Assembly: GCA_965240325.2 (NCBI GenBank)
Contig: OZ251248.1
Coordinates: forward strand, 558,001-622,000
Reading direction: 5' to 3'
DNA length: 64,000 nt
Origin: Rebecca billardiae RCC1528
Lineage: Eukaryota > Protista > Haptophyta
The notes under the pieces were generated by a model, which made no database searches, was not told where the DNA came from, and worked only from the letters and a program-made list of their open reading frames with translations. The stretch's first letter is position 1, and every line of letters begins with the position of its first letter. Positions 1 through 64,000 of the stretch are shown piece after piece. The translations under genes and the position numbers were made by a program.

Positions 1-3000
1 GTGGCGGGCTGGGCGGCGGTGACGGTGGAGGCGACGGCGGTGGGCTCGGCGGCGGTGGGCTTGGCGGCGGGCTCGGCGGTGGGCTCGGCGGCGGGCTCGG
101 CGGCGGGCTCGGCGGCGGTGACGGAGGAGGCGATGGCGGGGGACTCGGAGGCGGGCTTGGCGGTGGCGAAGGCGGTGGGCTTGGCGGCGGGTTCGGCGGA
201 GGGCTAGGTGGCGGGCTTGGTGGCGGGCTCGGCGGCGGGCTTGGGGGGGGCGGGCTCGGTGGAGGGCTGGGCGGCGGGCTGGGCGGAGGCGACGGTGGCG
301 GGACCGGCGGTGGCGAAGGAGGCGGACTTGGTGGTGGACTGGGCGGTGGGCTCGGCGGGGGGCTCGGCGGTGGTGTCGGCGGCGGGCTTGGCGGCGGTGA
401 GGGTGGCGGGCTCGGTGGCGGAGACGGCGGTGGCGATGGAGGTGGGCTCGGTGGCGGGCTCGGCGGCGGGCTCGGCGGCGGGCTCGGCGGCGGCGGGCTG
501 GGCGGCGGGCTGGGCGGCGGGCTGGGCGGCGGGCTCGGCGGCGGGCGCGGCGGAGGGCTTGGTGGAGGGCTTGGAGGCGGACTCGGCGGCGGGCTCGGCG
601 GCGGGCTCGGCGGCGGGCTCGGCGGCGGACTTGGCGGAGGTGGGCTTGGCGGCGGTGACGGTGGCGGGCTCGGCGGTGGCGACGGCGGTGGCGACGGCGG
701 TGGGCTCGGCGGCGGGCTTGGAGGCGGGCTCGGTGGCGGGCTCGGCGGCGGAGGGCTGGGTGGCGGGCTGGGTGGCGGGCTGGGCGGTGGGCTGGGCGGC
801 GGACTCGGTGGCGGGCTCGGCGGAGGGCTGGGCGGCGGGCTCGGCGGCGGGCTCGGCGGCGGCAGCGGCGGCGGGCTCGGCGGCGGGCTCGGCGGCGGGC
901 TCGGCGGTGGGCTCGGTGGTGGGCTCGGAGGTGGGCTCGGAGGCGGTGGGCTGGGTGGCGGGCTGGGCGGCGGGCTGGGCGGAGGCGACGGTGGCGGGAC
1001 CGGCGGTGGCGAGGGGGGCGGACTTGGTGGTGGAATGGGCGGTGGGCTCGGCGGCGGGCTCGGCGGTGGTGACGGCGGCGGACTGGGCGGCGGTGATGGT
1101 GGCGGGCTCGGTGGTGGTGACGGTGGCGGACTCGGCGGCGGTGATGGTGGCGGGCTCGGTGGTGGTGACGGTGGCGGACTCGGCGGCGGTGATGGTGGCG
1201 GGCTCGGTGGTGGTGACGGTGGCGGACTGGGCGGTGGCGGGCTTGGCGGCGGACTCGGCGGCGGCGACGGCGGAGGCGACGGCGGAGGACTCGGAGGAGG
1301 GCTCGGAGGGGGTGACGGCGGCGGCGATGGCGGCGGGCTGGGCGGGGGCGACGGCGGCGGGCTGGGAGGCGGACTCGGTGGCGGGCTCGGCGGCGGGCTT
1401 GGCGGCGGGCTTGGCGGCGGGCTTGGCGGAGGTGGGCTTGGCGGCGGTGACGGCGGCGGGCTCGGCGGCGGAGACGGCGGTGGCGACGGCGGTGGGCTCG
1501 GTGGCGGGCTCGGAGGCGGGCTCGGCGGCGGGCTCGGCGGCGGAGGGCTGGGTGGCGGGCTGGGCGGCGGGCTGGGCGGCGGGCTTGGCGGCGGACTCGG
1601 TGGTGGGCTCGGCGGTGGGCTGGGCGGCGGGCTCGGTGGCGGGCTCGGCGGCGGCAACGGTGGCGGGCTGGGCGGTGGGCTCGGCGGCGGGCTCGGCGGT
1701 GGGCTCGGCGGTGGGCTCGGAGGGGGGCTCGGAGGCGGTGGGCTGGGTGGCGGGCTGGGCGGCGGGCTGGGCGGAGGCGACGGTGGCGGGATCGGCGGTG
1801 GCGAAGGAGGCGGGCTTGGTGGTGGACTGGGCGGCGGGCTCGGCGGCGGGCTCGGCGGTGGTGACGGCGGTGGGCTTGGCGGCGGTGAGGGTGGCGGGCT
1901 CGGCGGCGGAGACGGCGGTGGCGATGGAGGTGGGCTCGGTGGCGGGCTTGGCGGCGGGCTCGGCGGCGGGCTCGGCGGCGGAGGGCTGGGCGGCGGGCTG
2001 GGCGGCGGGCTGGGCGGCGGGCTTGGTGGCGGACTCGGTGGTGGGCTCGGCGGTGGGCTGGGGGGCGGGCTCGGCGGCGGGCTCGGCGGCGGGCTCGGCG
2101 GCGGGCTTGGCGGCGGGCTTGGCGGTGGTGGGCTTGGCGGCGGTGAGGGTGGCGGGCTCGGCGGCGGAGACGGCGGTGGCGACGGCGGTGGGCTCGGTGG
2201 CGGGCTCGGAGGCGGGCTCGGCGGCGGGCTCGGCGGCGGAGGGCTGGGTGGCGGGCTGGGCGGCGGGCTGGGCGGCGGGCTTGGCGGCGGACTCGGTGGT
2301 GGGCTCGGCGGTGGGCTGGGCGGCGGGCTCGGTGGCGGGCTCGGCGGCGGCAACGGTGGCGGGCTGGGTGGTGGGCTCGGCGGCGGGCTCGGCGGTGGGC
2401 TCGGCGGTGGGCTCGGAGGGGGGCTCGGAGGCGGTGGGCTGGGTGGCGGGCTGGGCGGCGGGCTGGGCGGAGGCGACGGTGGCGGGATCGGCGGTGGCGA
2501 AGGAGGCGGGCTTGGTGGTGGACTGGGCGGCGGGCTCGGCGGCGGGCTCGGCGGTGGTGACGGCGGTGGGCTTGGCGGCGGTGATGGTGGCGGGCTCGGC
2601 GGCGGAGACGGCGGTGGCGATGGAGGTGGGCTCGGTGGCGGGCTTGGCGGCGGGCTCGGCGGCGGGCTCGGCGGCGGAGGGCTGGGCGGCGGGCTGGGCG
2701 GCGGGCTGGGCGGCGGGCTTGGTGGCGGACTCGGTGGTGGGCTCGGCGGTGGGCTGGGGGGCGGGCTCGGCGGCGGGCTCGGCGGCGGGCTCGGCGGCGG
2801 GCTTGGCGGCGGGCTTGGCGGTGGTGGGCTTGGCGGCGGTGACGGTGGCGGGCTCGGCGGCGGAGACGGCGGTGGCGACGGCGGTGGGCTCGGTGGCGGG
2901 CTCGGAGGCGGGCTCGGCGGCGGGCTCGGCGGCGGAGGGCTGGGTGGCGGGCTGGGCGGCGGGCTGGGCGGCGGGCTTGGCGGCGGACTCGGTGGTGGGC

Positions 3001-6000
3001 TCGGCGGTGGGCTGGGCGGCGGGCTCGGTGGCGGGCTCGGCGGCGGCAACGGTGGCGGGCTGGGTGGTGGGCTCGGCGGCGGGCTCGGCGGTGGGCTCGG
3101 CGGTGGGCTCGGAGGGGGGCTCGGAGGCGGTGGGCTGGGTGGCGGGCTGGGCGGCGGGCTGGGCGGAGGCGACGGTGGCGGGATCGGCGGTGGCGAAGGA
3201 GGCGGGCTTGGTGGTGGACTGGGCGGCGGGCTCGGCGGCGGGCTCGGCGGTGGTGACGGCGGTGGGCTTGGCGGCGGTGAGGGTGGCGGGCTCGGCGGCG
3301 GAGACGGCGGTGGCGATGGAGGTGGGCTCGGTGGCGGGCTTGGCGGCGGGCTCGGCGGCGGGCTCGGCGGCGGAGGGCTGGGCGGCGGGCTGGGCGGCGG
3401 GCTGGGCGGCGGGCTTGGTGGCGGACTCGGTGGTGGGCTCGGCGGTGGGCTGGGGGGCGGGCTCGGCGGCGGGCTCGGCGGCGGGCTCGGCGGCGGGCTT
3501 GGCGGCGGGCTTGGCGGTGGTGGGCTTGGCGGCGGTGACGGTGGCGGGCTCGGCGGCGGAGACGGCGGTGGCGACGGCGGTGGGCTCGGTGGCGGGCTCG
3601 GAGGCGGGCTCGGCGGCGGGCTCGGCGGCGGAGGGCTGGGTGGCGGGCTGGGCGGCGGGCTGGGCGGCGGGCTTGGCGGCGGACTCGGTGGTGGGCTCGG
3701 CGGTGGGCTGGGCGGCGGGCTCGGTGGCGGGCTCGGCGGCGGCAACGGTGGCGGGCTGGGTGGTGGGCTCGGCGGCGGGCTCGGCGGTGGGCTCGGCGGT
3801 GGGCTCGGAGGGGGGCTCGGAGGCGGTGGGCTGGGTGGCGGGCTGGGCGGCGGGCTGGGCGGAGGCGACGGTGGCGGGATCGGCGGTGGCGAAGGAGGCG
3901 GGCTTGGTGGTGGACTGGGCGGCGGGCTCGGCGGCGGGCTCGGCGGTGGTGACGGCGGTGGGCTTGGCGGCGGTGAGGGTGGCGGGCTCGGCGGCGGAGA
4001 CGGCGGTGGCGATGGAGGTGGGCTCGGTGGCGGGCTTGGCGGCGGGCTCGGCGGCGGGCTCGGCGGCGGAGGGCTGGGCGGCGGGCTGGGCGGCGGGCTG
4101 GGCGGCGGGCTCGGCGGCGGGCGCGGCGGAGGGCTTGGCGGAGGGCTGGGGGGCGGGCTCGGCGGCGGGCTCGGCGGCGGGCTTGGCGGCGGGCTTGGCG
4201 GCGGGCTTGGCGGTGGTGGGCTTGGCGGCGGTGACGGTGGCGGGCTCGGCGGCGGAGACGGCGGTGGCGACGGCGGTGGGCTCGGTGGCGGGCTCGGTGG
4301 CGGGCTCGGCGGCGGGCTCGGCGGCGGAGGGCTGGGTGGCGGGCTGGGCGGCGGGCTGGGCGGCGGGCTTGGCGGCGGACTCGGTGGTGGGCTCGGAGGT
4401 GGGCTGGGCGGCGGGCTCGGTGGCGGGCTCGGCGGCGGCAACGGTGGCGGGCTGGGCGGTGGGCTCGGCGGCGGGCTCGGCGGTGGGCTCGGCGGTGGGC
4501 TTGGAGGGGGGCTCGGAGGCGGTGGGCTGGGTGGCGGGCTGGGCGGCGGGCTGGGCGGAGGCGACGGTGGCGGGATCGGCGGTGGCGAAGGAGGCGGGCT
4601 TGGCGGCGGACTGGGCGGCGGGCTCGGCGGCGGGCTCGGCGGTGGTGACGGCGGTGGGCTTGGCGGCGGTGATGGTGGCGGGCTCGGCGGCGGAGACGGC
4701 GGTGGCGACGGCGGTGGGCTCGGTGGCGGGCTTGGCGGCGGGCTCGGCGGCGGGCTCGGCGGCGGAGGGCTGGGCGGCGGGCTGGGCGGCGGGCTGGGCG
4801 GCGGGCTTGGTGGCGGACTCGGTGGTGGGCTCGGCGGTGGGCTGGGGGGTGGGCTCGGCGGCGGGCTCGGCGGCGGGCTCGGCGGCGGGCTTGGCGGCGG
4901 GCGTGGCGGTGGTGGGCTTGGCGGCGGTGACGGTGGCGGGCTCGGCGGCGGAGACGGCGGTGGCGACGGCGGTGGGCTCGGTGGCGGGCTCGGAGGCGGG
5001 CTCGGCGGCGGGCTCGGCGGCGGAGGGCTGGGTGGCGGGCTGGGCGGCGGGCTGGGCGGCGGGCTGGGCGGCGGACTCGGTGGTGGGCTCGGCGGTGGGC
5101 TGGGTGGCGGGCTCGGTGGCGGGCTCGGCGGCGGCAACGGTGGCGGGCTGGGTGGTGGGCTCGGCGGCGGGCTCGGCGGTGGGCTCGGCGGTGGGCTCGG
5201 AGGGGGGCTCGGAGGCGGTGGGCTGGGTGGCGGGCTGGGCGGCGGGCTGGGCGGAGGCGACGGTGGCGGAATCGGCGGTGGCGAAGGAGGCGGGCTTGGT
5301 GGTGGACTGGGTGGCGGGCTCGGCGGTGGGCTCGGCGGTGGTGACGGCGGTGGGCCTGGCGGCGGTGATGGTGGCGGGCTCGGAGGTGGTGACGGTGGTG
5401 GGCTGGGCGGCGGCGGGCTCGGCGGCGGGCTTGGTGGAGGCAAAGGCGGAGGCGACGGCGGAGGACTCGGAGGAGGAGCCGGCGGTGGTGACGGCGGCGG
5501 CGATGGCGGCGGACTCGGCGGGGGCGACGGTGGCGGACTGGGAGGCGGGCTCGGTGGCGGGCTCGGCGGCGGACTCGGCGGCGGGCTCGGCGGCGGGCTT
5601 GGCGGAGGTGGGCTCGGCGGCGGGGACGGGGGCGGGCTCGGCGGCGGGCTCGGCGGGGGGCTCGGTGGCGGTACTGGAGGCGGGCTCGGCGGCGGAGACG
5701 GCGGTGGAGACGGAGGTGGGCTTGGTGGCGGGCTCGGGGGGGGGCTGGGCGGCGGGCTCGGTGGCGGTGGGCTTGGTGGCGGGCTCGGCGGAGGGCTCGG
5801 CGGCGGGCTCGGCGGAGGGCTCGGCGGTGGCGATGGGGGCGGGCTGGGCGGCGGGCTAGGAGGTGGACTCGGTGGTGGGCTCGGCGGTGGGCTGGGCGGC
5901 GGCGATGGCGGTGGCGGGCTTGGCGGTGGGCTGGGCGGCGGGCTTGGCGGCGGGCTGGGAGGCGGCGAGGGTGGCGGGCTCGGCGGTGGAGATGGAGGCG

Positions 6001-9000
6001 GGCTGGGCGGCGGCTTTGGTGGAGGCGGGCTCGGAGGCGGGGACGGTGGCGGACTGGGTGGCGGGCTCGGCGGCGGGAGCGGAGGTGGAGGGCTTGGCGG
6101 CGGGCTTGGAGGTGGGCTCGGCGGTGGGCTTGGAGGCGGGCTCGGCGGCGGTGATGGCGGCGGGCTCGGCGGTGGGCTCGGCGGCGGTGCGGGCGGCGGG
6201 CTCGGCGGTGGGCTCGGCGGCGGAGACGGCGGCGGTGAAGGCGGCGGGCTCGGTGGTGGACTCGGCGGCGGCTTCGGCGGAGGCGGGCTCGGTGGGGGGC
6301 TCGGCGGAGGGCTCGGCGGCGGGCTCGGCGGAGGGCTCGGCGGTGGCGATGGGGGCGGACTGGGCGGCGGGCTAGGAGGTGGGCTCGGTGGTGGGCTCGG
6401 CGGTGGGCTGGGCGGCGGCGATGGCGGTGGCGGGCTGGGCGGTGGGCTGGGAGGCGGGCTAGGAGGCGGCCTGGGAGGCGGCGAGGGTGGCGGGCTGGGC
6501 GGCGGCGATGGCGGTGGGCTCGGCGGCGGCTTTGGCGGAGGCGGGCTCGGTGGTGGGCTCGGCGGCGGGCTCGGTGGCGGGCTCGGCGGCGGGAGCGGAG
6601 GTGGAGGGCTTGGGGGCGGGCTTGGAGGTGGGCTCGGCGGCGGGCTTGGAGGCGGGCTCGGCGGAGGCGACGGCGGCGGACTCGGTGGCGGGCTCGGCGG
6701 CGGTGAGGGCGGTGGGCTCGGCGGTGGGCTCGGCGGAGGGCTCGGCGGCGGTGAGGGCGGCGGGCTTGGCGGTGGACTCGGTGGTGGCTTCGGCGGCGGC
6801 GGGCTCGGTGGCGGGCTCGGCGGTGGGCTCGGCGGCGGGCTCGGCGGGGGACTCGGAGGCGGGCTCGGAGGCGGGCTTGGTGGCGGCGACGGCGGCGGGC
6901 TCGGCGGCGGACTCGGTGGCGGGCTCGGCGGCGGCAGTGGCGGCGGCGGGCTCGGCGGCGGGCTCGGCGGCGGGCTCGGTGGTGGGCTCGGCGGTGGGCT
7001 GGGCGGCGGTGATGGCGGCGGGCTCGGCGGGGGGCTCGGCGGCGGACTGGGTGGCGGGCTCGGCGGCGGGCTTGGCGGCGGCATTGGCGGAGGCGGACTC
7101 GGCGGCGGGCTCGGCGGTGGGCTCGGCGGTGGGCTCGGAGGCGGGCTCGGGGGCGGCGACGGCGGCGGGCTGGGCGGGGGGCTGGGAGGTGGGCTCGGCG
7201 GTGGGCTCGGTGGTGGGCTGGGCGGCGGCGATGGCGGTGGCGGGCTCGGTGGCGGGCTCGGTGGCGGGCTAGGTGGAGGGCTGGGCGGCGGCGAGGGCGG
7301 TGGGCTCGGTGGAGGGCTGGGCGGTGGGCTGGGCGGTGGTTCGGGCGGGGGCGGACTGGGCGGCGGACTCGGCGGTGGGCTCGGCGGCGGGCTCGGCGGC
7401 GGGCTCGGCGGTGGCGACGGGGGCGGACTGGGCGGCGGGCTAGGAGGTGGGCTCGGCGGTGGGCTCGGCGGTGGGCTTGGCGGCGGCGACGGCGGTGGCG
7501 GGCTGGGCGGCGGGCTAGGTGGTGGGCTGGGGGGCGGGCTCGGCGGCGGGCTCGGCGGCGGGCTCGGCGGCGGCGATGGCGGGGGGCTGGGTGGCGGCTT
7601 TGGTGGAGGCGGGCTCGGCGGCGGGCTTGGCGGCGGGCTTGGCGGCGGGCTCGGCGGCGGCAGGGGGGGTGGCGGGCTCGGTGGCGGGCTCGGTGGTGGG
7701 CTCGGCGGTGGGCTCGGAGGCGGGCTCGGCGGCGGTGATGGCGGCGGGCTCGGCGGTGGGCTCGGCGGCGGTGCGGGCGGCGGGCTCGGCGGTGGGCTCG
7801 GCGGCGGAGACGGCGGCGGTGAAGGCGGCGGGCTCGGTGGTGGACTCGGCGGCGGCTTCGGCGGAGGCGGGCTTGGTGGGGGGCTCGGCGGCGGGCTCGG
7901 CGGCGGGCTCGGCGGCGGACTCGGAGGGGGGCTCGGAGGCGGGCTCGGCGGCGGGCTCGGCGGAGGGCTCGGCGGTGGCGATGGGGGCGGACTAGGCGGC
8001 GGGCTAGGAGGTGGACTCGGTGGTGGGCTCGGCGGTGGGCTGGGCGGCGGTGATGGCGGTGGCGGGCTGGGCGGTGGGCTTGGCGGCGGGCTGGGAGGCG
8101 GGCTGGGAGGCGGCGAGGGTGGCGGGCTGGGCGGCGGCGATGGCGGTGGGCTCGGCGGCGGCTTTGGTGGAGGCGGGCTCGGAGGCGGGGACGGTGGCGG
8201 ACTGGGTGGCGGGCTCGGCGGCGGGAGCGGAGGTGGAGGGCTTGGCGGCGGGCTTGGAGGTGGGCTCGGAGGCGGGCTTGGAGGCGGACTTGGCGGAGGT
8301 GACGGCGGCGGACTCGGTGGCGGGCTCGGCGGCGGTGAGGGCGGTGGGCTTGGCGGTGGGCTCGGCGGAGGGCTCGGCGGCGGTGATGGCGGCGGGCTCG
8401 GCGGTGGGCTCGGCGGCGGCTTCGGCGGAGGCGGGCTCGGTGGGGGGCTCGGCGGTGGGCTCGGCGGCGGGCTCGGCGGGGGACTCGGAGGCGGGCTCGG
8501 AGGCGGGCTCGGCGGTGGCGACGGGGGCGGGCTTGGCGGCGGGCTCGGCGGCGGGCTCGGCGGAGGCAGCGGCGGCGGCGGGCTCGGCGGCGGGCTCGGT
8601 GGCGGGCTTGGCGGCGGGCTGGGAGGAGGGCTGGGCGGCGGTGATGGCGGCGGGCTCGGAGGTGGGCTCGGCGGTGGACTGGGTGGCGGACTCGGCGGCG
8701 GGCTCGGCGGCGGACTCGGCGGAGGCGGACTCGGCGGTGGGCTCGGCGGCGGGCTCGGCGGCGGGCTTGGCGGCGGGCTCGGCGGCGGCGATGGGGGCGG
8801 ACTGGGCGGCGGGCTAGGAGGTGGGCTTGGCGGTGTGCTCGGCGGTGGGCTGGGCGGCGGCGATGGCGGTGGCGGGCTCGGCGGCGGGCTGGGGGGTGGG
8901 CTGGGAGGTGGGCTGGGCGGAGGCGAGGGTGGCGGGCTCGGCGGCGGCGATGGCGGCGGGCTGGGCGGCGGCTTCGGTGGAGGCGGGCTCGGAGGTGGGG

Positions 9001-12000
9001 ACGGTGGCGGACTGGGTGGCGGGCTCGGCGGCGGCTTTGGTGGAGGCGGGCTCGGAGGCGGGCTCGGCGGCGGGCTTGGCGGCGGGCTTGGAGGCGGGCT
9101 CGGCGGAGGCGACGGCGGCGGACTCGGTGGCGGGCTCGGCGGCGGTGAGGGCGGTGGGCTCGGCGGTGGGCTCGGCGGCGGAGACGGTGGAGGTGAAGGC
9201 GGCGGGCTCGGCGGTGGACTTGGCGGCGGCTTCGGCGGAGGCGGGCTCGGGGGGGGGCTCGGCGGAGGGCTCGGCGGCGGGCTCGGCGGAGGGCTGGGCG
9301 GTGGCGACGGGGGCGGGCTGGGCGGCGGGCTAGGAGGTGGGCTCGGCGGTGGGCTCGGCGGTGGGCTGGGCGGCGGCGATGGCGGTGGCGGGCTTGGCGG
9401 CGGGCTTGGCGGCGGGCTTGGAGGCGGACTGGGAGGCGGCGAGGGTGGCGGGCTCGGTGGCGGCGATGGCGGGGGGCTCGGCGGCGGCTTTGGTGGCGGC
9501 GGGCTCGGCGGCGGGCTCGGCGGCGGGCTCGGCGGCGGGCTTGGCGGCGGCAGTGGCGGTGGCGGGCTCGGCGGCGGGCTCGGCGGCGGGCTGGGCGGCG
9601 GACTTGGAGGGGGGCTGGGCGGCGGGCTCGGCGGTGGGCTCGGCGGAGGGCTCGGCGGCGGTGAGGGCGGCGGGCTCGGCGGTGGACTCGGCGGCGGCTT
9701 GGGCGGAGGCGGGCTTGGCGGGGGGCTCGGTGGCGGGCTCGGCGGCGGGCTTGGAGGAGGGCTGGGCGGCGGTGATGGCGGCGGGCTCGGAGGTGGGCTC
9801 GGCGGTGGACTGGGTGGCGGGCTCGGCGGTGGGCTGGGCGGCGGCGATGGCGGTGGCGGGCTTGGTGGCGGGCTCGGCGGTGGGCTCGGCGGCGGGCTGG
9901 GCGGAGGCGAGGGTGGCGGGCTCGGCGGCGGCGATGGAGGCGGGCTGGGCGGCGGCTTTGGTGGAGGCGGGCTCGGAGGTGGAGACGGTGGCGGACTCGG
10001 TGGCGGGCTCGGCGGCGGGAGCGGAGGTGGAGGGCTTGGCGGCGGGCTCGGAGGTGGGCTCGGCGGCGGGCTTGGAGGCGGGCTCGGCGGAGGCGACGGC
10101 GGCGGGCTTGGTGGCGGGCTCGGCGGCGGCGAGGGAGGTGGGCTCGGCGGCGGGCTCGGCGGAGGGCTCGGCGGCGGTGAGGGCGGCGGGCTCGGCGGTG
10201 GACTCGGCGGCGGCTTCGGCGGAGGCGGGCTCGGTGGCGGGCTCGGTGGCGGGCTCGGCGGCGGGGTTGGAGGAGGGCTGGGCGGCGGTGATGGCGGCGG
10301 GCTCGGAGGTGGGCTCGGCGGTGGACTGGGTGGCGGGCTCGGCGGTGGACTCGGCGGCGGCAGTGGCGGAGGCGGACTCGGCGGTGGGCTCGGCGGCGGG
10401 CTCGGCGGCGGGCTTGGAGGCGGGCTCGGCGGAGGCGACGGCGGCGGACTCGGTGGCGGGCTCGGAGGCGGTGAGGGCGGTGGGCTCGGCGGTGGGCTCG
10501 GCGGCGGAGACGGCGGCGGAGAAGGCGGCGGGCTCGGCGGTGGACTCGGCGGCGGCTTCGGCGGAGGCGGGCTCGGTGGGGGGCTCGGCGGTGGGCTCGG
10601 CGGCGGGCTCGGCGGTGGGCTTGGCGGTGGCGATGGGGGCGGACTGGGCGGCGGGCTAGGAGGTGGGCTCGGCGGTGGGCTCGGCGGTGGGCTGGGTGGC
10701 GGCGATGGCGGTGGCGGGCTCGGCGGCGGGCTCGGCGGCGGGCTCGGCGGTGGGCTGGGCGGAGGCGAGGGTGGCGGGCTCGGCGGCGGAGATGGCGGCG
10801 GGCTGGGCGGCGGCCTCGGTGGAGGCGGGCTCGGAGGTGGGGACGGTGGCGGACTGGGTGGCGGGCTCGGCGGAGGCTTTGGTGGAGGCGGGCTCGGCGG
10901 CGGGCTCGGCGGCGGGCTTGGCGGCGGGCTTGGAGGCGGGCTCGGCGGAGGCGAGGGCGGCGGACTCGGTGGCGGGCTCGGCGGCGGTGAGGGCGGCGGG
11001 CTCGGCGGTGGGCTCGGCGGCGGAGACGGTGGAGGTGAAGGCGGTGGGCTCGGCGGTGGACTCGGCGGCGGCTTCGGCGGAGGCGGGCTCGGTGGGGGGC
11101 TCGGCGGTGGGCTCGGCGGCGGGCTCGGCGGAGGGCTGGGCGGTGGCGACGGGGGCGGACTGGGCGGCGGGCTAGGAGGTGGGCTCGGTGGTGGGCTCGG
11201 CGGTGGGCTGGGCGGCGGCGATGGCGGTGGCGGGCTTGGTGGCGGGCTCGGCGGTGGGCTCGGCGGCGGGCTGGGCGGCGGGCTTGGCGGCGGGCGCGGC
11301 GGCGGCGATGGAGGCGGGCTGGGCGGCGGCTTTGGTGGAGGCGGGCTCGGAGGTGGAGACGGTGGCGGACTCGGTGGCGGGCTCGGCGGCGGGAGCGGAG
11401 GTGGAGGGCTTGGCGGCGGGCTCGGAGGTGGGCTCGGCGGCGGGCTTGGAGGCGGACTCGGCGGAGGCGACGGCGGCGGGCTTGGTGGTGGGCTCGGCGG
11501 CGGCGAGGGAGGTGGGCTCGGCGGCGGGCTCGGCGGAGGGCTCGGCGGCGGTGAGGGCGGCGGGCTCGGCGGTGGGCTCGGGGGCGGCTTCGGCGGAGGC
11601 GGGCTCGGTGGCGGGCTCGGTGGCGGGCTCGGCGGCGGGCTTGGAGGAGGGCTGGGCGGCGGTGATGGCGGCGGGCTCGGAGGTGGGCTCGGCGGTGGAC
11701 TGGGTGGTGGGCTCGGCGGTGGACTCGGCGGCGGCAGTGGCGGAGGCGGACTCGGCGGTGGGCTCGGCGGCGGGCTCGGCGGCGGGCTTGGAGGCGGGCT
11801 CGGCGGAGGCGACGGCGGCGGACTCGGTGGCGGGCTCGGAGGCGGTGAGGGCGGTGGGCTCGGCGGTGGGCTCGGCGGCGGAGACGGCGGCGGAGAAGGC
11901 GGCGGGCTCGGCGGTGGACTCGGCGGCGGCTTGGGCGGAGGCGGGCTCGGTGGGGGGCTCGGCGGTGGGCTCGGCGGCGGGCTCGGCGGCGGGCTCGGCG

Positions 12001-15000
12001 GTGGCGACGGGGGCGGACTGGGCGGCGGGCTAGGAGGTGGGCTCGGCGGCGGGCTCGGTGGCGGGCTGGGCGGCGGCGATGGCGGTGGCGGGCTTGGCGG
12101 CGGGCTTGGCGGCGGGCTGGGAGGCGGGCTGGGAGGCGGCGAGGGTGGCGGGCTCGGTGGCGGCGATGGCGGGGGGCTCGGCGGCGGCTTTGGTGGCGGT
12201 GGGCTCGGAGGCGGGCTTGGCGGCGGGCTTGGTGGCGGGCTTGGCGGCGGGCTTGGTGGCGGGCTTGGCGGCGGGCTTGGTGGCGGGCTTGGCGGCGGGA
12301 GCGGCGGTGGCGGGCTTGGCGGCGGGCTCGGAGGTGGGCTCGGCGGCGGGCTTGGAGGAGGGCTGGGCGGCGGGCTCGGCGGTGGGCTCGGTGGCGGGCT
12401 CGGCGGCGGTGAGGGCGGTGGGCTCGGCGGTGGGCTCGGCGGCGGTGATGGCGGCGGTGAGGGCGGCGGGCTCGGCGGTGGGCTCGGCGGCGGCTTCGGC
12501 GGAGGCGGGCTCGGTGGGGGGCTCGGCGGCGGGCTCGGCGGCGGGCTCGGCGGGGGACTCGGAGGCGGGCTCGGCGGCGGCGAGGGCGGTGGCGACGGGG
12601 GCGGGCTCGGCGGCGGGCTTGGCGGCGGGCTCGGCGGCGGCAGCGGCGGAGGCGGACTCGGCGGTGGGCTCGGCGGCGGGCTCGGCGGCGGGCTTGGCGG
12701 CGGGCTCGGAGGCGGAGATGGCGGCGGGCTCGGAGGTGGGCTCGGCGGTGGACTGGGTGGCGGGCTCGGGGGCGGGCTCGGCGGCGGCAGCGGCGGAGGC
12801 GGACTCGGCGGTGGGCTCGGCGGCGGGCTCGGCGGCGGGCTCGGCGGAGGGCTCGGGGGCGGCGACGGCGGCGGGCTGGGCGGGGGGCTGGGGGGTGGGC
12901 TCGGCGGTGGGCTCGGTGGTGGGCTGGGTGGCGGCGATGGCGGTGGCGGGCTCGGCGGCGGACTCGGCGGCGGGCTAGGAGGTGGGCTGGGCGGCGGCGA
13001 GGGTGGTGGGCTCGGTGGTGGGCTTGGTGGCGGACTCGGGGGTGGCGATGGCGGAGGGCTTGGCGGCGGAGACGGCGGGGGGCTTGGCGGCGGCTTTGGT
13101 GGCGGCGGGCTCGGAGGCGGGGACGGTGGTGGACTAGGTGGCGGGCTCGGCGGAGGCAGCGGCGGAGGCGGGCTCGGCGGCGGGCTCGGCGGTGGGCTCG
13201 GCGGTGGGCTTGGAGGCGGGCTCGGTGGAGGCGACGGCGGCGGACTCGGTGGCGGGCTCGGCGGCGGTGAGGGCGGTGGGCTCGGCGGTGGACTCGGCGG
13301 CGGAGACGGCGGCGGAGACGGCGGCGGGCTCGGTGGTGGACTCGGCGGCGGCTTCGGCGGAGGCGGGCTCGGTGGGGGGCTCGGCGGAGGGCTCGGCGGC
13401 GGGCTCGGCGGAGGGCTCGGCGGTGGCGATGGGGGCGGACTGGGCGGCGGGCTAGGAGGTGGGCTCGGCGGTGGGCTCGGCGGTGGGCTGGGCGGCGGCG
13501 ATGGCGGTGGTGGGCTTGGCGGTGGGCTTGGCGGCGGGCTGGGAGGCGGGCTGGGCGGAGGCGAGGGTGGCGGGCTCGGCGGCGGAGATGGCGGCGGGCT
13601 GGGCGGCGGCCTCGGTGGAGGCGGGCTCGGCGGCGGGGACGGTGGCGGACTGGGTGGCGGGCTCGGCGGAGGCAGCGGCGGAGGCGGGCTCGGCGGTGGG
13701 CTCGGCGGCGGGCTTGGCGGCGGGCTTGGAGGCGGGCTCGGCGGCGGGCTGGGCGGCGGTGACGGCGGCGGGCTCGGCGGCGGGCTGGGCGGGGGGCTCG
13801 GCGGCGGGCTCGGTGGCGGGCTCGGCGGCGGGCTCGGCGGAGGGCTCGGAGGTGGGCTCGGCGGTGGCGTCGGCGGTGGTGGGCTCGGGGGTGGCGACGG
13901 TGGAGGGCTCGGAGGCGGGCTCGGCGGTGGGCTCGGCGGAGGGGACGGCGGCGGGCTGGGTGGCGGGCTGGGCGGGGGGCTGGGCGGCGGGCTCGGTGGC
14001 GGGCTCGGTGGTGGCAGTGGCGGTGGCGGGCTCGGCGGCGGACTCGGCGGTGGGCTCGGTGGCGGCGAGGGCGGTGGACTGGGCGGCGGCGACGGCGGCG
14101 GGCTCGGTGGCGGGCTGGGTGGCGGGCTCGGTGGCGGTGACGGTGGCGGGCTCGGCGGTGGGCTCGGCGGAGGCGGGCTTGGCGGTGGGCTGGGCGGGGG
14201 GCTGGGCGGTGGGCTCGGTGGCGGGCTCGGCGGCGGCGACGGTGGCGGACTAGGCGGCGGGCTCGGCGGCGGCGACGGTGGTGGGCTCGGCGGCGGACTC
14301 GGCGGGGGGCTCGGTGGTGGCGGGCTCGGCGGCGGGCTGGGCGGCGGGCTGGGAGGCGGGCTGGGCGGTGGGCTGGGCGGCGGGCTCGGCGGTGGGCTCG
14401 GAGGCGGCGACGGTGGCGGCGATGGCGGCGGGCTGGGTGGCGGCGAAGGCGGCGGGCTGGGCGGCGGCGATGGCGGAGGCGGGCTGGGCGGTGGCGACGG
14501 CGGCGGGCTAGGAGGCGGGCTCGGCGGAGGGCTGGGCGGCGGCGACGGTGGAGGGCTTGGCGGCGGGCTCGGCGGTGGGCTCGGCGGAGGGGACGGCGGC
14601 GGGCTAGGCGGCGGGCTCGGCGGTGGGCTTGGCGGCGGGCTTGGCGGCGGGCTCGGTGGTGGCAGTGGCGGTGGCGGGCTCGGCGGCGGACTTGGCGGTG
14701 GGCTCGGCGGCGGCGAGGGCGGTGGGCTGGGAGGCGGCGACGGCGGTGGGCTCGGCGGCGGCGAGGGCGGTGGGCTGGGAGGCGGCGACGGCGGCGGGCT
14801 CGGTGGCGGGCTGGGTGGCGGGCTCGGTGGCGGTGACGGTGGCGGGCTCGGCGGTGGGCTCGGCGGAGGCGGGCTTGGCGGTGGGCTGGGCGGCGGGCTG
14901 GGCGGTGGGCTGGGCGGCGGGCTCGGCGGCGGCGACGGTGGCGGGCTCGGCGGCGGGCTCGGCGGCGGCGACGGTGGTGGGCTTGGCGGCGGACTCGGCG

Positions 15001-17790
15001 GGGGGCTCGGTGGTGGCGGGCTCGGCGGCGGGCTGGGCGGCGGGCTGGGAGGCGGGCTGGGCGGTGGGCTGGGCGGCGGGCTCGGCGGTGGGCTCGGAGG
15101 CGGCGACGGTGGCGGCGATGGCGGCGGGCTGGGCGGCGGCGAAGGCGGCGGGCTGGGCGGCGGCGATGGCGGAGGCGGGCTCGGCGGTGGCGACGGCGGC
15201 GGGCTAGGAGGCGGGCTCGGCGGAGGGCTGGGCGGCGGCGACGGTGGAGGGCTTGGCGGCGGGCTCGGCGGTGGGCTCGGCGGAGGGGACGGCGGCGGGC
15301 TAGGCGGCGGGCTCGGCGGTGGGCTTGGCGGCGGGCTTGGCGGCGGGCTCGGTGGTGGCAGTGGCGGTGGCGGGCTCGGCGGCGGACTCGGCGGTGGGCT
15401 CGGCGGCGGCGAGGGCGGTGGGCTGGGAGGCGGCGACGGCGGCGGGCTCGGTGGCGGGCTGGGTGGCGGGCTCGGTGGCGGTGACGGCGGCGGGCTCGGC
15501 GGTGGGCTCGGCGGAGGCGGGCTTGGCGGTGGGCTGGGCGGCGGGCTGGGCGGTGGGCTGGGCGGCGGGCTCGGCGGCGGCGACGGTGGCGGGCTAGGCG
15601 GCGGGCTCGGCGGCGGCGACGGTGGTGGGCTTGGCGGCGGACTCGGCGGGGGGCTCGGTGGTGGCGGGCTCGGCGGCGGGCTGGGCGGCGGGCTGGGAGG
15701 CGGGCTGGGCGGTGGGCTGGGCGGCGGGCTCGGCGGTGGGCTCGGAGGCGGCGACGGTGGCGGCGATGGCGGCGGGCTGGGTGGCGGCGAAGGCGGCGGG
15801 CTGGGCGGCGGCGATGGCGGAGGCGGGCTCGGCGGTGGCGACGGCGGCGGGCTAGGAGGCGGGCTCGGCGGAGGGCTGGGCGGCGGCGACGGTGGAGGGC
15901 TTGGCGGCGGGCTCGGCGGTGGGCTCGGCGGAGGGGACGGCGGCGGGCTGGGTGGTGGGCTGGGCGGGGGGCTGGGCGGCGGGCTGGGTGGCGGGCTCGG
16001 TGGTGGCAGTGGCGGTGGCGGGCTCGGCGGCGGACTCGGCGGTGGGCTCGGTGGCGGCGAGGGCGGTGGACTGGGCGGCGGCGACGGCGGCGGGCTCGGT
16101 GGCGGGCTGGGTGGCGGGCTCGGTGGCGGTGACGGTGGCGGGCTCGGCGGTGGGCTCGGCGGAGGCGGGCTTGGCGGTGGGCTGGGCGGCGGGCTGGGCG
16201 GTGGGCTGGGCGGCGGGCTCGGCGGCGGCGACGGTGGCGGGCTCGGCGGCGGGCTCGGCGGCGGCGACGGTGGCGGGCTTGGCGGCGGACTCGGCGGGGG
16301 GCTCGGTGGTGGCGGGCTGGGCGGCGGGCTGGGCGGCGGGCTGGGAGGCGGACTGGGCGGTGGGCTGGGCGGCGGGCTCGGCGGTGGGCTCGGAGGCGGC
16401 GACGGTGGCGGCGATGGCGGCGGGCTGGGTGGCGGCGAAGGCGGCGGGCTTGGCGGCGGCGATGGCGGAGGCGGGCTGGGCGGTGGCGACGGCGGCGGAC
16501 TCGGAGGCGGGCTCGGCGGAGGGCTGGGCGGCGGCGAAGGTGGCGGGCTCGGCGGTGGGCTGGGTGGCGGGCTTGGTGGCGGGCTTGGTGGCGGACTCGG
16601 TGGCGGCAGTGGCGGTGGCGGGCTCGGCGGCGGACTCGGCGGTGGGCTCGGCGGTGGCGAGGGCGGTGGACTGGGCGGCGGCGACGGCGGCGGGCTCGGT
16701 GGCGGGCTGGGTGGCGGGCTTGGTGGCGGCGACGGTGGCGGGCTCGGCGGTGGGCTCGGCGGAGGCGGGCTCGGCGGTGGGCTGGGCGGCGGGCTCGGCG
16801 GTGGGCTTGGCGGCGGGCTCGGCGGCGGCGACGGTGGCGGACTAGGCGGTGGGCTGGGCGGCGGCGAAGGCGGCGGGCTGGGTGGTGGGCTCGGCGGCGG
16901 GCTCGGCGGTGGCGGGCTCGGCGGAGGGCTCGGCGGCGGACTGGGCGGCGGGCTGGGCGGTGGCGACGGTGGCGGGCTCGGCGGCGGGCTCGGTGGAGGG
17001 CTCGGCGGCGGACTCGGCGGTGGGCTCGGTGGTGGCGACGGCGGTGGGCTCGGCGGCGGCGACGGCGGTGGCGGGCTCGGCGGCGGACTCGGCGGTGGGC
17101 TCGGTGGTGGCGAGGGCGGTGGACTGGGCGGCGGCGACGGCGGTGGGCTCGGTGGCGGGCTCGGTGGTGGGCTCGGTGGCGGCGACGGTGGAGGGCTCGG
17201 TGGTGGGCTCGGCGGAGGCGGGCTCGGCGGCGGGCTGGGCGGCGGGCTGGGCGGCGGGCTGGGCGGCGGGCTCGGCGGCGGCGACGGTGGCGGGCTGGGC
17301 GGCGGGCTGGGCGGCGGCGAAGGCGGCGGGCTGGGTGGCGGACTCGGCGGCGGGCTGGGCGGTGGCGGGCTGGGCGGTGGGCTTGGCGGCGGGCTGGGTG
17401 GTGGGCTCGGCGGCGGGCTCGGCGGCGGCGAGGGCGGCGGGCTCGGCGGCGGCGAGGGCGGCGGGCTGGGCGGTGGACTCGGCGGCGGGCTCGGCGGCGG
17501 GCTCGGCGGCGGAGGGCTTGGCGGCGGGCTCGGCGGCGGCGACGGCGGCGGGCTCGGCGGTGGGCTGGGTGGCGGGCTCGGAGGCGGCGATGGCGGCGGG
17601 CTTGGTGGCGGTGACGGCGGCGGGCTGGGTGGCGGACTTGGCGGCGGGCTTGGCGGCGGGCTCGGCGGCGGCGGGCTCGGCGGCGGGCTCGGCGGCGGGC
17701 TCGGCGGCGGGCTCGGTGGCGGGCTCGGCGGCGGGCTCGGCGGTGGGCTTGGCGGCGGCGATGGCGGCGGACTCGGAGGTGGGCTCGGGC
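1..17790. repeat. Coding 12-bp (occasionally 15-bp) tandem repeat, plus-strand consensus GGCGGCGGGCTC
   Basis: Visible throughout; encodes SPPP/SPPPP on the minus strand. Confidence 0.97.
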
Positions 17791-18124
17791 TCGGTTGGCC
17801 AGACACCAGTGGCGCGGCTGAGAGCCCCACGAGCACGCCCAGCGCCAGAGCCAGCCACCCCGGACGGAAGGGTGTGCTGGCGATTCGTCTGGGGCGGCCG
17901 GATGACGGTGCCGCTGACGCTTGCCGCGCAGCGGGCGCTGCGCGGCGCGGCGACTCGGCGGAGCTTGGCGGGGACGGACGCTCGGGGCGGTGGCTCTGAG
18001 CGGGCAAGCGCGAATTGGGCTGCGGCGGCTGCGGCGCGAAGCCACAGGCGCCTGGTCGCATTTCGCCCGTTGCTCGCGCCTTGCGGCGCGACTCCACGGT
18101 TGCAGAACCACGACGGGCAACCAT
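2..18124 (-). CDS. Giant (SPPP)n extensin/pherophorin-like proline-rich surface glycoprotein, at least 6,040 aa, 3' end beyond the window
   Basis: Manual minus-strand translation from ATG 18124 (or in-frame ATG 18061): MVARRGS...PFRPGWLALALGVLVGLSAAPLVSG-QPSPSPPPSPPP..., with no stop to position 1. In the plus-strand shadow ORF, L (CT always preceded by G/A), D and E all map to Ser (AGY/TCN) and every G maps to Pro (CCN). Variation is therefore synonymous in this minus frame. Confidence 0.9.
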   Translation of the reverse strand, partial: MVARRGSATVESRRKARATGEMRPGACGFAPQPPQPNSRLPAQSHRPERPSPPSSAESPRRAAPAARQASAAPSSGRPRRIASTPFRPGWLALALGVLVGLSAAPLVSGQPSPSPPPSPPPSPPPSPPPSPPPSPPPSPPPSPPPSPPPSPPPPSPPPSPPPSPPPSPPPSPPPSPPPSPPPSPPPSPPPSPPPSPPPSPPPSPPPPSPPPSPPPSPPPSPPPSPPPSPPPSPPPSPPPSPPPSPPPSPPPSPPPPSPPPSPPPSPPPSPPPSPPPSPPPSPPPSPPPSPPPSPPPSPPPSPPPPSPPPSPPPSPPPSPPPSPPPSPPPSPPPSPPPSPPPSPPPSPPPSPPPPSPPPSPPPSPPPSPPPSPPPSPPPSPPPSPPPSPPPSPPPSPPPSPPPSPPPPSPPPSPPPSPPPSPPPSPPPSPPPSPPPSPPPSPPPSPPPSPPPSPPPPSPPPSPPPSPPPSPPPSPPPSPPPSPPPSPPPSPPPSPPPSPPPSPPPPLPPPSPPPSPPPSPPPSPPPSPPPSPPPSPPPSPPPSPPPSPPPSPPPPSPPPSPPPSPPPSPPPSPPPSPPPSPPPSPPPSPPPSPPPSPPPSPPPSPPPPSPPPSPPPSPPPSPPPSPPPSPPPSPPPSPPPSPPPSPPPSPPPSPPPPSPPPSPPPSPPPSPPPSPPPSPPPSPPPSPPPSPPPSPPPSPPPSPPPPLPPPSPPPSPPPSPPPSPPPSPPPSPPPSPPPSPPPSPPPSPPPSPPPSPPPSPPPSPPPSPPPPSPPPSPPPSPPPSPPPSPPPSPPPSPPPSPPPSPPPSPPPSPPPSPPPSPPPPSPPPSPPPSPPPSPPPSPPPSPPPSPPPSPPPSPPPSPPPSPPPSPPPPSPPPSPPPSPPPSPPPSPPPSPPPSPPPSPPPSPPPSPPPSPPPSPPPPLPPPSPPPSPPPSPPPSPPPSPPPSPPPSPPPSPPPSPPPSPPPSPPPSPPPSPPPSPPPSPPPPSPPPSPPPSPPPSPPPSPPPSPPPSPPPSPPPSPPPSPPPSPPPSPPPSPPPPSPPPSPPPSPPPSPPPSPPPSPPPSPPPSPPPSPPPSPPPSPPPSPPPPSPPPSPPPSPPPSPPPSPPPSPPPSPPPSPPPSPPPSPPPSPPPSPPPSPPPSPPPSPPPSPPPPLPPPSPPPSPPPSPPPSPPPSPPPSPPPSPPPSPPPSPPPSPPPSPPPSPPPSPPPSPPPSPPPPSPPPSPPPSPPPSPPPSPPPSPPPSPPPSPPPSPPPSPPPSPPPSPPPSPPPPSPPPSPPPSPPPSPPPSPPPSPPPSPPPSPPPSPPPSPPPSPPPSPPPPSPPPSPPPSPPPSPPPSPPPSPPPSPPPSPPPSPPPSPPPSPPPSPPPPLPPPSPPPSPPPSPPPSPPPSPPPSPPPSPPPSPPPSPPPSPPPSPPPPTPPPSPPPSPPPSPPPSPPPSPPPSPPPSPPPSPPPSPPPSPPPSPPPSPPPSPPPSPPPSPPPPLPPPSPPPSPPPSPPPSPPPPRPPPSPPPSPPPSPPPSPPPSPPPSPPPSPPPSPPPPSPPPSPPPSPPPSPPPSPPPSPPPSPPPSPPPSPPPSPPPSPPPSPPPPKPPPSPPPSPPPSPPPSPPPSPPPSPPPSPPPSPPPSPPPSPPPSPPPSPPPSPPPSPPPSPPPPLPPPSPPPSPPPSPPPSPPPPKPPPSPPPSPPPSPPPSPPPSPPPSPPPSPPPSPPPSPPPSPPPSPPPSPPPPSPPPSPPPSPPPSPPPSPPPSPPPSPPPSPPPSPPPSPPPSPPPSPPPPLPPPSPPPSPPPSPPPSPPPSPPPSPPPSPPPSPPPSPPPSPPPSPPPPLPPPSPPPSPPPSPPPSPPPSPPPSPPPSPPPSPPPSPPPSPPPSPPPPKPPPSPPPSPPPSPPPSPPPSPPPSPPPSPPPSPPPSPPPSPPPSPPPSPPPSPPPSPPPSPPPPLPPPSPPPSPPPSPPPSPPPSPPPSPPPSPPPSPPPPKPPPSPPPSPPPSPPPSPPPSPPPSPPPSPPPSPPPPSPPPSPPPSPPPSPPPSPPPSPPPSPPPSPPPSPPPSPPPSPPPSPPPPKPPPSPPPSPPPSPPPSPPPSPPPSPPPSPPPSPPPSPPPSPPPSPPPSPPPSPPPSPPPSPPPPLPPPSPPPSPPPSPPPSPPPSPPPSPPPSPPPSPPPSPPPSPPPSPPPPKPPPSPPPSPPPSPPPSPPPSPPPSPPPSPPPSPPPSPPPSPPPSPPPSPPPSPPPSPPPSPPPPLPPPSPPPSPPPSPPPSPPPPKPPPSPPPSPPPRPPPSPPPSPPPSPPPSPPPSPPPPSPPPSPPPSPPPSPPPSPPPSPPPSPPPSPPPSPPPSPPPSPPPSPPPPKPPPSPPPSPPPSPPPSPPPSPPPSPPPSPPPSPPPSPPPSPPPSPPPSPPPSPPPSPPPSPPPPKPPPSPPPSPPPSPPPSPPPPRPPPSPPPSPPPSPPPSPPPSPPPSPPPSPPPSPPPPSPPPSPPPSPPPSPPPSPPPSPPPSPPPSPPPSPPPSPPPSPPPSPPPPKPPPSPPPSPPPSPPPSPPPSPPPSPPPSPPPSPPPSPPPSPPPSPPPSPPPSPPPSPPPSPPPPLPPPSPPPSPPPSPPPSPPPSPPPSPPPSPPPTPPPSPPPSPPPSPPPPKPPPSPPPSPPPSPPPSPPPSPPPSPPPSPPPSPPPSPPPSPPPSPPPSPPPSPPPSPPPSPPPPLPPPSPPPSPPPSPPPSPPPPKPPPSPPPSPPPSPPPSPPPSPPPSPPPSPPPSPPPPSPPPSPPPSPPPSPPPSPPPSPPPSPPPSPPPSPPPSPPPSPPPSPPPPKPPPSPPPSPPPSPPPSPPPSPPPSPPPSPPPSPPPSPPPSPPPSPPPPLPPPSPPPSPPPSPPPSPPPPKPPPSPPPSPPPSPPPSPPPSPPPSPPPSPPPSPPPPSPPPSPPPSPPPSPPPSPPPSPPPSPPPSPPPSPPPSPPPSPPPSPPPPKPPPSPPPSPPPSPPPSPPPSPPPSPPPSPPPSPPPSPPPSPPPSPPPSPPPSPPPSPPPSPPPPKPPPSPPPSPPPSPPPSPPPPKPPPSPPPSPPPSPPPSPPPSPPPSPPPSPPPSPPPPSPPPSPPPSTPPSPPPSPPPSPPPSPPPSPPPSPPPSPPPSPPPSPPPPSPPPSPPPSPPPSPPPSPPPSPPPSPPPSPPPSPPPSPPPSPPPSPPPPLPPPSPPPSPPPSPPPSPPPSPPPSPPPSPPPSPPPSPPPSPPPSPPPPKPPPSPPPSPPPSPPPSPPPSPPPSPPPSPPPSPPPSPPPSPPPSPPPSPPPSPPPSPPPSPPPPLPPPSPPPSPPPSPPPSPPPPKPPPSPPPSPPPSPPPSPPPSPPPSPPPSPPPSPPPPSPPPSPPPSPPPSPPPSPPPSPPPSPPPSPPPSPPPSPPPSPPPSPPPSPPPSPPPSPPPSPPPPKPPPSPPPSPPPSPPPSPPPSPPPSPPPAPPPSPPPSPPPSPPPSPPPSPPPSPPPSPPPSPPPPLPPPSPPPSPPPSPPPSPPPPKPPPSPPPSPPPSPPPSPPPSPPPSPPPSPPPSPPPPSPPPSPPPSPPPSPPPSPPPSPPPSPPPSPPPSPPPSPPPSPPPSPPPPEPPPSPPPSPPPSPPPSPPPSPPPSPPPSPPPSPPPPSPPPSPPPSPPPSPPPSPPPSPPPSPPPSPPPSPPPSPPPSPPPSPPPPMPPPSPPPSPPPSPPPSPPPSPPPSPPPSPPPSPPPSPPPSPPPSPPPPLPPPSPPPSPPPSPPPSPPPSPPPSPPPSPPPSPPPSPPPSPPPSPPPPKPPPSPPPSPPPSPPPSPPPSPPPSPPPSPPPSPPPSPPPSPPPSPPPSPPPSPPPSPPPSPPPPLPPPSPPPSPPPSPPPSPPPPKPPPSPPPSPPPSPPPSPPPRPPPSPPPSPPPSPPPPSPPPSPPPSPPPSPPPSPPPSPPPSPPPSPPPSPPPSPPPSPPPSPPPPKPPPSPPPSPPPSPPPSPPPSPPPSPPPAPPPSPPPSPPPSPPPSPPPSPPPSPPPSPPPSPPPPLPPPSPPPSPPPSPPPSPPPPKPPPSPPPSPPPSPPPSPPPSPPPSPPPSPPPSPPPPSPPPSPPPSPPPSPPPSPPPSPPPSPPPSPPPSPPPSPPPSPPPSPPPPSPPPSPPPSPPPSPPPSPPPSPPPSPPPVPPPSPPPSPPPSPPPSPPPSPPPPSPPPSPPPSPPPSPPPSPPPSPPPSPPPSPPPSPPPSPPPAPPPSPPPSPPPLPPPSPPPSPPPPSPPPSPPPSPPPSPPPGPPPSPPPSPPPSPPPSPPPSPPPSPPPIPPPSPPPSPPPSPPPSPPPPSPPPSPPPSPPPSPPPSPPPSPPPLPPPSPPPSPPPSPPPSPPPSPPPSPPPSPPPSPPPSPPPPSPPPSPPPSPPPSPPPSPPPSPPPSPPPSPPPSPPPPRPPPSPPPSPPPSPPPSPPPSPPPSPPPSPPPSPPPSPPPSPPPSPPPPSPPPSPPPSPPPSPPPSPPPSPPPSPPPSPPPSPPPSPPPSPPPSPPPSPPPSPPPSPPPIPPPSPPPSPPPSPPPSPPPPSPPPSPPPSPPPSPPPSPPPSPPPLPPPSPPPSPPPSPPPSPPPSPPPSPPPSPPPSPPPSPPPPSPPPSPPPSPPPSPPPSPPPSPPPSPPPSPPPSPPPPSPPPSPPPSPPPSPPPSPPPSPPPSPPPRPPPSPPPSPPPSPPPSPPPPSPPPSPPPSPPPSPPPSPPPSPPPSPPPSPPPSPPPSPPPSPPPSPPPSPPPSPPPSPPPIPPPSPPPSPPPSPPPSPPPPSPPPSPPPSPPPSPPPSPPPSPPPLPPPSPPPSPPPSPPPSPPPSPPPSPPPSPPPSPPPSPPPPSPPPSPPPSPPPSPPPSPPPSPPPSPPPSPPPSPPPPSPPPSPPPSPPPSPPPSPPPSPPPSPPPSPPPSPPPSPPPSPPPSPPPPSPPPSPPPSPPPSPPPSPPPSPPPSPPPSPPPSPPPSPPPSPPPSPPPSPPPSPPPSPPPIPPPSPPPSPPPSPPPSPPPPSPPPSPPPSPPPSPPPSPPPSPPPLPPPSPPPSPPPSPPPSPPPSPPPSPPPSPPPSPPPSPPPPSPPPSPPPSPPPSPPPSPPPSPPPSPPPSPPPSPPPPSPPPSPPPSPPPSPPPSPPPSPPPSPPPSPPPSPPPSPPPSPPPSPPPPSPPPSPPPSPPPSPPPSPPPSPPPSPPPSPPPSPPPSPPPSPPPSPPPSPPPSPPPSPPPIPPPSPPPSPPPSPPPSPPPPSPPPSPPPSPPPSPPPSPPPSPPPLPPPSPPPSPPPSPPPSPPPSPPPSPPPSPPPSPPPSPPPPSPPPSPPPSPPPSPPPSPPPSPPPSPPPSPPPSPPPPSPPPSPPPSPPPSPPPSPPPSPPPSPPPSPPPSPPPSPPPSPPPSPPPPSPPPSPPPSPPPSPPPSPPPSPPPSPPPSPPPSPPPSPPPSPPPSPPPSPPPSPPPSPPPIPPPSPPPSPPPSPPPSPPPPSPPPSPPPSPPPSPPPSPPPSPPPLPPPSPPPSPPPSPPPSPPPSPPPSPPPSPPPSPPPSPPPPSPPPSPPPSPPPSPPPSPPPSPPPSPPPSPPPSPPPPSPPPSPPPSPPPSPPPSPPPSPPPSPPPSPPPSPPPSPPPSPPPSPPPSPPPSPPPSPPPSPPPPSPPPSPPPSPPPSPPPSPPPSPPPSPPPSPPPSPPPSPPPSPPPSPPPSPPPSPPPSPPPSPPPIPPPSPPPSPPPVPPPSPPPSPPPSPPPSPPPPSPPPSPPPSPPPSPPPSPPPSPPPLPPPSPPPSPPPSPPPSPPPSPPPSPPPSPPPSPPPSPPPPSPPPSPPPSPPPSPPPSPPPSPPPSPPPSPPPSPPPPSPPPSPPPSPPPSPPPSPPPSPPPSPPPRPPPSPPPSPPPSPPPSPPPPSPPPSPPPSPPPSPPPSPPPSPPPSPPPSPPPSPPPTPPPSPPPSPPPSPPPSPPPSPPPVPPPSPPPSPPPSPPPSPPPPSPPPSPPPSPPPSPPPNPPPSPPPSPPPSPPPSPPPSPPPSPPPSPPPSPPPSPPPSPPPSPPPPSPPPSPPPSPPPSPP
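1390..5350. repeat. Higher-order 696-bp (232-aa) repeat, about 6 copies
   Basis: The CAA of the rare marker GGCAACGG is at 1655, 2351, 3047, 3743, 4439 and 5135, exactly 696 bp apart. The GGATCGG marker shows the same spacing (1791, 2487). Boundaries are approximate. Confidence 0.9.
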
Positions 18125-18272
18125 CTGACTACCGGTGCAAGAGGAGGCCCGTCGCGGCGGCGTCACGCTCAGCTCGCTCGCTCGGCGGCAGCCAGTTATT
18201 TTAGGAGCAGGAGGAGAAACCGGCTCGTGGGTAAATGACCCATATCTGCCCATCCGACGCCCTCGCTGCGTT

Positions 18273-18298
18273 CGCATTCCGATATATATCGGAATGCG
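18273..18298. promoter_or_regulatory. Perfect 26-bp palindrome CGCATTCCGATATATATCGGAATGCG about 150 bp upstream of the SPPP gene
   Basis: Sequence equals its own reverse complement and has a TATATA core. A regulatory role is inferred only from position. Confidence 0.4.
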
Positions 18299-18439
18299 GT
18301 TGACATCATATCCGTTGAAGCTTCCGATGAATATGAGTGTGGGCAATTGGTAGTATAGTACTCACCGGGTATTCAAGCCGCATGGGTAACACTGCCCGGA
18401 GCCGCCATCGTGCCCTCTGCTCGGCGGGTGCGCATCAGC

Positions 18440-18620
18440 CGCTTGAGCGGCCAAGAGCGAGGGCACGCAGGCCACCATCGCAGTTTTCGCGTTGCGGAGC
18501 TCGTGCGCCTCGTCGAACACCCAGAGCTGCCGTGGAGAGAGAAAGTACCTGGCCGTTTCAGAGAGCACGAACGCGTGCGCACCCGTCCTGAAGGCGGCGA
18601 TATTCTCGTCCGCTCGGACG
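18440..18620 (-). pseudogene. SNF2-type DEAH helicase fragment (motif II only)
   Basis: LWVFDEAHELRNAKT resembles SNF2 motif II (hhhDEAHxhKN). No Walker A or C-terminal helicase motifs found nearby. Confidence 0.35.
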
Positions 18621-18673
18621 GACCGAGCCGGCGCACTTCTTGATCGGGACCGCAGTTTAGCGCATATCGCCGT

Positions 18674-18727
18674 CCCACTGTATCACCAGCGGTGTCTCTG
18701 GTGATACATCTCTGGTGATACAGTGGG
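18674..18727. repeat. 16-bp inverted repeat with internal tandem duplication
   Basis: CCCACTGTATCACCAG (18674-18689) pairs with CTGGTGATACAGTGGG (18712-18727); TCTCTGGTGATACA occurs twice in tandem. Confidence 0.75.
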
Positions 18728-20079
18728 CTCGGCCCTCAGAGCGTGCACCAGCCCGGCCGGGTCACTAGGAGGGCGCACCGCCGCCGCGTCCTGCGAGTTA
18801 CATCGCGCTTGGCTTTCAAGTTTCGCCGTCGTTTTGGGGAGCTACGTACCCGCATGGCACGTAGCCGAGCCGGGCCTCTCGCCGAGGCTCACCTCGGCTG
18901 CTGCCTCTCGCCGGACGGACGAGTTCAGAGTCCCTCGCCCCCGGTTGCGGGTTGGGGCCGCGGGCCGACACGGACGGGCGGGACCGGAAGTGTAGTCCGG
19001 GTCGGGCTGGCAACCGCGGACCGAGGGCGCGGGCCCTCCTGGACCGTCAAGGCTGTCTTGACGAAGCGGGGAACTGACGATACTGACTATGATCGAGCCA
19101 CACTGCCGCTTGAGCGTGGTCTCGGCTTCGACGACCCGCGCCATGCGGCCAGCCTGCGGGACTCTGAGGCTCGAGCTCACTGCGTCGCGGATATCATCGG
19201 TCCCGCATGAGTACACTCCGGCGGTCTCAGCCGCAGCCGGCACTATATTGGCCGACAACCGACTGTCGGTGCGCGACGCCGGTGATCGACATTAGTTGAT
19301 GCATCGCCGATGAGCAGTTGTCACTGCTATATATATATATACGCTATTATAATAAGGCGCGCAGCGGCACACTCGCCCTCGGGCGAGCAGAGGCGGCCAA
19401 GCTGGTGACCAGCTCTGAGCTCAACGTCTGTGACGTTCTGCTCAGCACTCTAAGAGAGTCAGCGTGTCATCTCTGCGACAGCAGATAGGTCTGAGCAGAA
19501 CGAGGCAGACTCCCACGTCGTGCCTCCACACCCCGCCCGCGCCAGCGCACCCGCCCCTGGAGCTCTTCCCGCTCGTCGACGGCGCTCGGCACCCCGGAGC
19601 CGAAGTGCCCGACCGTGCGCGAGTGCCACGGGCACGGCGCACGATGCAGCGCGGCGCGACGGGCGCGGCGCGGCGCGCTCGGACTTTTCCGAAAGAGGGC
19701 TCCGAGCGTACCGTGGGCCAACGCGCCCACTCGCGGCGCGCTCCGCGCGCGCCCCGCCAAATGCGCGAGGAGCCGCGACGCGCGGGTCGAGATGCTGGGG
19801 TGCTCGGCGCGGCCGTCAACAGGGCCCCCCCGCCCCCCCCCCCGGCGTTGACGAGCGTCCCCGGATTCCATTTTCCGGACTCGCTCCTTGATGCTACGCA
19901 AAGCCGCGGGGGCGGCCGTCGAAACGGACGTGCCCCCCCCCGCGGAATAACTGAATTTGGTCGTGGGGTCCGTTAAAGATATGCCATCATCGTCATATTA
20001 CACCTTGATGACATCGCGTATACCGCCCTTATTGTCGTCTATATATATATATATATATATCATCCGCGAGTCATAACGA

Positions 20080-20479
20080 ATAGGGAAAAGTACCGTTGAT
20101 GGTGGCACTTCGCCGAAAAATTGGTACGGTTGGTGGCGGGTACCGTTGGTGGCACTCCAGCCCAAATTTGGGCCCGTTGGTGGCAGTCGGCCGTGCGGCC
20201 GAAAACTTTCGCGCCTTCGCCGCGGGCGAGAAGGCCGGCGAGCAGGCCGGCACGCTGCGTTGGACGTGCGCGGCTCGCGCGCACGCGCGAGTGCAGGCCG
20301 TGTGTCAGTGGGCGCAGACTCAGCACGGCCGTGCGCGCCATGTCGCGTGCCACCGCCGTGCATGGCGCTCGCACAGCGCCACCATCGCGCCGTCACATGC
20401 GAAAGCAGGGCGGCGGCGCGGCGCGGTGGTGGCGCGCGCCGGGTTGCGCGCACCGCCCCGTGGCAGTGTACGCGGTGGG
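20080..20479 (+). repeat. Left TIR
   Basis: ATAGGGAAAAGTACCGTTG...TACGCGGTGGG is the reverse complement of 23730-24126, apart from a 3-bp indel and at least 1 substitution. Confidence 0.9.
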
Positions 20480-23400
20480 CGACAGCGCGCGTGGCCCGCG
20501 CGGGGCGCGCAGCCGTGCGCCCCGTGGACGCGCCGCAATCGCATGGGACTGAGGCAGGGAAATGTAGACAAGCCATGCATGCATTCTCATGTGGTGCAGC
20601 TGGTGAGTCTGAGGTGGCACTATAGTTTGTGAGGACGCAGGCAGGCGGGCCCCACTTCAAGGCTGTTGGCTACTCTGCTGTGGACTCGTTGACTTCAGTG
20701 GAGCTCGCCTGCAGAGCAGATGGCGTCGATGTTGTGCAACAGGAGGCTGCAAGGGCATTCAATCAAGTGCAGAAGCAGCACTGTGTGCTTGTGCCATCAG
20801 CCAAGGCCAAGTCAGCCCTGAAGGTGTGGGCTCAGCTGCGGGCGTTGGTGCACGCAGTTAAGCGGTCGCTTGTGAGGGGTGGTGCACTTCCTGCAGAGCT
20901 GAGCAAGCGTCTCAAGCGGGACCACTTTTGAGTGGGCCACAGGAACGACGTCCAGCTGTGTAAGCCTCATGTTGGCTCGGACTGCAGTGCAGTGCAGCTG
21001 GCAGCATGGAGTGGTGGAGCCTGGCGCTCAGCTGCGCTGAGCCGGAGAGCCCATTTGGAGCAGCATGTGTGGGGCAGCAGCTGCTGACTGCATTCCCCAC
21101 CGCTGATGAACGCACGTTTGCTGCCTTCCATCCCCGCAATGTGCTACCGCAAGAGCACCTACAGTCCTCTCAACAATTGATTACCCTCTGGAGAGCACAC
21201 CTGCACATCACTACACCTACTCCTGGCTGCCCGTAGTAGGCTTGCATGACGGACACCTGCGGCTAAGGCACTCTCCATTCGGTCGAGCTGCACCCAGCCA
21301 CCCACGCATCATGACGTCAGCCGGGTTGATGACTATTGGAGGACTCCTCTGGGCAGCATGTGAAGCCGGCCAGCTCGGACGTGACCGTTGGCTCCCACAC
21401 CTCTTTCAGCCCAGAGTGTACAGTAGCACAGTGCTCCGCTGATTTTCGTCTGAGCCTTATGTGCTGTGCGACAGGGCATACATACAACAATCAGCAGGTG
21501 GGCCACTGGCAGGCTAGGTGCATCTAGTGCACTGTGGCCGGGCCATTCCGCCCCACCAACCCCTGCAAAGACGTGGCCTGCGCACTGAAGTAGCACTGCT
21601 CAGCGGCCCTAGGCTGTAGTGCTAGGCTGGCTGCTAGGCAGTATCAAAGGCCATGCAGCTGCAGCGCCAGGGCCCGGGTGGATTATTTCCATCATCCCTG
21701 CCTGCCATCGTGGTGGTACAGCGCCCCCTCACAGCACCTGCCCACTGTCAGCAGGTTGTGCACTACCTGAGCACTCAATTTCGATCTCTACTGACTGACT
21801 CAGCCCACACATCACCCGCCCATGCAGCTCATATACCCACCTGGTCTGTAAGGGCTATACGCGCAGTGACAGATAGCATGCAGCAGTGGGCCTCAAGCAG
21901 CATTGATAGAGCTGGTGGTATTATAAACAGTCAAACACAATAAGGTTAATCAATTGTTGAGGGCACTGTACTCAGACGATGGCGATTGCGCACCAGCAGC
22001 AGTGAGCATGTGGCGGTCAAAATGGGCCTCTGGTATATCACCATCCACGACTCATCACTGTGGGCAACAGCGCCAGCAGCCTGATGAAGAACCTGGACAG
22101 CAGCGACCCCGAGTCTAAGCGATTTGCTGCTGAACGGCCTGCAGTCGTGCGCCAGCTGGACCTGCAGAGCAGCCATCAGCAGGTGCTGCAAGCTGCAGTT
22201 GTGGTGGCAGCAGTGCTGCGTGCAACGGCGGCGGCGGCGGCGGCACAGCTGAAGTGGCTGCTGCTGCTGTGACGGAGGTTGAGGACGGGGGCTGCCTCGC
22301 GGCACGCGGCGGCAGCGGCACTGACTGCAGCGGCGCGGCGGTAGTGGCGGTGGCGTCGGCACCGGCTGAGGTGGTGGCTGAGGGTGGCAGCCGCTGCGCT
22401 GCGCGTGGCGACGGCGGCACCTGCGGCACCATTGGCGGCGGTGGCGGCGCTCAGGATGGCAGCAGCAGCCGCTCGGCGCCGCTCGGCGGGGACGGGGGCG
22501 GGGGTGACGGCGGCGGTGGCGGCGGCGGCTGCACCGGCTAAGGCGGTGGCTGAGGCTGAAAGTGGCAGCCGCTGCGCGGCGGGTGGCTGCGGCGGCACCG
22601 GGGCACCGGCTGCGGCGGTGGTGGAGCTCAGGTGAGTCAGGGTGGCAGCAGCTGCGGCTCGCAGCGAGGCGGCGGAGGCGGGGGCGGCGGGGGCGGCTGC
22701 AACGACGGCGGTGGCGGTGGCGGATGTGGTGGATTGAGCTGATGGTGGCAGCAGCTGCGCGGAGCGCAGCGGCACCGGTGGCGGAGGCGTCGGCACAGGC
22801 GCCGGCACACCGCGTGGTGTGCGCAGGCCATCAGCGCGAGCCGGCGCCACTACGTTGCGGCCGCGCACAGCCAATAGCAGCGCGTCAGCGAGGCGCGCAG
22901 CTGCGCACCCCGCGGGGCCACGCGCGCTGTCGCCGCGCACTACGTCCAAGAGACGGGAACCGCCCAGCGCGGTGCGCGCAGCCCGGCCCGCACTAACCGC
23001 ATGCAATTGTGGTGCGCTCGCGCCGGCGCGCACAGGGGTGCGCGCACCGCGTCAAGTGGTGCCCGCGTGGCGGTGGTGATGCGCGGTGCGGTGGGCGACA
23101 GCGCGCGTGGCCCGCGCGCGGCTCGCAGCCACGCGCAGCCGCGCGCCCAGCGGGAGCACCGCCATTGCGCGTGCGCATCGCCATCGCACGGCGCGCGGCC
23201 GCGCCGCGGCGCCAGTGCGGGCCGGGCTGCGCGCACCGCGTTGGGCGGAGTGCGCACCGCGGCGCGGCCGCGCGCGCCCCACACAATGGCGGCGCTTCTG
23301 CGGGACGTGCAGCTGCGCGCCTCACACGGGCCACGCGCGCAGTCTCCCGCCGCGCCGCGCATCACCACCGCCATGCGGGCACAACTTGACGTGGTGCGCG

Positions 23401-24128
23401 CAGCCCTGCGCGCGCCGGCGGCGCGCTCTGGCGCTGATGCGCGACGCACGCACACGCGCGTGCGTGGCCGGCCCACCATTGCGAGCACGCGCCGCGGCGC
23501 GGCCGCGCGCGCGCCGCGCGACGGCGGCGCGTCCACGGGGCGCACGGCTGCGCGCCCCGCGCGGGCCACGCGCGCTGTCGCCCGCCGAGCCGCGCATCAC
23601 CGCCACCATTACGCAATGCGCACAGCCCTGTGGGGCCGCAGCGCCGCAGCACGGCCGTGCGCGCGCGCAATTGCGGCGCGTTCACGGAGCGCGCGGCTGC
23701 ACGCCTCGCAAGGGCCACGCGCGTCGCCACCCACCGCGTACACTGCCACGGGGCGGTGCGCGCAACCCGGCGCGCGCCACCACCGCGCCGCGCCGCCGCC
23801 CTGCTTTCGCATGTGACGGCGCGATGGTGGCGCTGTGCGAGCGCCATGCACGGCGGCGGCACGCGACATGGCGCGCACGGCCGTGCTGAGTCTGCGCCCA
23901 CTGACACACGGCCTGCACTCGCGCGTGCGCGCGAGCCGCGCACGTCCAACGCAGCGTGCCGGCCTGCTCGCCGGCCTTCTCGCCCGCGGCGAAGGCGCGA
24001 AAGTTTTCGGCCGCACGGCCGACTGCCACCAACGGGCCCAAATTTGGGCTGGAGTGCCACCAACGGTACCCGCCACCAACCGTACCAATTTTTCGGCGAA
24101 GTGCCACCAACGGTACTTTTCCCTATGG
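20083..24128. mobile_element. Non-autonomous long-TIR DNA transposon (Mutator/foldback-like), about 4.05 kb
   Basis: About 400-bp near-identical inverted termini; 9-bp direct repeat TAACGAATA at 20074-20082 and 24129-24137; subterminal repeats; no intact transposase ORF. Confidence 0.8.
23730..24126 (-). repeat. Right TIR
   Basis: Ends CAACGGTACTTTTCCCTAT; mirrored identical ORF translations at 20121+ and 23609-. Confidence 0.9.
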
Positions 24129-24346
24129 TAACGAATATCATAGACGACACTTTTGCCGCCTGAACGGCTGAATCTCGTAGTATGATCTCAGCAGGCAAAG
24201 CGGACGGATCATCATTCATATATGAATACAGATGATGAGCGTCTACCTTGAACCGCCGGAAATTGTTATTATTATTCGTTCGCTCACAATATCTGTTCGT
24301 CGCTCTCGTCAGCAGCGCCCGCCGGCGCGGGCCCGCCAACGCCGCT

Positions 24347-26476
24347 ATGCCATTCGGCGCCGTGCAGCGGGCGCTCGTCCTCCTCGCGGGTGGCATGCTG
24401 CCGCTCGCGATCGGCGAGCGCGCCGCGACGTCTCCAGGCCATGCGGAGCATCCCCGCCCGACGAGCCCCACGGGAATGGGCGCGCTGAAGCAGCGGTACG
24501 CGCGCGCCGGGAGCTGCCGATGCGCTGCAGGACAGCGCCGCCGCGCGGCCGCGCCCCGCCGGCCCGCACCTCGGGTAAGCCCCCCATGTGGTACTACGCG
24601 CGCTGGTCCTCGCCGTGCACGCGCTGCGCAGGCGTGGCCGCGCACTTCAGGTGACGTACACGGGCAAAGACGGCGGGGACGGCAGCCCTGGGGGGGACGG
24701 CGCCGATCGGACCAACACGTACACAGGGACAGCCGGCGACGACAACTTTGAGGGAAGCGGAGGCGGAGCTCACGGCAGCGGCTACGACGGTGGCAACGTC
24801 GACAACAACTTCTATGTGCGTGTGACGCAGCCATGCCCAGCGGCGCTGCCTGTGCCCCTGCGCGCGGTCAGACATTGGCGCGCACGGCACGCATGATGGG
24901 GCGCCGCACCGTCCAGCAGGCTGAATGGCCGCATGGCGGGCTGCCGTCCACTCGGACTGGCTGACAGCTACTTCCCTGCCCGCCAGCAGACACACGCACC
25001 CGCTCGCCATCGGTTCACACGCGCCCTGGCGTCCCCCGGCTGCGCCAACGCGGCCCATCCTCGGCGGTTGCCATCTCCCTCGCGCGCCGCGCTGCGCGCA
25101 CGTGCACACTCTCGTGCACGATGACGCAGGGCGGTGCAGGTAATGACTTCTTTAGAGGGAACGTCGGAGGCTCTAGCGATGTGTCGATGGGCTATTATGG
25201 AGGTGAGGCCGTCAACAGATTCTTCGGACAGGATGGCGACGACGTCTTCATTTCGGGAAAGTCTTCGGGCGTCCGCGTGACGACGAACGCTTTCTACGGT
25301 GCGCGCGCGTGCCCTCGGCCTCGATGCGATCGGTCGATCGACGATCGGCCTGCTGCCTGCCGCCCACTGCCTGGCTGCAGCTTGTCCGCGTCGAGCCAGG
25401 GGCAGCACCGTGCACAGCTGCTGCTGCTGCTTGCGCATCCGATGCGATCGTGCATGCGCCTTTGCCTGCCATCCGCACGCCTTGCTTGCGCACTGCCCAG
25501 GTGGAGATGGTGACGACAGACTGCAAGTGAATGGTGCGCCGAAGTACTCCAAGAACTACCTTCACGGTACGCGCACGCCACACGCGCCGGTGAAGAAGAA
25601 GTGCTACTGCCGTGGTTGATGCGGCGCGCATGCATGCGCGCTGCGTGCTGCTATCGCTCCAAGCGCCGGTGCGCGCGCCTGCGCGTGCGCCTGCCCAACC
25701 CCGCGCGCAGGGGGCGCTGGCTATGACCGCATCATCGCCGCTGGCGAGTACCACGACAGCGCCCTCAAGTCTGCTGGATACTTCACCAGGGTCTACGCGG
25801 TCGACGGCGAGTTCGACAACATCCTCGCGATCGACGGTCAGTACGACAAGATCTATGCGGACGCTGGCGACTTAGTTAACGCGGACCCGGGCGATTATGT
25901 CTTTCGAGCTGTCCCATCGCCACCGCCGCCGACATCGCCACCGCCATATGCGCCGCCGCCGCCGTCACCACCGCAGCCTTGTGGCCTAGTGTGCTTCGTC
26001 ACGGTGTGCGCGTGTCGCGCCCAGCCGTGTGCGCGCACCCATGTGCTCCGGTGGCGTGGGATCTCCAGAGTCGCGCCCCGCGCGCGCGCGTGCTCAGCCG
26101 ACGCCCTTCCTTCCCACCTTGACGTCTGTCTGCCGCGCTGCCCCCGGGGTCGACTGCGCACGCAGCGGGCAGCCGTTCGGCTGGTTGTGTACAAGGCTGT
26201 GATTTGCTTCCTCTTTAACAACTGCCCGACCGGGCGACCGGCGTGCACTCGTTCAAGCCCTCGTCCCGCTTCCTCGCGCTGGCGTCAGACGATGAGGCCG
26301 TCCTGGGTACGGCGACACTGCTCGTCGCCGGCGCACTGGGCACCGCGCTCGTCCTCGCGCTCGTCCTCGTCGCTGCTCGCCGCCGCCGCCTGCCTGCTGC
26401 CGCTCGGGCCATTTTCAAGGACACGCCTGTTCAGGGTGGCGTGACTCCGGTTGCAGCCACCCGTCCCAGCCCCTAA
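24347..26476 (+). CDS. Multi-exon secreted/membrane protein with RTX (hemolysin-type) Ca2+-binding GGxGxD motifs, Pro-rich stalk and C-terminal TM; last exon frameshifted
   Basis: Signal peptide MPFGAVQRALVLLAGGMLPLAIG. GT-AG-bounded exons at about 24347-24574, 24651-24815, 25130-25298, 25501-25566, 25711-26003 and about 26166/26196-26476. Motifs GTAGDDNFEG, GGAGNDFFRG, GQDGDDVFIS, GGDGDDRLQV, GGAGYDRII; stalk PSPPPPTSPPPYAPPPPSPP; TM VLGTATLLVAGALGTALVLALVLVAARRRR. Confidence 0.75.
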
Positions 26477-26927
26477 CCTAGACGTCGTGCGGACGAAAAT
26501 ACTACGCCTCGCCTCGTCGCGCCATCACATCTGACCTCGTTTGACCAAGTTTGACCTGCACGCTCGTCTCGCACTCCCGGACGCCGTGGCAAGCGCGCCG
26601 GACAGCCGCCGCCCCCTGCCGCTCAGCCGGTTGGTGCCGGCCGCCGGCCACGGCCACCTCACGTGCCGTACGTACGTGCGGCCCGGCGCCTTCCGGCAGC
26701 ACGCGTGCCTGCTGCGCCGCCTTTACGCGCCAGCAGCTCTGCTGCTTGATCAGGGAGGCTGTGCCCTCACTCCAGACGTCCCCAGAGCAGTCGGCCCCGC
26801 CCGCCCCGCGGGCGGACATGCAGTTAGACACCGCCTCGGCCTGCGGGGCACGCGGCATCGGAGTCACTGAGTCAGAGTGGCATCGCGAATCATAAGACTC
26901 GGATACGACTGACTATACCGCCGCGAA

Positions 26928-26929
<2 letters not shown>

Positions 26930-27000
<71 letters not shown>
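26930..27000. repeat. (TA)n/(TATG)n microsatellite
   Basis: Direct reading. Confidence 0.95.
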
Positions 27001-27002
<2 letters not shown>

Positions 27003-27314
27003 AAGGAATCGCCAATCTACAGTGATTTCCAATTTCCAATCCAACATTTTACTCGCAGTCACACAGTGGCGGCGCGACCGCTGCGGCGGCGCTCGCACAA
27101 AATCCTCCAAAATCAACCTGAACCTCATCCTAAAATACAGCAGGACAGCATGGCTGGCGGCGGCATCTCGAAGTATTCCAGATGATCGATTATTCTGAAT
27201 GAACGCGGAAACATGAGCCGAGCACCACGAACAAGCTGTGCTCTCCACCGCAACAAGAGCCGAAGCCGTCGACCGACCTCGCGACCGTCAAGCCTCGAGA
27301 CGCGTTCCCTAACA
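26998..27314 (+). repeat. 5' LTR (317 bp)
   Basis: Matches the 3' LTR except TA for the terminal TG and a 7-bp insertion (CGATTAT). Confidence 0.9.
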
Positions 27315-29884
27315 TGCTAGCACGGTGCTGGGAGAACTTGGGCAAGGATGGAGACGACGAGAACAGCGGCAAGGACGTGAACGGCCATCAGCCCGCCCCA
27401 GTTGCTCCCCTCATTGGGTTGAAGCCAGGCGTGGCAGAGCGCGCGGCAATGCCGCGCGGCTCATCGGCGATCGCGCGCAAGCGCACGCCAGACTACCTCG
27501 CCGCTGCCCTGAGGGGCATGCAGGCTGAGAAGAACCGGCAAGGCGAGAAGCTCACGCTTCTCCGCAAGCCCATCTCCAGCGCTTACGGGCCTGGCAACAC
27601 CGCTGACCTGTACTCAGGCAGCCACGCGTCGAGTGCGATCGCACCGCGTGTTGACCGGATTCATGCCGAGTCAATCAAGGATCACCTTGAGGAGGAGGTT
27701 CGCGCACAGCGCGGTGAGGAGGAGCGTTGCCGCTCGCATCCCCCGCCATCGCGCCACTCCATCCGCACGCACGTCGTTGCGCAGGGGATCTCAACAACTA
27801 CCGCCCGGGACTTGGCGCCCGCAAGCGCGGCTGAGCGCGAGGCCGAGTGCCCGCAGCTCAAGGAGTGCCTTGCTGCCTCCGAGTCATCGAACGAGGTCAC
27901 CAAGCGTTCCGGGGCAGATGCAGCGCTCGACGCTGCTGCCGCCGATGCCGCTTTGACCGTCGAGGCCCTCGAGCCTGCCGACGCTGCTCCGCGTGCTGGC
28001 CATCTGGCCGCCGCCTGTGACAGCGCAGGTCGTGCCACCGCCGCAGTCAGTCTGCAGCCTCGCGCGCATGACACTGTGTCTGAGTCTGACCGATCGAACG
28101 ATGACATTAGCACCGATGAGTGCGACGCAAACGACCTGTATGGTCTGGCAGAGCAAACTATGCTCCAAGATGCTACGACACGTGACTCTGTCACAGCGAG
28201 CTCAAGCATCAAGTCAGCGGCCGCATTTATTATTGATGCGCCTGACCCAAACAAATACGTTTACCCCAAAATTACCAGCCTCACGATGGCTTCCGAAGCC
28301 GAGCTGCTCGCCACGAGCGACACAAGCAGCCGCGAGATGACCGCCGCAGAGACGGCAGAGTCCTCGTCTGGCACGTATCGACTCGCGTCGAACGTAGGAA
28401 GCGCATGCGATGCAGGGGGGGCATCATACACCTGCTTGACGGCAAAGCCGCAGCAAAACCAAGTTGGCGAGCGCGACGCGCATGCGCATGCATCAGCTGC
28501 GTCAGCCATCACAACGCCTCACTCTTGCAAGGAAGAGTATTCCGCCGAAGCTGCCGCGGATGCGCATGCATCTCCGCAGGACAGAACGAGCGTGAAGAAG
28601 CCCAAAGAAGGCACCATCGCCTCGACGAGGGTCACTCCTCGCTCGAAGGTAGAGCGCGAATCGCCACAGAGCGCGCGCGACACATCGACCAATGCACTTG
28701 AGTCGAAGAAACGTGACTGGATAGTCATCGAAGGAGGAGTCACAGACTCTAATCCAACCAAGAAGGAACGTGTGTTCATGGCACGCGAATCCTCGGCAGG
28801 AGTGGATACACCCGCCACACACAAGCTGACACAGTCGGCTCTGAAATCCAAGCGCGCGGTACACAGCGCGATACGGGATGCACTCGCAGAAGTGAGCACC
28901 TACTACAAGGGCAAATCCTCAGATGTCACACCTGACATAATGGAGCCCAAGGATAGCAAGCTATCCGGCTTTCAACTCATTGCCAAAGACAAATGGGTGA
29001 AAGACGCAGCCAAAATCGATCCATACAAGGCTGACAACGCTGACGCCAACAAGATCGGATCGGTCTACGATCGATCTGCGGCAGCGATATTCAAGCAGCT
29101 GAAGGACTCTATCGAGCCTCAGTTATTCGCCTATCTGGAATCGAAGCTGCACATCAGCGATCCGACCAAGAACTACTTGGATCTGGCGCTGCTGCTACAG
29201 ATATTTGAGCGCGAGCTCAAGATCACAACTATGTCCGAACTCAGGGATGAATTCCTGAAGTTATACCCGACAAAGGTGTCGCCCATTGGCGCATCGGACA
29301 TTATCAAGAAATCCGTCGAGCAAGTCCGCTCATCTCGATATGGGAATCTGGACGATGCTACGATGTTGGTCTTCAAGCTGTATAACAGCATGCACGACCA
29401 TCCCCAAGTCTACGAGTCAGTTATCTCGCACTTCGGAGCGCTCACGCCCGAGCAATGTGTGGATAACACTGACCAGATAATGGCCCAGATGGAAGATGCC
29501 TACAAACGGCACGGCTCAATGAAGCTACTCCATCAGAACAATACCAAGGGGAGAGAGACCGAAAATTATTCCAAGATACGCCAAAATGCTGATTATCAGC
29601 AAGGCACGCGGCGACGCGGTGACTTTGAGGGCGCCGAAGTCTTCGCCGCTCAGGCCCAAAAGGCTCCAGCCAATGGCGAGAGCGGGCCGAATATCTCGGA
29701 CACCGGCAAACGGTGCACTCACTGTGGTCTCAAGAACCATACTGTTCAGCAGTGTTGGAAGCTCCACCCAGAGCTACGCCCCAAGGCCAACAATTACAAC
29801 AAAGGCAAAAACAAGGGAGCCAACAAATTTCCCAAGGAGCGTATCCATTTCCTGGATATTCCTGCTCCGGATGCCTATGATTAA
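27314..29884 (+). CDS. gag: Gag-like protein with CCHC zinc knuckle
   Basis: 856-aa ORF between LTRs; CTHCGLKNHTVQQC (CX2CX4HX4C) followed by WKLHPELRP, typical of copia-type nucleocapsid. The true start may be a downstream ATG. Confidence 0.8.
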   Translation: MLARCWENLGKDGDDENSGKDVNGHQPAPVAPLIGLKPGVAERAAMPRGSSAIARKRTPDYLAAALRGMQAEKNRQGEKLTLLRKPISSAYGPGNTADLYSGSHASSAIAPRVDRIHAESIKDHLEEEVRAQRGEEERCRSHPPPSRHSIRTHVVAQGISTTTARDLAPASAAEREAECPQLKECLAASESSNEVTKRSGADAALDAAAADAALTVEALEPADAAPRAGHLAAACDSAGRATAAVSLQPRAHDTVSESDRSNDDISTDECDANDLYGLAEQTMLQDATTRDSVTASSSIKSAAAFIIDAPDPNKYVYPKITSLTMASEAELLATSDTSSREMTAAETAESSSGTYRLASNVGSACDAGGASYTCLTAKPQQNQVGERDAHAHASAASAITTPHSCKEEYSAEAAADAHASPQDRTSVKKPKEGTIASTRVTPRSKVERESPQSARDTSTNALESKKRDWIVIEGGVTDSNPTKKERVFMARESSAGVDTPATHKLTQSALKSKRAVHSAIRDALAEVSTYYKGKSSDVTPDIMEPKDSKLSGFQLIAKDKWVKDAAKIDPYKADNADANKIGSVYDRSAAAIFKQLKDSIEPQLFAYLESKLHISDPTKNYLDLALLLQIFERELKITTMSELRDEFLKLYPTKVSPIGASDIIKKSVEQVRSSRYGNLDDATMLVFKLYNSMHDHPQVYESVISHFGALTPEQCVDNTDQIMAQMEDAYKRHGSMKLLHQNNTKGRETENYSKIRQNADYQQGTRRRGDFEGAEVFAAQAQKAPANGESGPNISDTGKRCTHCGLKNHTVQQCWKLHPELRPKANNYNKGKNKGANKFPKERIHFLDIPAPDAYD

Positions 29885-30149
29885 ATATCAAGGCAGGGCA
29901 TAGCCCAATAACAAGGTCCAAGATCAAGGCCAAAGAGTGAACATATGGTGCAAATAAGCCCAGGACTGACTCGGGTTACCCAAAACCGTCACACGGAAGT
30001 CCCAGCACATGACCCGTATCCTGGCATTGGCAACCATTACTGACTCCAATTCACTCATGCACACAGATGCACAAACAATACCAAGCCCAAAATCACTCAT
30101 AATCCAAGCTTAGTCCTCACAGACGAGCGCATATTGGATTGAGGGGGGG

Positions 30150-30459
30150 TGTCAAAGGAATCGCCAATCTACAGTGATTTCCAATTTCCAATCCAACATT
30201 TTACTCGCAGTCACACAGTGGCGGCGCGACCGCTGCGGCGGCGCTCGCACAAAATCCTCCAAAATCAACCTGAACCTCATCCTAAAATACAGCAGGACAG
30301 CATGGCTGGCGGCGGCATCTCGAAGTATTCCAGATGATTCTGAATGAACGCGGAAACATGAGCCGAGCACCACGAACAAGCTGTGCTCTCCACCGCAACA
30401 AGAGCCGAAGCCGTCGACCGACCTCGCGACCGTCAAGCCTCGAGACGCGTTCCCTAACA
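30150..30459 (+). repeat. 3' LTR (310 bp)
   Basis: TGTCAAAGG...CCCTAACA immediately after the polypurine tract. Confidence 0.92.
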
Positions 30460-30769
30460 ATATATATATATATATATATATATTTAACGACGTGGCGGCA
30501 TCGGACAAGCGTCAGGCTCAGAGTGCAACAGACACATAGAATGCGTCCGCGCCTTCCGTCCAGGTCAGACAGTGCGCCACCCGCAGCCCTGCCCGCCCTA
30601 CGGGAGCGGGGCCGGGATGGAGCACCGCCTCGGCCTGGGGCACGCGGCGGCGACGGCAGATGCCGCCGCGGCCGAGCGCCTTCCGGAGCACTTGGATGAG
30701 GGTGAGGTCGTAGTCAGATGTCGCCGCCCGCCGACCTAGCGGCGAGCAGCTCCGGCAAGCGGCACTGTG

Positions 30770-30773
<4 letters not shown>

Positions 30774-30868
<95 letters not shown>

Positions 30869-30879
30869 CGATATGTGTC

Positions 30880-30937
<58 letters not shown>
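30774..30937. repeat. Two adjacent (TA)n microsatellites
   Basis: Direct reading; other TA arrays at about 19329, 20040, 30460 and 51168/59632. Confidence 0.95.
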
Positions 30938-30940
<3 letters not shown>

Positions 30941-31060
30941 AAGTGAATAACGCAGCATCGTCATCATATTATTGATGACGAGCTGCGCGACGACGGCCGA
31001 TGACCGACTCTGCGACTCGGCGACTCGGGGCTTATGACTATAGATGAGTATGACGACACC

Positions 31061-32695
31061 TCACACCACTCCCGGCATCGTGCCCTCCTGCTCAGCGTCG
31101 CGCCTCCGCCGCAGGATGACCGGGTCGAGCCTGCGCACGGCGGCGACGACCGCGTGGACGTCAGCCACGGCGTCGACGTCGTTCGCGTTCGCCGCCCACA
31201 GCGGGCACGCCGCGTCCGGCACCGTCGACTCGCGCGGCGCGGGCAGCAGGGCGTACGCTTTTCGGAACGCCATCGACGAGTGGTCGAGCTCCGCGCACGG
31301 CGCCGTGCGCAGCTCGACGACCGCGCCGTCGCGTGGCAGCCACTGCGCGAGCGAGAGCGCCGCGCCGTGCACGCCCACCAGCGTCGAGCTCTCCGAGATC
31401 GCGCCGAGCTGCACCTCGAGCGGCAGGCACTCGAGCGCGAGCACCGTCACGCGCGCGCCGAGGCCGCGCAGCGCTCGGACGACAAACTCGAGGTTGAGCA
31501 GCCGGCGCGAGGAGAGGCGGTGGACGACGGCGATGCGCGGGGTCGGCCACGCGCGCTCCGACGCGGCGTACCGCACGCGCGGCCCCAGCCCGAGCCGCGC
31601 GCGCGCCACGTCGGCCACGTCTGGATTGAGAGCGCGCTCGGCGGCGGCGCCGCCGCCGCCGCCGCCACTGCCGGCGCCACCGCCACCGCCGCCGCGCTGC
31701 GCGGACACGCGCCTGCGCGCCGCCGCGCGCGCGTCGTCCGCGGGCGGCGGCGCACCGGCCTGGGCGCGCTCGCACGCGCGGCGCGCCGCGTCGACCTCGC
31801 GCTCGAGCGGCACGAACGCCTCGCCGAAGCACGGCGGCACCGCCTCCGCCACCCACGCCGCCTGGTCCGGGAGGAAGAAAGTCCGGGAGCCGTTCGTGCC
31901 GAGCTCCCACAGCCGGCCGGCGAGCGAGCTGCGCGCGAGCAGCGGGCGCGAGTGCGGCGCGAAGAAGTGCGCGGCGGCGGCGGGCACGCGCGCGCACTGC
32001 ACGGCACGGCGGAGCGTGCGCAGCATGTCCGTGCTCGAGTGGAACATGTTGTGCGGCCCGAAGCGCTGCCGCGGCGAGACGAACACCCAGCGGCCTCGCA
32101 GCCAGAGCGCACGCGCCGGCCAGCGCGCGCCTCGGCCGCGCGCCTCGACGTGCAGCCGGACTGAGAAGTTGGCGGGCGCGGGGGAGCCCCACGCGCCGCG
32201 CCAGATGGTGAGCTCGGCCGCCTCCTCCATCCGCCGCGCCGCGAGCACGCGCACGTGCACCACGCCCGCCGCGTCGCGCCGGACGCACGCGTTGCGCACG
32301 CGCAGCATGTAGGACCGCTCGCGCTTGCGGCCGGCGTGCGTGCAGCGCACGACCTCGCACGCGGAGGCGGGCGGGTCGGGCGGCGGCGGCGCGCGCAGTG
32401 CGAGCGTGTGCGGCAGCCGCAGCGGCCGCTCCTCCGGCCGCACCAGGTCGTGCCAGCTCGCCCGCGCGTCCGGGCAGCGCGTGCTCGCCGCGCGCACGCC
32501 CGCGGGCAGGAAGAGCACATCGGCGTCGTCCGGCGCCATGCCCAGCGGGCTGAGCGCGGCGTAGCGGAGGAGCTCGGCGTCGGCGGCGCGGAGCGTGTGC
32601 GTGAGCACGCCGACGGCGAGCGCGGCGCCGAGCAGCACCGCGGGGCACCACACCCATCCGCCCGCGCCGCGCCCAGCGCCGGGCTCAGCCTCCAT
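31061..32695 (-). CDS. Glycosyltransferase family 61 (DUF563) type II membrane protein
   Basis: N-terminal TM; C-terminal PRIAVVHR..RRLLN...LECLPLEVQL....STLVGVHGAALS..QWLP..AVVEL matches the GT61 signature. Confidence 0.8.
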   Translation of the reverse strand: MEAEPGAGRGAGGWVWCPAVLLGAALAVGVLTHTLRAADAELLRYAALSPLGMAPDDADVLFLPAGVRAASTRCPDARASWHDLVRPEERPLRLPHTLALRAPPPPDPPASACEVVRCTHAGRKRERSYMLRVRNACVRRDAAGVVHVRVLAARRMEEAAELTIWRGAWGSPAPANFSVRLHVEARGRGARWPARALWLRGRWVFVSPRQRFGPHNMFHSSTDMLRTLRRAVQCARVPAAAAHFFAPHSRPLLARSSLAGRLWELGTNGSRTFFLPDQAAWVAEAVPPCFGEAFVPLEREVDAARRACERAQAGAPPPADDARAAARRRVSAQRGGGGGGAGSGGGGGGAAAERALNPDVADVARARLGLGPRVRYAASERAWPTPRIAVVHRLSSRRLLNLEFVVRALRGLGARVTVLALECLPLEVQLGAISESSTLVGVHGAALSLAQWLPRDGAVVELRTAPCAELDHSSMAFRKAYALLPAPRESTVPDAACPLWAANANDVDAVADVHAVVAAVRRLDPVILRRRRDAEQEGTMPGVV

Positions 32696-32847
32696 CGTGG
32701 CGCGTTGAGACACTCGCAATCAAAACACGGCGGCCGGCCGGCCGCCGCCGGCCGGAGGGAGGCCGGACTCTCACTCGCTGGGCCGCCGCCGCGCGTGAAA
32801 CACGTGTCCATCGGCCATCGCCCGTCGCGATCGTCGGCCGACGAGCA

Positions 32848-34212
32848 ATGGGCGCGGCTCGCTGTCGGCGCGCGCGAGCGCTCGGCGCGCTGCTGCTCGC
32901 GTGCGCCGCGGCGCGCACGCGCGCGACCGACCTCGAGTGCGCCGCGTCCGCGCTCACCGGCCTCCACCTCGTCGTCGACCAGGGCGGCGACCCGGTGCGC
33001 GCGCGCATCCAGTGCGAGGGCGCGTGGTCGGCGTGGGAGGCGGTGGGCGACGCGTCGGCGGCGCGGGCGGAGCACGAGGTGGGCGCGCGGTGCGATCGCG
33101 GGCAGGGCGTCGTCGCTCTCTCCTGGTTCGACTCGCCCGAGGAGCCCTTCGCCGTGCAGTGCGCCAGCCCGCGGCGCACGCACACGCGATTCGCGCGGCG
33201 CGCCGAGCGCTCTTGCGCGCGCGGCGAGCTGGCGTACGGCGTGCGCATCGCGCCGGACGAGCGGAGCGGCGGCGAGTTCGCGGCGGGGCCGACGCTCCTG
33301 TGCAGAAGCACGTGGCTCATCCCCACCGACGGCGACGTCTCCCTCGCCCTCGACCTCCTCGGCAGCACGCTCGCGGAGCGCGCGCGCGGCGCGGTCGAAC
33401 GCGCGGCCGAGCTGGCTGAGCGCGCGGTGCAGTCGCCGCAGCTCGAGGCTGCGCGCGAGGGCGTGCGCGACGCGGGGTACTGGCTGAATGACCACACCGG
33501 GCCGCTGCCCACCCTCCTCGCCCCGCTCACCCGCGCGCTGCAGCTCGCGCTCGCCGTGGCGACGCGCGCGCTCGGCACAGTGCTCGCGGCCGCGCGCCGC
33601 GCGCTCCCGCCTGTGATGGCGGCGCTGGGGCGCGCGCTGGGCGCGCTCGCCGCGTTCGTGGCGAGGCATCGGGATCTGTGCGCGCGCGCGCGCCACGCGC
33701 GCGCACGCAGTGCCCCTACCGCGCGCACAGCCGCGCCTGCCGGCGACGCTCACTCGGCGCCTGCCGCCCTCCGCGCCGCTGCCCCGCCCGCTGCCCCGCC
33801 CGCTGCCCCGCCCGCTGCCCCGCCCGCTGCCCCGCCCGCTGCCCCGCCTCCCGCCCGCAGGTACGTGCGAGTGTACACCACGCTGCTCCGGACGGGGCGC
33901 AGACTGACGCTCGCAGTCGCGACGCTGTCGCGGCGGGTCACCGGCGCCATCGCCGCGCGGGTAGGCGGCGCGATGCGCTCCGACGGCGCGCCCGCCCGGC
34001 GCGCACGCTCGCGCGGCGCGAGGGGCGCGGACGGCGGCGAGGACGAGGAGGAGGAGGAGGAGGAGGGCGCGGGCGACGGGCTCGGCGCGTTCGGCTTCGA
34101 CGCCGGCGGCGCGCCGGGCGGGTACGAGGAGCCGATGCTGGCCGACGCGTACCGGCAGCACGCGGCAGCAGCGGACTCGGGCGAGATGGGCGGCCGCCGG
34201 GTCTACATGTGA
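32848..34212 (+). CDS. Hypothetical signal-peptide protein; probable in-frame intron 33678-33860
   Basis: Signal-like N-terminus and strong GC3 bias. The GTGCGC...CCGCAG intron (183 nt) contains a 12-bp CCGCTGCCCCGC repeat. Confidence 0.65.
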   Translation: MGAARCRRARALGALLLACAAARTRATDLECAASALTGLHLVVDQGGDPVRARIQCEGAWSAWEAVGDASAARAEHEVGARCDRGQGVVALSWFDSPEEPFAVQCASPRRTHTRFARRAERSCARGELAYGVRIAPDERSGGEFAAGPTLLCRSTWLIPTDGDVSLALDLLGSTLAERARGAVERAAELAERAVQSPQLEAAREGVRDAGYWLNDHTGPLPTLLAPLTRALQLALAVATRALGTVLAAARRALPPVMAALGRALGALAAFVARHRDLCARARHARARSAPTARTAAPAGDAHSAPAALRAAAPPAAPPAAPPAAPPAAPPAAPPPARRYVRVYTTLLRTGRRLTLAVATLSRRVTGAIAARVGGAMRSDGAPARRARSRGARGADGGEDEEEEEEEGAGDGLGAFGFDAGGAPGGYEEPMLADAYRQHAAAADSGEMGGRRVYM

Positions 34213-36025
34213 GTCATGTGACGACGGCGGAGCCGCGCCCATCGGCATCCAACGCTGTGCTGAATCGTGAAGAAGCTCCGATGCGTACTGCTACCTTGGT
34301 CCGCAGATGATGATCATTGATGACGATGACATATGTCACGCGACACTGCTATATACAATATAGAGTCATCGTCATCGTCTGCTGAATAAATTGCGTCACA
34401 GATATAGATCGAATAATAATATATAAACTGCTGCGATGCGTAAATGGCGGCGGCGGGGCCGGCCGTGCTCAAGCACTCGGTATTCCGATCAGCCCGCTGG
34501 CGCTGCTGTGGGTGCGCCAGAGTAGTAGCAGTCTGTAGTGGCGGCCCCGCGACACGTCGTTGGCACATCAGACTCGTACTAAGACGCTGAGCTGCGGCGA
34601 AAGACATTGCCAAGACACACTGCTTCGACTTGCCGAGGTGCTTCGCCTTGACACAGGCGGGTTTTCTTAGTGATGCGGCGCACGTGACGCGCGACGAGCC
34701 GGCGCCGAGTGAAGCCGGCAGCCCGGCGGGGCCCGCTGCAAGCTGAAGCTGCAAGCACTCCGTGCCTGTTGGCTGCGTCTAGCCCGCGCCATGTGATGAC
34801 CAAGGCCGGTTGATAGGAACAAAGTCTGCCATCGAAAATAGCTCTACACGCTCCCGCGGCCCCACCACCCGTCCCAGAAAGCCTCTGAGCCCGTCTTCGG
34901 CTCAGCGGGCTCAAAAACTTCGGAGCGAGGTTTTTGAGCTCAGTGACTATGAAATGGACTGGCAACGAATAGCTGCGGGTATTTTTCAATACCAGGGGCC
35001 TTGATGCACGGGGCTGGGACGGGAGTGGCGTCATCATCCGCCTGATAGCACTACCCGCCGCCCGTACTTGGCACTTATAATATTATTCAATATATAACTT
35101 ATAATATATTGCTGCTGGGCCGGCCCGGTGGAGTGTGGGCGGACACGACTTACTCGGCGCTTATTATTATTCGGGCGGACGGGCGGCGTTCACTGCTGCT
35201 ACGACTAGTCGTCCCGGACGACGACTACGCAGGATTCCGCGCGCGCATATTATATGTTCGCCATATTATAATTCGGCCGCCGCATCGGGCCGGAATGCAG
35301 ACGATGTGATCGTCATCATTTAGTATGGCTGCCACTCGGTGCGGCGACCGTCGATCGATGGATCGCCTCTGCCCGCTGCTCGGGGGCCGCACCCGGCCAC
35401 GGTCCTCGCTCGGCGTGTGATCCTCGTGTGTCGCACAAGCCTCTGCCTTCGTGGGCTCCGCGTTTGGTCCCGGCTCCGCCTGTCCTCTCACTTCTGCACT
35501 GGCGCGCGCGCGCGCGCGCGGCGGCGATGACTGACCGTACTTCATTTACACTTCCTGTCGCGCGACAGTGTACCTCTGCATCATACGTACTGCCCGTACG
35601 GCTGCATCCGAGTACGTACTACGTTTGTTCGTCCTGGATGTTCCATTTGCCAGCTACCTCTCTCCGAGGCCTCACGCGTTCGGCTGCCTACTGGGCCCTT
35701 GGCTGCCAGCTACGATCCGAATGGAATCTCTCTTGCGCGCGCGCGCGGCGCGCGCGGCGCCGCCAACTCTGGTGAGAGCCTCCGCCTGTATCCTGCCTTA
35801 CTGCCGGCCTCTACCGGCCGTCAGTGGCTATGTTGCCAAGGGCCGCCGACGGTTGGCCCGACTAAAGTTATTCTCGTTAGACACTGTGGTCTAAGAGGGG
35901 ATATATCGATCATTTTCGCGCGGTATAGTGTACGCCCGGTTTATTCTATGACCGGACGAATGGCAGGCCCGGGGTCAACCGGAGCCAGAGCCAACTGTGG
36001 GCACCCCGAGTGCCGAATGGCGTCG

Positions 36026-38760
36026 TCACGCCGGCGGCGGTCGTGGCGCTTCCGGCTGTGCGCTGCCGCCGCGGCCGTTGCCGTCCGCCGCCGCGGCGCC
36101 GCCGCCGAGTATGGGCGTGCGCGCGTGCGCGAGCGCGGCGCGCACCTTTGCGTCCGAGAGCGCGCCGAACGCGCCGTCGCACACCGCCACGTCCGCGGGC
36201 GCGAGCGGGCGGCGCCGCCCCTCCGCCGCGCACTCGCGCAAATGCTCGCGCACGCGCGCCCACAGCTGCGCGCGCTCGCCCTCGCCCACGCCGCGCGTGA
36301 GCGCCTCCGCCGGCACCGTCGACTGCCCGACCGCCGCGCTGAGCAGCCCCCAGCGCAGCAGGGAGAAGAGCAGCTCCTCGGCGCGCAGCGGCTCCGAGCC
36401 GCGCGCGCCGCGCGCGGGCGGCGCGGTGCTCGACGCTTGCACGAGCTCGCGCACAAAGCCGAGCGCCGCCTCGTACGCGGCGGCCACGTGCGTGCGCACG
36501 GCGCCCAGCAGCTCCGCGTCCGCGGGCGGCTCGGCTCCGGGCGGCGCGGCGCCGCCCGGCGATGGCGCCGCCGCCGCGCCGCCGCCGCCGCCGCGCGCCG
36601 CCACCTTCGCGCCGGCCGCCGCGCGCCTCTGCGCGGCGCTCACCTCGGCGAGCAGCGCGCGCGTGCACCCCAGCAGCGCGCGCGCGAGTGCAGCCAGGTC
36701 CCCCAAGTGCAGCAGCTCGAACAGCGGCTCTGGGGCAGCGGGGCGCGGGGCAGGCGGCGGCAGGGTGGGGGCGGCCGGGGGGCACGTCAGCGCGGCGCCC
36801 GAGCGCGCGCGCGTGGTACGCGCTGCTGGGTACGCGCGGCCGCGCGCGGCCGCGCCCGGCCGCACCGGACAGCACGGGGCTGACAAACAGTAGCACGCGC
36901 GCCACCTCGTCTGAACCGGCGAGCGCCACCATCTGCTCTGCGCCCGCGGCGTGGAGGCCGAGCTCGAGCGCGCGGCGCACGCGCGCGAGGAGCGGGACGG
37001 AGAAGGAGCGCCGGCGGCGCGGCGAGCCGAGCGCGTTGGGCGGCGAGCTGGGCGACGCCGACGCGCGCGCCGCCGACGCGGACGCGGCCGCGGCCGTGCC
37101 CGCCGCTGTGGGCGCGCCGTGCGCCCAGCGCGGCGAGAGCGCGGGCGGCGCGCCGGGCGGCGCCCAGCGCGGCGCGCGCGCGCCGGTGGGCGAGAGGCCG
37201 GCGCTGTCGCCGAGGGCGAGGGCGGGCATCTGCCTGAGCAGCTGCGCCATCTGCGCGTCCAGCCAGTCCTCCGACGCCTCGCCCCCCGTCGTCAGTGCCG
37301 ACGCGTGCGCCTCCACCGCCGCGCGCACGCGCTTGGCGGCGGTCGGCGGCAGCGCGTCGAGCGCTCGCTTGAACTCGCGCCGCTTCGCGTCCAGCTCGGT
37401 GGAGACCCTCAGCACCTTCTGCAGCACGTTCTCGCCGAGGCCGAAGAGCGGGCGCAGCAGCAGCAGCGAGTGCAGCAGCCGCGGCGTGCGCCGCGGGTCG
37501 CCCCGCCCCACGCCCAGCGCGCCCAGCACCGCGCCCGTGGGCAGAATGTCGAGCACGAGCCGCACGCGCGACGCCGTCCGCGCGTCCGCCGTGCGCTTGG
37601 CAACCCACAGGGCGGAGATCTCGCTGAGGAGGTCGACGAGCTCGCGCAGCGCGAGCGGGAGCTCGGCGATGCACGACGCGCCGCCGAGGTCGCGCAGCAG
37701 CCCGCGCACCGTCTCGTCCGCCGCCGCGCCCGCGCGCGCCGCCGCCTCCGCCGTCACATCGCTCGGCAAGTCGGCCGCCGCGGCGGCGCCGCCCGCCGCT
37801 TCGGCCGCGGCGGCGCTGGCGGCGGCCGCGGCGGGTGGTCCGCGCGGGGCCGGCTCGGCGCGCGCGGCCTCCCGCGGCGGCGGCGCTGCCGCGGCCGCGC
37901 CCTCCGACCCCGGCCCCGCGCGCACCGCCGCGCGCGCCAGCAGCGCCTGCGTGAGCTGCACGAAGCGGCGGCGCGCGAGCGCGGACGGCCGGTCCGAGGA
38001 GGAGGCGGCCTCGACGTCCCACGCGACGCGGTGCTCGAGGAGGCGGAGCTGGTGCTCGCGCTGCAGCGGGGTCTGCACGGTGAGCGTGAGCAGCGTCGCC
38101 AGCGCCGAGTTGCTCAGCTCCTCGCGCTCGAGCAGCCCTGCGCCGCGCGCGCGCGGCGGCGGCGCGCGGCGCGCGGCGCGGCGGCGTCGGCGCGCGCGGC
38201 CGGCCGCCGCGCCGCGCCGCGCGGCGGTGGTCGCGCGCGCGTGGGCGTGCGCGCGGGAGCGCACGGCGCGCACCGTGTCCGACGCGAATCCGCAGGATGT
38301 GCGCGATCGGCGGCACCGCCGCGCGCAGCCTGTCGCTCGCCTGCGTCGCGGCGAAGAGCGGGCACGAGAGGAGCCACGCAAACACGAGCCGGACTCCCGA
38401 GAGGGCCTCGGAGGGGCGGTCGAGGTCGAGCTCGGCGGAGACCTCCTCGGGGTGGTCCATGAAGGCGGAGACCAGCTTCGCCACGCGCGCGTGCACGAGC
38501 GAGCTCACCAGCATCTCCTCCTCCGCCATGCGCTCCAGCTGCTCGCGCGTGAGCCACGCCTCGGCGCTCGACGCGCCCGGACCGCCGTGCGCGCCGACGG
38601 CCGGGCCGTGCGCGGCGGCGCGGGGCTCGGCGTCGGCGGAGGGCGCGGAGGCGCGCGCGGCGCTCGCGACGGCGACGGGCACGGCGACCGCCACGACCGC
38701 CGTGCTGCGGCCTGCCGACGCCGCATCCACCGGCGTCGCCCTCGCGAGTTGGGGCGCCAT
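36026..38760 (-). CDS. Hypothetical multi-exon helical protein
   Basis: Protein-like segments in ORFs 36787-38853, 35946-38381 and 36026-36886, joined by GC-rich introns (about 38140-38275 and about 36730-36885). Confidence 0.6.
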
Positions 38761-39147
38761 CGTGCCCAATCTCCAGTGCTCACTCATTCTATGATTTAAC
38801 GACGGGCCGGCGTCGTTCGACTTTGGAACGAATTTCGATCGCGCGTCGGCCAAATTCCAAAATCCGCCGCGCTTCGCTCATCCAAGGCTCCGGTCGTCGG
38901 CCCGTCCGGGCAATTGCCAATTCGACATCATCGCAGCAGACACTTCATCACGAGTCGTAGTAACATTAACTACAACATCCATCCTCATCTGGCGGCTGCG
39001 TCGAGCCGGGGCCCCGCGCGTGCGCCCGGCGCCGGCAACCGTTGAGCACTCAAGTTGCCGCCCACATGGCACATCACTGGCATCAGCCCGCCAGCCGCGC
39101 GCACGAACACCCGCGTGGCGCGCGAGCCGCCCCGCGGCTGCCCGCGC

Positions 39148-42100
39148 TCAGTGGCTGGGCGGCGGCGTGGGCGGCTGCGACGACGTCTCGAGCACGATCG
39201 TCACGCGCTTGGACGACGACGCCATCGAGCCCACGTCCGACGCCTCAGGCGACGACGAGCGCTCGTCGGCCACGCCCACCTCCGAGCCCGCGTCCGAGGG
39301 CGTGGACGGGTAGGAGGCGGGGCGGCCGGCCGCGCTCGCGCCGCTGGCGGACGCGTCGTCGTCGTCGGGCAGCGCGAGCTCGGCGAGGGCCAGACCCGTC
39401 GGCATCGTGACCGAGCTGTTCGAGCCGCGCCGCTCGCGCGGCGGCCCCGGCGCCGATCCGCCCGCACGCGGCGGCGAGCTGGCGGCTCGGGCGACGGCGG
39501 GGGCTGACTTGCGCGCCGCGCGCATGCCGGTGGCGACAGGCGGGGTGAGGCGGCTCGCCGCGCTGCCGCTGTTGCCCGCGCTGGAGGCGGCGGCGGCGGC
39601 GCGGCCGGCGGCGCTGCCGCGCCGCGAGCCGTTCGGCGCGGCGCCTGCGCCCGCGCCCGCGCCGCCGCCGCCCGCGTCCGACGAGCGACGCCTGCCGGTG
39701 CCGCGGGAGCCGCCGGGTCCGCCGCGGTTGCTGTTGCGCACGAGCGTGGCGAGGTCGGAGCGGATGCTGCTGATCGAGGCGTGCAGCGCGTGCCGCAGCT
39801 CGTGCACCTGCGAGTGCACCAGCCTGAGCTGCTCGGTCATCGACATGTCGCCGAACTGCACCGTCACCGCCGGCGGCGGCTCCGAGCCGTACACGCCGAG
39901 CGAGCGGCGCCGCAGCTTGTCGGCAAACGTGCGCGCTGACTGGCGCTTGTTGAGCTCGCGCAGCGAGAGCGCGTCCAGCCGGTCCGCCTCGGTGAGCGGC
40001 TCGGCGTCGGCCTCGCCCTCGGGCGCGGGCTCGGCCGGGGGCTCGGCGGTCGAGTCCGCCGCCGCGCCGCGCCCCCACGAGCGGAAGCCGCGCCGGGCCG
40101 GCGAGCGCGGGTGGGGCGATCGCTGCCGCGCCGGCGAGGGCTCGCGCGAGCGGACCGTCACGGCGCGCGGCGCGCGCTGCGAGGCGCGCCGCGCCGCCGA
40201 GCCGGTGAAGCGGCCGATCGCGGTGCCGCTGCCCATCGCGCCGGTGCCGCCGGCGCTGCCGAACCCGCGCCCGCCGCCGCCGCCGCCACCCCCGCCGCCG
40301 CCGCCCCCGCCGCCGCCCTCCGCGCCGCCGCCGCCGCCGCCCTCGACCGCGGCGGCCATGTCGGACTCGGCCGTGCCGCGGCGCGTGATCGAGCGGTGCA
40401 GCGTGTTGCCCGCGGACGAGGCGGCGATGCGGCGGAGCTTGCCGAGCTGGCCGCCGACGGCGTGGCCGGCGCTGGTCTGGCGGTACGCCGCCTGCACCTC
40501 CGCCTGCAGCTCGCGCGCGCGCAGCTCCGTCGCCGCGCGCACCGCCTGCGCCCAGTCCGGGTGCTCGTCGCACAGCCGGCGGAAGCGGCGCGTGTTGAGC
40601 ACCAGGCAGTCCGCCCAGCGCACCGCCTGCACCGCAAACGTGTACGCGGCGCCGACGGCCGAGCCGGCGGGCGAGGCGGGGTTGGGCGGCGGCGCGGGGT
40701 TGGGCGGCGAGGGCTGCGCCGTGCTCGGCGGCGCGCGCCACGCCCGCCCGCCGCCCTCCGAGCCGCCGCCGCCCGCCGGCGGCGCCGGGTCGAGCGGCTG
40801 GCCGAACACGTCGGGCGAGGTGAGGCGCGTCACCTCCGCGTGCGCGTGGTGCGCCGAGTCGTACGAGAGCACGATGCGCACCGAGCCGTAGGTGAGGAAG
40901 AAGGCCTCCTGCACGGGCTCGCCCACGCGCACGAGCAGCTCGTCCGGCACGAACGTGCGGATCTCGAGGTACGCGCACAGCTTCTCCGTCGACTTGGCGC
41001 CGAGCGCGCGGAAGAGCGGGATGCGCGTCGCGTGCTCGACGACCGTCGAGAGCCGCAGCTCGGCGCGCAGCCTCGGCGGCAGCCCGTCGAGGATGGCGTC
41101 CTCGTTGAGCGTGTTGTGGTCGAGGTGGCGCTGCATGTACGTGCGCACGCGGCGCGCCAGCTCGGGCGGCACCTTCGCCTTGCGCAGGTACGCCTGCAGC
41201 TGCTGCAGCCGCTGCCGGCGCAGCATGGACGCGTAGTTGTGCGACTGCACCATGCTCGACATCGTGCCCGTCATGTACGCAAACGCGGTCGCGCCAAACA
41301 GCATGCCGAAGCAGGCGAAGGCGACCTCCACGTCGGTGGAGGGCGTGATGTCGCCGTACCCCACGGTCGAGAGCGTCGCGAGCGCCCAGTACAGCGAGTA
41401 CAGGTACTTCTGCTCCGTGGGCAGGCCGGCGATCTCGTCGCCGCCCGCGCCCGCCAGCCCCGAGTAGTCCCACGCCTCGAGCCAGCCCGCGGGGCTGGCC
41501 GGGTCGAGCAGCGTGCCGCACGCGTACCACGCGCACGCGACGAGGTGCGCGAGGAAGAGCACGGCGAGCAGCATCTGCAGCACGCTGAGCAGCCCGCCCG
41601 ACAGGTTCGTCTTCTCCTCCAGCGCGGAGAACAGCGTCTGCATCTTGAGCATCCGCATGATCTTGACGAGCCGCAGCAGCCGGATCAGCCGCAGCGCAGA
41701 GACGGACGCGATCAGCGCGCGGATGGTCGGGTCGCGCTCGATGGTGAGCCAGAGGATGAGCTCGACGGGGATCGCGGCGAGCAGGTCGAAGAACAGCCAG
41801 CCCGACGCGTACGCGCGCGCGATCTTCCGCCGGTCCGTCACGACGCGGTCGGAGATCTCGATCGCCGTGTTGAAGTTGAGCGCCACGTCCGCGATGAAGA
41901 ACATGTCGGTGATCAGCTCGAACCAGAGGATGCCCGTCGGGCCGGTTTCGGCGTCCCAGTTGAACGCGATGCGGATCGGCGTGACCGCCAGCGTGTACGT
42001 CACGATGGCGAACAGCACGACGTCCTGCGCGCGGAGCGGAGTGGAGCGCAGCGGAGCGGAGCGGCGGCGGCGGCACGCGCGGCGTCAGCGGCGGCGGCGG

Positions 42101-42581
42101 CACGCGCGGCGGTGGCCGCGCGTGCGCCGGCACACAGATGCGCCATGTCCCCCTCGCGCGCCGCGCGCCGCGCCGCCGCGCGCACCCAGCCCTGCCTGAA
42201 GTAGGCGTCCGGCATGAGCACGAGCTTGTGCTCGGCCGGCGGGCGCGCGACAAGCGACTTGAGCTGCTCCTTGGTCATGACGGAGCCGTTGACCATCATG
42301 ATGTCGCCGTCGCGCTTTACCTTCGTCTGCATCTTGCGCATCTTCGCCGGCGTCAGCGGCGTGTTGAACAACGAGCGCGCGGGCGAGGGCGGTACTTCCG
42401 CCGGGCTGACGCTCGCGCGGGGGGCGGCGCCCCCCGGGGATGCGGCGCCTGACAATGACTCGGGCAGGGCGAAGCTGTTGCGCTTCTCCGGGCTCGCCGC
42501 ACTCTCGCTCTCCCCCGCCGGGCCGCCGCTGCCCACCTCCTGCAGCGGCAGCGGGCGTATGCTCGCGCCGCCCCTCATCAT
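39148..42581 (-). CDS. 6-TM voltage-gated K+ channel of the cyclic-nucleotide-binding-domain family (KCNH/CNG/HCN-like)
   Basis: S4 LRLIRLLRLVKIMRMLK; pore LSTVGYGDITP; C-linker and CNBD. Intron 42025-42185 joins YFRQGW to DVVLFAIV. Confidence 0.92.
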
Positions 42582-42908
42582 ACTGCGGTCGTGCGCAAGC
42601 AGGCCATCGTTCGTGAGCGGGCGTTCGTGAGCATAACAGCAGCTCGGAGCCCGCCCGCGAGATCGATGTGTCACAATCATGTGACCTTTCGTACCCGCCG
42701 CTCGGTTCGAAGTCGTCCGCGAGCCCGCCGAGTCTACTAGCAGACTATTTATCATACTCGGACGTAAAGTACGAAACGAATTACGCTAGATACCCGCGAG
42801 CACTCAACCGTAAACCGGCCTATTTCAGACTGGGGGGCCTTGGTCGACGAGACGAGTAGGCAGGCCGCTCTCGTTCGGCGTGCATCAACGTGGGCGGCGC
42901 CGCGCGAC

Positions 42909-43797
42909 ATGCAGCTGGACAAGCGAGCGCTCGAGCTGCGCGCGCAGGGCAAGGGCGCGCCGTTGACGATGCAGGTGCACGGCCGGCAGGTTAACGTCGA
43001 GCACATCCCCGCCGAACCCTCGATGTACGGGCTCGCGCGCGAGTGGCTCGTCGGCAGCCCGCACCGGCCGATGGCTGCGCGCGCGAGCGGGCCGCCGCTC
43101 AATCACGTGCAGCTGCCGCCGCCGCTGCCGCGGGCGGCGGAGTCGTCTACGCGTCTTTTGCCCGCCAAACGCCCGCGCCAGGAGCTGCGCGAGACCGTCG
43201 CCTCGCCCGGGCTGATCCTGGACCACCACGTGCAGCGGTGCCGCGACGTGCGCGCGTGGGCCAAGGTCCGGCGGCGGCGCATGCTCGAGCGCTTCAGGTG
43301 CGCGGCTGCCTCGCGCGCGCGGCACGGGCGAGCGCACACGCCCGCGCCCGCGGCTCACGCCCGCCCCCGCGCGCCCCGTCCCCGCGCGCCGCAGGCCGCG
43401 GCTGCTCAAGCTGCTGTGCGGCGGGCAGGGCCTCTCGGACGCCCACACGCCGATGCCCGTGCAGCTCAACCAGATCGAGCTGGGCGCGGTGCCGCCGGGC
43501 GCCGAGGGCGCGGTGGCGTCGGAGGGGGTGGCGGGTGGTGCCGCGGGCGCGGGCGCGGCCGGCGCGCCCGCGACCGAGCGCGCCGAGCCGGACGCCGCGC
43601 AGCCCGCGGGCGCGCCCGCGGCGGCAGTGGCCGAGAACGGGCCGGGCGGCGCAGGCGCAGGCGGCGCCGAGACGGCCGAGGGCGCGAGCGTGGGCACTGA
43701 GCGGGGCGCAGAGGGTGAGCTGCCCTCGCGCGCTGCCATGGCGGACACATCGGCGGGGCATCATGCGTTGGAGCAGCCGCTTGACGAGCAGCCGTAG
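42909..43797 (+). CDS. LIN37: LIN37-like DREAM/MuvB complex subunit
   Basis: VHGRQVNVEHIPAEPSMYGLAREWLVGSP, LPPP and LILDHHVQRCRDVRAWAKVRRRRMLERFRPRLLKLL resemble the conserved LIN37 blocks (recognised from memory). Intron 43298-43394. Confidence 0.7.
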
Positions 43798-44264
43798 TAG
43801 GCCCAGTCGTCGCGGCGCGGAGCCGCGGCTGAGTGCCGGACGACTACTACGGGCCCTGAGCACCAATCATTCCAGCAGCATGACGACCCGCACAGTGACA
43901 CCGCCTGCTCAGCCTCAGCCGCACGGCGCGCCGGCCACTAGTGACCGGCGGACCGCGGCATTAAGATTTAATAAGGCCGCAGGGCCGGCGCGCGCCGGCC
44001 GGCCGCGTCGGGCCACTTCATTGCGGCGGAAACTTGCAACCGCGGCCAACCCGACTGACGGCGCGCGGGCACGGATCCGGGATCGGCGCGCAGCCCGCGG
44101 ACGAGCCGCCGACCGGCCAGCACATGCCAATCGGGGGTAGTAGGGAGAGGTTCCGCTGTGGCGTATGGCCCGCTTGGGTGACTTCCGCTCGGTTCGATCA
44201 GAATGGCACCAGTCGTCGCCACTTGCAGGCTGCTGTGCAACCGAATCAGTAGTAGTAGCAGCCT

Positions 44265-47145
44265 TCATTGATGCTTGTGGGTGGACCGAAGCCGGAGCCC
44301 TGGAGCGCGCTCAAGCCAAGCCCTGCGGATGTCATCTTGGGCGGAGGTGGTGAAGGCATTGCCACTATGCACGACGGGGCAGACCGCACGGGCGGACAGG
44401 GCCGCCGCGTGACACTGTGAGACTGAGGCAGAGGCGCGGTCGCTCGGCTCGGCTGTTGGCGCAACGCACGGCAGCGAGCTGGTGCACACACCTGAGGTCG
44501 AGCTCCTCAAGACCTTCGTTGTGGCGCAGCATGTCAACAATCTCTGGGGCGATCTCGTCAGTGAGCAAATTCCGCCTGCAGGCAGGATGAGGAGAGGGAG
44601 GCATGTTTGCAGCCACACACACATCAGCGCTGAGCACGGGTGGTCGGGGAGCAGGGCGCGCCGCGTGTGCGGCGCAGCGCGCGCTCACGAGAGATCGAGC
44701 ACCCTCAGGCTGCAGCCCCCACCAGTCGCCACATTGAAGGCGGCGACGGCGTCATCGTACATCTTAGGATACACCCTGCAACGCGGGCGATCGAGCGGTG
44801 GGGGCACGTCGTGAGGAGTGCGCGATGAGCATGCATCCATCACTCCCCTCTGCAGCACCGTGCGACGCGGTGCTGCACGCACTCATTCGCGAGGGGAGTC
44901 TCGTAGACTGCCTCGCCCAAGTTGGACCCGTAGGATGCGGCGTTGTTGACGGCCCTGCAAGCGAGGCGGCGAGGCACGTGAGTCAAGTGCTGCCAGCGCG
45001 TGCCGCCCCATCACGGCCCAGCGCACGCGCAGCTGTACACATCACGGGCAGCGCGTGCGTGCGCGCACTCGTTCATGACTTGCTCTATGCCGTCCGCCGA
45101 ACGCTCCCACGCACGCACCAGCTTGAGGTCGACTTCGTAGGCGCCGAAAGCGATGTCGATTGGGGCTTCAGCCTCGTACACGGGGTCAACGAAGCGTGAG
45201 CCGCCCGGCATGTCGGTATGCGTGAGGCCGTACAGGTCAGTGGAACCGGTCAGCACGTCCTTGGCATCCTTGCCCAGATCAGAGAGGGCGTAGCCAACGG
45301 CTGCTGTCTCATCGATGACCAGGGTGTCGAGCGCCTCCGATTCGTACAGGCTCTGGCCCACGAGCTTGGCTGCCTCCGCGACGGCCGAAATCTCCCGCCC
45401 GGCGAATGTCAGCAAGGGGCTCTCGCCTGCGTCCTGGTCCCCAACCAGGTCCATCTCCACGTACTCGCCCGCATGAGCAAGGTAACCGCCAGCGTCGTGA
45501 ACTGCCTTCTTGAGATCATCGCGAAGCGGGACATAATTGCTGACGTCCGATCCGAGGCGAGCAGCTCCAGCAGACAAGAGGTCGGCCTCCTCCGTCAATG
45601 TCGTGACCAGCGGCTGCTGCTTGGCCCAGATGTCACCTGCATGCACAAAGTCGTTACCAGCTCTGCGATGGGGGGAGGCGAGGGCGACGAGCAGTGCGGT
45701 ACATGCGCTCAATCAGCAAGCTGGACGATAGCCCGCGCAAGAGGGACGCACGGAGCGCGTGGCGCAAGCCGGTGCGCTGCGCTCACTTCTGCCCAAACTG
45801 CGCCACATGAGCCGTACCGAGGTCTTTGCCTACCTGCTTCTGGGCGTAGCTGGCCGTGTAGTAAAGCCTGTGCGGGGGAGACATTGTGTTAAGCAAGCTG
45901 GAGGGCATGCACGCAGATGGCAGTCGGCATCGCACATTGCACGCACAGTTCAGTCACACCAGAGTCCCCAACCTCGCTCAGCGCAGCTTCCATCTTGCCC
46001 ACCGGCTTCATCAAATGGGAGCCAAGCTCGTCAGCGCCTGAAGATGCTGAGAGGGAGTCGGCCAGCTTGGACGCGGCTGGGAGGCCGTTGTAGGCAATGT
46101 CGGCGACAGCTGCCCCTGGGCTCACGCCGATGACTTCGTGAGTGAGCTCGGCGACGTCGCCGATGGCATACATGAGCGCAGCCGCCTCATCGGTCACGAA
46201 GGTCTGCACGTCCTCAGATGAGTGCATCTCATCTCCGAGGACAGAGATGCCATCCAGCACAGCCGATGCCTCATCCGACACAAACTTGAGCAGCGCGCCG
46301 TGGGGGCTGCCTTTGCCCAGATCGTCGTTGATGGGATCGGGCATGCCAGAAGCTGCAAGCCCGACTGTCGAGATCTCAGAGCCCACCGCATCCAGTGCAT
46401 CTTCATCGTGAGAGAGGAGCTTGCCGACGTTTTGCATACTGTCAGCCACCACCTGTGCCTCAGCGTCCACCAGCTCGAGCACAGAGCCCGGGTCGCGAAT
46501 GGCAGCGAGGAAACGGCGAGCGCTGGCATCGGTCAAGCCACAGCCAGCCATCTTGAACGTGTCGATGTCTTGATTATCCACGAGGAACGGGGCGAGCTGA
46601 CGCGCTGCACGCAGGCTGACAAAGTTGTCAGAGATGTCCACATCTGTCTTGCCCTCCATGTACCAGCTGACTGCCTGGAACTCCCTGTAGTTGAGGTCCT
46701 GCCCGGGCAAGCTAATCGTGTTGCCCTCACTCAGCAGGTCGTAGAAGCCCGAGCGTGTATCAGGCGGATAAGGTGGGGCCGGTGGGATAGCCGGCGGGGG
46801 AGGCGGGGATGGCGGACGGGTGTGTGGCGGTGGCGGAGTTGACTCGCCACGCTGTCCAAGGGGTGGAGGCGGAGGGAACTGGCGATCCTGTCCCGACGGC
46901 GGAGGCGGCTGATACACCCACCATGGTGACGACGACGAGCTGGCCTTCTCGAGACGACCCGCGTGGGCTGGCTGCGGGCGCCCAAGCGCTCCTTCCTCAG
47001 CAGGCGTGGCAGGCTGCGCGCTTGCCGAGGGGTGAGGAGTCACACCGCTGTTGAGGCGCTCGACGGCGAAGAGAAGCGCGGCCACGGCTAGCAGCGACAC
47101 GCCCGTAACGGTGGCACCCGCCACGACGCGCTTGGTGAGTGGCAT
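44265..47145 (-). CDS. Multi-exon N-terminally anchored RNI-like leucine-rich-repeat protein
   Basis: TM at N-terminus and Pro-rich linker. LRR segments DISDNFVSLRAARQLAPFL, FKMAGCGLTDASARRFL, LRVLDLS, NLLTDEIAPEIVDML..NEGLEELDLR|GNAFT; several GT-AG introns. Confidence 0.7.
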
Positions 47146-47640
47146 GACCGCCCGACGGCCGCCCCGGCCCCCGATGGCGGAAAATGATCGGCAAAGCTCT
47201 CGAGCGAAAATTCAAAATTATTGGCCGGCCGGATGGTCGTTCTTGCGTATCATAGTTGCAACAAGGGAGATATTAAAAAATACGTAGCCGTATGGGGGTA
47301 CACTCATTCTATGATTTAACGACACAGGTCTAGTAAACGTTTACGGCTATCTCCCTTGCTTGCAACCCCACCAAGGGAATGACGCGCACCGGACTGTCTG
47401 TGCGGTCCCTCAGCCGAAAGCCCACGTCCGGCCTGCATGGCGTCGACGGTGACCAATGCGACGGAAGCGCAGCGCCAACGGCGTACGACGCGCAGCGGAC
47501 GCACCTCCCGGGTCTGTCGCCGTGGCAGCAACCGCGTCTTCGTGAGTTGGCGACCCTCCCCACGACACAGACAAGCCCGTGATGCCATCCGCAGAGAGAT
47601 GAATCGTCGAGCATGCAACATTGACGCGCCATCCTCGTCC

Positions 47641-48347
47641 ATGGCGCAGGCGCTGCGGGACGAGGCGGACGTCGTCACGCCGGTGACGGATGCGCTGCGA
47701 GTCGTGTGCTCGCGTGAGCAGCTCGTGCCCACTCTCGATCGCGAGTGGCACACGCTGTCGCTGTGCGCGCGCGCTCGCACAACCAACAGCTCCTCGTGCC
47801 GCCAAACACGCGGGCGCCAGACCTGTCGAAGAGGCGAAGAGCGACGACCGCGTGAACGTCAACGCGCTCGTGCTCAGCCTGGCGGCCATGTACGATGCCA
47901 ACGCGACCTGCGCCGAGCCCATCATGCTCGGAGCGGACATCGGCAAGCATCCTCGCGACGACCGCTCTCGGCTGGCGGCAGGAGGACATGCACACGATCT
48001 ACTCTGGCGGCTTCGTCGGTGGCGAGGCGCTCGATTACGCCATCGCGGTCGATATGCGGCACATACAGCGCGTACCCGCGCTCGCGCGGAGCAACGGGCT
48101 ACCCGCCCCGCCCCGCGTGCTGCACATTATTCCCTCGTGCCGGGTGTGGCCCTCGCTGATGCGCACGGACGCATACCGCACCGTGTGGGAGAACTTCACA
48201 GGTGTCACTGGTCCGACTGTCCGTCACCCGGCCATCAAGAGCGAATGCTGTGGAAAGACGACGCGAACCCGCAGAGGAAACATTGCGACAGCACTGGCAC
48301 GGCCCGCCGACCCCCCCGCCCGCCAGGGCACAGCAGTAGTCGTTTAA
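47641..48347 (+). pseudogene. Possible degenerate endonuclease/exonuclease/phosphatase-like gene
   Basis: PIMLGAD...TIYSGGFVGGEALDYAIAVD...RHPAI loosely resembles the EEP GD(F)N/LDY/SDH motifs but is split across frames. Confidence 0.25.
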
Positions 48348-48572
48348 TATAATTATTACGACTACTTAATATTATATTGAAATTGCCGCGTAAACGACAA
48401 TCAATTATATTATCATCATCATCGTGATCGTCATCACACGGTCCTGTGCGACGTGACGACTAGACTCTGCCCGGCCGATGCGCCGGGCGCGCCGATCACG
48501 ATGGGTCCTGCGTCGGGCGGCGTGGCGGCCGCTCGCAAGACCATCCCGCGCAGTCGTCACGCGACGACTCGG

Positions 48573-50150
48573 TCATGCGATCGTGACCTTGCGCACGAGG
48601 TCGAGGCCGCGCTGCAGCTTGTCGAGCAGCTTGTTCATCGCGCGGTTCTCGGCGTGCACCTTCTTGAGCCGCTTGATCACGTTCTGCACGCCCGCCTCGA
48701 CCGCCGCGTCCTTGGCCGCGTCGCCCTCCTTGGCGAGCCACATCAGGATGGGGACGGCGAGCTCGACGATGCGCACCGAGTCCTCGTGCGCCTGCATGGC
48801 GCGCACCGCCACCTTCACCACGCCCGCCTCGACGACGGTGGCCTCGAGCGGGCCGGTGGCGATGGCGTAGAGGGCGAGCAGCCCCCACTCCTGCACCGCG
48901 ATGTTCGCGCGGTGCGCGTTGAGCGCGTTCACCAGCGCGGCGAGCGCGCCGCCCTCGACCGCGGCCATCCGCGCCGCGTTGCCGCCGAGCAGGATCGCGT
49001 GCATGGCGGCGCAGCCCCACGCCTGCACGGCCGCGTCCTTGGCGTGCGTCTCCATGCCGAGGGCGAGGACACCGAGCACGTTGGACTCGGCGGCGGCCTG
49101 CCGCCGCGACTTGGAGTCGCGCGTGAGCTTCATCAGCGCCGCCGCGCCCTGCTCCTGCACGCGCACGTCGGCGGTGTGCGCGCGCATGCACCGCTCGACC
49201 GTCTGCACGGTCGCGATGCCGATCGTCGCGTTCACCTCCGGCTCCGTCGACTGCGCGAGCGAGCCGAGGGCGCGCACGGCGTGCGCGGCGAGGAGCGGGG
49301 AGCCCTCGTGCGCCTCGCGCGCGGCGAGCAGCGCCGCCAGCCCGCCCTCGCCCACCACCGCGCGCCGCGCGTCGTCCGGCCCCGCGCACAGGTTGGCGAG
49401 CGCCGCGCCGGCCGCGCAGCACGCACTCGGGCTGTGCCCGTGCGCCTCGAGGGTGCGCACGAGGACGGGCACGGCGCGCGCGTCGACGGCGGCGAGGCGG
49501 TGCGCCTCGGAGGGCGCGACGACGGCGGCGAGGGCCGTGCACGCCTCCTCCTGCACGCGCACGTCCACCATGTGCGCGTCCATCAGCGCGACGATCATCT
49601 CGAGCGTGCGCGGCTGCGCGACGCGCGCCGCCGCCTGCTCGGACGCGCTCACGAGCGTGTGCAGCACGCGGCAGCCGAACTCCTGCACGCTCGGGCTCGA
49701 GGCGTGCGCCTTCATCGCGTCGAGGCAGCCCGCGAGCGCCCCCGCGTCCGCCGCCTCGCGCTCGCGCCGCCCGCCCAGCAGCGCGTCCAGCGTCGCGAGG
49801 CACACCTCCTGCACCTCCCAGTTCGAGTCGTGCATCTCCATCGCGCGCGTGACGGCGTGCAGCGCGCCCGCGTCGGCGGCGGCCTGCTTCCGCGTGTTCG
49901 AGTTGGTGGTGAGCGCGGTGAGCGCCTCCGACGCCAGCATCTGCGCGCGCGCGTCGTCCTGGTGCGCCACCATCGCCGCGGTCACCGCGCCGATCGCGCC
50001 GGCGATGAGCGCGTGCTGTCGCGCGTCCTCGGCCGTGCCGCGCTGCGCGATGCTCTGCAGCGCGCGGCACGTGGCGTGCACGTCGTGGGGCGCGTCGAGC
50101 GCCGCGACGAGCTCCGACCAGCCCGCCGCCGCACTCGCGCTCGCGCTCAT
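48573..50150 (-). CDS. Armadillo-repeat protein
   Basis: Repeated ~43-aa units of the type AM.AH..d..VQE.gc.AL..L; single exon. Confidence 0.85.
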   Translation of the reverse strand: MSASASAAAGWSELVAALDAPHDVHATCRALQSIAQRGTAEDARQHALIAGAIGAVTAAMVAHQDDARAQMLASEALTALTTNSNTRKQAAADAGALHAVTRAMEMHDSNWEVQEVCLATLDALLGGRREREAADAGALAGCLDAMKAHASSPSVQEFGCRVLHTLVSASEQAAARVAQPRTLEMIVALMDAHMVDVRVQEEACTALAAVVAPSEAHRLAAVDARAVPVLVRTLEAHGHSPSACCAAGAALANLCAGPDDARRAVVGEGGLAALLAAREAHEGSPLLAAHAVRALGSLAQSTEPEVNATIGIATVQTVERCMRAHTADVRVQEQGAAALMKLTRDSKSRRQAAAESNVLGVLALGMETHAKDAAVQAWGCAAMHAILLGGNAARMAAVEGGALAALVNALNAHRANIAVQEWGLLALYAIATGPLEATVVEAGVVKVAVRAMQAHEDSVRIVELAVPILMWLAKEGDAAKDAAVEAGVQNVIKRLKKVHAENRAMNKLLDKLQRGLDLVRKVTIA

Positions 50151-50398
50151 CGTGCGGGCTGCGCGCGCGGCCGCGTCGCAGCCTGCCGCGGGCGCGGCCG
50201 GGGTGATGTGCAAAGCAAGCAGCGCGTGTTTGCTGGTTTGATGGGTGCACATGTAACGATCAGAAGGCCCGTCGACCGAGTCTGCACCGACGTTACAAAA
50301 AGGCCCGAAAATAAACCCGTCTCGCAGGTCCGGGCCGGCAATCAACGGACGTTGAAAAAAAGGACCGAGCTGACGGCCGTACGCACGCCGACCTTATC

Positions 50399-50872
50399 AT
50401 GCAGTTCACCCACGCCCTCCTCGCGCTCGTGTGCATCGGCGGTGTGACGACGGTCATCGCCGCCGCAAGCCCGTCGGCCCGAGCCGCTGCCGCACGAGCC
50501 ACTCGCCTCCCACGCTGCGCCATGTGCGCCGCCGCTGCACCGATGCCCACGCTGCCCGCAGACGTGGTCAAGTACTCGCAGGTGCCCAAGGACGGGGCCT
50601 TCACGAAGGAGCGCATCCCGTCGGGGCTGCTCAAGGAGCATTCGACCAAGAAGGGCACGTGGGGCCGCATCCAGGTCTCGAGCGGCGAGCTCCGCTACCA
50701 GATCAACGAGGGCGCGCACAAGGGCGTGCACGTGCTGCGCGCGCCCGCGGTCGGCATCATCGAGCCCGCCGTCCACCACGAGGTCAAGCCGCTCACCGAC
50801 GACCTCAAGTTCGTCGTCGAGTTCTTGCGCGTACCGGGCACAGGGCCGGTCGATGAGAAGCGCGAACCGTAG
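50399..50872 (+). CDS. DUF1971 (YeaR / TehB N-terminal-like cupin) with signal plus transit-like leader
   Basis: FTKERIPSGLLKEHSTKKGTWGRIQVSSGELRY...IIEPAVHHEV...FVVEF; hydrophobic signal followed by an Ala/Arg/Ser-rich segment. Confidence 0.8.
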   Translation: MQFTHALLALVCIGGVTTVIAAASPSARAAAARATRLPRCAMCAAAAPMPTLPADVVKYSQVPKDGAFTKERIPSGLLKEHSTKKGTWGRIQVSSGELRYQINEGAHKGVHVLRAPAVGIIEPAVHHEVKPLTDDLKFVVEFLRVPGTGPVDEKREP

Positions 50873-51490
50873 AGCGCGCGGCCCAGCTCATTGCCGATCA
50901 ACCGAGCTGGCGCGTACGACGAATCCGAACAGTGCGTCGTCAATGTGATGCCCGCGCTGCGGACTCGGGACTGCCGCACGGCACCGCACTCGGTCTCGGC
51001 CGCAGCCTGGGCGGTGCCGCCGTCCAACGCACGAGACGCTACACTTCTATGATGAAGACAGCGCGCGCGGCTACAACTATACTACGACCGCTGATGGCAT
51101 CGATCCGCCTAGGTTGCCGGCGTCCGACGGCCGCCGGTACCGGGCCGCCTCACTAGTAGTAGTATTAATATATATATATATATATATATATTGGGATCGT
51201 ACGTTGATCAGACGAGTGGCGCGTGTCCGCAGTGGGAGTGGCCGGCTCGGTGATCCTCGTTGAGGCACTCATTGTGGTCCTGGGCCGCACGTGGCCGCTG
51301 TCCGCGCGACACAGTGATGAACAGGCCTCTGGCTGGCAGGACCGGCAAGCCAGACAGACAGACAGACATGGGCGGGGAGGGCGGGCCAAACAAAGCAGCT
51401 GCTGGTCGTGGCAATGCGCGGCTCGGGCGTGCGGCGGTAGGTGCGCAGCCGAGCGGCTTGCTGAGACGAGTTGGGCATCCTCTGCTGGAG

Positions 51491-51690
51491 NNNNNNNNNN
51501 NNNNNNNNNNNNNNNNNNNNNNNNNNNNNNNNNNNNNNNNNNNNNNNNNNNNNNNNNNNNNNNNNNNNNNNNNNNNNNNNNNNNNNNNNNNNNNNNNNNN
51601 NNNNNNNNNNNNNNNNNNNNNNNNNNNNNNNNNNNNNNNNNNNNNNNNNNNNNNNNNNNNNNNNNNNNNNNNNNNNNNNNNNNNNNNNNN
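51491..51690. other. Assembly gap (200 N)
   Basis: Run of N. Confidence 1.
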
Positions 51691-52261
51691 CACGTGCAGC
51701 GGTGCCGCGACGTGCGCGCGTGGGCCAAGGTCCGGCGGCGGCGCATGCTCGAGCGCTTCAGGTGCGCGGCTGCCTCGCGCGCGCGGCACGGGCGAGCGCA
51801 CACGCCCGCGCCCGCGGCTCACGCCCGCCCCCGCGCGCCCCGTCCCCGCGCGCCGCAGGCCGCGGCTGCTCAAGCTGCTGTGCGGCGGGCAGGGCCTCTC
51901 GGACGCCCACACGCCGATGCCCGTGCAGCTCAACCAGATCGAGCTGGGCGCGGTGCCGCCGGGCGCCGAGGGCGCGGTGGCGTCGGAGGGGGTGGCGGGT
52001 GGTGCCGCGGGCGCGGGCGCGGCCGGCGCGCCCGCGACCGAGCGCGCCGAGCCGGACGCCGCGCAGCCCGCGGGCGCGCCCGCGGCGGCAGTGGCCGAGA
52101 ACGGGCCGGGCGGCGCAGGCGCAGGCGGCGCCGAGACGGCCGAGGGCGCGAGCGTGGGCACTGAGCGGGGCGCAGAGGGTGAGCTGCCCTCGCGCGCTGC
52201 CATGGCGGACACATCGGCGGGGCATCATGCGTTGGAGCAGCCGCTTGACGAGCAGCCGTAG
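51691..52261 (+). CDS. LIN37: LIN37-like, 5'-truncated duplicate copy
   Basis: Matches 43227-43797; starts at the gap. Confidence 0.5.
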
Positions 52262-52728
52262 TAGGCCCAGTCGTCGCGGCGCGGAGCCGCGGCTGAGTGC
52301 CGGACGACTACTACGGGCCCTGAGCACCAATCATTCCAGCAGCATGACGACCCGCACAGTGACACCGCCTGCTCAGCCTCAGCCGCACGGCGCGCCGGCC
52401 ACTAGTGACCGGCGGACCGCGGCATTAAGATTTAATAAGGCCGCAGGGCCGGCGCGCGCCGGCCGGCCGCGTCGGGCCACTTCATTGCGGCGGAAACTTG
52501 CAACCGCGGCCAACCCGACTGACGGCGCGCGGGCACGGATCCGGGATCGGCGCGCAGCCCGCGGACGAGCCGCCGACCGGCCAGCACATGCCAATCGGGG
52601 GTAGTAGGGAGAGGTTCCGCTGTGGCGTATGGCCCGCTTGGGTGACTTCCGCTCGGTTCGATCAGAATGGCACCAGTCGTCGCCACTTGCAGGCTGCTGT
52701 GCAACCGAATCAGTAGTAGTAGCAGCCT

Positions 52729-55609
52729 TCATTGATGCTTGTGGGTGGACCGAAGCCGGAGCCCTGGAGCGCGCTCAAGCCAAGCCCTGCGGATGTCATC
52801 TTGGGCGGAGGTGGTGAAGGCATTGCCACTATGCACGACGGGGCAGACCGCACGGGCGGACAGGGCCGCCGCGTGACACTGTGAGACTGAGGCAGAGGCG
52901 CGGTCGCTCGGCTCGGCTGTTGGCGCAACGCACGGCAGCGAGCTGGTGCACACACCTGAGGTCGAGCTCCTCAAGACCTTCGTTGTGGCGCAGCATGTCA
53001 ACAATCTCTGGGGCGATCTCGTCAGTGAGCAAATTCCGCCTGCAGGCAGGATGAGGAGAGGGAGGCATGTTTGCAGCCACACACACATCAGCGCTGAGCA
53101 CGGGTGGTCGGGGAGCAGGGCGCGCCGCGTGTGCGGCGCAGCGCGCGCTCACGAGAGATCGAGCACCCTCAGGCTGCAGCCCCCACCAGTCGCCACATTG
53201 AAGGCGGCGACGGCGTCATCGTACATCTTAGGATACACCCTGCAACGCGGGCGATCGAGCGGTGGGGGCACGTCGTGAGGAGTGCGCGATGAGCATGCAT
53301 CCATCACTCCCCTCTGCAGCACCGTGCGACGCGGTGCTGCACGCACTCATTCGCGAGGGGAGTCTCGTAGACTGCCTCGCCCAAGTTGGACCCGTAGGAT
53401 GCGGCGTTGTTGACGGCCCTGCAAGCGAGGCGGCGAGGCACGTGAGTCAAGTGCTGCCAGCGCGTGCCGCCCCATCACGGCCCAGCGCACGCGCAGCTGT
53501 ACACATCACGGGCAGCGCGTGCGTGCGCGCACTCGTTCATGACTTGCTCTATGCCGTCCGCCGAACGCTCCCACGCACGCACCAGCTTGAGGTCGACTTC
53601 GTAGGCGCCGAAAGCGATGTCGATTGGGGCTTCAGCCTCGTACACGGGGTCAACGAAGCGTGAGCCGCCCGGCATGTCGGTATGCGTGAGGCCGTACAGG
53701 TCAGTGGAACCGGTCAGCACGTCCTTGGCATCCTTGCCCAGATCAGAGAGGGCGTAGCCAACGGCTGCTGTCTCATCGATGACCAGGGTGTCGAGCGCCT
53801 CCGATTCGTACAGGCTCTGGCCCACGAGCTTGGCTGCCTCCGCGACGGCCGAAATCTCCCGCCCGGCGAATGTCAGCAAGGGGCTCTCGCCTGCGTCCTG
53901 GTCCCCAACCAGGTCCATCTCCACGTACTCGCCCGCATGAGCAAGGTAACCGCCAGCGTCGTGAACTGCCTTCTTGAGATCATCGCGAAGCGGGACATAA
54001 TTGCTGACGTCCGATCCGAGGCGAGCAGCTCCAGCAGACAAGAGGTCGGCCTCCTCCGTCAATGTCGTGACCAGCGGCTGCTGCTTGGCCCAGATGTCAC
54101 CTGCATGCACAAAGTCGTTACCAGCTCTGCGATGGGGGGAGGCGAGGGCGACGAGCAGTGCGGTACATGCGCTCAATCAGCAAGCTGGACGATAGCCCGC
54201 GCAAGAGGGACGCACGGAGCGCGTGGCGCAAGCCGGTGCGCTGCGCTCACTTCTGCCCAAACTGCGCCACATGAGCCGTACCGAGGTCTTTGCCTACCTG
54301 CTTCTGGGCGTAGCTGGCCGTGTAGTAAAGCCTGTGCGGGGGAGACATTGTGTTAAGCAAGCTGGAGGGCATGCACGCAGATGGCAGTCGGCATCGCACA
54401 TTGCACGCACAGTTCAGTCACACCAGAGTCCCCAACCTCGCTCAGCGCAGCTTCCATCTTGCCCACCGGCTTCATCAAATGGGAGCCAAGCTCGTCAGCG
54501 CCTGAAGATGCTGAGAGGGAGTCGGCCAGCTTGGACGCGGCTGGGAGGCCGTTGTAGGCAATGTCGGCGACAGCTGCCCCTGGGCTCACGCCGATGACTT
54601 CGTGAGTGAGCTCGGCGACGTCGCCGATGGCATACATGAGCGCAGCCGCCTCATCGGTCACGAAGGTCTGCACGTCCTCAGATGAGTGCATCTCATCTCC
54701 GAGGACAGAGATGCCATCCAGCACAGCCGATGCCTCATCCGACACAAACTTGAGCAGCGCGCCGTGGGGGCTGCCTTTGCCCAGATCGTCGTTGATGGGA
54801 TCGGGCATGCCAGAAGCTGCAAGCCCGACTGTCGAGATCTCAGAGCCCACCGCATCCAGTGCATCTTCATCGTGAGAGAGGAGCTTGCCGACGTTTTGCA
54901 TACTGTCAGCCACCACCTGTGCCTCAGCGTCCACCAGCTCGAGCACAGAGCCCGGGTCGCGAATGGCAGCGAGGAAACGGCGAGCGCTGGCATCGGTCAA
55001 GCCACAGCCAGCCATCTTGAACGTGTCGATGTCTTGATTATCCACGAGGAACGGGGCGAGCTGACGCGCTGCACGCAGGCTGACAAAGTTGTCAGAGATG
55101 TCCACATCTGTCTTGCCCTCCATGTACCAGCTGACTGCCTGGAACTCCCTGTAGTTGAGGTCCTGCCCGGGCAAGCTAATCGTGTTGCCCTCACTCAGCA
55201 GGTCGTAGAAGCCCGAGCGTGTATCAGGCGGATAAGGTGGGGCCGGTGGGATAGCCGGCGGGGGAGGCGGGGATGGCGGACGGGTGTGTGGCGGTGGCGG
55301 AGTTGACTCGCCACGCTGTCCAAGGGGTGGAGGCGGAGGGAACTGGCGATCCTGTCCCGACGGCGGAGGCGGCTGATACACCCACCATGGTGACGACGAC
55401 GAGCTGGCCTTCTCGAGACGACCCGCGTGGGCTGGCTGCGGGCGCCCAAGCGCTCCTTCCTCAGCAGGCGTGGCAGGCTGCGCGCTTGCCGAGGGGTGAG
55501 GAGTCACACCGCTGTTGAGGCGCTCGACGGCGAAGAGAAGCGCGGCCACGGCTAGCAGCGACACGCCCGTAACGGTGGCACCCGCCACGACGCGCTTGGT
55601 GAGTGGCAT
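52729..55609 (-). CDS. LRR protein, duplicate copy
   Basis: Matches 44265-47145. Confidence 0.65.
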
Positions 55610-57036
55610 GACCGCCCGACGGCCGCCCCGGCCCCCGATGGCGGAAAATGATCGGCAAAGCTCTCGAGCGAAAATTCAAAATTATTGGCCGGCCGGATGG
55701 TCGTTCTTGCGTATCATAGTTGCAACAAGGGAGATATTAAAAAATACGTAGCCGTATGGGGGTACACTCATTCTATGATTTAACGACACAGGTCTAGTAA
55801 ACGTTTACGGCTATCTCCCTTGCTTGCAACCCCACCAAGGGAATGACGCGCACCGGACTGTCTGTGCGGTCCCTCAGCCGAAAGCCCACGTCCGGCCTGC
55901 ATGGCGTCGACGGTGACCAATGCGACGGAAGCGCAGCGCCAACGGCGTACGACGCGCAGCGGACGCACCTCCCGGGTCTGTCGCCGTGGCAGCAACCGCG
56001 TCTTCGTGAGTTGGCGACCCTCCCCACGACACAGACAAGCCCGTGATGCCATCCGCAGAGAGATGAATCGTCGAGCATGCAACATTGACGCGCCATCCTC
56101 GTCCATGGCGCAGGCGCTGCGGGACGAGGCGGACGTCGTCACGCCGGTGACGGATGCGCTGCGAGTCGTGTGCTCGCGTGAGCAGCTCGTGCCCACTCTC
56201 GATCGCGAGTGGCACACGCTGTCGCTGTGCGCGCGCGCTCGCACAACCAACAGCTCCTCGTGCCGCCAAACACGCGGGCGCCAGACCTGTCGAAGAGGCG
56301 AAGAGCGACGACCGCGTGAACGTCAACGCGCTCGTGCTCAGCCTGGCGGCCATGTACGATGCCAACGCGACCTGCGCCGAGCCCATCATGCTCGGAGCGG
56401 ACATCGGCAAGCATCCTCGCGACGACCGCTCTCGGCTGGCGGCAGGAGGACATGCACACGATCTACTCTGGCGGCTTCGTCGGTGGCGAGGCGCTCGATT
56501 ACGCCATCGCGGTCGATATGCGGCACATACAGCGCGTACCCGCGCTCGCGCGGAGCAACGGGCTACCCGCCCCGCCCCGCGTGCTGCACATTATTCCCTC
56601 GTGCCGGGTGTGGCCCTCGCTGATGCGCACGGACGCATACCGCACCGTGTGGGAGAACTTCACAGGTGTCACTGGTCCGACTGTCCGTCACCCGGCCATC
56701 AAGAGCGAATGCTGTGGAAAGACGACGCGAACCCGCAGAGGAAACATTGCGACAGCACTGGCACGGCCCGCCGACCCCCCCGCCCGCCAGGGCACAGCAG
56801 TAGTCGTTTAATATAATTATTACGACTACTTAATATTATATTGAAATTGCCGCGTAAACGACAATCAATTATATTATCATCATCATCGTGATCGTCATCA
56901 CACGGTCCTGTGCGACGTGACGACTAGACTCTGCCCGGCCGATGCGCCGGGCGCGCCGATCACGATGGGTCCTGCGTCGGGCGGCGTGGCGGCCGCTCGC
57001 AAGACCATCCCGCGCAGTCGTCACGCGACGACTCGG

Positions 57037-58614
57037 TCATGCGATCGTGACCTTGCGCACGAGGTCGAGGCCGCGCTGCAGCTTGTCGAGCAGCTTGTTC
57101 ATCGCGCGGTTCTCGGCGTGCACCTTCTTGAGCCGCTTGATCACGTTCTGCACGCCCGCCTCGACCGCCGCGTCCTTGGCCGCGTCGCCCTCCTTGGCGA
57201 GCCACATCAGGATGGGGACGGCGAGCTCGACGATGCGCACCGAGTCCTCGTGCGCCTGCATGGCGCGCACCGCCACCTTCACCACGCCCGCCTCGACGAC
57301 GGTGGCCTCGAGCGGGCCGGTGGCGATGGCGTAGAGGGCGAGCAGCCCCCACTCCTGCACCGCGATGTTCGCGCGGTGCGCGTTGAGCGCGTTCACCAGC
57401 GCGGCGAGCGCGCCGCCCTCGACCGCGGCCATCCGCGCCGCGTTGCCGCCGAGCAGGATCGCGTGCATGGCGGCGCAGCCCCACGCCTGCACGGCCGCGT
57501 CCTTGGCGTGCGTCTCCATGCCGAGGGCGAGGACACCGAGCACGTTGGACTCGGCGGCGGCCTGCCGCCGCGACTTGGAGTCGCGCGTGAGCTTCATCAG
57601 CGCCGCCGCGCCCTGCTCCTGCACGCGCACGTCGGCGGTGTGCGCGCGCATGCACCGCTCGACCGTCTGCACGGTCGCGATGCCGATCGTCGCGTTCACC
57701 TCCGGCTCCGTCGACTGCGCGAGCGAGCCGAGGGCGCGCACGGCGTGCGCGGCGAGGAGCGGGGAGCCCTCGTGCGCCTCGCGCGCGGCGAGCAGCGCCG
57801 CCAGCCCGCCCTCGCCCACCACCGCGCGCCGCGCGTCGTCCGGCCCCGCGCACAGGTTGGCGAGCGCCGCGCCGGCCGCGCAGCACGCACTCGGGCTGTG
57901 CCCGTGCGCCTCGAGGGTGCGCACGAGGACGGGCACGGCGCGCGCGTCGACGGCGGCGAGGCGGTGCGCCTCGGAGGGCGCGACGACGGCGGCGAGGGCC
58001 GTGCACGCCTCCTCCTGCACGCGCACGTCCACCATGTGCGCGTCCATCAGCGCGACGATCATCTCGAGCGTGCGCGGCTGCGCGACGCGCGCCGCCGCCT
58101 GCTCGGACGCGCTCACGAGCGTGTGCAGCACGCGGCAGCCGAACTCCTGCACGCTCGGGCTCGAGGCGTGCGCCTTCATCGCGTCGAGGCAGCCCGCGAG
58201 CGCCCCCGCGTCCGCCGCCTCGCGCTCGCGCCGCCCGCCCAGCAGCGCGTCCAGCGTCGCGAGGCACACCTCCTGCACCTCCCAGTTCGAGTCGTGCATC
58301 TCCATCGCGCGCGTGACGGCGTGCAGCGCGCCCGCGTCGGCGGCGGCCTGCTTCCGCGTGTTCGAGTTGGTGGTGAGCGCGGTGAGCGCCTCCGACGCCA
58401 GCATCTGCGCGCGCGCGTCGTCCTGGTGCGCCACCATCGCCGCGGTCACCGCGCCGATCGCGCCGGCGATGAGCGCGTGCTGTCGCGCGTCCTCGGCCGT
58501 GCCGCGCTGCGCGATGCTCTGCAGCGCGCGGCACGTGGCGTGCACGTCGTGGGGCGCGTCGAGCGCCGCGACGAGCTCCGACCAGCCCGCCGCCGCACTC
58601 GCGCTCGCGCTCAT
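57037..58614 (-). CDS. Armadillo-repeat protein, duplicate copy
   Basis: Matches 48573-50150. Confidence 0.8.
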   Translation of the reverse strand: MSASASAAAGWSELVAALDAPHDVHATCRALQSIAQRGTAEDARQHALIAGAIGAVTAAMVAHQDDARAQMLASEALTALTTNSNTRKQAAADAGALHAVTRAMEMHDSNWEVQEVCLATLDALLGGRREREAADAGALAGCLDAMKAHASSPSVQEFGCRVLHTLVSASEQAAARVAQPRTLEMIVALMDAHMVDVRVQEEACTALAAVVAPSEAHRLAAVDARAVPVLVRTLEAHGHSPSACCAAGAALANLCAGPDDARRAVVGEGGLAALLAAREAHEGSPLLAAHAVRALGSLAQSTEPEVNATIGIATVQTVERCMRAHTADVRVQEQGAAALMKLTRDSKSRRQAAAESNVLGVLALGMETHAKDAAVQAWGCAAMHAILLGGNAARMAAVEGGALAALVNALNAHRANIAVQEWGLLALYAIATGPLEATVVEAGVVKVAVRAMQAHEDSVRIVELAVPILMWLAKEGDAAKDAAVEAGVQNVIKRLKKVHAENRAMNKLLDKLQRGLDLVRKVTIA

Positions 58615-58862
58615 CGTGCGGGCTGCGCGCGCGGCCGCGTCGCAGCCTGCCGCGGGCGCGGCCGGGGTGATGTGCAAAGCAAGCAGCGCGTGTTTGCTGG
58701 TTTGATGGGTGCACATGTAACGATCAGAAGGCCCGTCGACCGAGTCTGCACCGACGTTACAAAAAGGCCCGAAAATAAACCCGTCTCGCAGGTCCGGGCC
58801 GGCAATCAACGGACGTTGAAAAAAAGGACCGAGCTGACGGCCGTACGCACGCCGACCTTATC

Positions 58863-59336
58863 ATGCAGTTCACCCACGCCCTCCTCGCGCTCGTGTGCAT
58901 CGGCGGTGTGACGACGGTCATCGCCGCCGCAAGCCCGTCGGCCCGAGCCGCTGCCGCACGAGCCACTCGCCTCCCACGCTGCGCCATGTGCGCCGCCGCT
59001 GCACCGATGCCCACGCTGCCCGCAGACGTGGTCAAGTACTCGCAGGTGCCCAAGGACGGGGCCTTCACGAAGGAGCGCATCCCGTCGGGGCTGCTCAAGG
59101 AGCATTCGACCAAGAAGGGCACGTGGGGCCGCATCCAGGTCTCGAGCGGCGAGCTCCGCTACCAGATCAACGAGGGCGCGCACAAGGGCGTGCACGTGCT
59201 GCGCGCGCCCGCGGTCGGCATCATCGAGCCCGCCGTCCACCACGAGGTCAAGCCGCTCACCGACGACCTCAAGTTCGTCGTCGAGTTCTTGCGCGTACCG
59301 GGCACAGGGCCGGTCGATGAGAAGCGCGAACCGTAG
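58863..59336 (+). CDS. DUF1971 cupin, duplicate copy
   Basis: Matches 50399-50872. Confidence 0.75.
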   Translation: MQFTHALLALVCIGGVTTVIAAASPSARAAAARATRLPRCAMCAAAAPMPTLPADVVKYSQVPKDGAFTKERIPSGLLKEHSTKKGTWGRIQVSSGELRYQINEGAHKGVHVLRAPAVGIIEPAVHHEVKPLTDDLKFVVEFLRVPGTGPVDEKREP

Positions 59337-60260
59337 AGCGCGCGGCCCAGCTCATTGCCGATCAACCGAGCTGGCGCGTACGACGAATCCGAACAGTGCG
59401 TCGTCAATGTGATGCCCGCGCTGCGGACTCGGGACTGCCGCACGGCACCGCACTCGGTCTCGGCCGCAGCCTGGGCGGTGCCGCCGTCCAACGCACGAGA
59501 CGCTACACTTCTATGATGAAGACAGCGCGCGCGGCTACAACTATACTACGACCGCTGATGGCATCGATCCGCCTAGGTTGCCGGCGTCCGACGGCCGCCG
59601 GTACCGGGCCGCCTCACTAGTAGTAGTATTAATATATATATATATATATATATATTGGGATCGTACGTTGATCAGACGAGTGGCGCGTGTCCGCAGTGGG
59701 AGTGGCCGGCTCGGTGATCCTCGTTGAGGCACTCATTGTGGTCCTGGGCCGCACGTGGCCGCTGTCCGCGCGACACAGTGATGAACAGGCCTCTGGCTGG
59801 CAGGACCGGCAAGCCAGACAGACAGACAGACATGGGCGGGGAGGGCGGGCCAAACAAAGCAGCTGCTGGTCGTGGCAATGCGCGGCTCGGGCGTGCGGCG
59901 GTAGGTGCGCAGCCGAGCGGCTTGCTGAGACGAGTTGGGCATCCTCTGCTGGAGGTCGAGGCGAGAGGTGTCTGGCGCGCAGCTGTTGTGCGCTCAGCGC
60001 TGCCGAGTCCTACCTCGCGCGGATCGAGGACGGAGGAGCGAGGTGCGCGCCGATGATGCCCGCCGAATGCCCTTTGGGGCTCCGAGGGAGGCGACAAGAG
60101 CCTCAGAGCAGCTCGCCTTGCGAAGAAGTGGAATGGCTCGGAAGCGCGCCCGAGAAGCCATCTCACTCCAGGTGATGGCAGCAGCCAGCCGTGTACCCGT
60201 AGATTGTATAGAAGGTTCATGACGAATTCTGCGAGCTGGGTGCAACAGAGTGACGAGAGC

Positions 60261-61980
60261 CGTAGGGGGGCCAAACCGCCCATTTAAAAATGAAAAGCAA
60301 AGTCGCGTCGCATTTTCGCTCCGCCCTCGGCCTTTTAGGGTGGCGCGGAGCCTTTTTCTCGGACCCCGCTCGAAAATCGAGCTTCACGCCTTCGGACGCT
60401 CAGAGCTCGGTTCCGCTCCAGCGCGAGCGGCCGGAGGCAGTGGACCGCCGCGCGCTCGCGACCTTTGAGACGCCGAGATGGTCTCGGGTGCGCGCGCGCG
60501 TGACGCTGGTGGGCGCTACTGACCCGTGCCTTTGCGCCACCAGCGGCTCACCACCCGCTTCTTGGCCATCTCGCGCCGTGCGCGGCGCGCGTCGGCCGGC
60601 TTGAATTGGCGCGCTGCGTGCGCCCGTCACGCTACCGCACGGTGTGGCTCATGATCAACTCGCACAGTTGAGATCGATGCTCGCACCAAGTGCCCATGTA
60701 TGTATGTGGATGCCCAGCTCGCCTAACCTGCCCTGCTGCGCCGGAATCGCCGTCAGCAGACCGGCGCGAGCTCGCGCGCAACACCTCCGCGGAGCTCGCA
60801 ACTGTCATGTTCCGCTTGTAGGGCCCGTGTTTGCACCTGCCGTGGCACTTGCGATGGTCAGTACGTTGGGTATGGGTCACGTGTGCCCTCTGATGGCGTC
60901 TGGGCGCCTCCCGTTCGCCTCTCAGGACGTCGCGGACGTGCTCGCAGGCAGCGGTTGGCTCATTCGACAGGTCCGACGTGCACTCGACCGTGCCTGCAAG
61001 CGCGCCCCTGTGACGCTCATGCCTGCAGAAGCAGATGCAGATGGGCCCTCATGCACCCTGGTGCGCCCAAGACCGGCGGGAGCGTCAGAGACCGTCTCAA
61101 TCTTGACACCTTGCACACGCCGGCGCTTGCCGTTGGGCTCCGCGCAGCCAGCCAGGAGCGCCGAACAGCGCCGGATCAGCCTCTGTAGGCCGAATATCCG
61201 CCCCTAAGCCCAGAAATAGCGCGGAACAGGGTAGTGCGTACCTATATGGACCAATCCCATCCAGCCTGGTTTGGTGCAGACACGCCAGCCACCGCCTGGA
61301 GCAGACGTTTGCTGCCGAATCGCATGCTCGGCACTGTGCCGCACTGCGACGACGACAGATTTGACCTGCCTCGTAGGTCTCGGCCAGGGAGCGGTGACGG
61401 TTGGCTCGAGTCACTTTAAACCTTGACTATGACCGAGAGCACTCCCGGGCTAAGGACGTGGGGCCGGTGCTTTGGGTCTACTATGTCTGCAATACGCCGT
61501 ACGCGTGGCCGTATACACAGTCTGAAAACGTATCTCGCAGCTCGAGATCAGACGAGGCTGTATTCATCAGCATGGCGCCTATATACACAGTGGGTATGTA
61601 ACGATCGGTGGCTTCTAGTAAACTACATATTTGACAGCCTGCCAGTACACAGCCTATATCGCATGTTGGGACCTGCTGCTGCTGGGGACTCAGAACGATC
61701 TCGCTGAGATGCTCTATCAAAGTGAGGTCGACATGGTCTATATGTCACATATAGGACGACCGTTACATACCGTTTCCAATACGTTCAGGCTCATTCTAAT
61801 AAGTAAATATGCTAGCCGTTACGCCCTATATTCAGGGTATGTGCACCTGATTTTTTTACATGGCCGGCCCAGACCCCTCCAGAGGGCAAATGATCCAGCC
61901 CGAAATCAGCTCTAAACACTCGCTAGGACCCGAGCTCGTGGCCGTCAGTAACGCTACAGTGCCACTTTGGCCCCCCTACG
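60261..61980. mobile_element. Non-autonomous short-TIR DNA transposon, hAT-like, 1.72 kb
   Basis: Perfect 15-bp TIRs CGTAGGGGGGCCAAA (60261-60275) and TTTGGCCCCCCTACG (61966-61980); similar flanks GAGAGCC / GAGAGGCC (overlapping the outer TIR bases); lower-GC interior with no long ORF. Confidence 0.65.
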
Positions 61981-62241
61981 AGAGGCCACACGGCGAGCCC
62001 CGCCGTCACGCAGCCCGTACACACTCAGTTATTGTACCAATAACACCACATATAAGTATTAATACTTTATTAAGTAATTGGGCATTGGCGTGCTGACGAT
62101 CGCGATGTCAATGGCGGACGATATGACCGCGGCGGGCGGTCGGCGTCGCCGCATCGGTCCGACGACCGTCCCACGATCCGTGGAGCTCCGCGGCGACGTC
62201 GAGCCAGAAGGACGACGCGACGTGTCGGAAGGACGGCGTGC

Positions 62242-64000
62242 CTACTCGCCCGCCGTGGGCGGCGCGAGCCGCGAGAGCGACGTGTCGAGTCGCTCGACCA
62301 CGTCCACGACGAGCGCGCGCACGCGCGCCTCGACCACCGCGCGCGCCTCCTTGCCGCCGTCCCCGGGCGGCAGCGCGCGTGCGTCGCGCGCCTCGCCTTC
62401 GGCGGGCGGCGCGAGCACGTACGCGCGCTCAGCCCAGTCAAAGTGCCACCACTGGCCCTCGCGCAGCAGGGGCTGGCCGGGCGGCGGCGGCGGGCAGCGC
62501 GGGAAGAGGCGGCTCTCCTCCTCGGCGAGGGTCTCAGACTCGGACGCCAGCTCGTGCGAGACGACGGCGCGCAGCTGCTCCTTGGCGCCGTTCGGGCCGG
62601 AGCCGGGGTCCTGCCGTGGCACCGCCGCGCGGGCGGGCAAGAGGGCGCGCGCACCGCGCACCACGCACAGCCCGGGCAAAGGGGGTCAGCGCGCGGCGCG
62701 CGGCGCGGCGCGTCGCGCGCGAGCGCGCGAGCGCGTCGCGCGAGCGCACCGGCTTGAGTCCGCACGCGCCCAGCGCCTTGCGCACGGCCGAGGGCTTGGC
62801 GGCAGGCAGGCTGTCCAGCTGCGCGCGCAGCTCGGCGATGCGCGCGCGCCGGCGCTCGATGACCGCAAACAGCTCCATACGCGCGGCGTGGTCGGCCTCG
62901 GCCGCGGTGGCTGTGGCGGTGCCGGCGGCGGGCACGGCGTGCGCGCCGTCGGGCGCGCCGCCCTCCGCCTCCGGCGCAGCCTCCGCCTCCGCGCCGTCCG
63001 CCGCCTCCTCCGCCTCCTCCGCCTGCGCCGCCTGCGCCGCGCGGCCCCTCTGCAGATGGTCTGGCGGCGTGGGAGGCCGGCTCGGGTAGCGGCCGACGCG
63101 CGGGCGCAGCCCGAGCGCGCCGCGCGCGCCGTCCGCGGTGTCCACGAGCGCCTCGGCCAGCGCGGCGACCGCGTGCCACGTGACCGCCCACGCGCTCGGG
63201 TGCTCCGGCGCGCGCGGCGGCGGCACGGAGCAGCGCGCGACCAGCTCGCACAGCTCGTCCGCCAGCGCAGCGCTCTCGTCTGCGCCCATCCCCGTCTGAT
63301 GCGCGGCGCGGGGCGACAAGCCGGGCGCGGGCGCAGCGTCAGCAAGTGGCTGTGAGCGCGGCGGCCTTGGTCGGCGCGCGCCGCCCCCTCACGCGTCCGC
63401 GCCGCGCGCAGACGCGGTGCGCGCGCGCGCGCCACGCGCGCGCGAACAGCCGCGCGCGCACACGGACGCGCACCCCCAGGCGCGCGCGCGCGCGCGCGCG
63501 CTCACCTGCTGCCGCGTGAGCGCCTCCTCGAGCGTGAGCACGCGCAGGTCCCACTTCGACCCGCCGAGAACTTTCTGCGAAAGTTCGTGCAGCCGCGCAA
63601 ACTCGGGCTGCGTGAAGCTGAGGCCGAGGTCGGCGTTGGCGGACTCGAAGGCGGCGCGCGGCGCCGCCGACTCCGCGGCGCGGTCGCGCGCCGCCAGCGC
63701 CACCGTCTGGTCGAGCGCGTGGCTCTCGGCCAGCACGATCGCGCGGCCGACCAGCTCCCGCGCGAGCAAGTCGCGCACGAAGGAGTCGAGCTCGGAGGCG
63801 GCGAGCTGCGCGCGCACGGCCGCGGCGCGCGCGGGCAGCGCGGTGGGCGGCGGCTCGGCGCACAGCGCGCGCAGCTCGAGCGCCGGGAGCTCGGCGTCGG
63901 GCAGCGGCGGCACGGTGTGCAGCACCCAGCGCGCCGTGAACACGCCCGCGTTCGGCGAGACGAAGCCGACGGGCAGCGAGCGCGACTCGCCGGGCAGCAG
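62242..64000 (-). CDS. MYCBPAP: MYCBP-associated protein / FAP147-like ciliary protein, 3' part, multi-exon
   Basis: LLPGESRSLPVGFVSPNAGVFTARWVLHTVP, then F..AN..L.F....LHEL, WDLRVLTLEEAL and LVDTADGARGALGL, follow the MYCBPAP C-terminal pattern (recognised from memory). Intron 63296-63505; 5' end outside the window. Confidence 0.62.

Follow-up and report, generated by a model that had tools for sequence, protein, structure and literature searches.

A candidate gene for a giant secreted Ser-Pro-Pro-Pro thread in the haptophyte Rebecca billardiae

Positions 2-18124 (minus strand) of a 64,000-nt stretch of the R. billardiae RCC1528 genome (contig OZ251248.1, positions 558,001 to 622,000; hereafter the window) are, with reasonable likelihood, the 5′ part, probably a single exon, of a real gene for a secreted thread of Ser-Pro-Pro-Pro (SPPP) units. 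A single hydrophobic segment (aa 90-109) would direct the protein into the secretory pathway, and nearly pure SPPP follows for 5,929 residues or more. By analogy with the hydroxyproline-rich glycoproteins (HRGPs) of green algae and plants, it would carry hydroxyl groups and arabinose on its prolines and galactose on its serines. The outcome would be a sugar-cased polyproline-II thread, presumably extended and no less than 1.8 µm in contour length, lying on or outside the cell surface, where it might act as a hair, tether or spacer stalk.

The open frame and its repeat array

The minus-strand frame ran without a stop for 6,041 codons, from the most upstream plausible ATG (Met1, 18122-18124) to base 2 of the window; the nearest upstream in-frame stop was found at 18364. 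The earlier note, made on the letters of this DNA, had proposed an uninterrupted frame of at least 6,040 aa missing from the ORF track, and both points held: the track omits ORFs that run off the source. The sizes of the frame and of the array are lower bounds, since the frame leaves the window at base 2 and its C-terminal end lies beyond. An open frame is in itself weak evidence because composition alone leaves three of the six frames stop-free across the array: besides the SPPP frame, these are frame 0 of the minus strand and frame 2 of the antisense (plus) strand.

The repeat part begins at about aa 111-113 and comprises 5,929 aa within the window (75.5% Pro, 23.1% Ser), in agreement with the at least 5,900 aa of roughly 75% Pro and 25% Ser previously described. 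Its 1,455 units were SPPP (1,253), SPPPP (117) or, for the remainder, XPPP, and measured 12 or 15 nt except for a lone 9-nt unit truncated where the window begins. Residues other than Ser and Pro numbered 82, all of them in the Ser slot save for one Pro-to-Thr replacement (STPP, at 8836), while Tyr, Cys and His did not occur once in the 5,929 residues. At 0.31 nm per residue, a rise that was applied to the free tip of Chlamydomonas MST3, likewise polyproline, and verified there by cryo-EM (PMC11015965), these residues would span 1,838 nm; the ∼1.8 µm given in the earlier note was thus arithmetically correct for extended polyproline, the word 'rod' probably overstating the stiffness of so long a molecule. 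A thread of ∼2 µm amounts to a sizeable fraction of the diameter of a small algal cell.

Three zones could be told apart. In zone 1 (aa 113-1418; 13871-17788, minus strand), the SPPP and SPPPP units show a higher-order period of ∼600-700 nt, and a Leu mark recurs every 200-232 aa. Zone 2 (aa 1419-4126; 5747-13870, minus strand) contains all 25 Lys residues, invariably as SPPPP-KPPP and most commonly spaced by 86 aa. Zone 3 (aa 4127-6041; 2-5746, minus strand), which runs off the window start, is built of a 696-nt (232 aa) higher-order repeat whose copies are ∼99% identical, each with one Ile and one Leu mark.

Synonymous variation within the array

The evidence for coding comes from the pattern of variation. 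A Pro position was replaced once in ∼4,475, while wobble bases departed from the consensus in 33-41% of units. Among the 173 distinct DNA unit types, 142 were 12-nt types in which the Pro codons never varied at any of their six first and second positions, while each wobble position showed all four bases. CCG had frequently become CCA (952 codons), whereas CTG, an equally likely CpG product, was never seen at a Pro position. Serine was encoded by AGC (981), AGT (124), TCG (159), TCA (66), TCT (31) and TCC (11), that is, by 1,105 AGY and 267 TCN codons, with the Thr and Cys intermediates between the two families almost absent. The earlier note's description of the substitutions as almost wholly synonymous, AGY/TCN switches included, was therefore borne out, Pro codon positions 1 and 2 being fixed and the wobble position free. 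As a result of this synonymous scrambling, no run of identical 12-mers among the 1,455 units exceeded four.

Comparison of 300-nt blocks with paralogous blocks of 93% identity or more gave 415 synonymous and 17 non-synonymous site differences. Raw counts throughout the array exaggerate how many events were independent, because it consists of recently amplified higher-order repeats. Among five near-identical copies (96-99%) of the 696-nt repeat, 21 codon variants were synonymous and 2 non-synonymous (P = 2.8 × 10–10 against a neutral 10/36). Judged from its sequence, the array is protein-coding in the SPPP frame now, or was so very recently; this follows from the pattern of variation and not from the openness of the frame. 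Gene conversion between units could also yield copies that differ only synonymously without current selection.

The 5′ edge, the flanks and alternative readings

A different account of the same pattern is that the array, duplicated from a segment of a functional SPPP-rod gene into transposon-rich DNA and enlarged there by unequal crossing-over, died recently or was never expressed, part of its length possibly being due to the assembly. The coding appearance would then persist for want of time to decay, the higher-order repeats being young (∼99% identical). We regard this as unlikely, although several features of the locus favour it. The wobble GC of the array (∼0.71) is close to that of local non-coding DNA, whereas every clear gene of the window has 0.96-1.0. 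The N-terminal region (aa 1-88; 17861-18124, minus strand) likewise lacks a coding signal, its GC content being flat over the three codon positions (0.74/0.74/0.72), and the 13 kb upstream of the frame are transposon-like, with no clear exon. Hidden upstream exons were considered and rejected, no GC3-periodic segment being found between 18.1 and 31 kb; so was the idea that 'RTX-like' repeats rich in Gly and Asp (24.6-25.5 kb) are upstream exons of the SPPP gene, these repeats belonging to a plus-strand reading. Elsewhere in the window the assembly contains a 200-N gap with a flanking, 100% identical duplication of 8.3 kb, and because of this artefact the assembled repeat length is not to be trusted without reads. 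For a neighbouring channel gene, the best public relative was an MMETSP transcript (60% identity).

The N-terminus also appeared to be an orphan. The earlier note had suggested using it, as the non-repeat part, to find relatives, but none came to light in the two collections searched: the first 112 aa gave no HMMER match among 1.84 billion representative proteins and, back-translated, 598 pattern matches in JGI metagenome contigs, none of which was confirmed. In Pfam there was no match for the N-terminus and none at E ≤ 1 for aa 1-1200, where composition filters may mask matches; an ESM Atlas feature search with aa 1-1000 returned no usable match. Three weak word-index matches (whole protein and region 1-600) were discarded as unrelated, none of them containing an XPn run, and a blank in that index says little as composition filters act on Ser/Pro repeat sequence. 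In a search of public sequencing runs, no RNA run contained the stretch, which again suits a dead copy; the one run with a weak match, of low coverage, gave contigs from a relative or a mixed sample and was not recorded as RNA. In a 234-nt contig of a relative, indels of a length not divisible by three were confined to the side upstream of 18124 (Fisher P = 0.0097, both sides compared).

Against a dead copy stands the integrity of the array. Over 17.8 kb of G+C-rich DNA that is prone to slippage, not one frameshift or stop was found, every length variant being a multiple of three, and the variants between copies that are 96-99% identical are still 21:2 in favour of synonymous change. The three zones have diverged from each other, yet all retain a perfect CCN periodicity. 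Moreover, the start codon, the basic stretch and the hydrophobic segment are placed exactly at the array's 5′ edge, where a frame should begin.

If the gene is real, its product might still be intracellular, a very large proline-rich scaffold to which, for example, SH3, WW or profilin-type partners bind, the hydrophobic segment then not being an ER signal. This seems improbable. As the earlier note had it, a basic N-terminus of about 90 aa precedes a hydrophobic stretch: aa 1-88 are rich in Pro, Ala and Arg, with 17 Lys and Arg residues to 4 Asp and Glu, and the only hydrophobic segment recognized by hydropathy, WLALALGVLVGLSAAPLVSG (aa 90-109; 17798-17857, minus strand), reaches a Kyte-Doolittle 19-residue mean of up to 2.0. 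It begins 88 aa past Met1 and 67 aa past the second in-frame ATG (Met22, 18059-18061, minus strand), with no ATG in any frame between Met22 and the segment. A cleaved signal peptide would be atypical in this position, since the segment is not N-terminal and no nearer ATG exists, and the uninterrupted core of ∼13 residues is short for a membrane anchor; both the distance from any start and the short core would suit a scaffold. On the other hand, the succession of 17 basic residues, a hydrophobic stretch and the small residues VSG follows the positive-inside rule and fits ER targeting. The segment is thus a candidate for either a signal-peptide core, with a possible cleavage site between VSG and Q, or a type II signal anchor, site and topology being predicted from the (-3,-1) and positive-inside rules. 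The cytosolic proline-rich scaffolds known to us are short and mixed in sequence. Extracellular helices that are O-glycosylated, by contrast, have pure SPPP(P) as their motif (PMC11015965; PMC4769139), which again favours a secreted thread.

Coding by the plus strand, for a glycine-rich (L/D/E)GGG protein, is very hard to credit: plus frame 2 is stop-free over the entire array and shares its wobble positions with the SPPP frame, so that Gly GGN would look equally 'conserved', but Leu (1,107 units) would share the non-Gly slot with Asp (203) and Glu (64), the AGY/TCN switch being silent in the SPPP frame only, no start or signal was found on the plus strand within the window, and it is on the minus strand that the array edge bears both a start codon and a hydrophobic segment. 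The selection on the protein proposed in the earlier note is accordingly supported for the SPPP reading.

Relation to known polyproline proteins

The closest published analogue of the SPPP protein is MST3, a single polypeptide that forms a hydroxyproline-rich polyproline-II helix near a micrometre in length, the ∼0.9 µm polyproline core of the ciliary mastigoneme of Chlamydomonas reinhardtii (Dai et al., Cell 2024, PMC11015965). In its helix, Ser carries galactose, and all the prolines are both hydroxylated and glycosylated; cryo-EM showed such helices to be fully glycosylated over hundreds of nm, the proline repeats acting as a length ruler, and the N-terminal 429 residues form a free, glycosylated thread of 140 nm at the distal end (PMC11015965). 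The earlier note had called the array far longer than typical extensins, which is true; however, MST3 means that near-micrometre polyproline filaments of a single polypeptide had already been published. Like MST3, the SPPP protein starts almost immediately with bare helix-forming Ser/Pro sequence at its N-terminal end, but this bare array (at least 5,929 residues) has ∼14 times the length of MST3's free tip and ∼2 times that of the entire mastigoneme, and is nearly pure SPPP where MST3 has 42 complex proline-rich repeats. MST3 also has a PKD2-like C-terminal membrane anchor and a partner, MST1, while the C-terminus of the SPPP protein lies outside the window. One protein is from a green alga and the other from a haptophyte, and the likeness meant here is one of architecture.

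A broader proposal, possible but doubtful, is that this non-green alga uses single-polypeptide, sugar-cased threads of at least ∼2 µm as surface or flagellar hairs or tethers, that their regular marks work as a ruler, and that they form a lineage-specific family. These marks, Lys every 86 aa (∼27 nm) and Leu/Ile every 232 aa (∼72 nm), would then be unmodified docking or kink sites whose spacing might provide a built-in ruler, as in the MST3 repeats.

Haptophytes carry a GT47 enzyme closest to the extensin arabinosyltransferase ExAD (PMC5371791), which makes an extensin-type modification chemistry plausible (PMC5371791; PMC4769139). As in plant extensins (Ser-Hyp3-5 HRGPs), the unit is a Ser followed by three or four Pro, and entry into the secretory pathway would be expected; the one hydrophobic segment of the SPPP protein lies 67-88 residues from any ATG. 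The Tyr motifs of cross-linking extensins (YXY, VYK) are absent from the SPPP array, so isodityrosine cross-linking would not occur in an array devoid of Tyr; in addition, no Pfam extensin model matches aa 1-1200, where composition filters may hide one, and there is no known wall into which the protein could be cross-linked. The Chlamydomonas agglutinins SAG1/SAD1 and the wall protein GP1 are, like the predicted product, very large, fibrous surface HRGPs with a polyproline shaft; the agglutinin shafts are a few hundred nm long, are made of PPSPX-type motifs and carry globular heads, whereas the 6,041 codons show no globular domain. These proteins were reported by Ferris et al. (2001 and 2005), as cited in PMC8777248, and their shaft, a glycosylated rod in the polyproline-II form, is presented on the membrane (PMC2113723).

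If expressed, the SPPP protein would rank with the longest uninterrupted polyproline-II sequences known to us, and would extend the extensin/HRGP building principle to micrometre scale outside the green lineage. Haptophyte surfaces (scales, hairs and the layer that holds the coccoliths) are poorly understood at the protein level, and a family of giant SPPP threads would provide concrete candidates for such structures. The locus alone is of limited value, the gene being cut at the window start and known here from its sequence; it is nonetheless a clean natural example of a highly repetitive protein that is retained while synonymous codons scramble the underlying DNA.

A protein with the same repeat motif has been described in another haptophyte. 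EhG42278.1 of Emiliania huxleyi, which resembles the SPPP gene product by its description and for which no giant length is described, is extensin-like, with Ser-(Pro)3-4 (Skeffington et al. 2023, PMC10290126). It was proposed to be a coccolith-vesicle lumen protein, a role in base-plate assembly being likewise only proposed (PMC10290126). EhG42278.1 was present in both the coccolith-protein and the coccosphere proteomic sets (PMC10290126); since it was detected as a protein, haptophytes do make Ser-(Pro)3-4 proteins.

The minus-strand open frame and its repeats

Over its first 17.8 kb the window has a GC content of 0.82–0.84 and a plus-strand GC skew of +0.44, versus 0.54–0.81 and no skew in the remainder. 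Tandem Repeats Finder reported positions 3–17788 as a single array of a 12-nt unit (∼1,453 copies, 74% matches, 147-nt super-period). The earlier note had described an uninterrupted minus-strand frame encoding Ser-Pro-Pro-Pro (SPPP) repeats behind a signal or anchor segment, and as a whole this observation was borne out: the frame is stop-free from an ATG at 18124 to base 2 of the window (6,041 codons), the N-terminal anatomy was recovered, and the 5,929-residue repeat part could be parsed into 1,455 units. The closest upstream stop in this frame is at 18364, while the repeat sequence persists up to window base 1; the locus is the front part only, with the C-terminus beyond the window start. 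The frame is indeed absent from the ORF track, but only because the track omits any ORF extending beyond the source sequence.

From residue 111 onward the predicted protein consists of repeat only. SPPP accounts for 1,253 units and SPPPP for 117, the others being LPPP (29), KPPP (25), RPPP (7), IPPP (7), a few other XPPP units and one STPP; no Tyr, Cys or His is found in the repeat part. On the minus strand, zone 1 (13871–17788) shows a higher-order period of ∼600–700 nt. Zone 2 (5747–13870) contains all 25 Lys of the array, in every case within SPPPP-KPPP and most commonly spaced by 86 residues. Zone 3 (2–5746) is made of a 696-nt (232-aa) repeat, the copies of which are ∼99% identical and bear one Ile and one Leu each.

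Constraint on the Ser-Pro-Pro-Pro reading

The open frame alone is no evidence of coding, since composition by itself keeps two other frames free of stops across the array, namely minus frame 0 (Arg/Ala/His-rich) and the antisense plus frame 2. The substitutions, however, had been claimed to be almost exclusively synonymous, and this held when the 142 distinct 12-nt unit types were compared: the first two positions of each of the three Pro codons, six sites in all, carry a single allele, and all four bases occur at every wobble position. The chance of random changes over 12 positions always sparing those six is ∼0.5^141. CCG-to-CCA changes, which arise by CpG deamination on one strand, are common (952 codons), while CCG-to-CTG changes, which arise by deamination on the other, are absent from the Pro positions of the array. 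The switches noted earlier between AGY (1,105) and TCN (267), two unconnected Ser codon families, were also recovered, with Thr or Cys intermediates almost absent. All unit lengths are multiples of three, with zero frameshifts.

Since repeat amplification inflates raw unit counts, young differences were examined separately. Blocks of 300 nt having a paralogue at least 93% identical showed 415 synonymous versus 17 non-synonymous differing sites. Among five copies of the 696-nt repeat, each no more than 4% from the consensus, 21 codon variants were synonymous and two non-synonymous (P = 2.8 × 10–10 relative to a neutral share of 10/36), both of the latter being Ser-to-Arg changes in the Ser slot. 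The constraint on the SPPP frame is strong, and its protein-coding nature is well supported, although selection today is not strictly proven, since in-register gene conversion between units imports only variants that are already synonymous.

The array could alternatively be a young relic, i.e. a recently dead or never-expressed copy of a functional SPPP gene. The main argument for this is its low wobble GC (∼0.71; Pro codons CCG 62%, CCA 21%, CCC 9% and CCT 8%), as compared with a GC3 of 0.96–1.0 in the clear genes of the window (31.1–34.2, 36.1–42.5, 48.6–50.9, 57.1–59.3 and 63.5–64.0 kb). The low value may also arise in a gene that escapes the force driving GC3, because recombination or expression is low or because CpG sites decay, or codon scrambling may have been favoured because it breaks repetition at the DNA level; the longest run of identical adjacent 12-mers is four among all the units. 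Gene finders based on GC3 would miss arrays of this type or choose the wrong frame. A search of public sequencing runs gave no RNA run matching 17800–19300.

The antisense reading fares less well. Plus frame 2 gives GGG with a single variable residue; because its wobble positions are the same as in the SPPP frame, Pro conservation cannot discriminate between the strands. The Ser codon switch does: silent when read as SPPP, it swaps Leu (1,107 units) for Asp (203) or Glu (64) in the antisense variable slot. Given this switch, and the start codon and hydrophobic segment present at the minus-strand 5′ edge of the array, SPPP is strongly preferred as the reading.

The N-terminus and the predicted product

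The N-terminus is the weak point. Residues 1–88 are rich in Pro, Ala and Arg and basic, as had been claimed (17 K/R versus 4 D/E), and residues 90–109 form the sole hydrophobic stretch of the predicted protein. No ATG occurs in any frame between Met22 (18061) and this segment, which therefore lies 67–88 residues into the protein, barring an unseen spliced upstream exon. Its uninterrupted core of ∼13 residues is followed by SAAPLVSG, and it resembles a complete membrane helix less than it does a signal-peptide core plus cleavage region (V at −3, G at −1, then Q); a type II signal anchor would likewise be consistent with the basic residues upstream. GC is flat over the codon positions of the N-terminus. 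Searches with its 112 residues gave no relatives among 1.84 billion representative proteins, none among JGI metagenome contigs and no Pfam match.

The only comparative datum for the N-terminus came from one public run, from a relative or a mixed sample, which contains 10% of the words of 17800–19300. A 234-nt contig from it spans 17978–18207. Over the 147 nt downstream of ATG 18124 it carries a single substitution, whereas the 83 nt upstream hold three substitutions plus three indels of 1, 4 and 1 nt (Fisher P = 0.0097, for a single low-depth contig), a pattern that fits a coding boundary near 18124. At 17700–17800, many small contigs of the same run stack on the initial SPPP units (depths summing to 73, versus 0–6 elsewhere) and extend into a dissimilar repeat rich in Gly codons; related arrays are thus abundant in that sample. 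At ∼18700–18770, some 600 nt before the start codon, a short palindrome comprises a duplicated 'GTATCACCAGAGA' motif and an inverted copy, and may mark the end of a small transposon or form a hairpin.

The product would begin with the basic stretch and the hydrophobic segment and continue as SPPP(P) for 5,929 residues or more. From the established biology of hydroxyproline-rich glycoproteins (HRGPs), it would be expected to enter the ER, and prolyl 4-hydroxylation, Hyp-O-arabinosylation and Ser-O-galactosylation of the repeats would yield an extended polyproline-II helix. With a rise of 0.31 nm per residue, its contour length comes to 1,838 nm, in agreement with the ∼1.8 µm proposed earlier; at this length, a semi-flexible thread would be a better description than a rigid rod. 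This rise is validated on the free tip of MST3, the Chlamydomonas ciliary mastigoneme core protein, for which a length of 133 nm is predicted from 429 residues and 146 nm was measured (Dai et al., PMC11015965). The same authors list Chlamydomonas PKD2-like proteins that combine polyproline regions with LRR or SEA domains. The periodic Lys of zone 2 could be unmodified kinks or docking marks, or may simply have been carried along as the repeats were amplified. HRGP chemistry is plausible in haptophytes, since E. huxleyi and Chrysochromulina both carry a GT47 closest to ExAD (PMC5371791), and an E. huxleyi Ser-(Pro)3-4 protein was detected by proteomics in the coccolith-protein and coccosphere sets of PMC10290126. 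By analogy, a surface thread is a plausible product. HRGP polyproline filaments are a known kind; what would be new is the extreme length and purity, and the non-green lineage.

Neighbouring genes and assembly

No GC3-periodic exons were found in the 13 kb upstream of the SPPP gene. One of the clear genes, on the minus strand at 39148–42018, encodes a cyclic-nucleotide-gated-type channel (Ion_trans, Ion_trans_2 and cyclic-nucleotide-binding domains; GC3 0.98). Its top public relative, an MMETSP transcript, is only 60% identical, indicating that this organism's proteins are absent from the public protein collection.

An 8.3-kb block is tandemly repeated with 100% identity (43251–51490 and 51715–59954) on either side of a 200-N gap (51491–51690), doubling the ORFs at 45.0–50.4 kb and 53.5–58.9 kb. 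The repeat most probably reflects an error of scaffolding or assembly and not a genuine duplication, and with such an apparent artefact in the same window the length of the array needs read support.

Gly/Asp-rich, RTX-like nonapeptide-like repeats at 24588–25513 were excluded as part of the SPPP gene, being on the opposite (plus) strand. They run across several short ORFs with no strong GC3 signal, and may represent a gene that has decayed or is rich in introns. At 30770–30937, otherwise very GC-rich DNA is interrupted by a (TA)n microsatellite of ∼83 copies.
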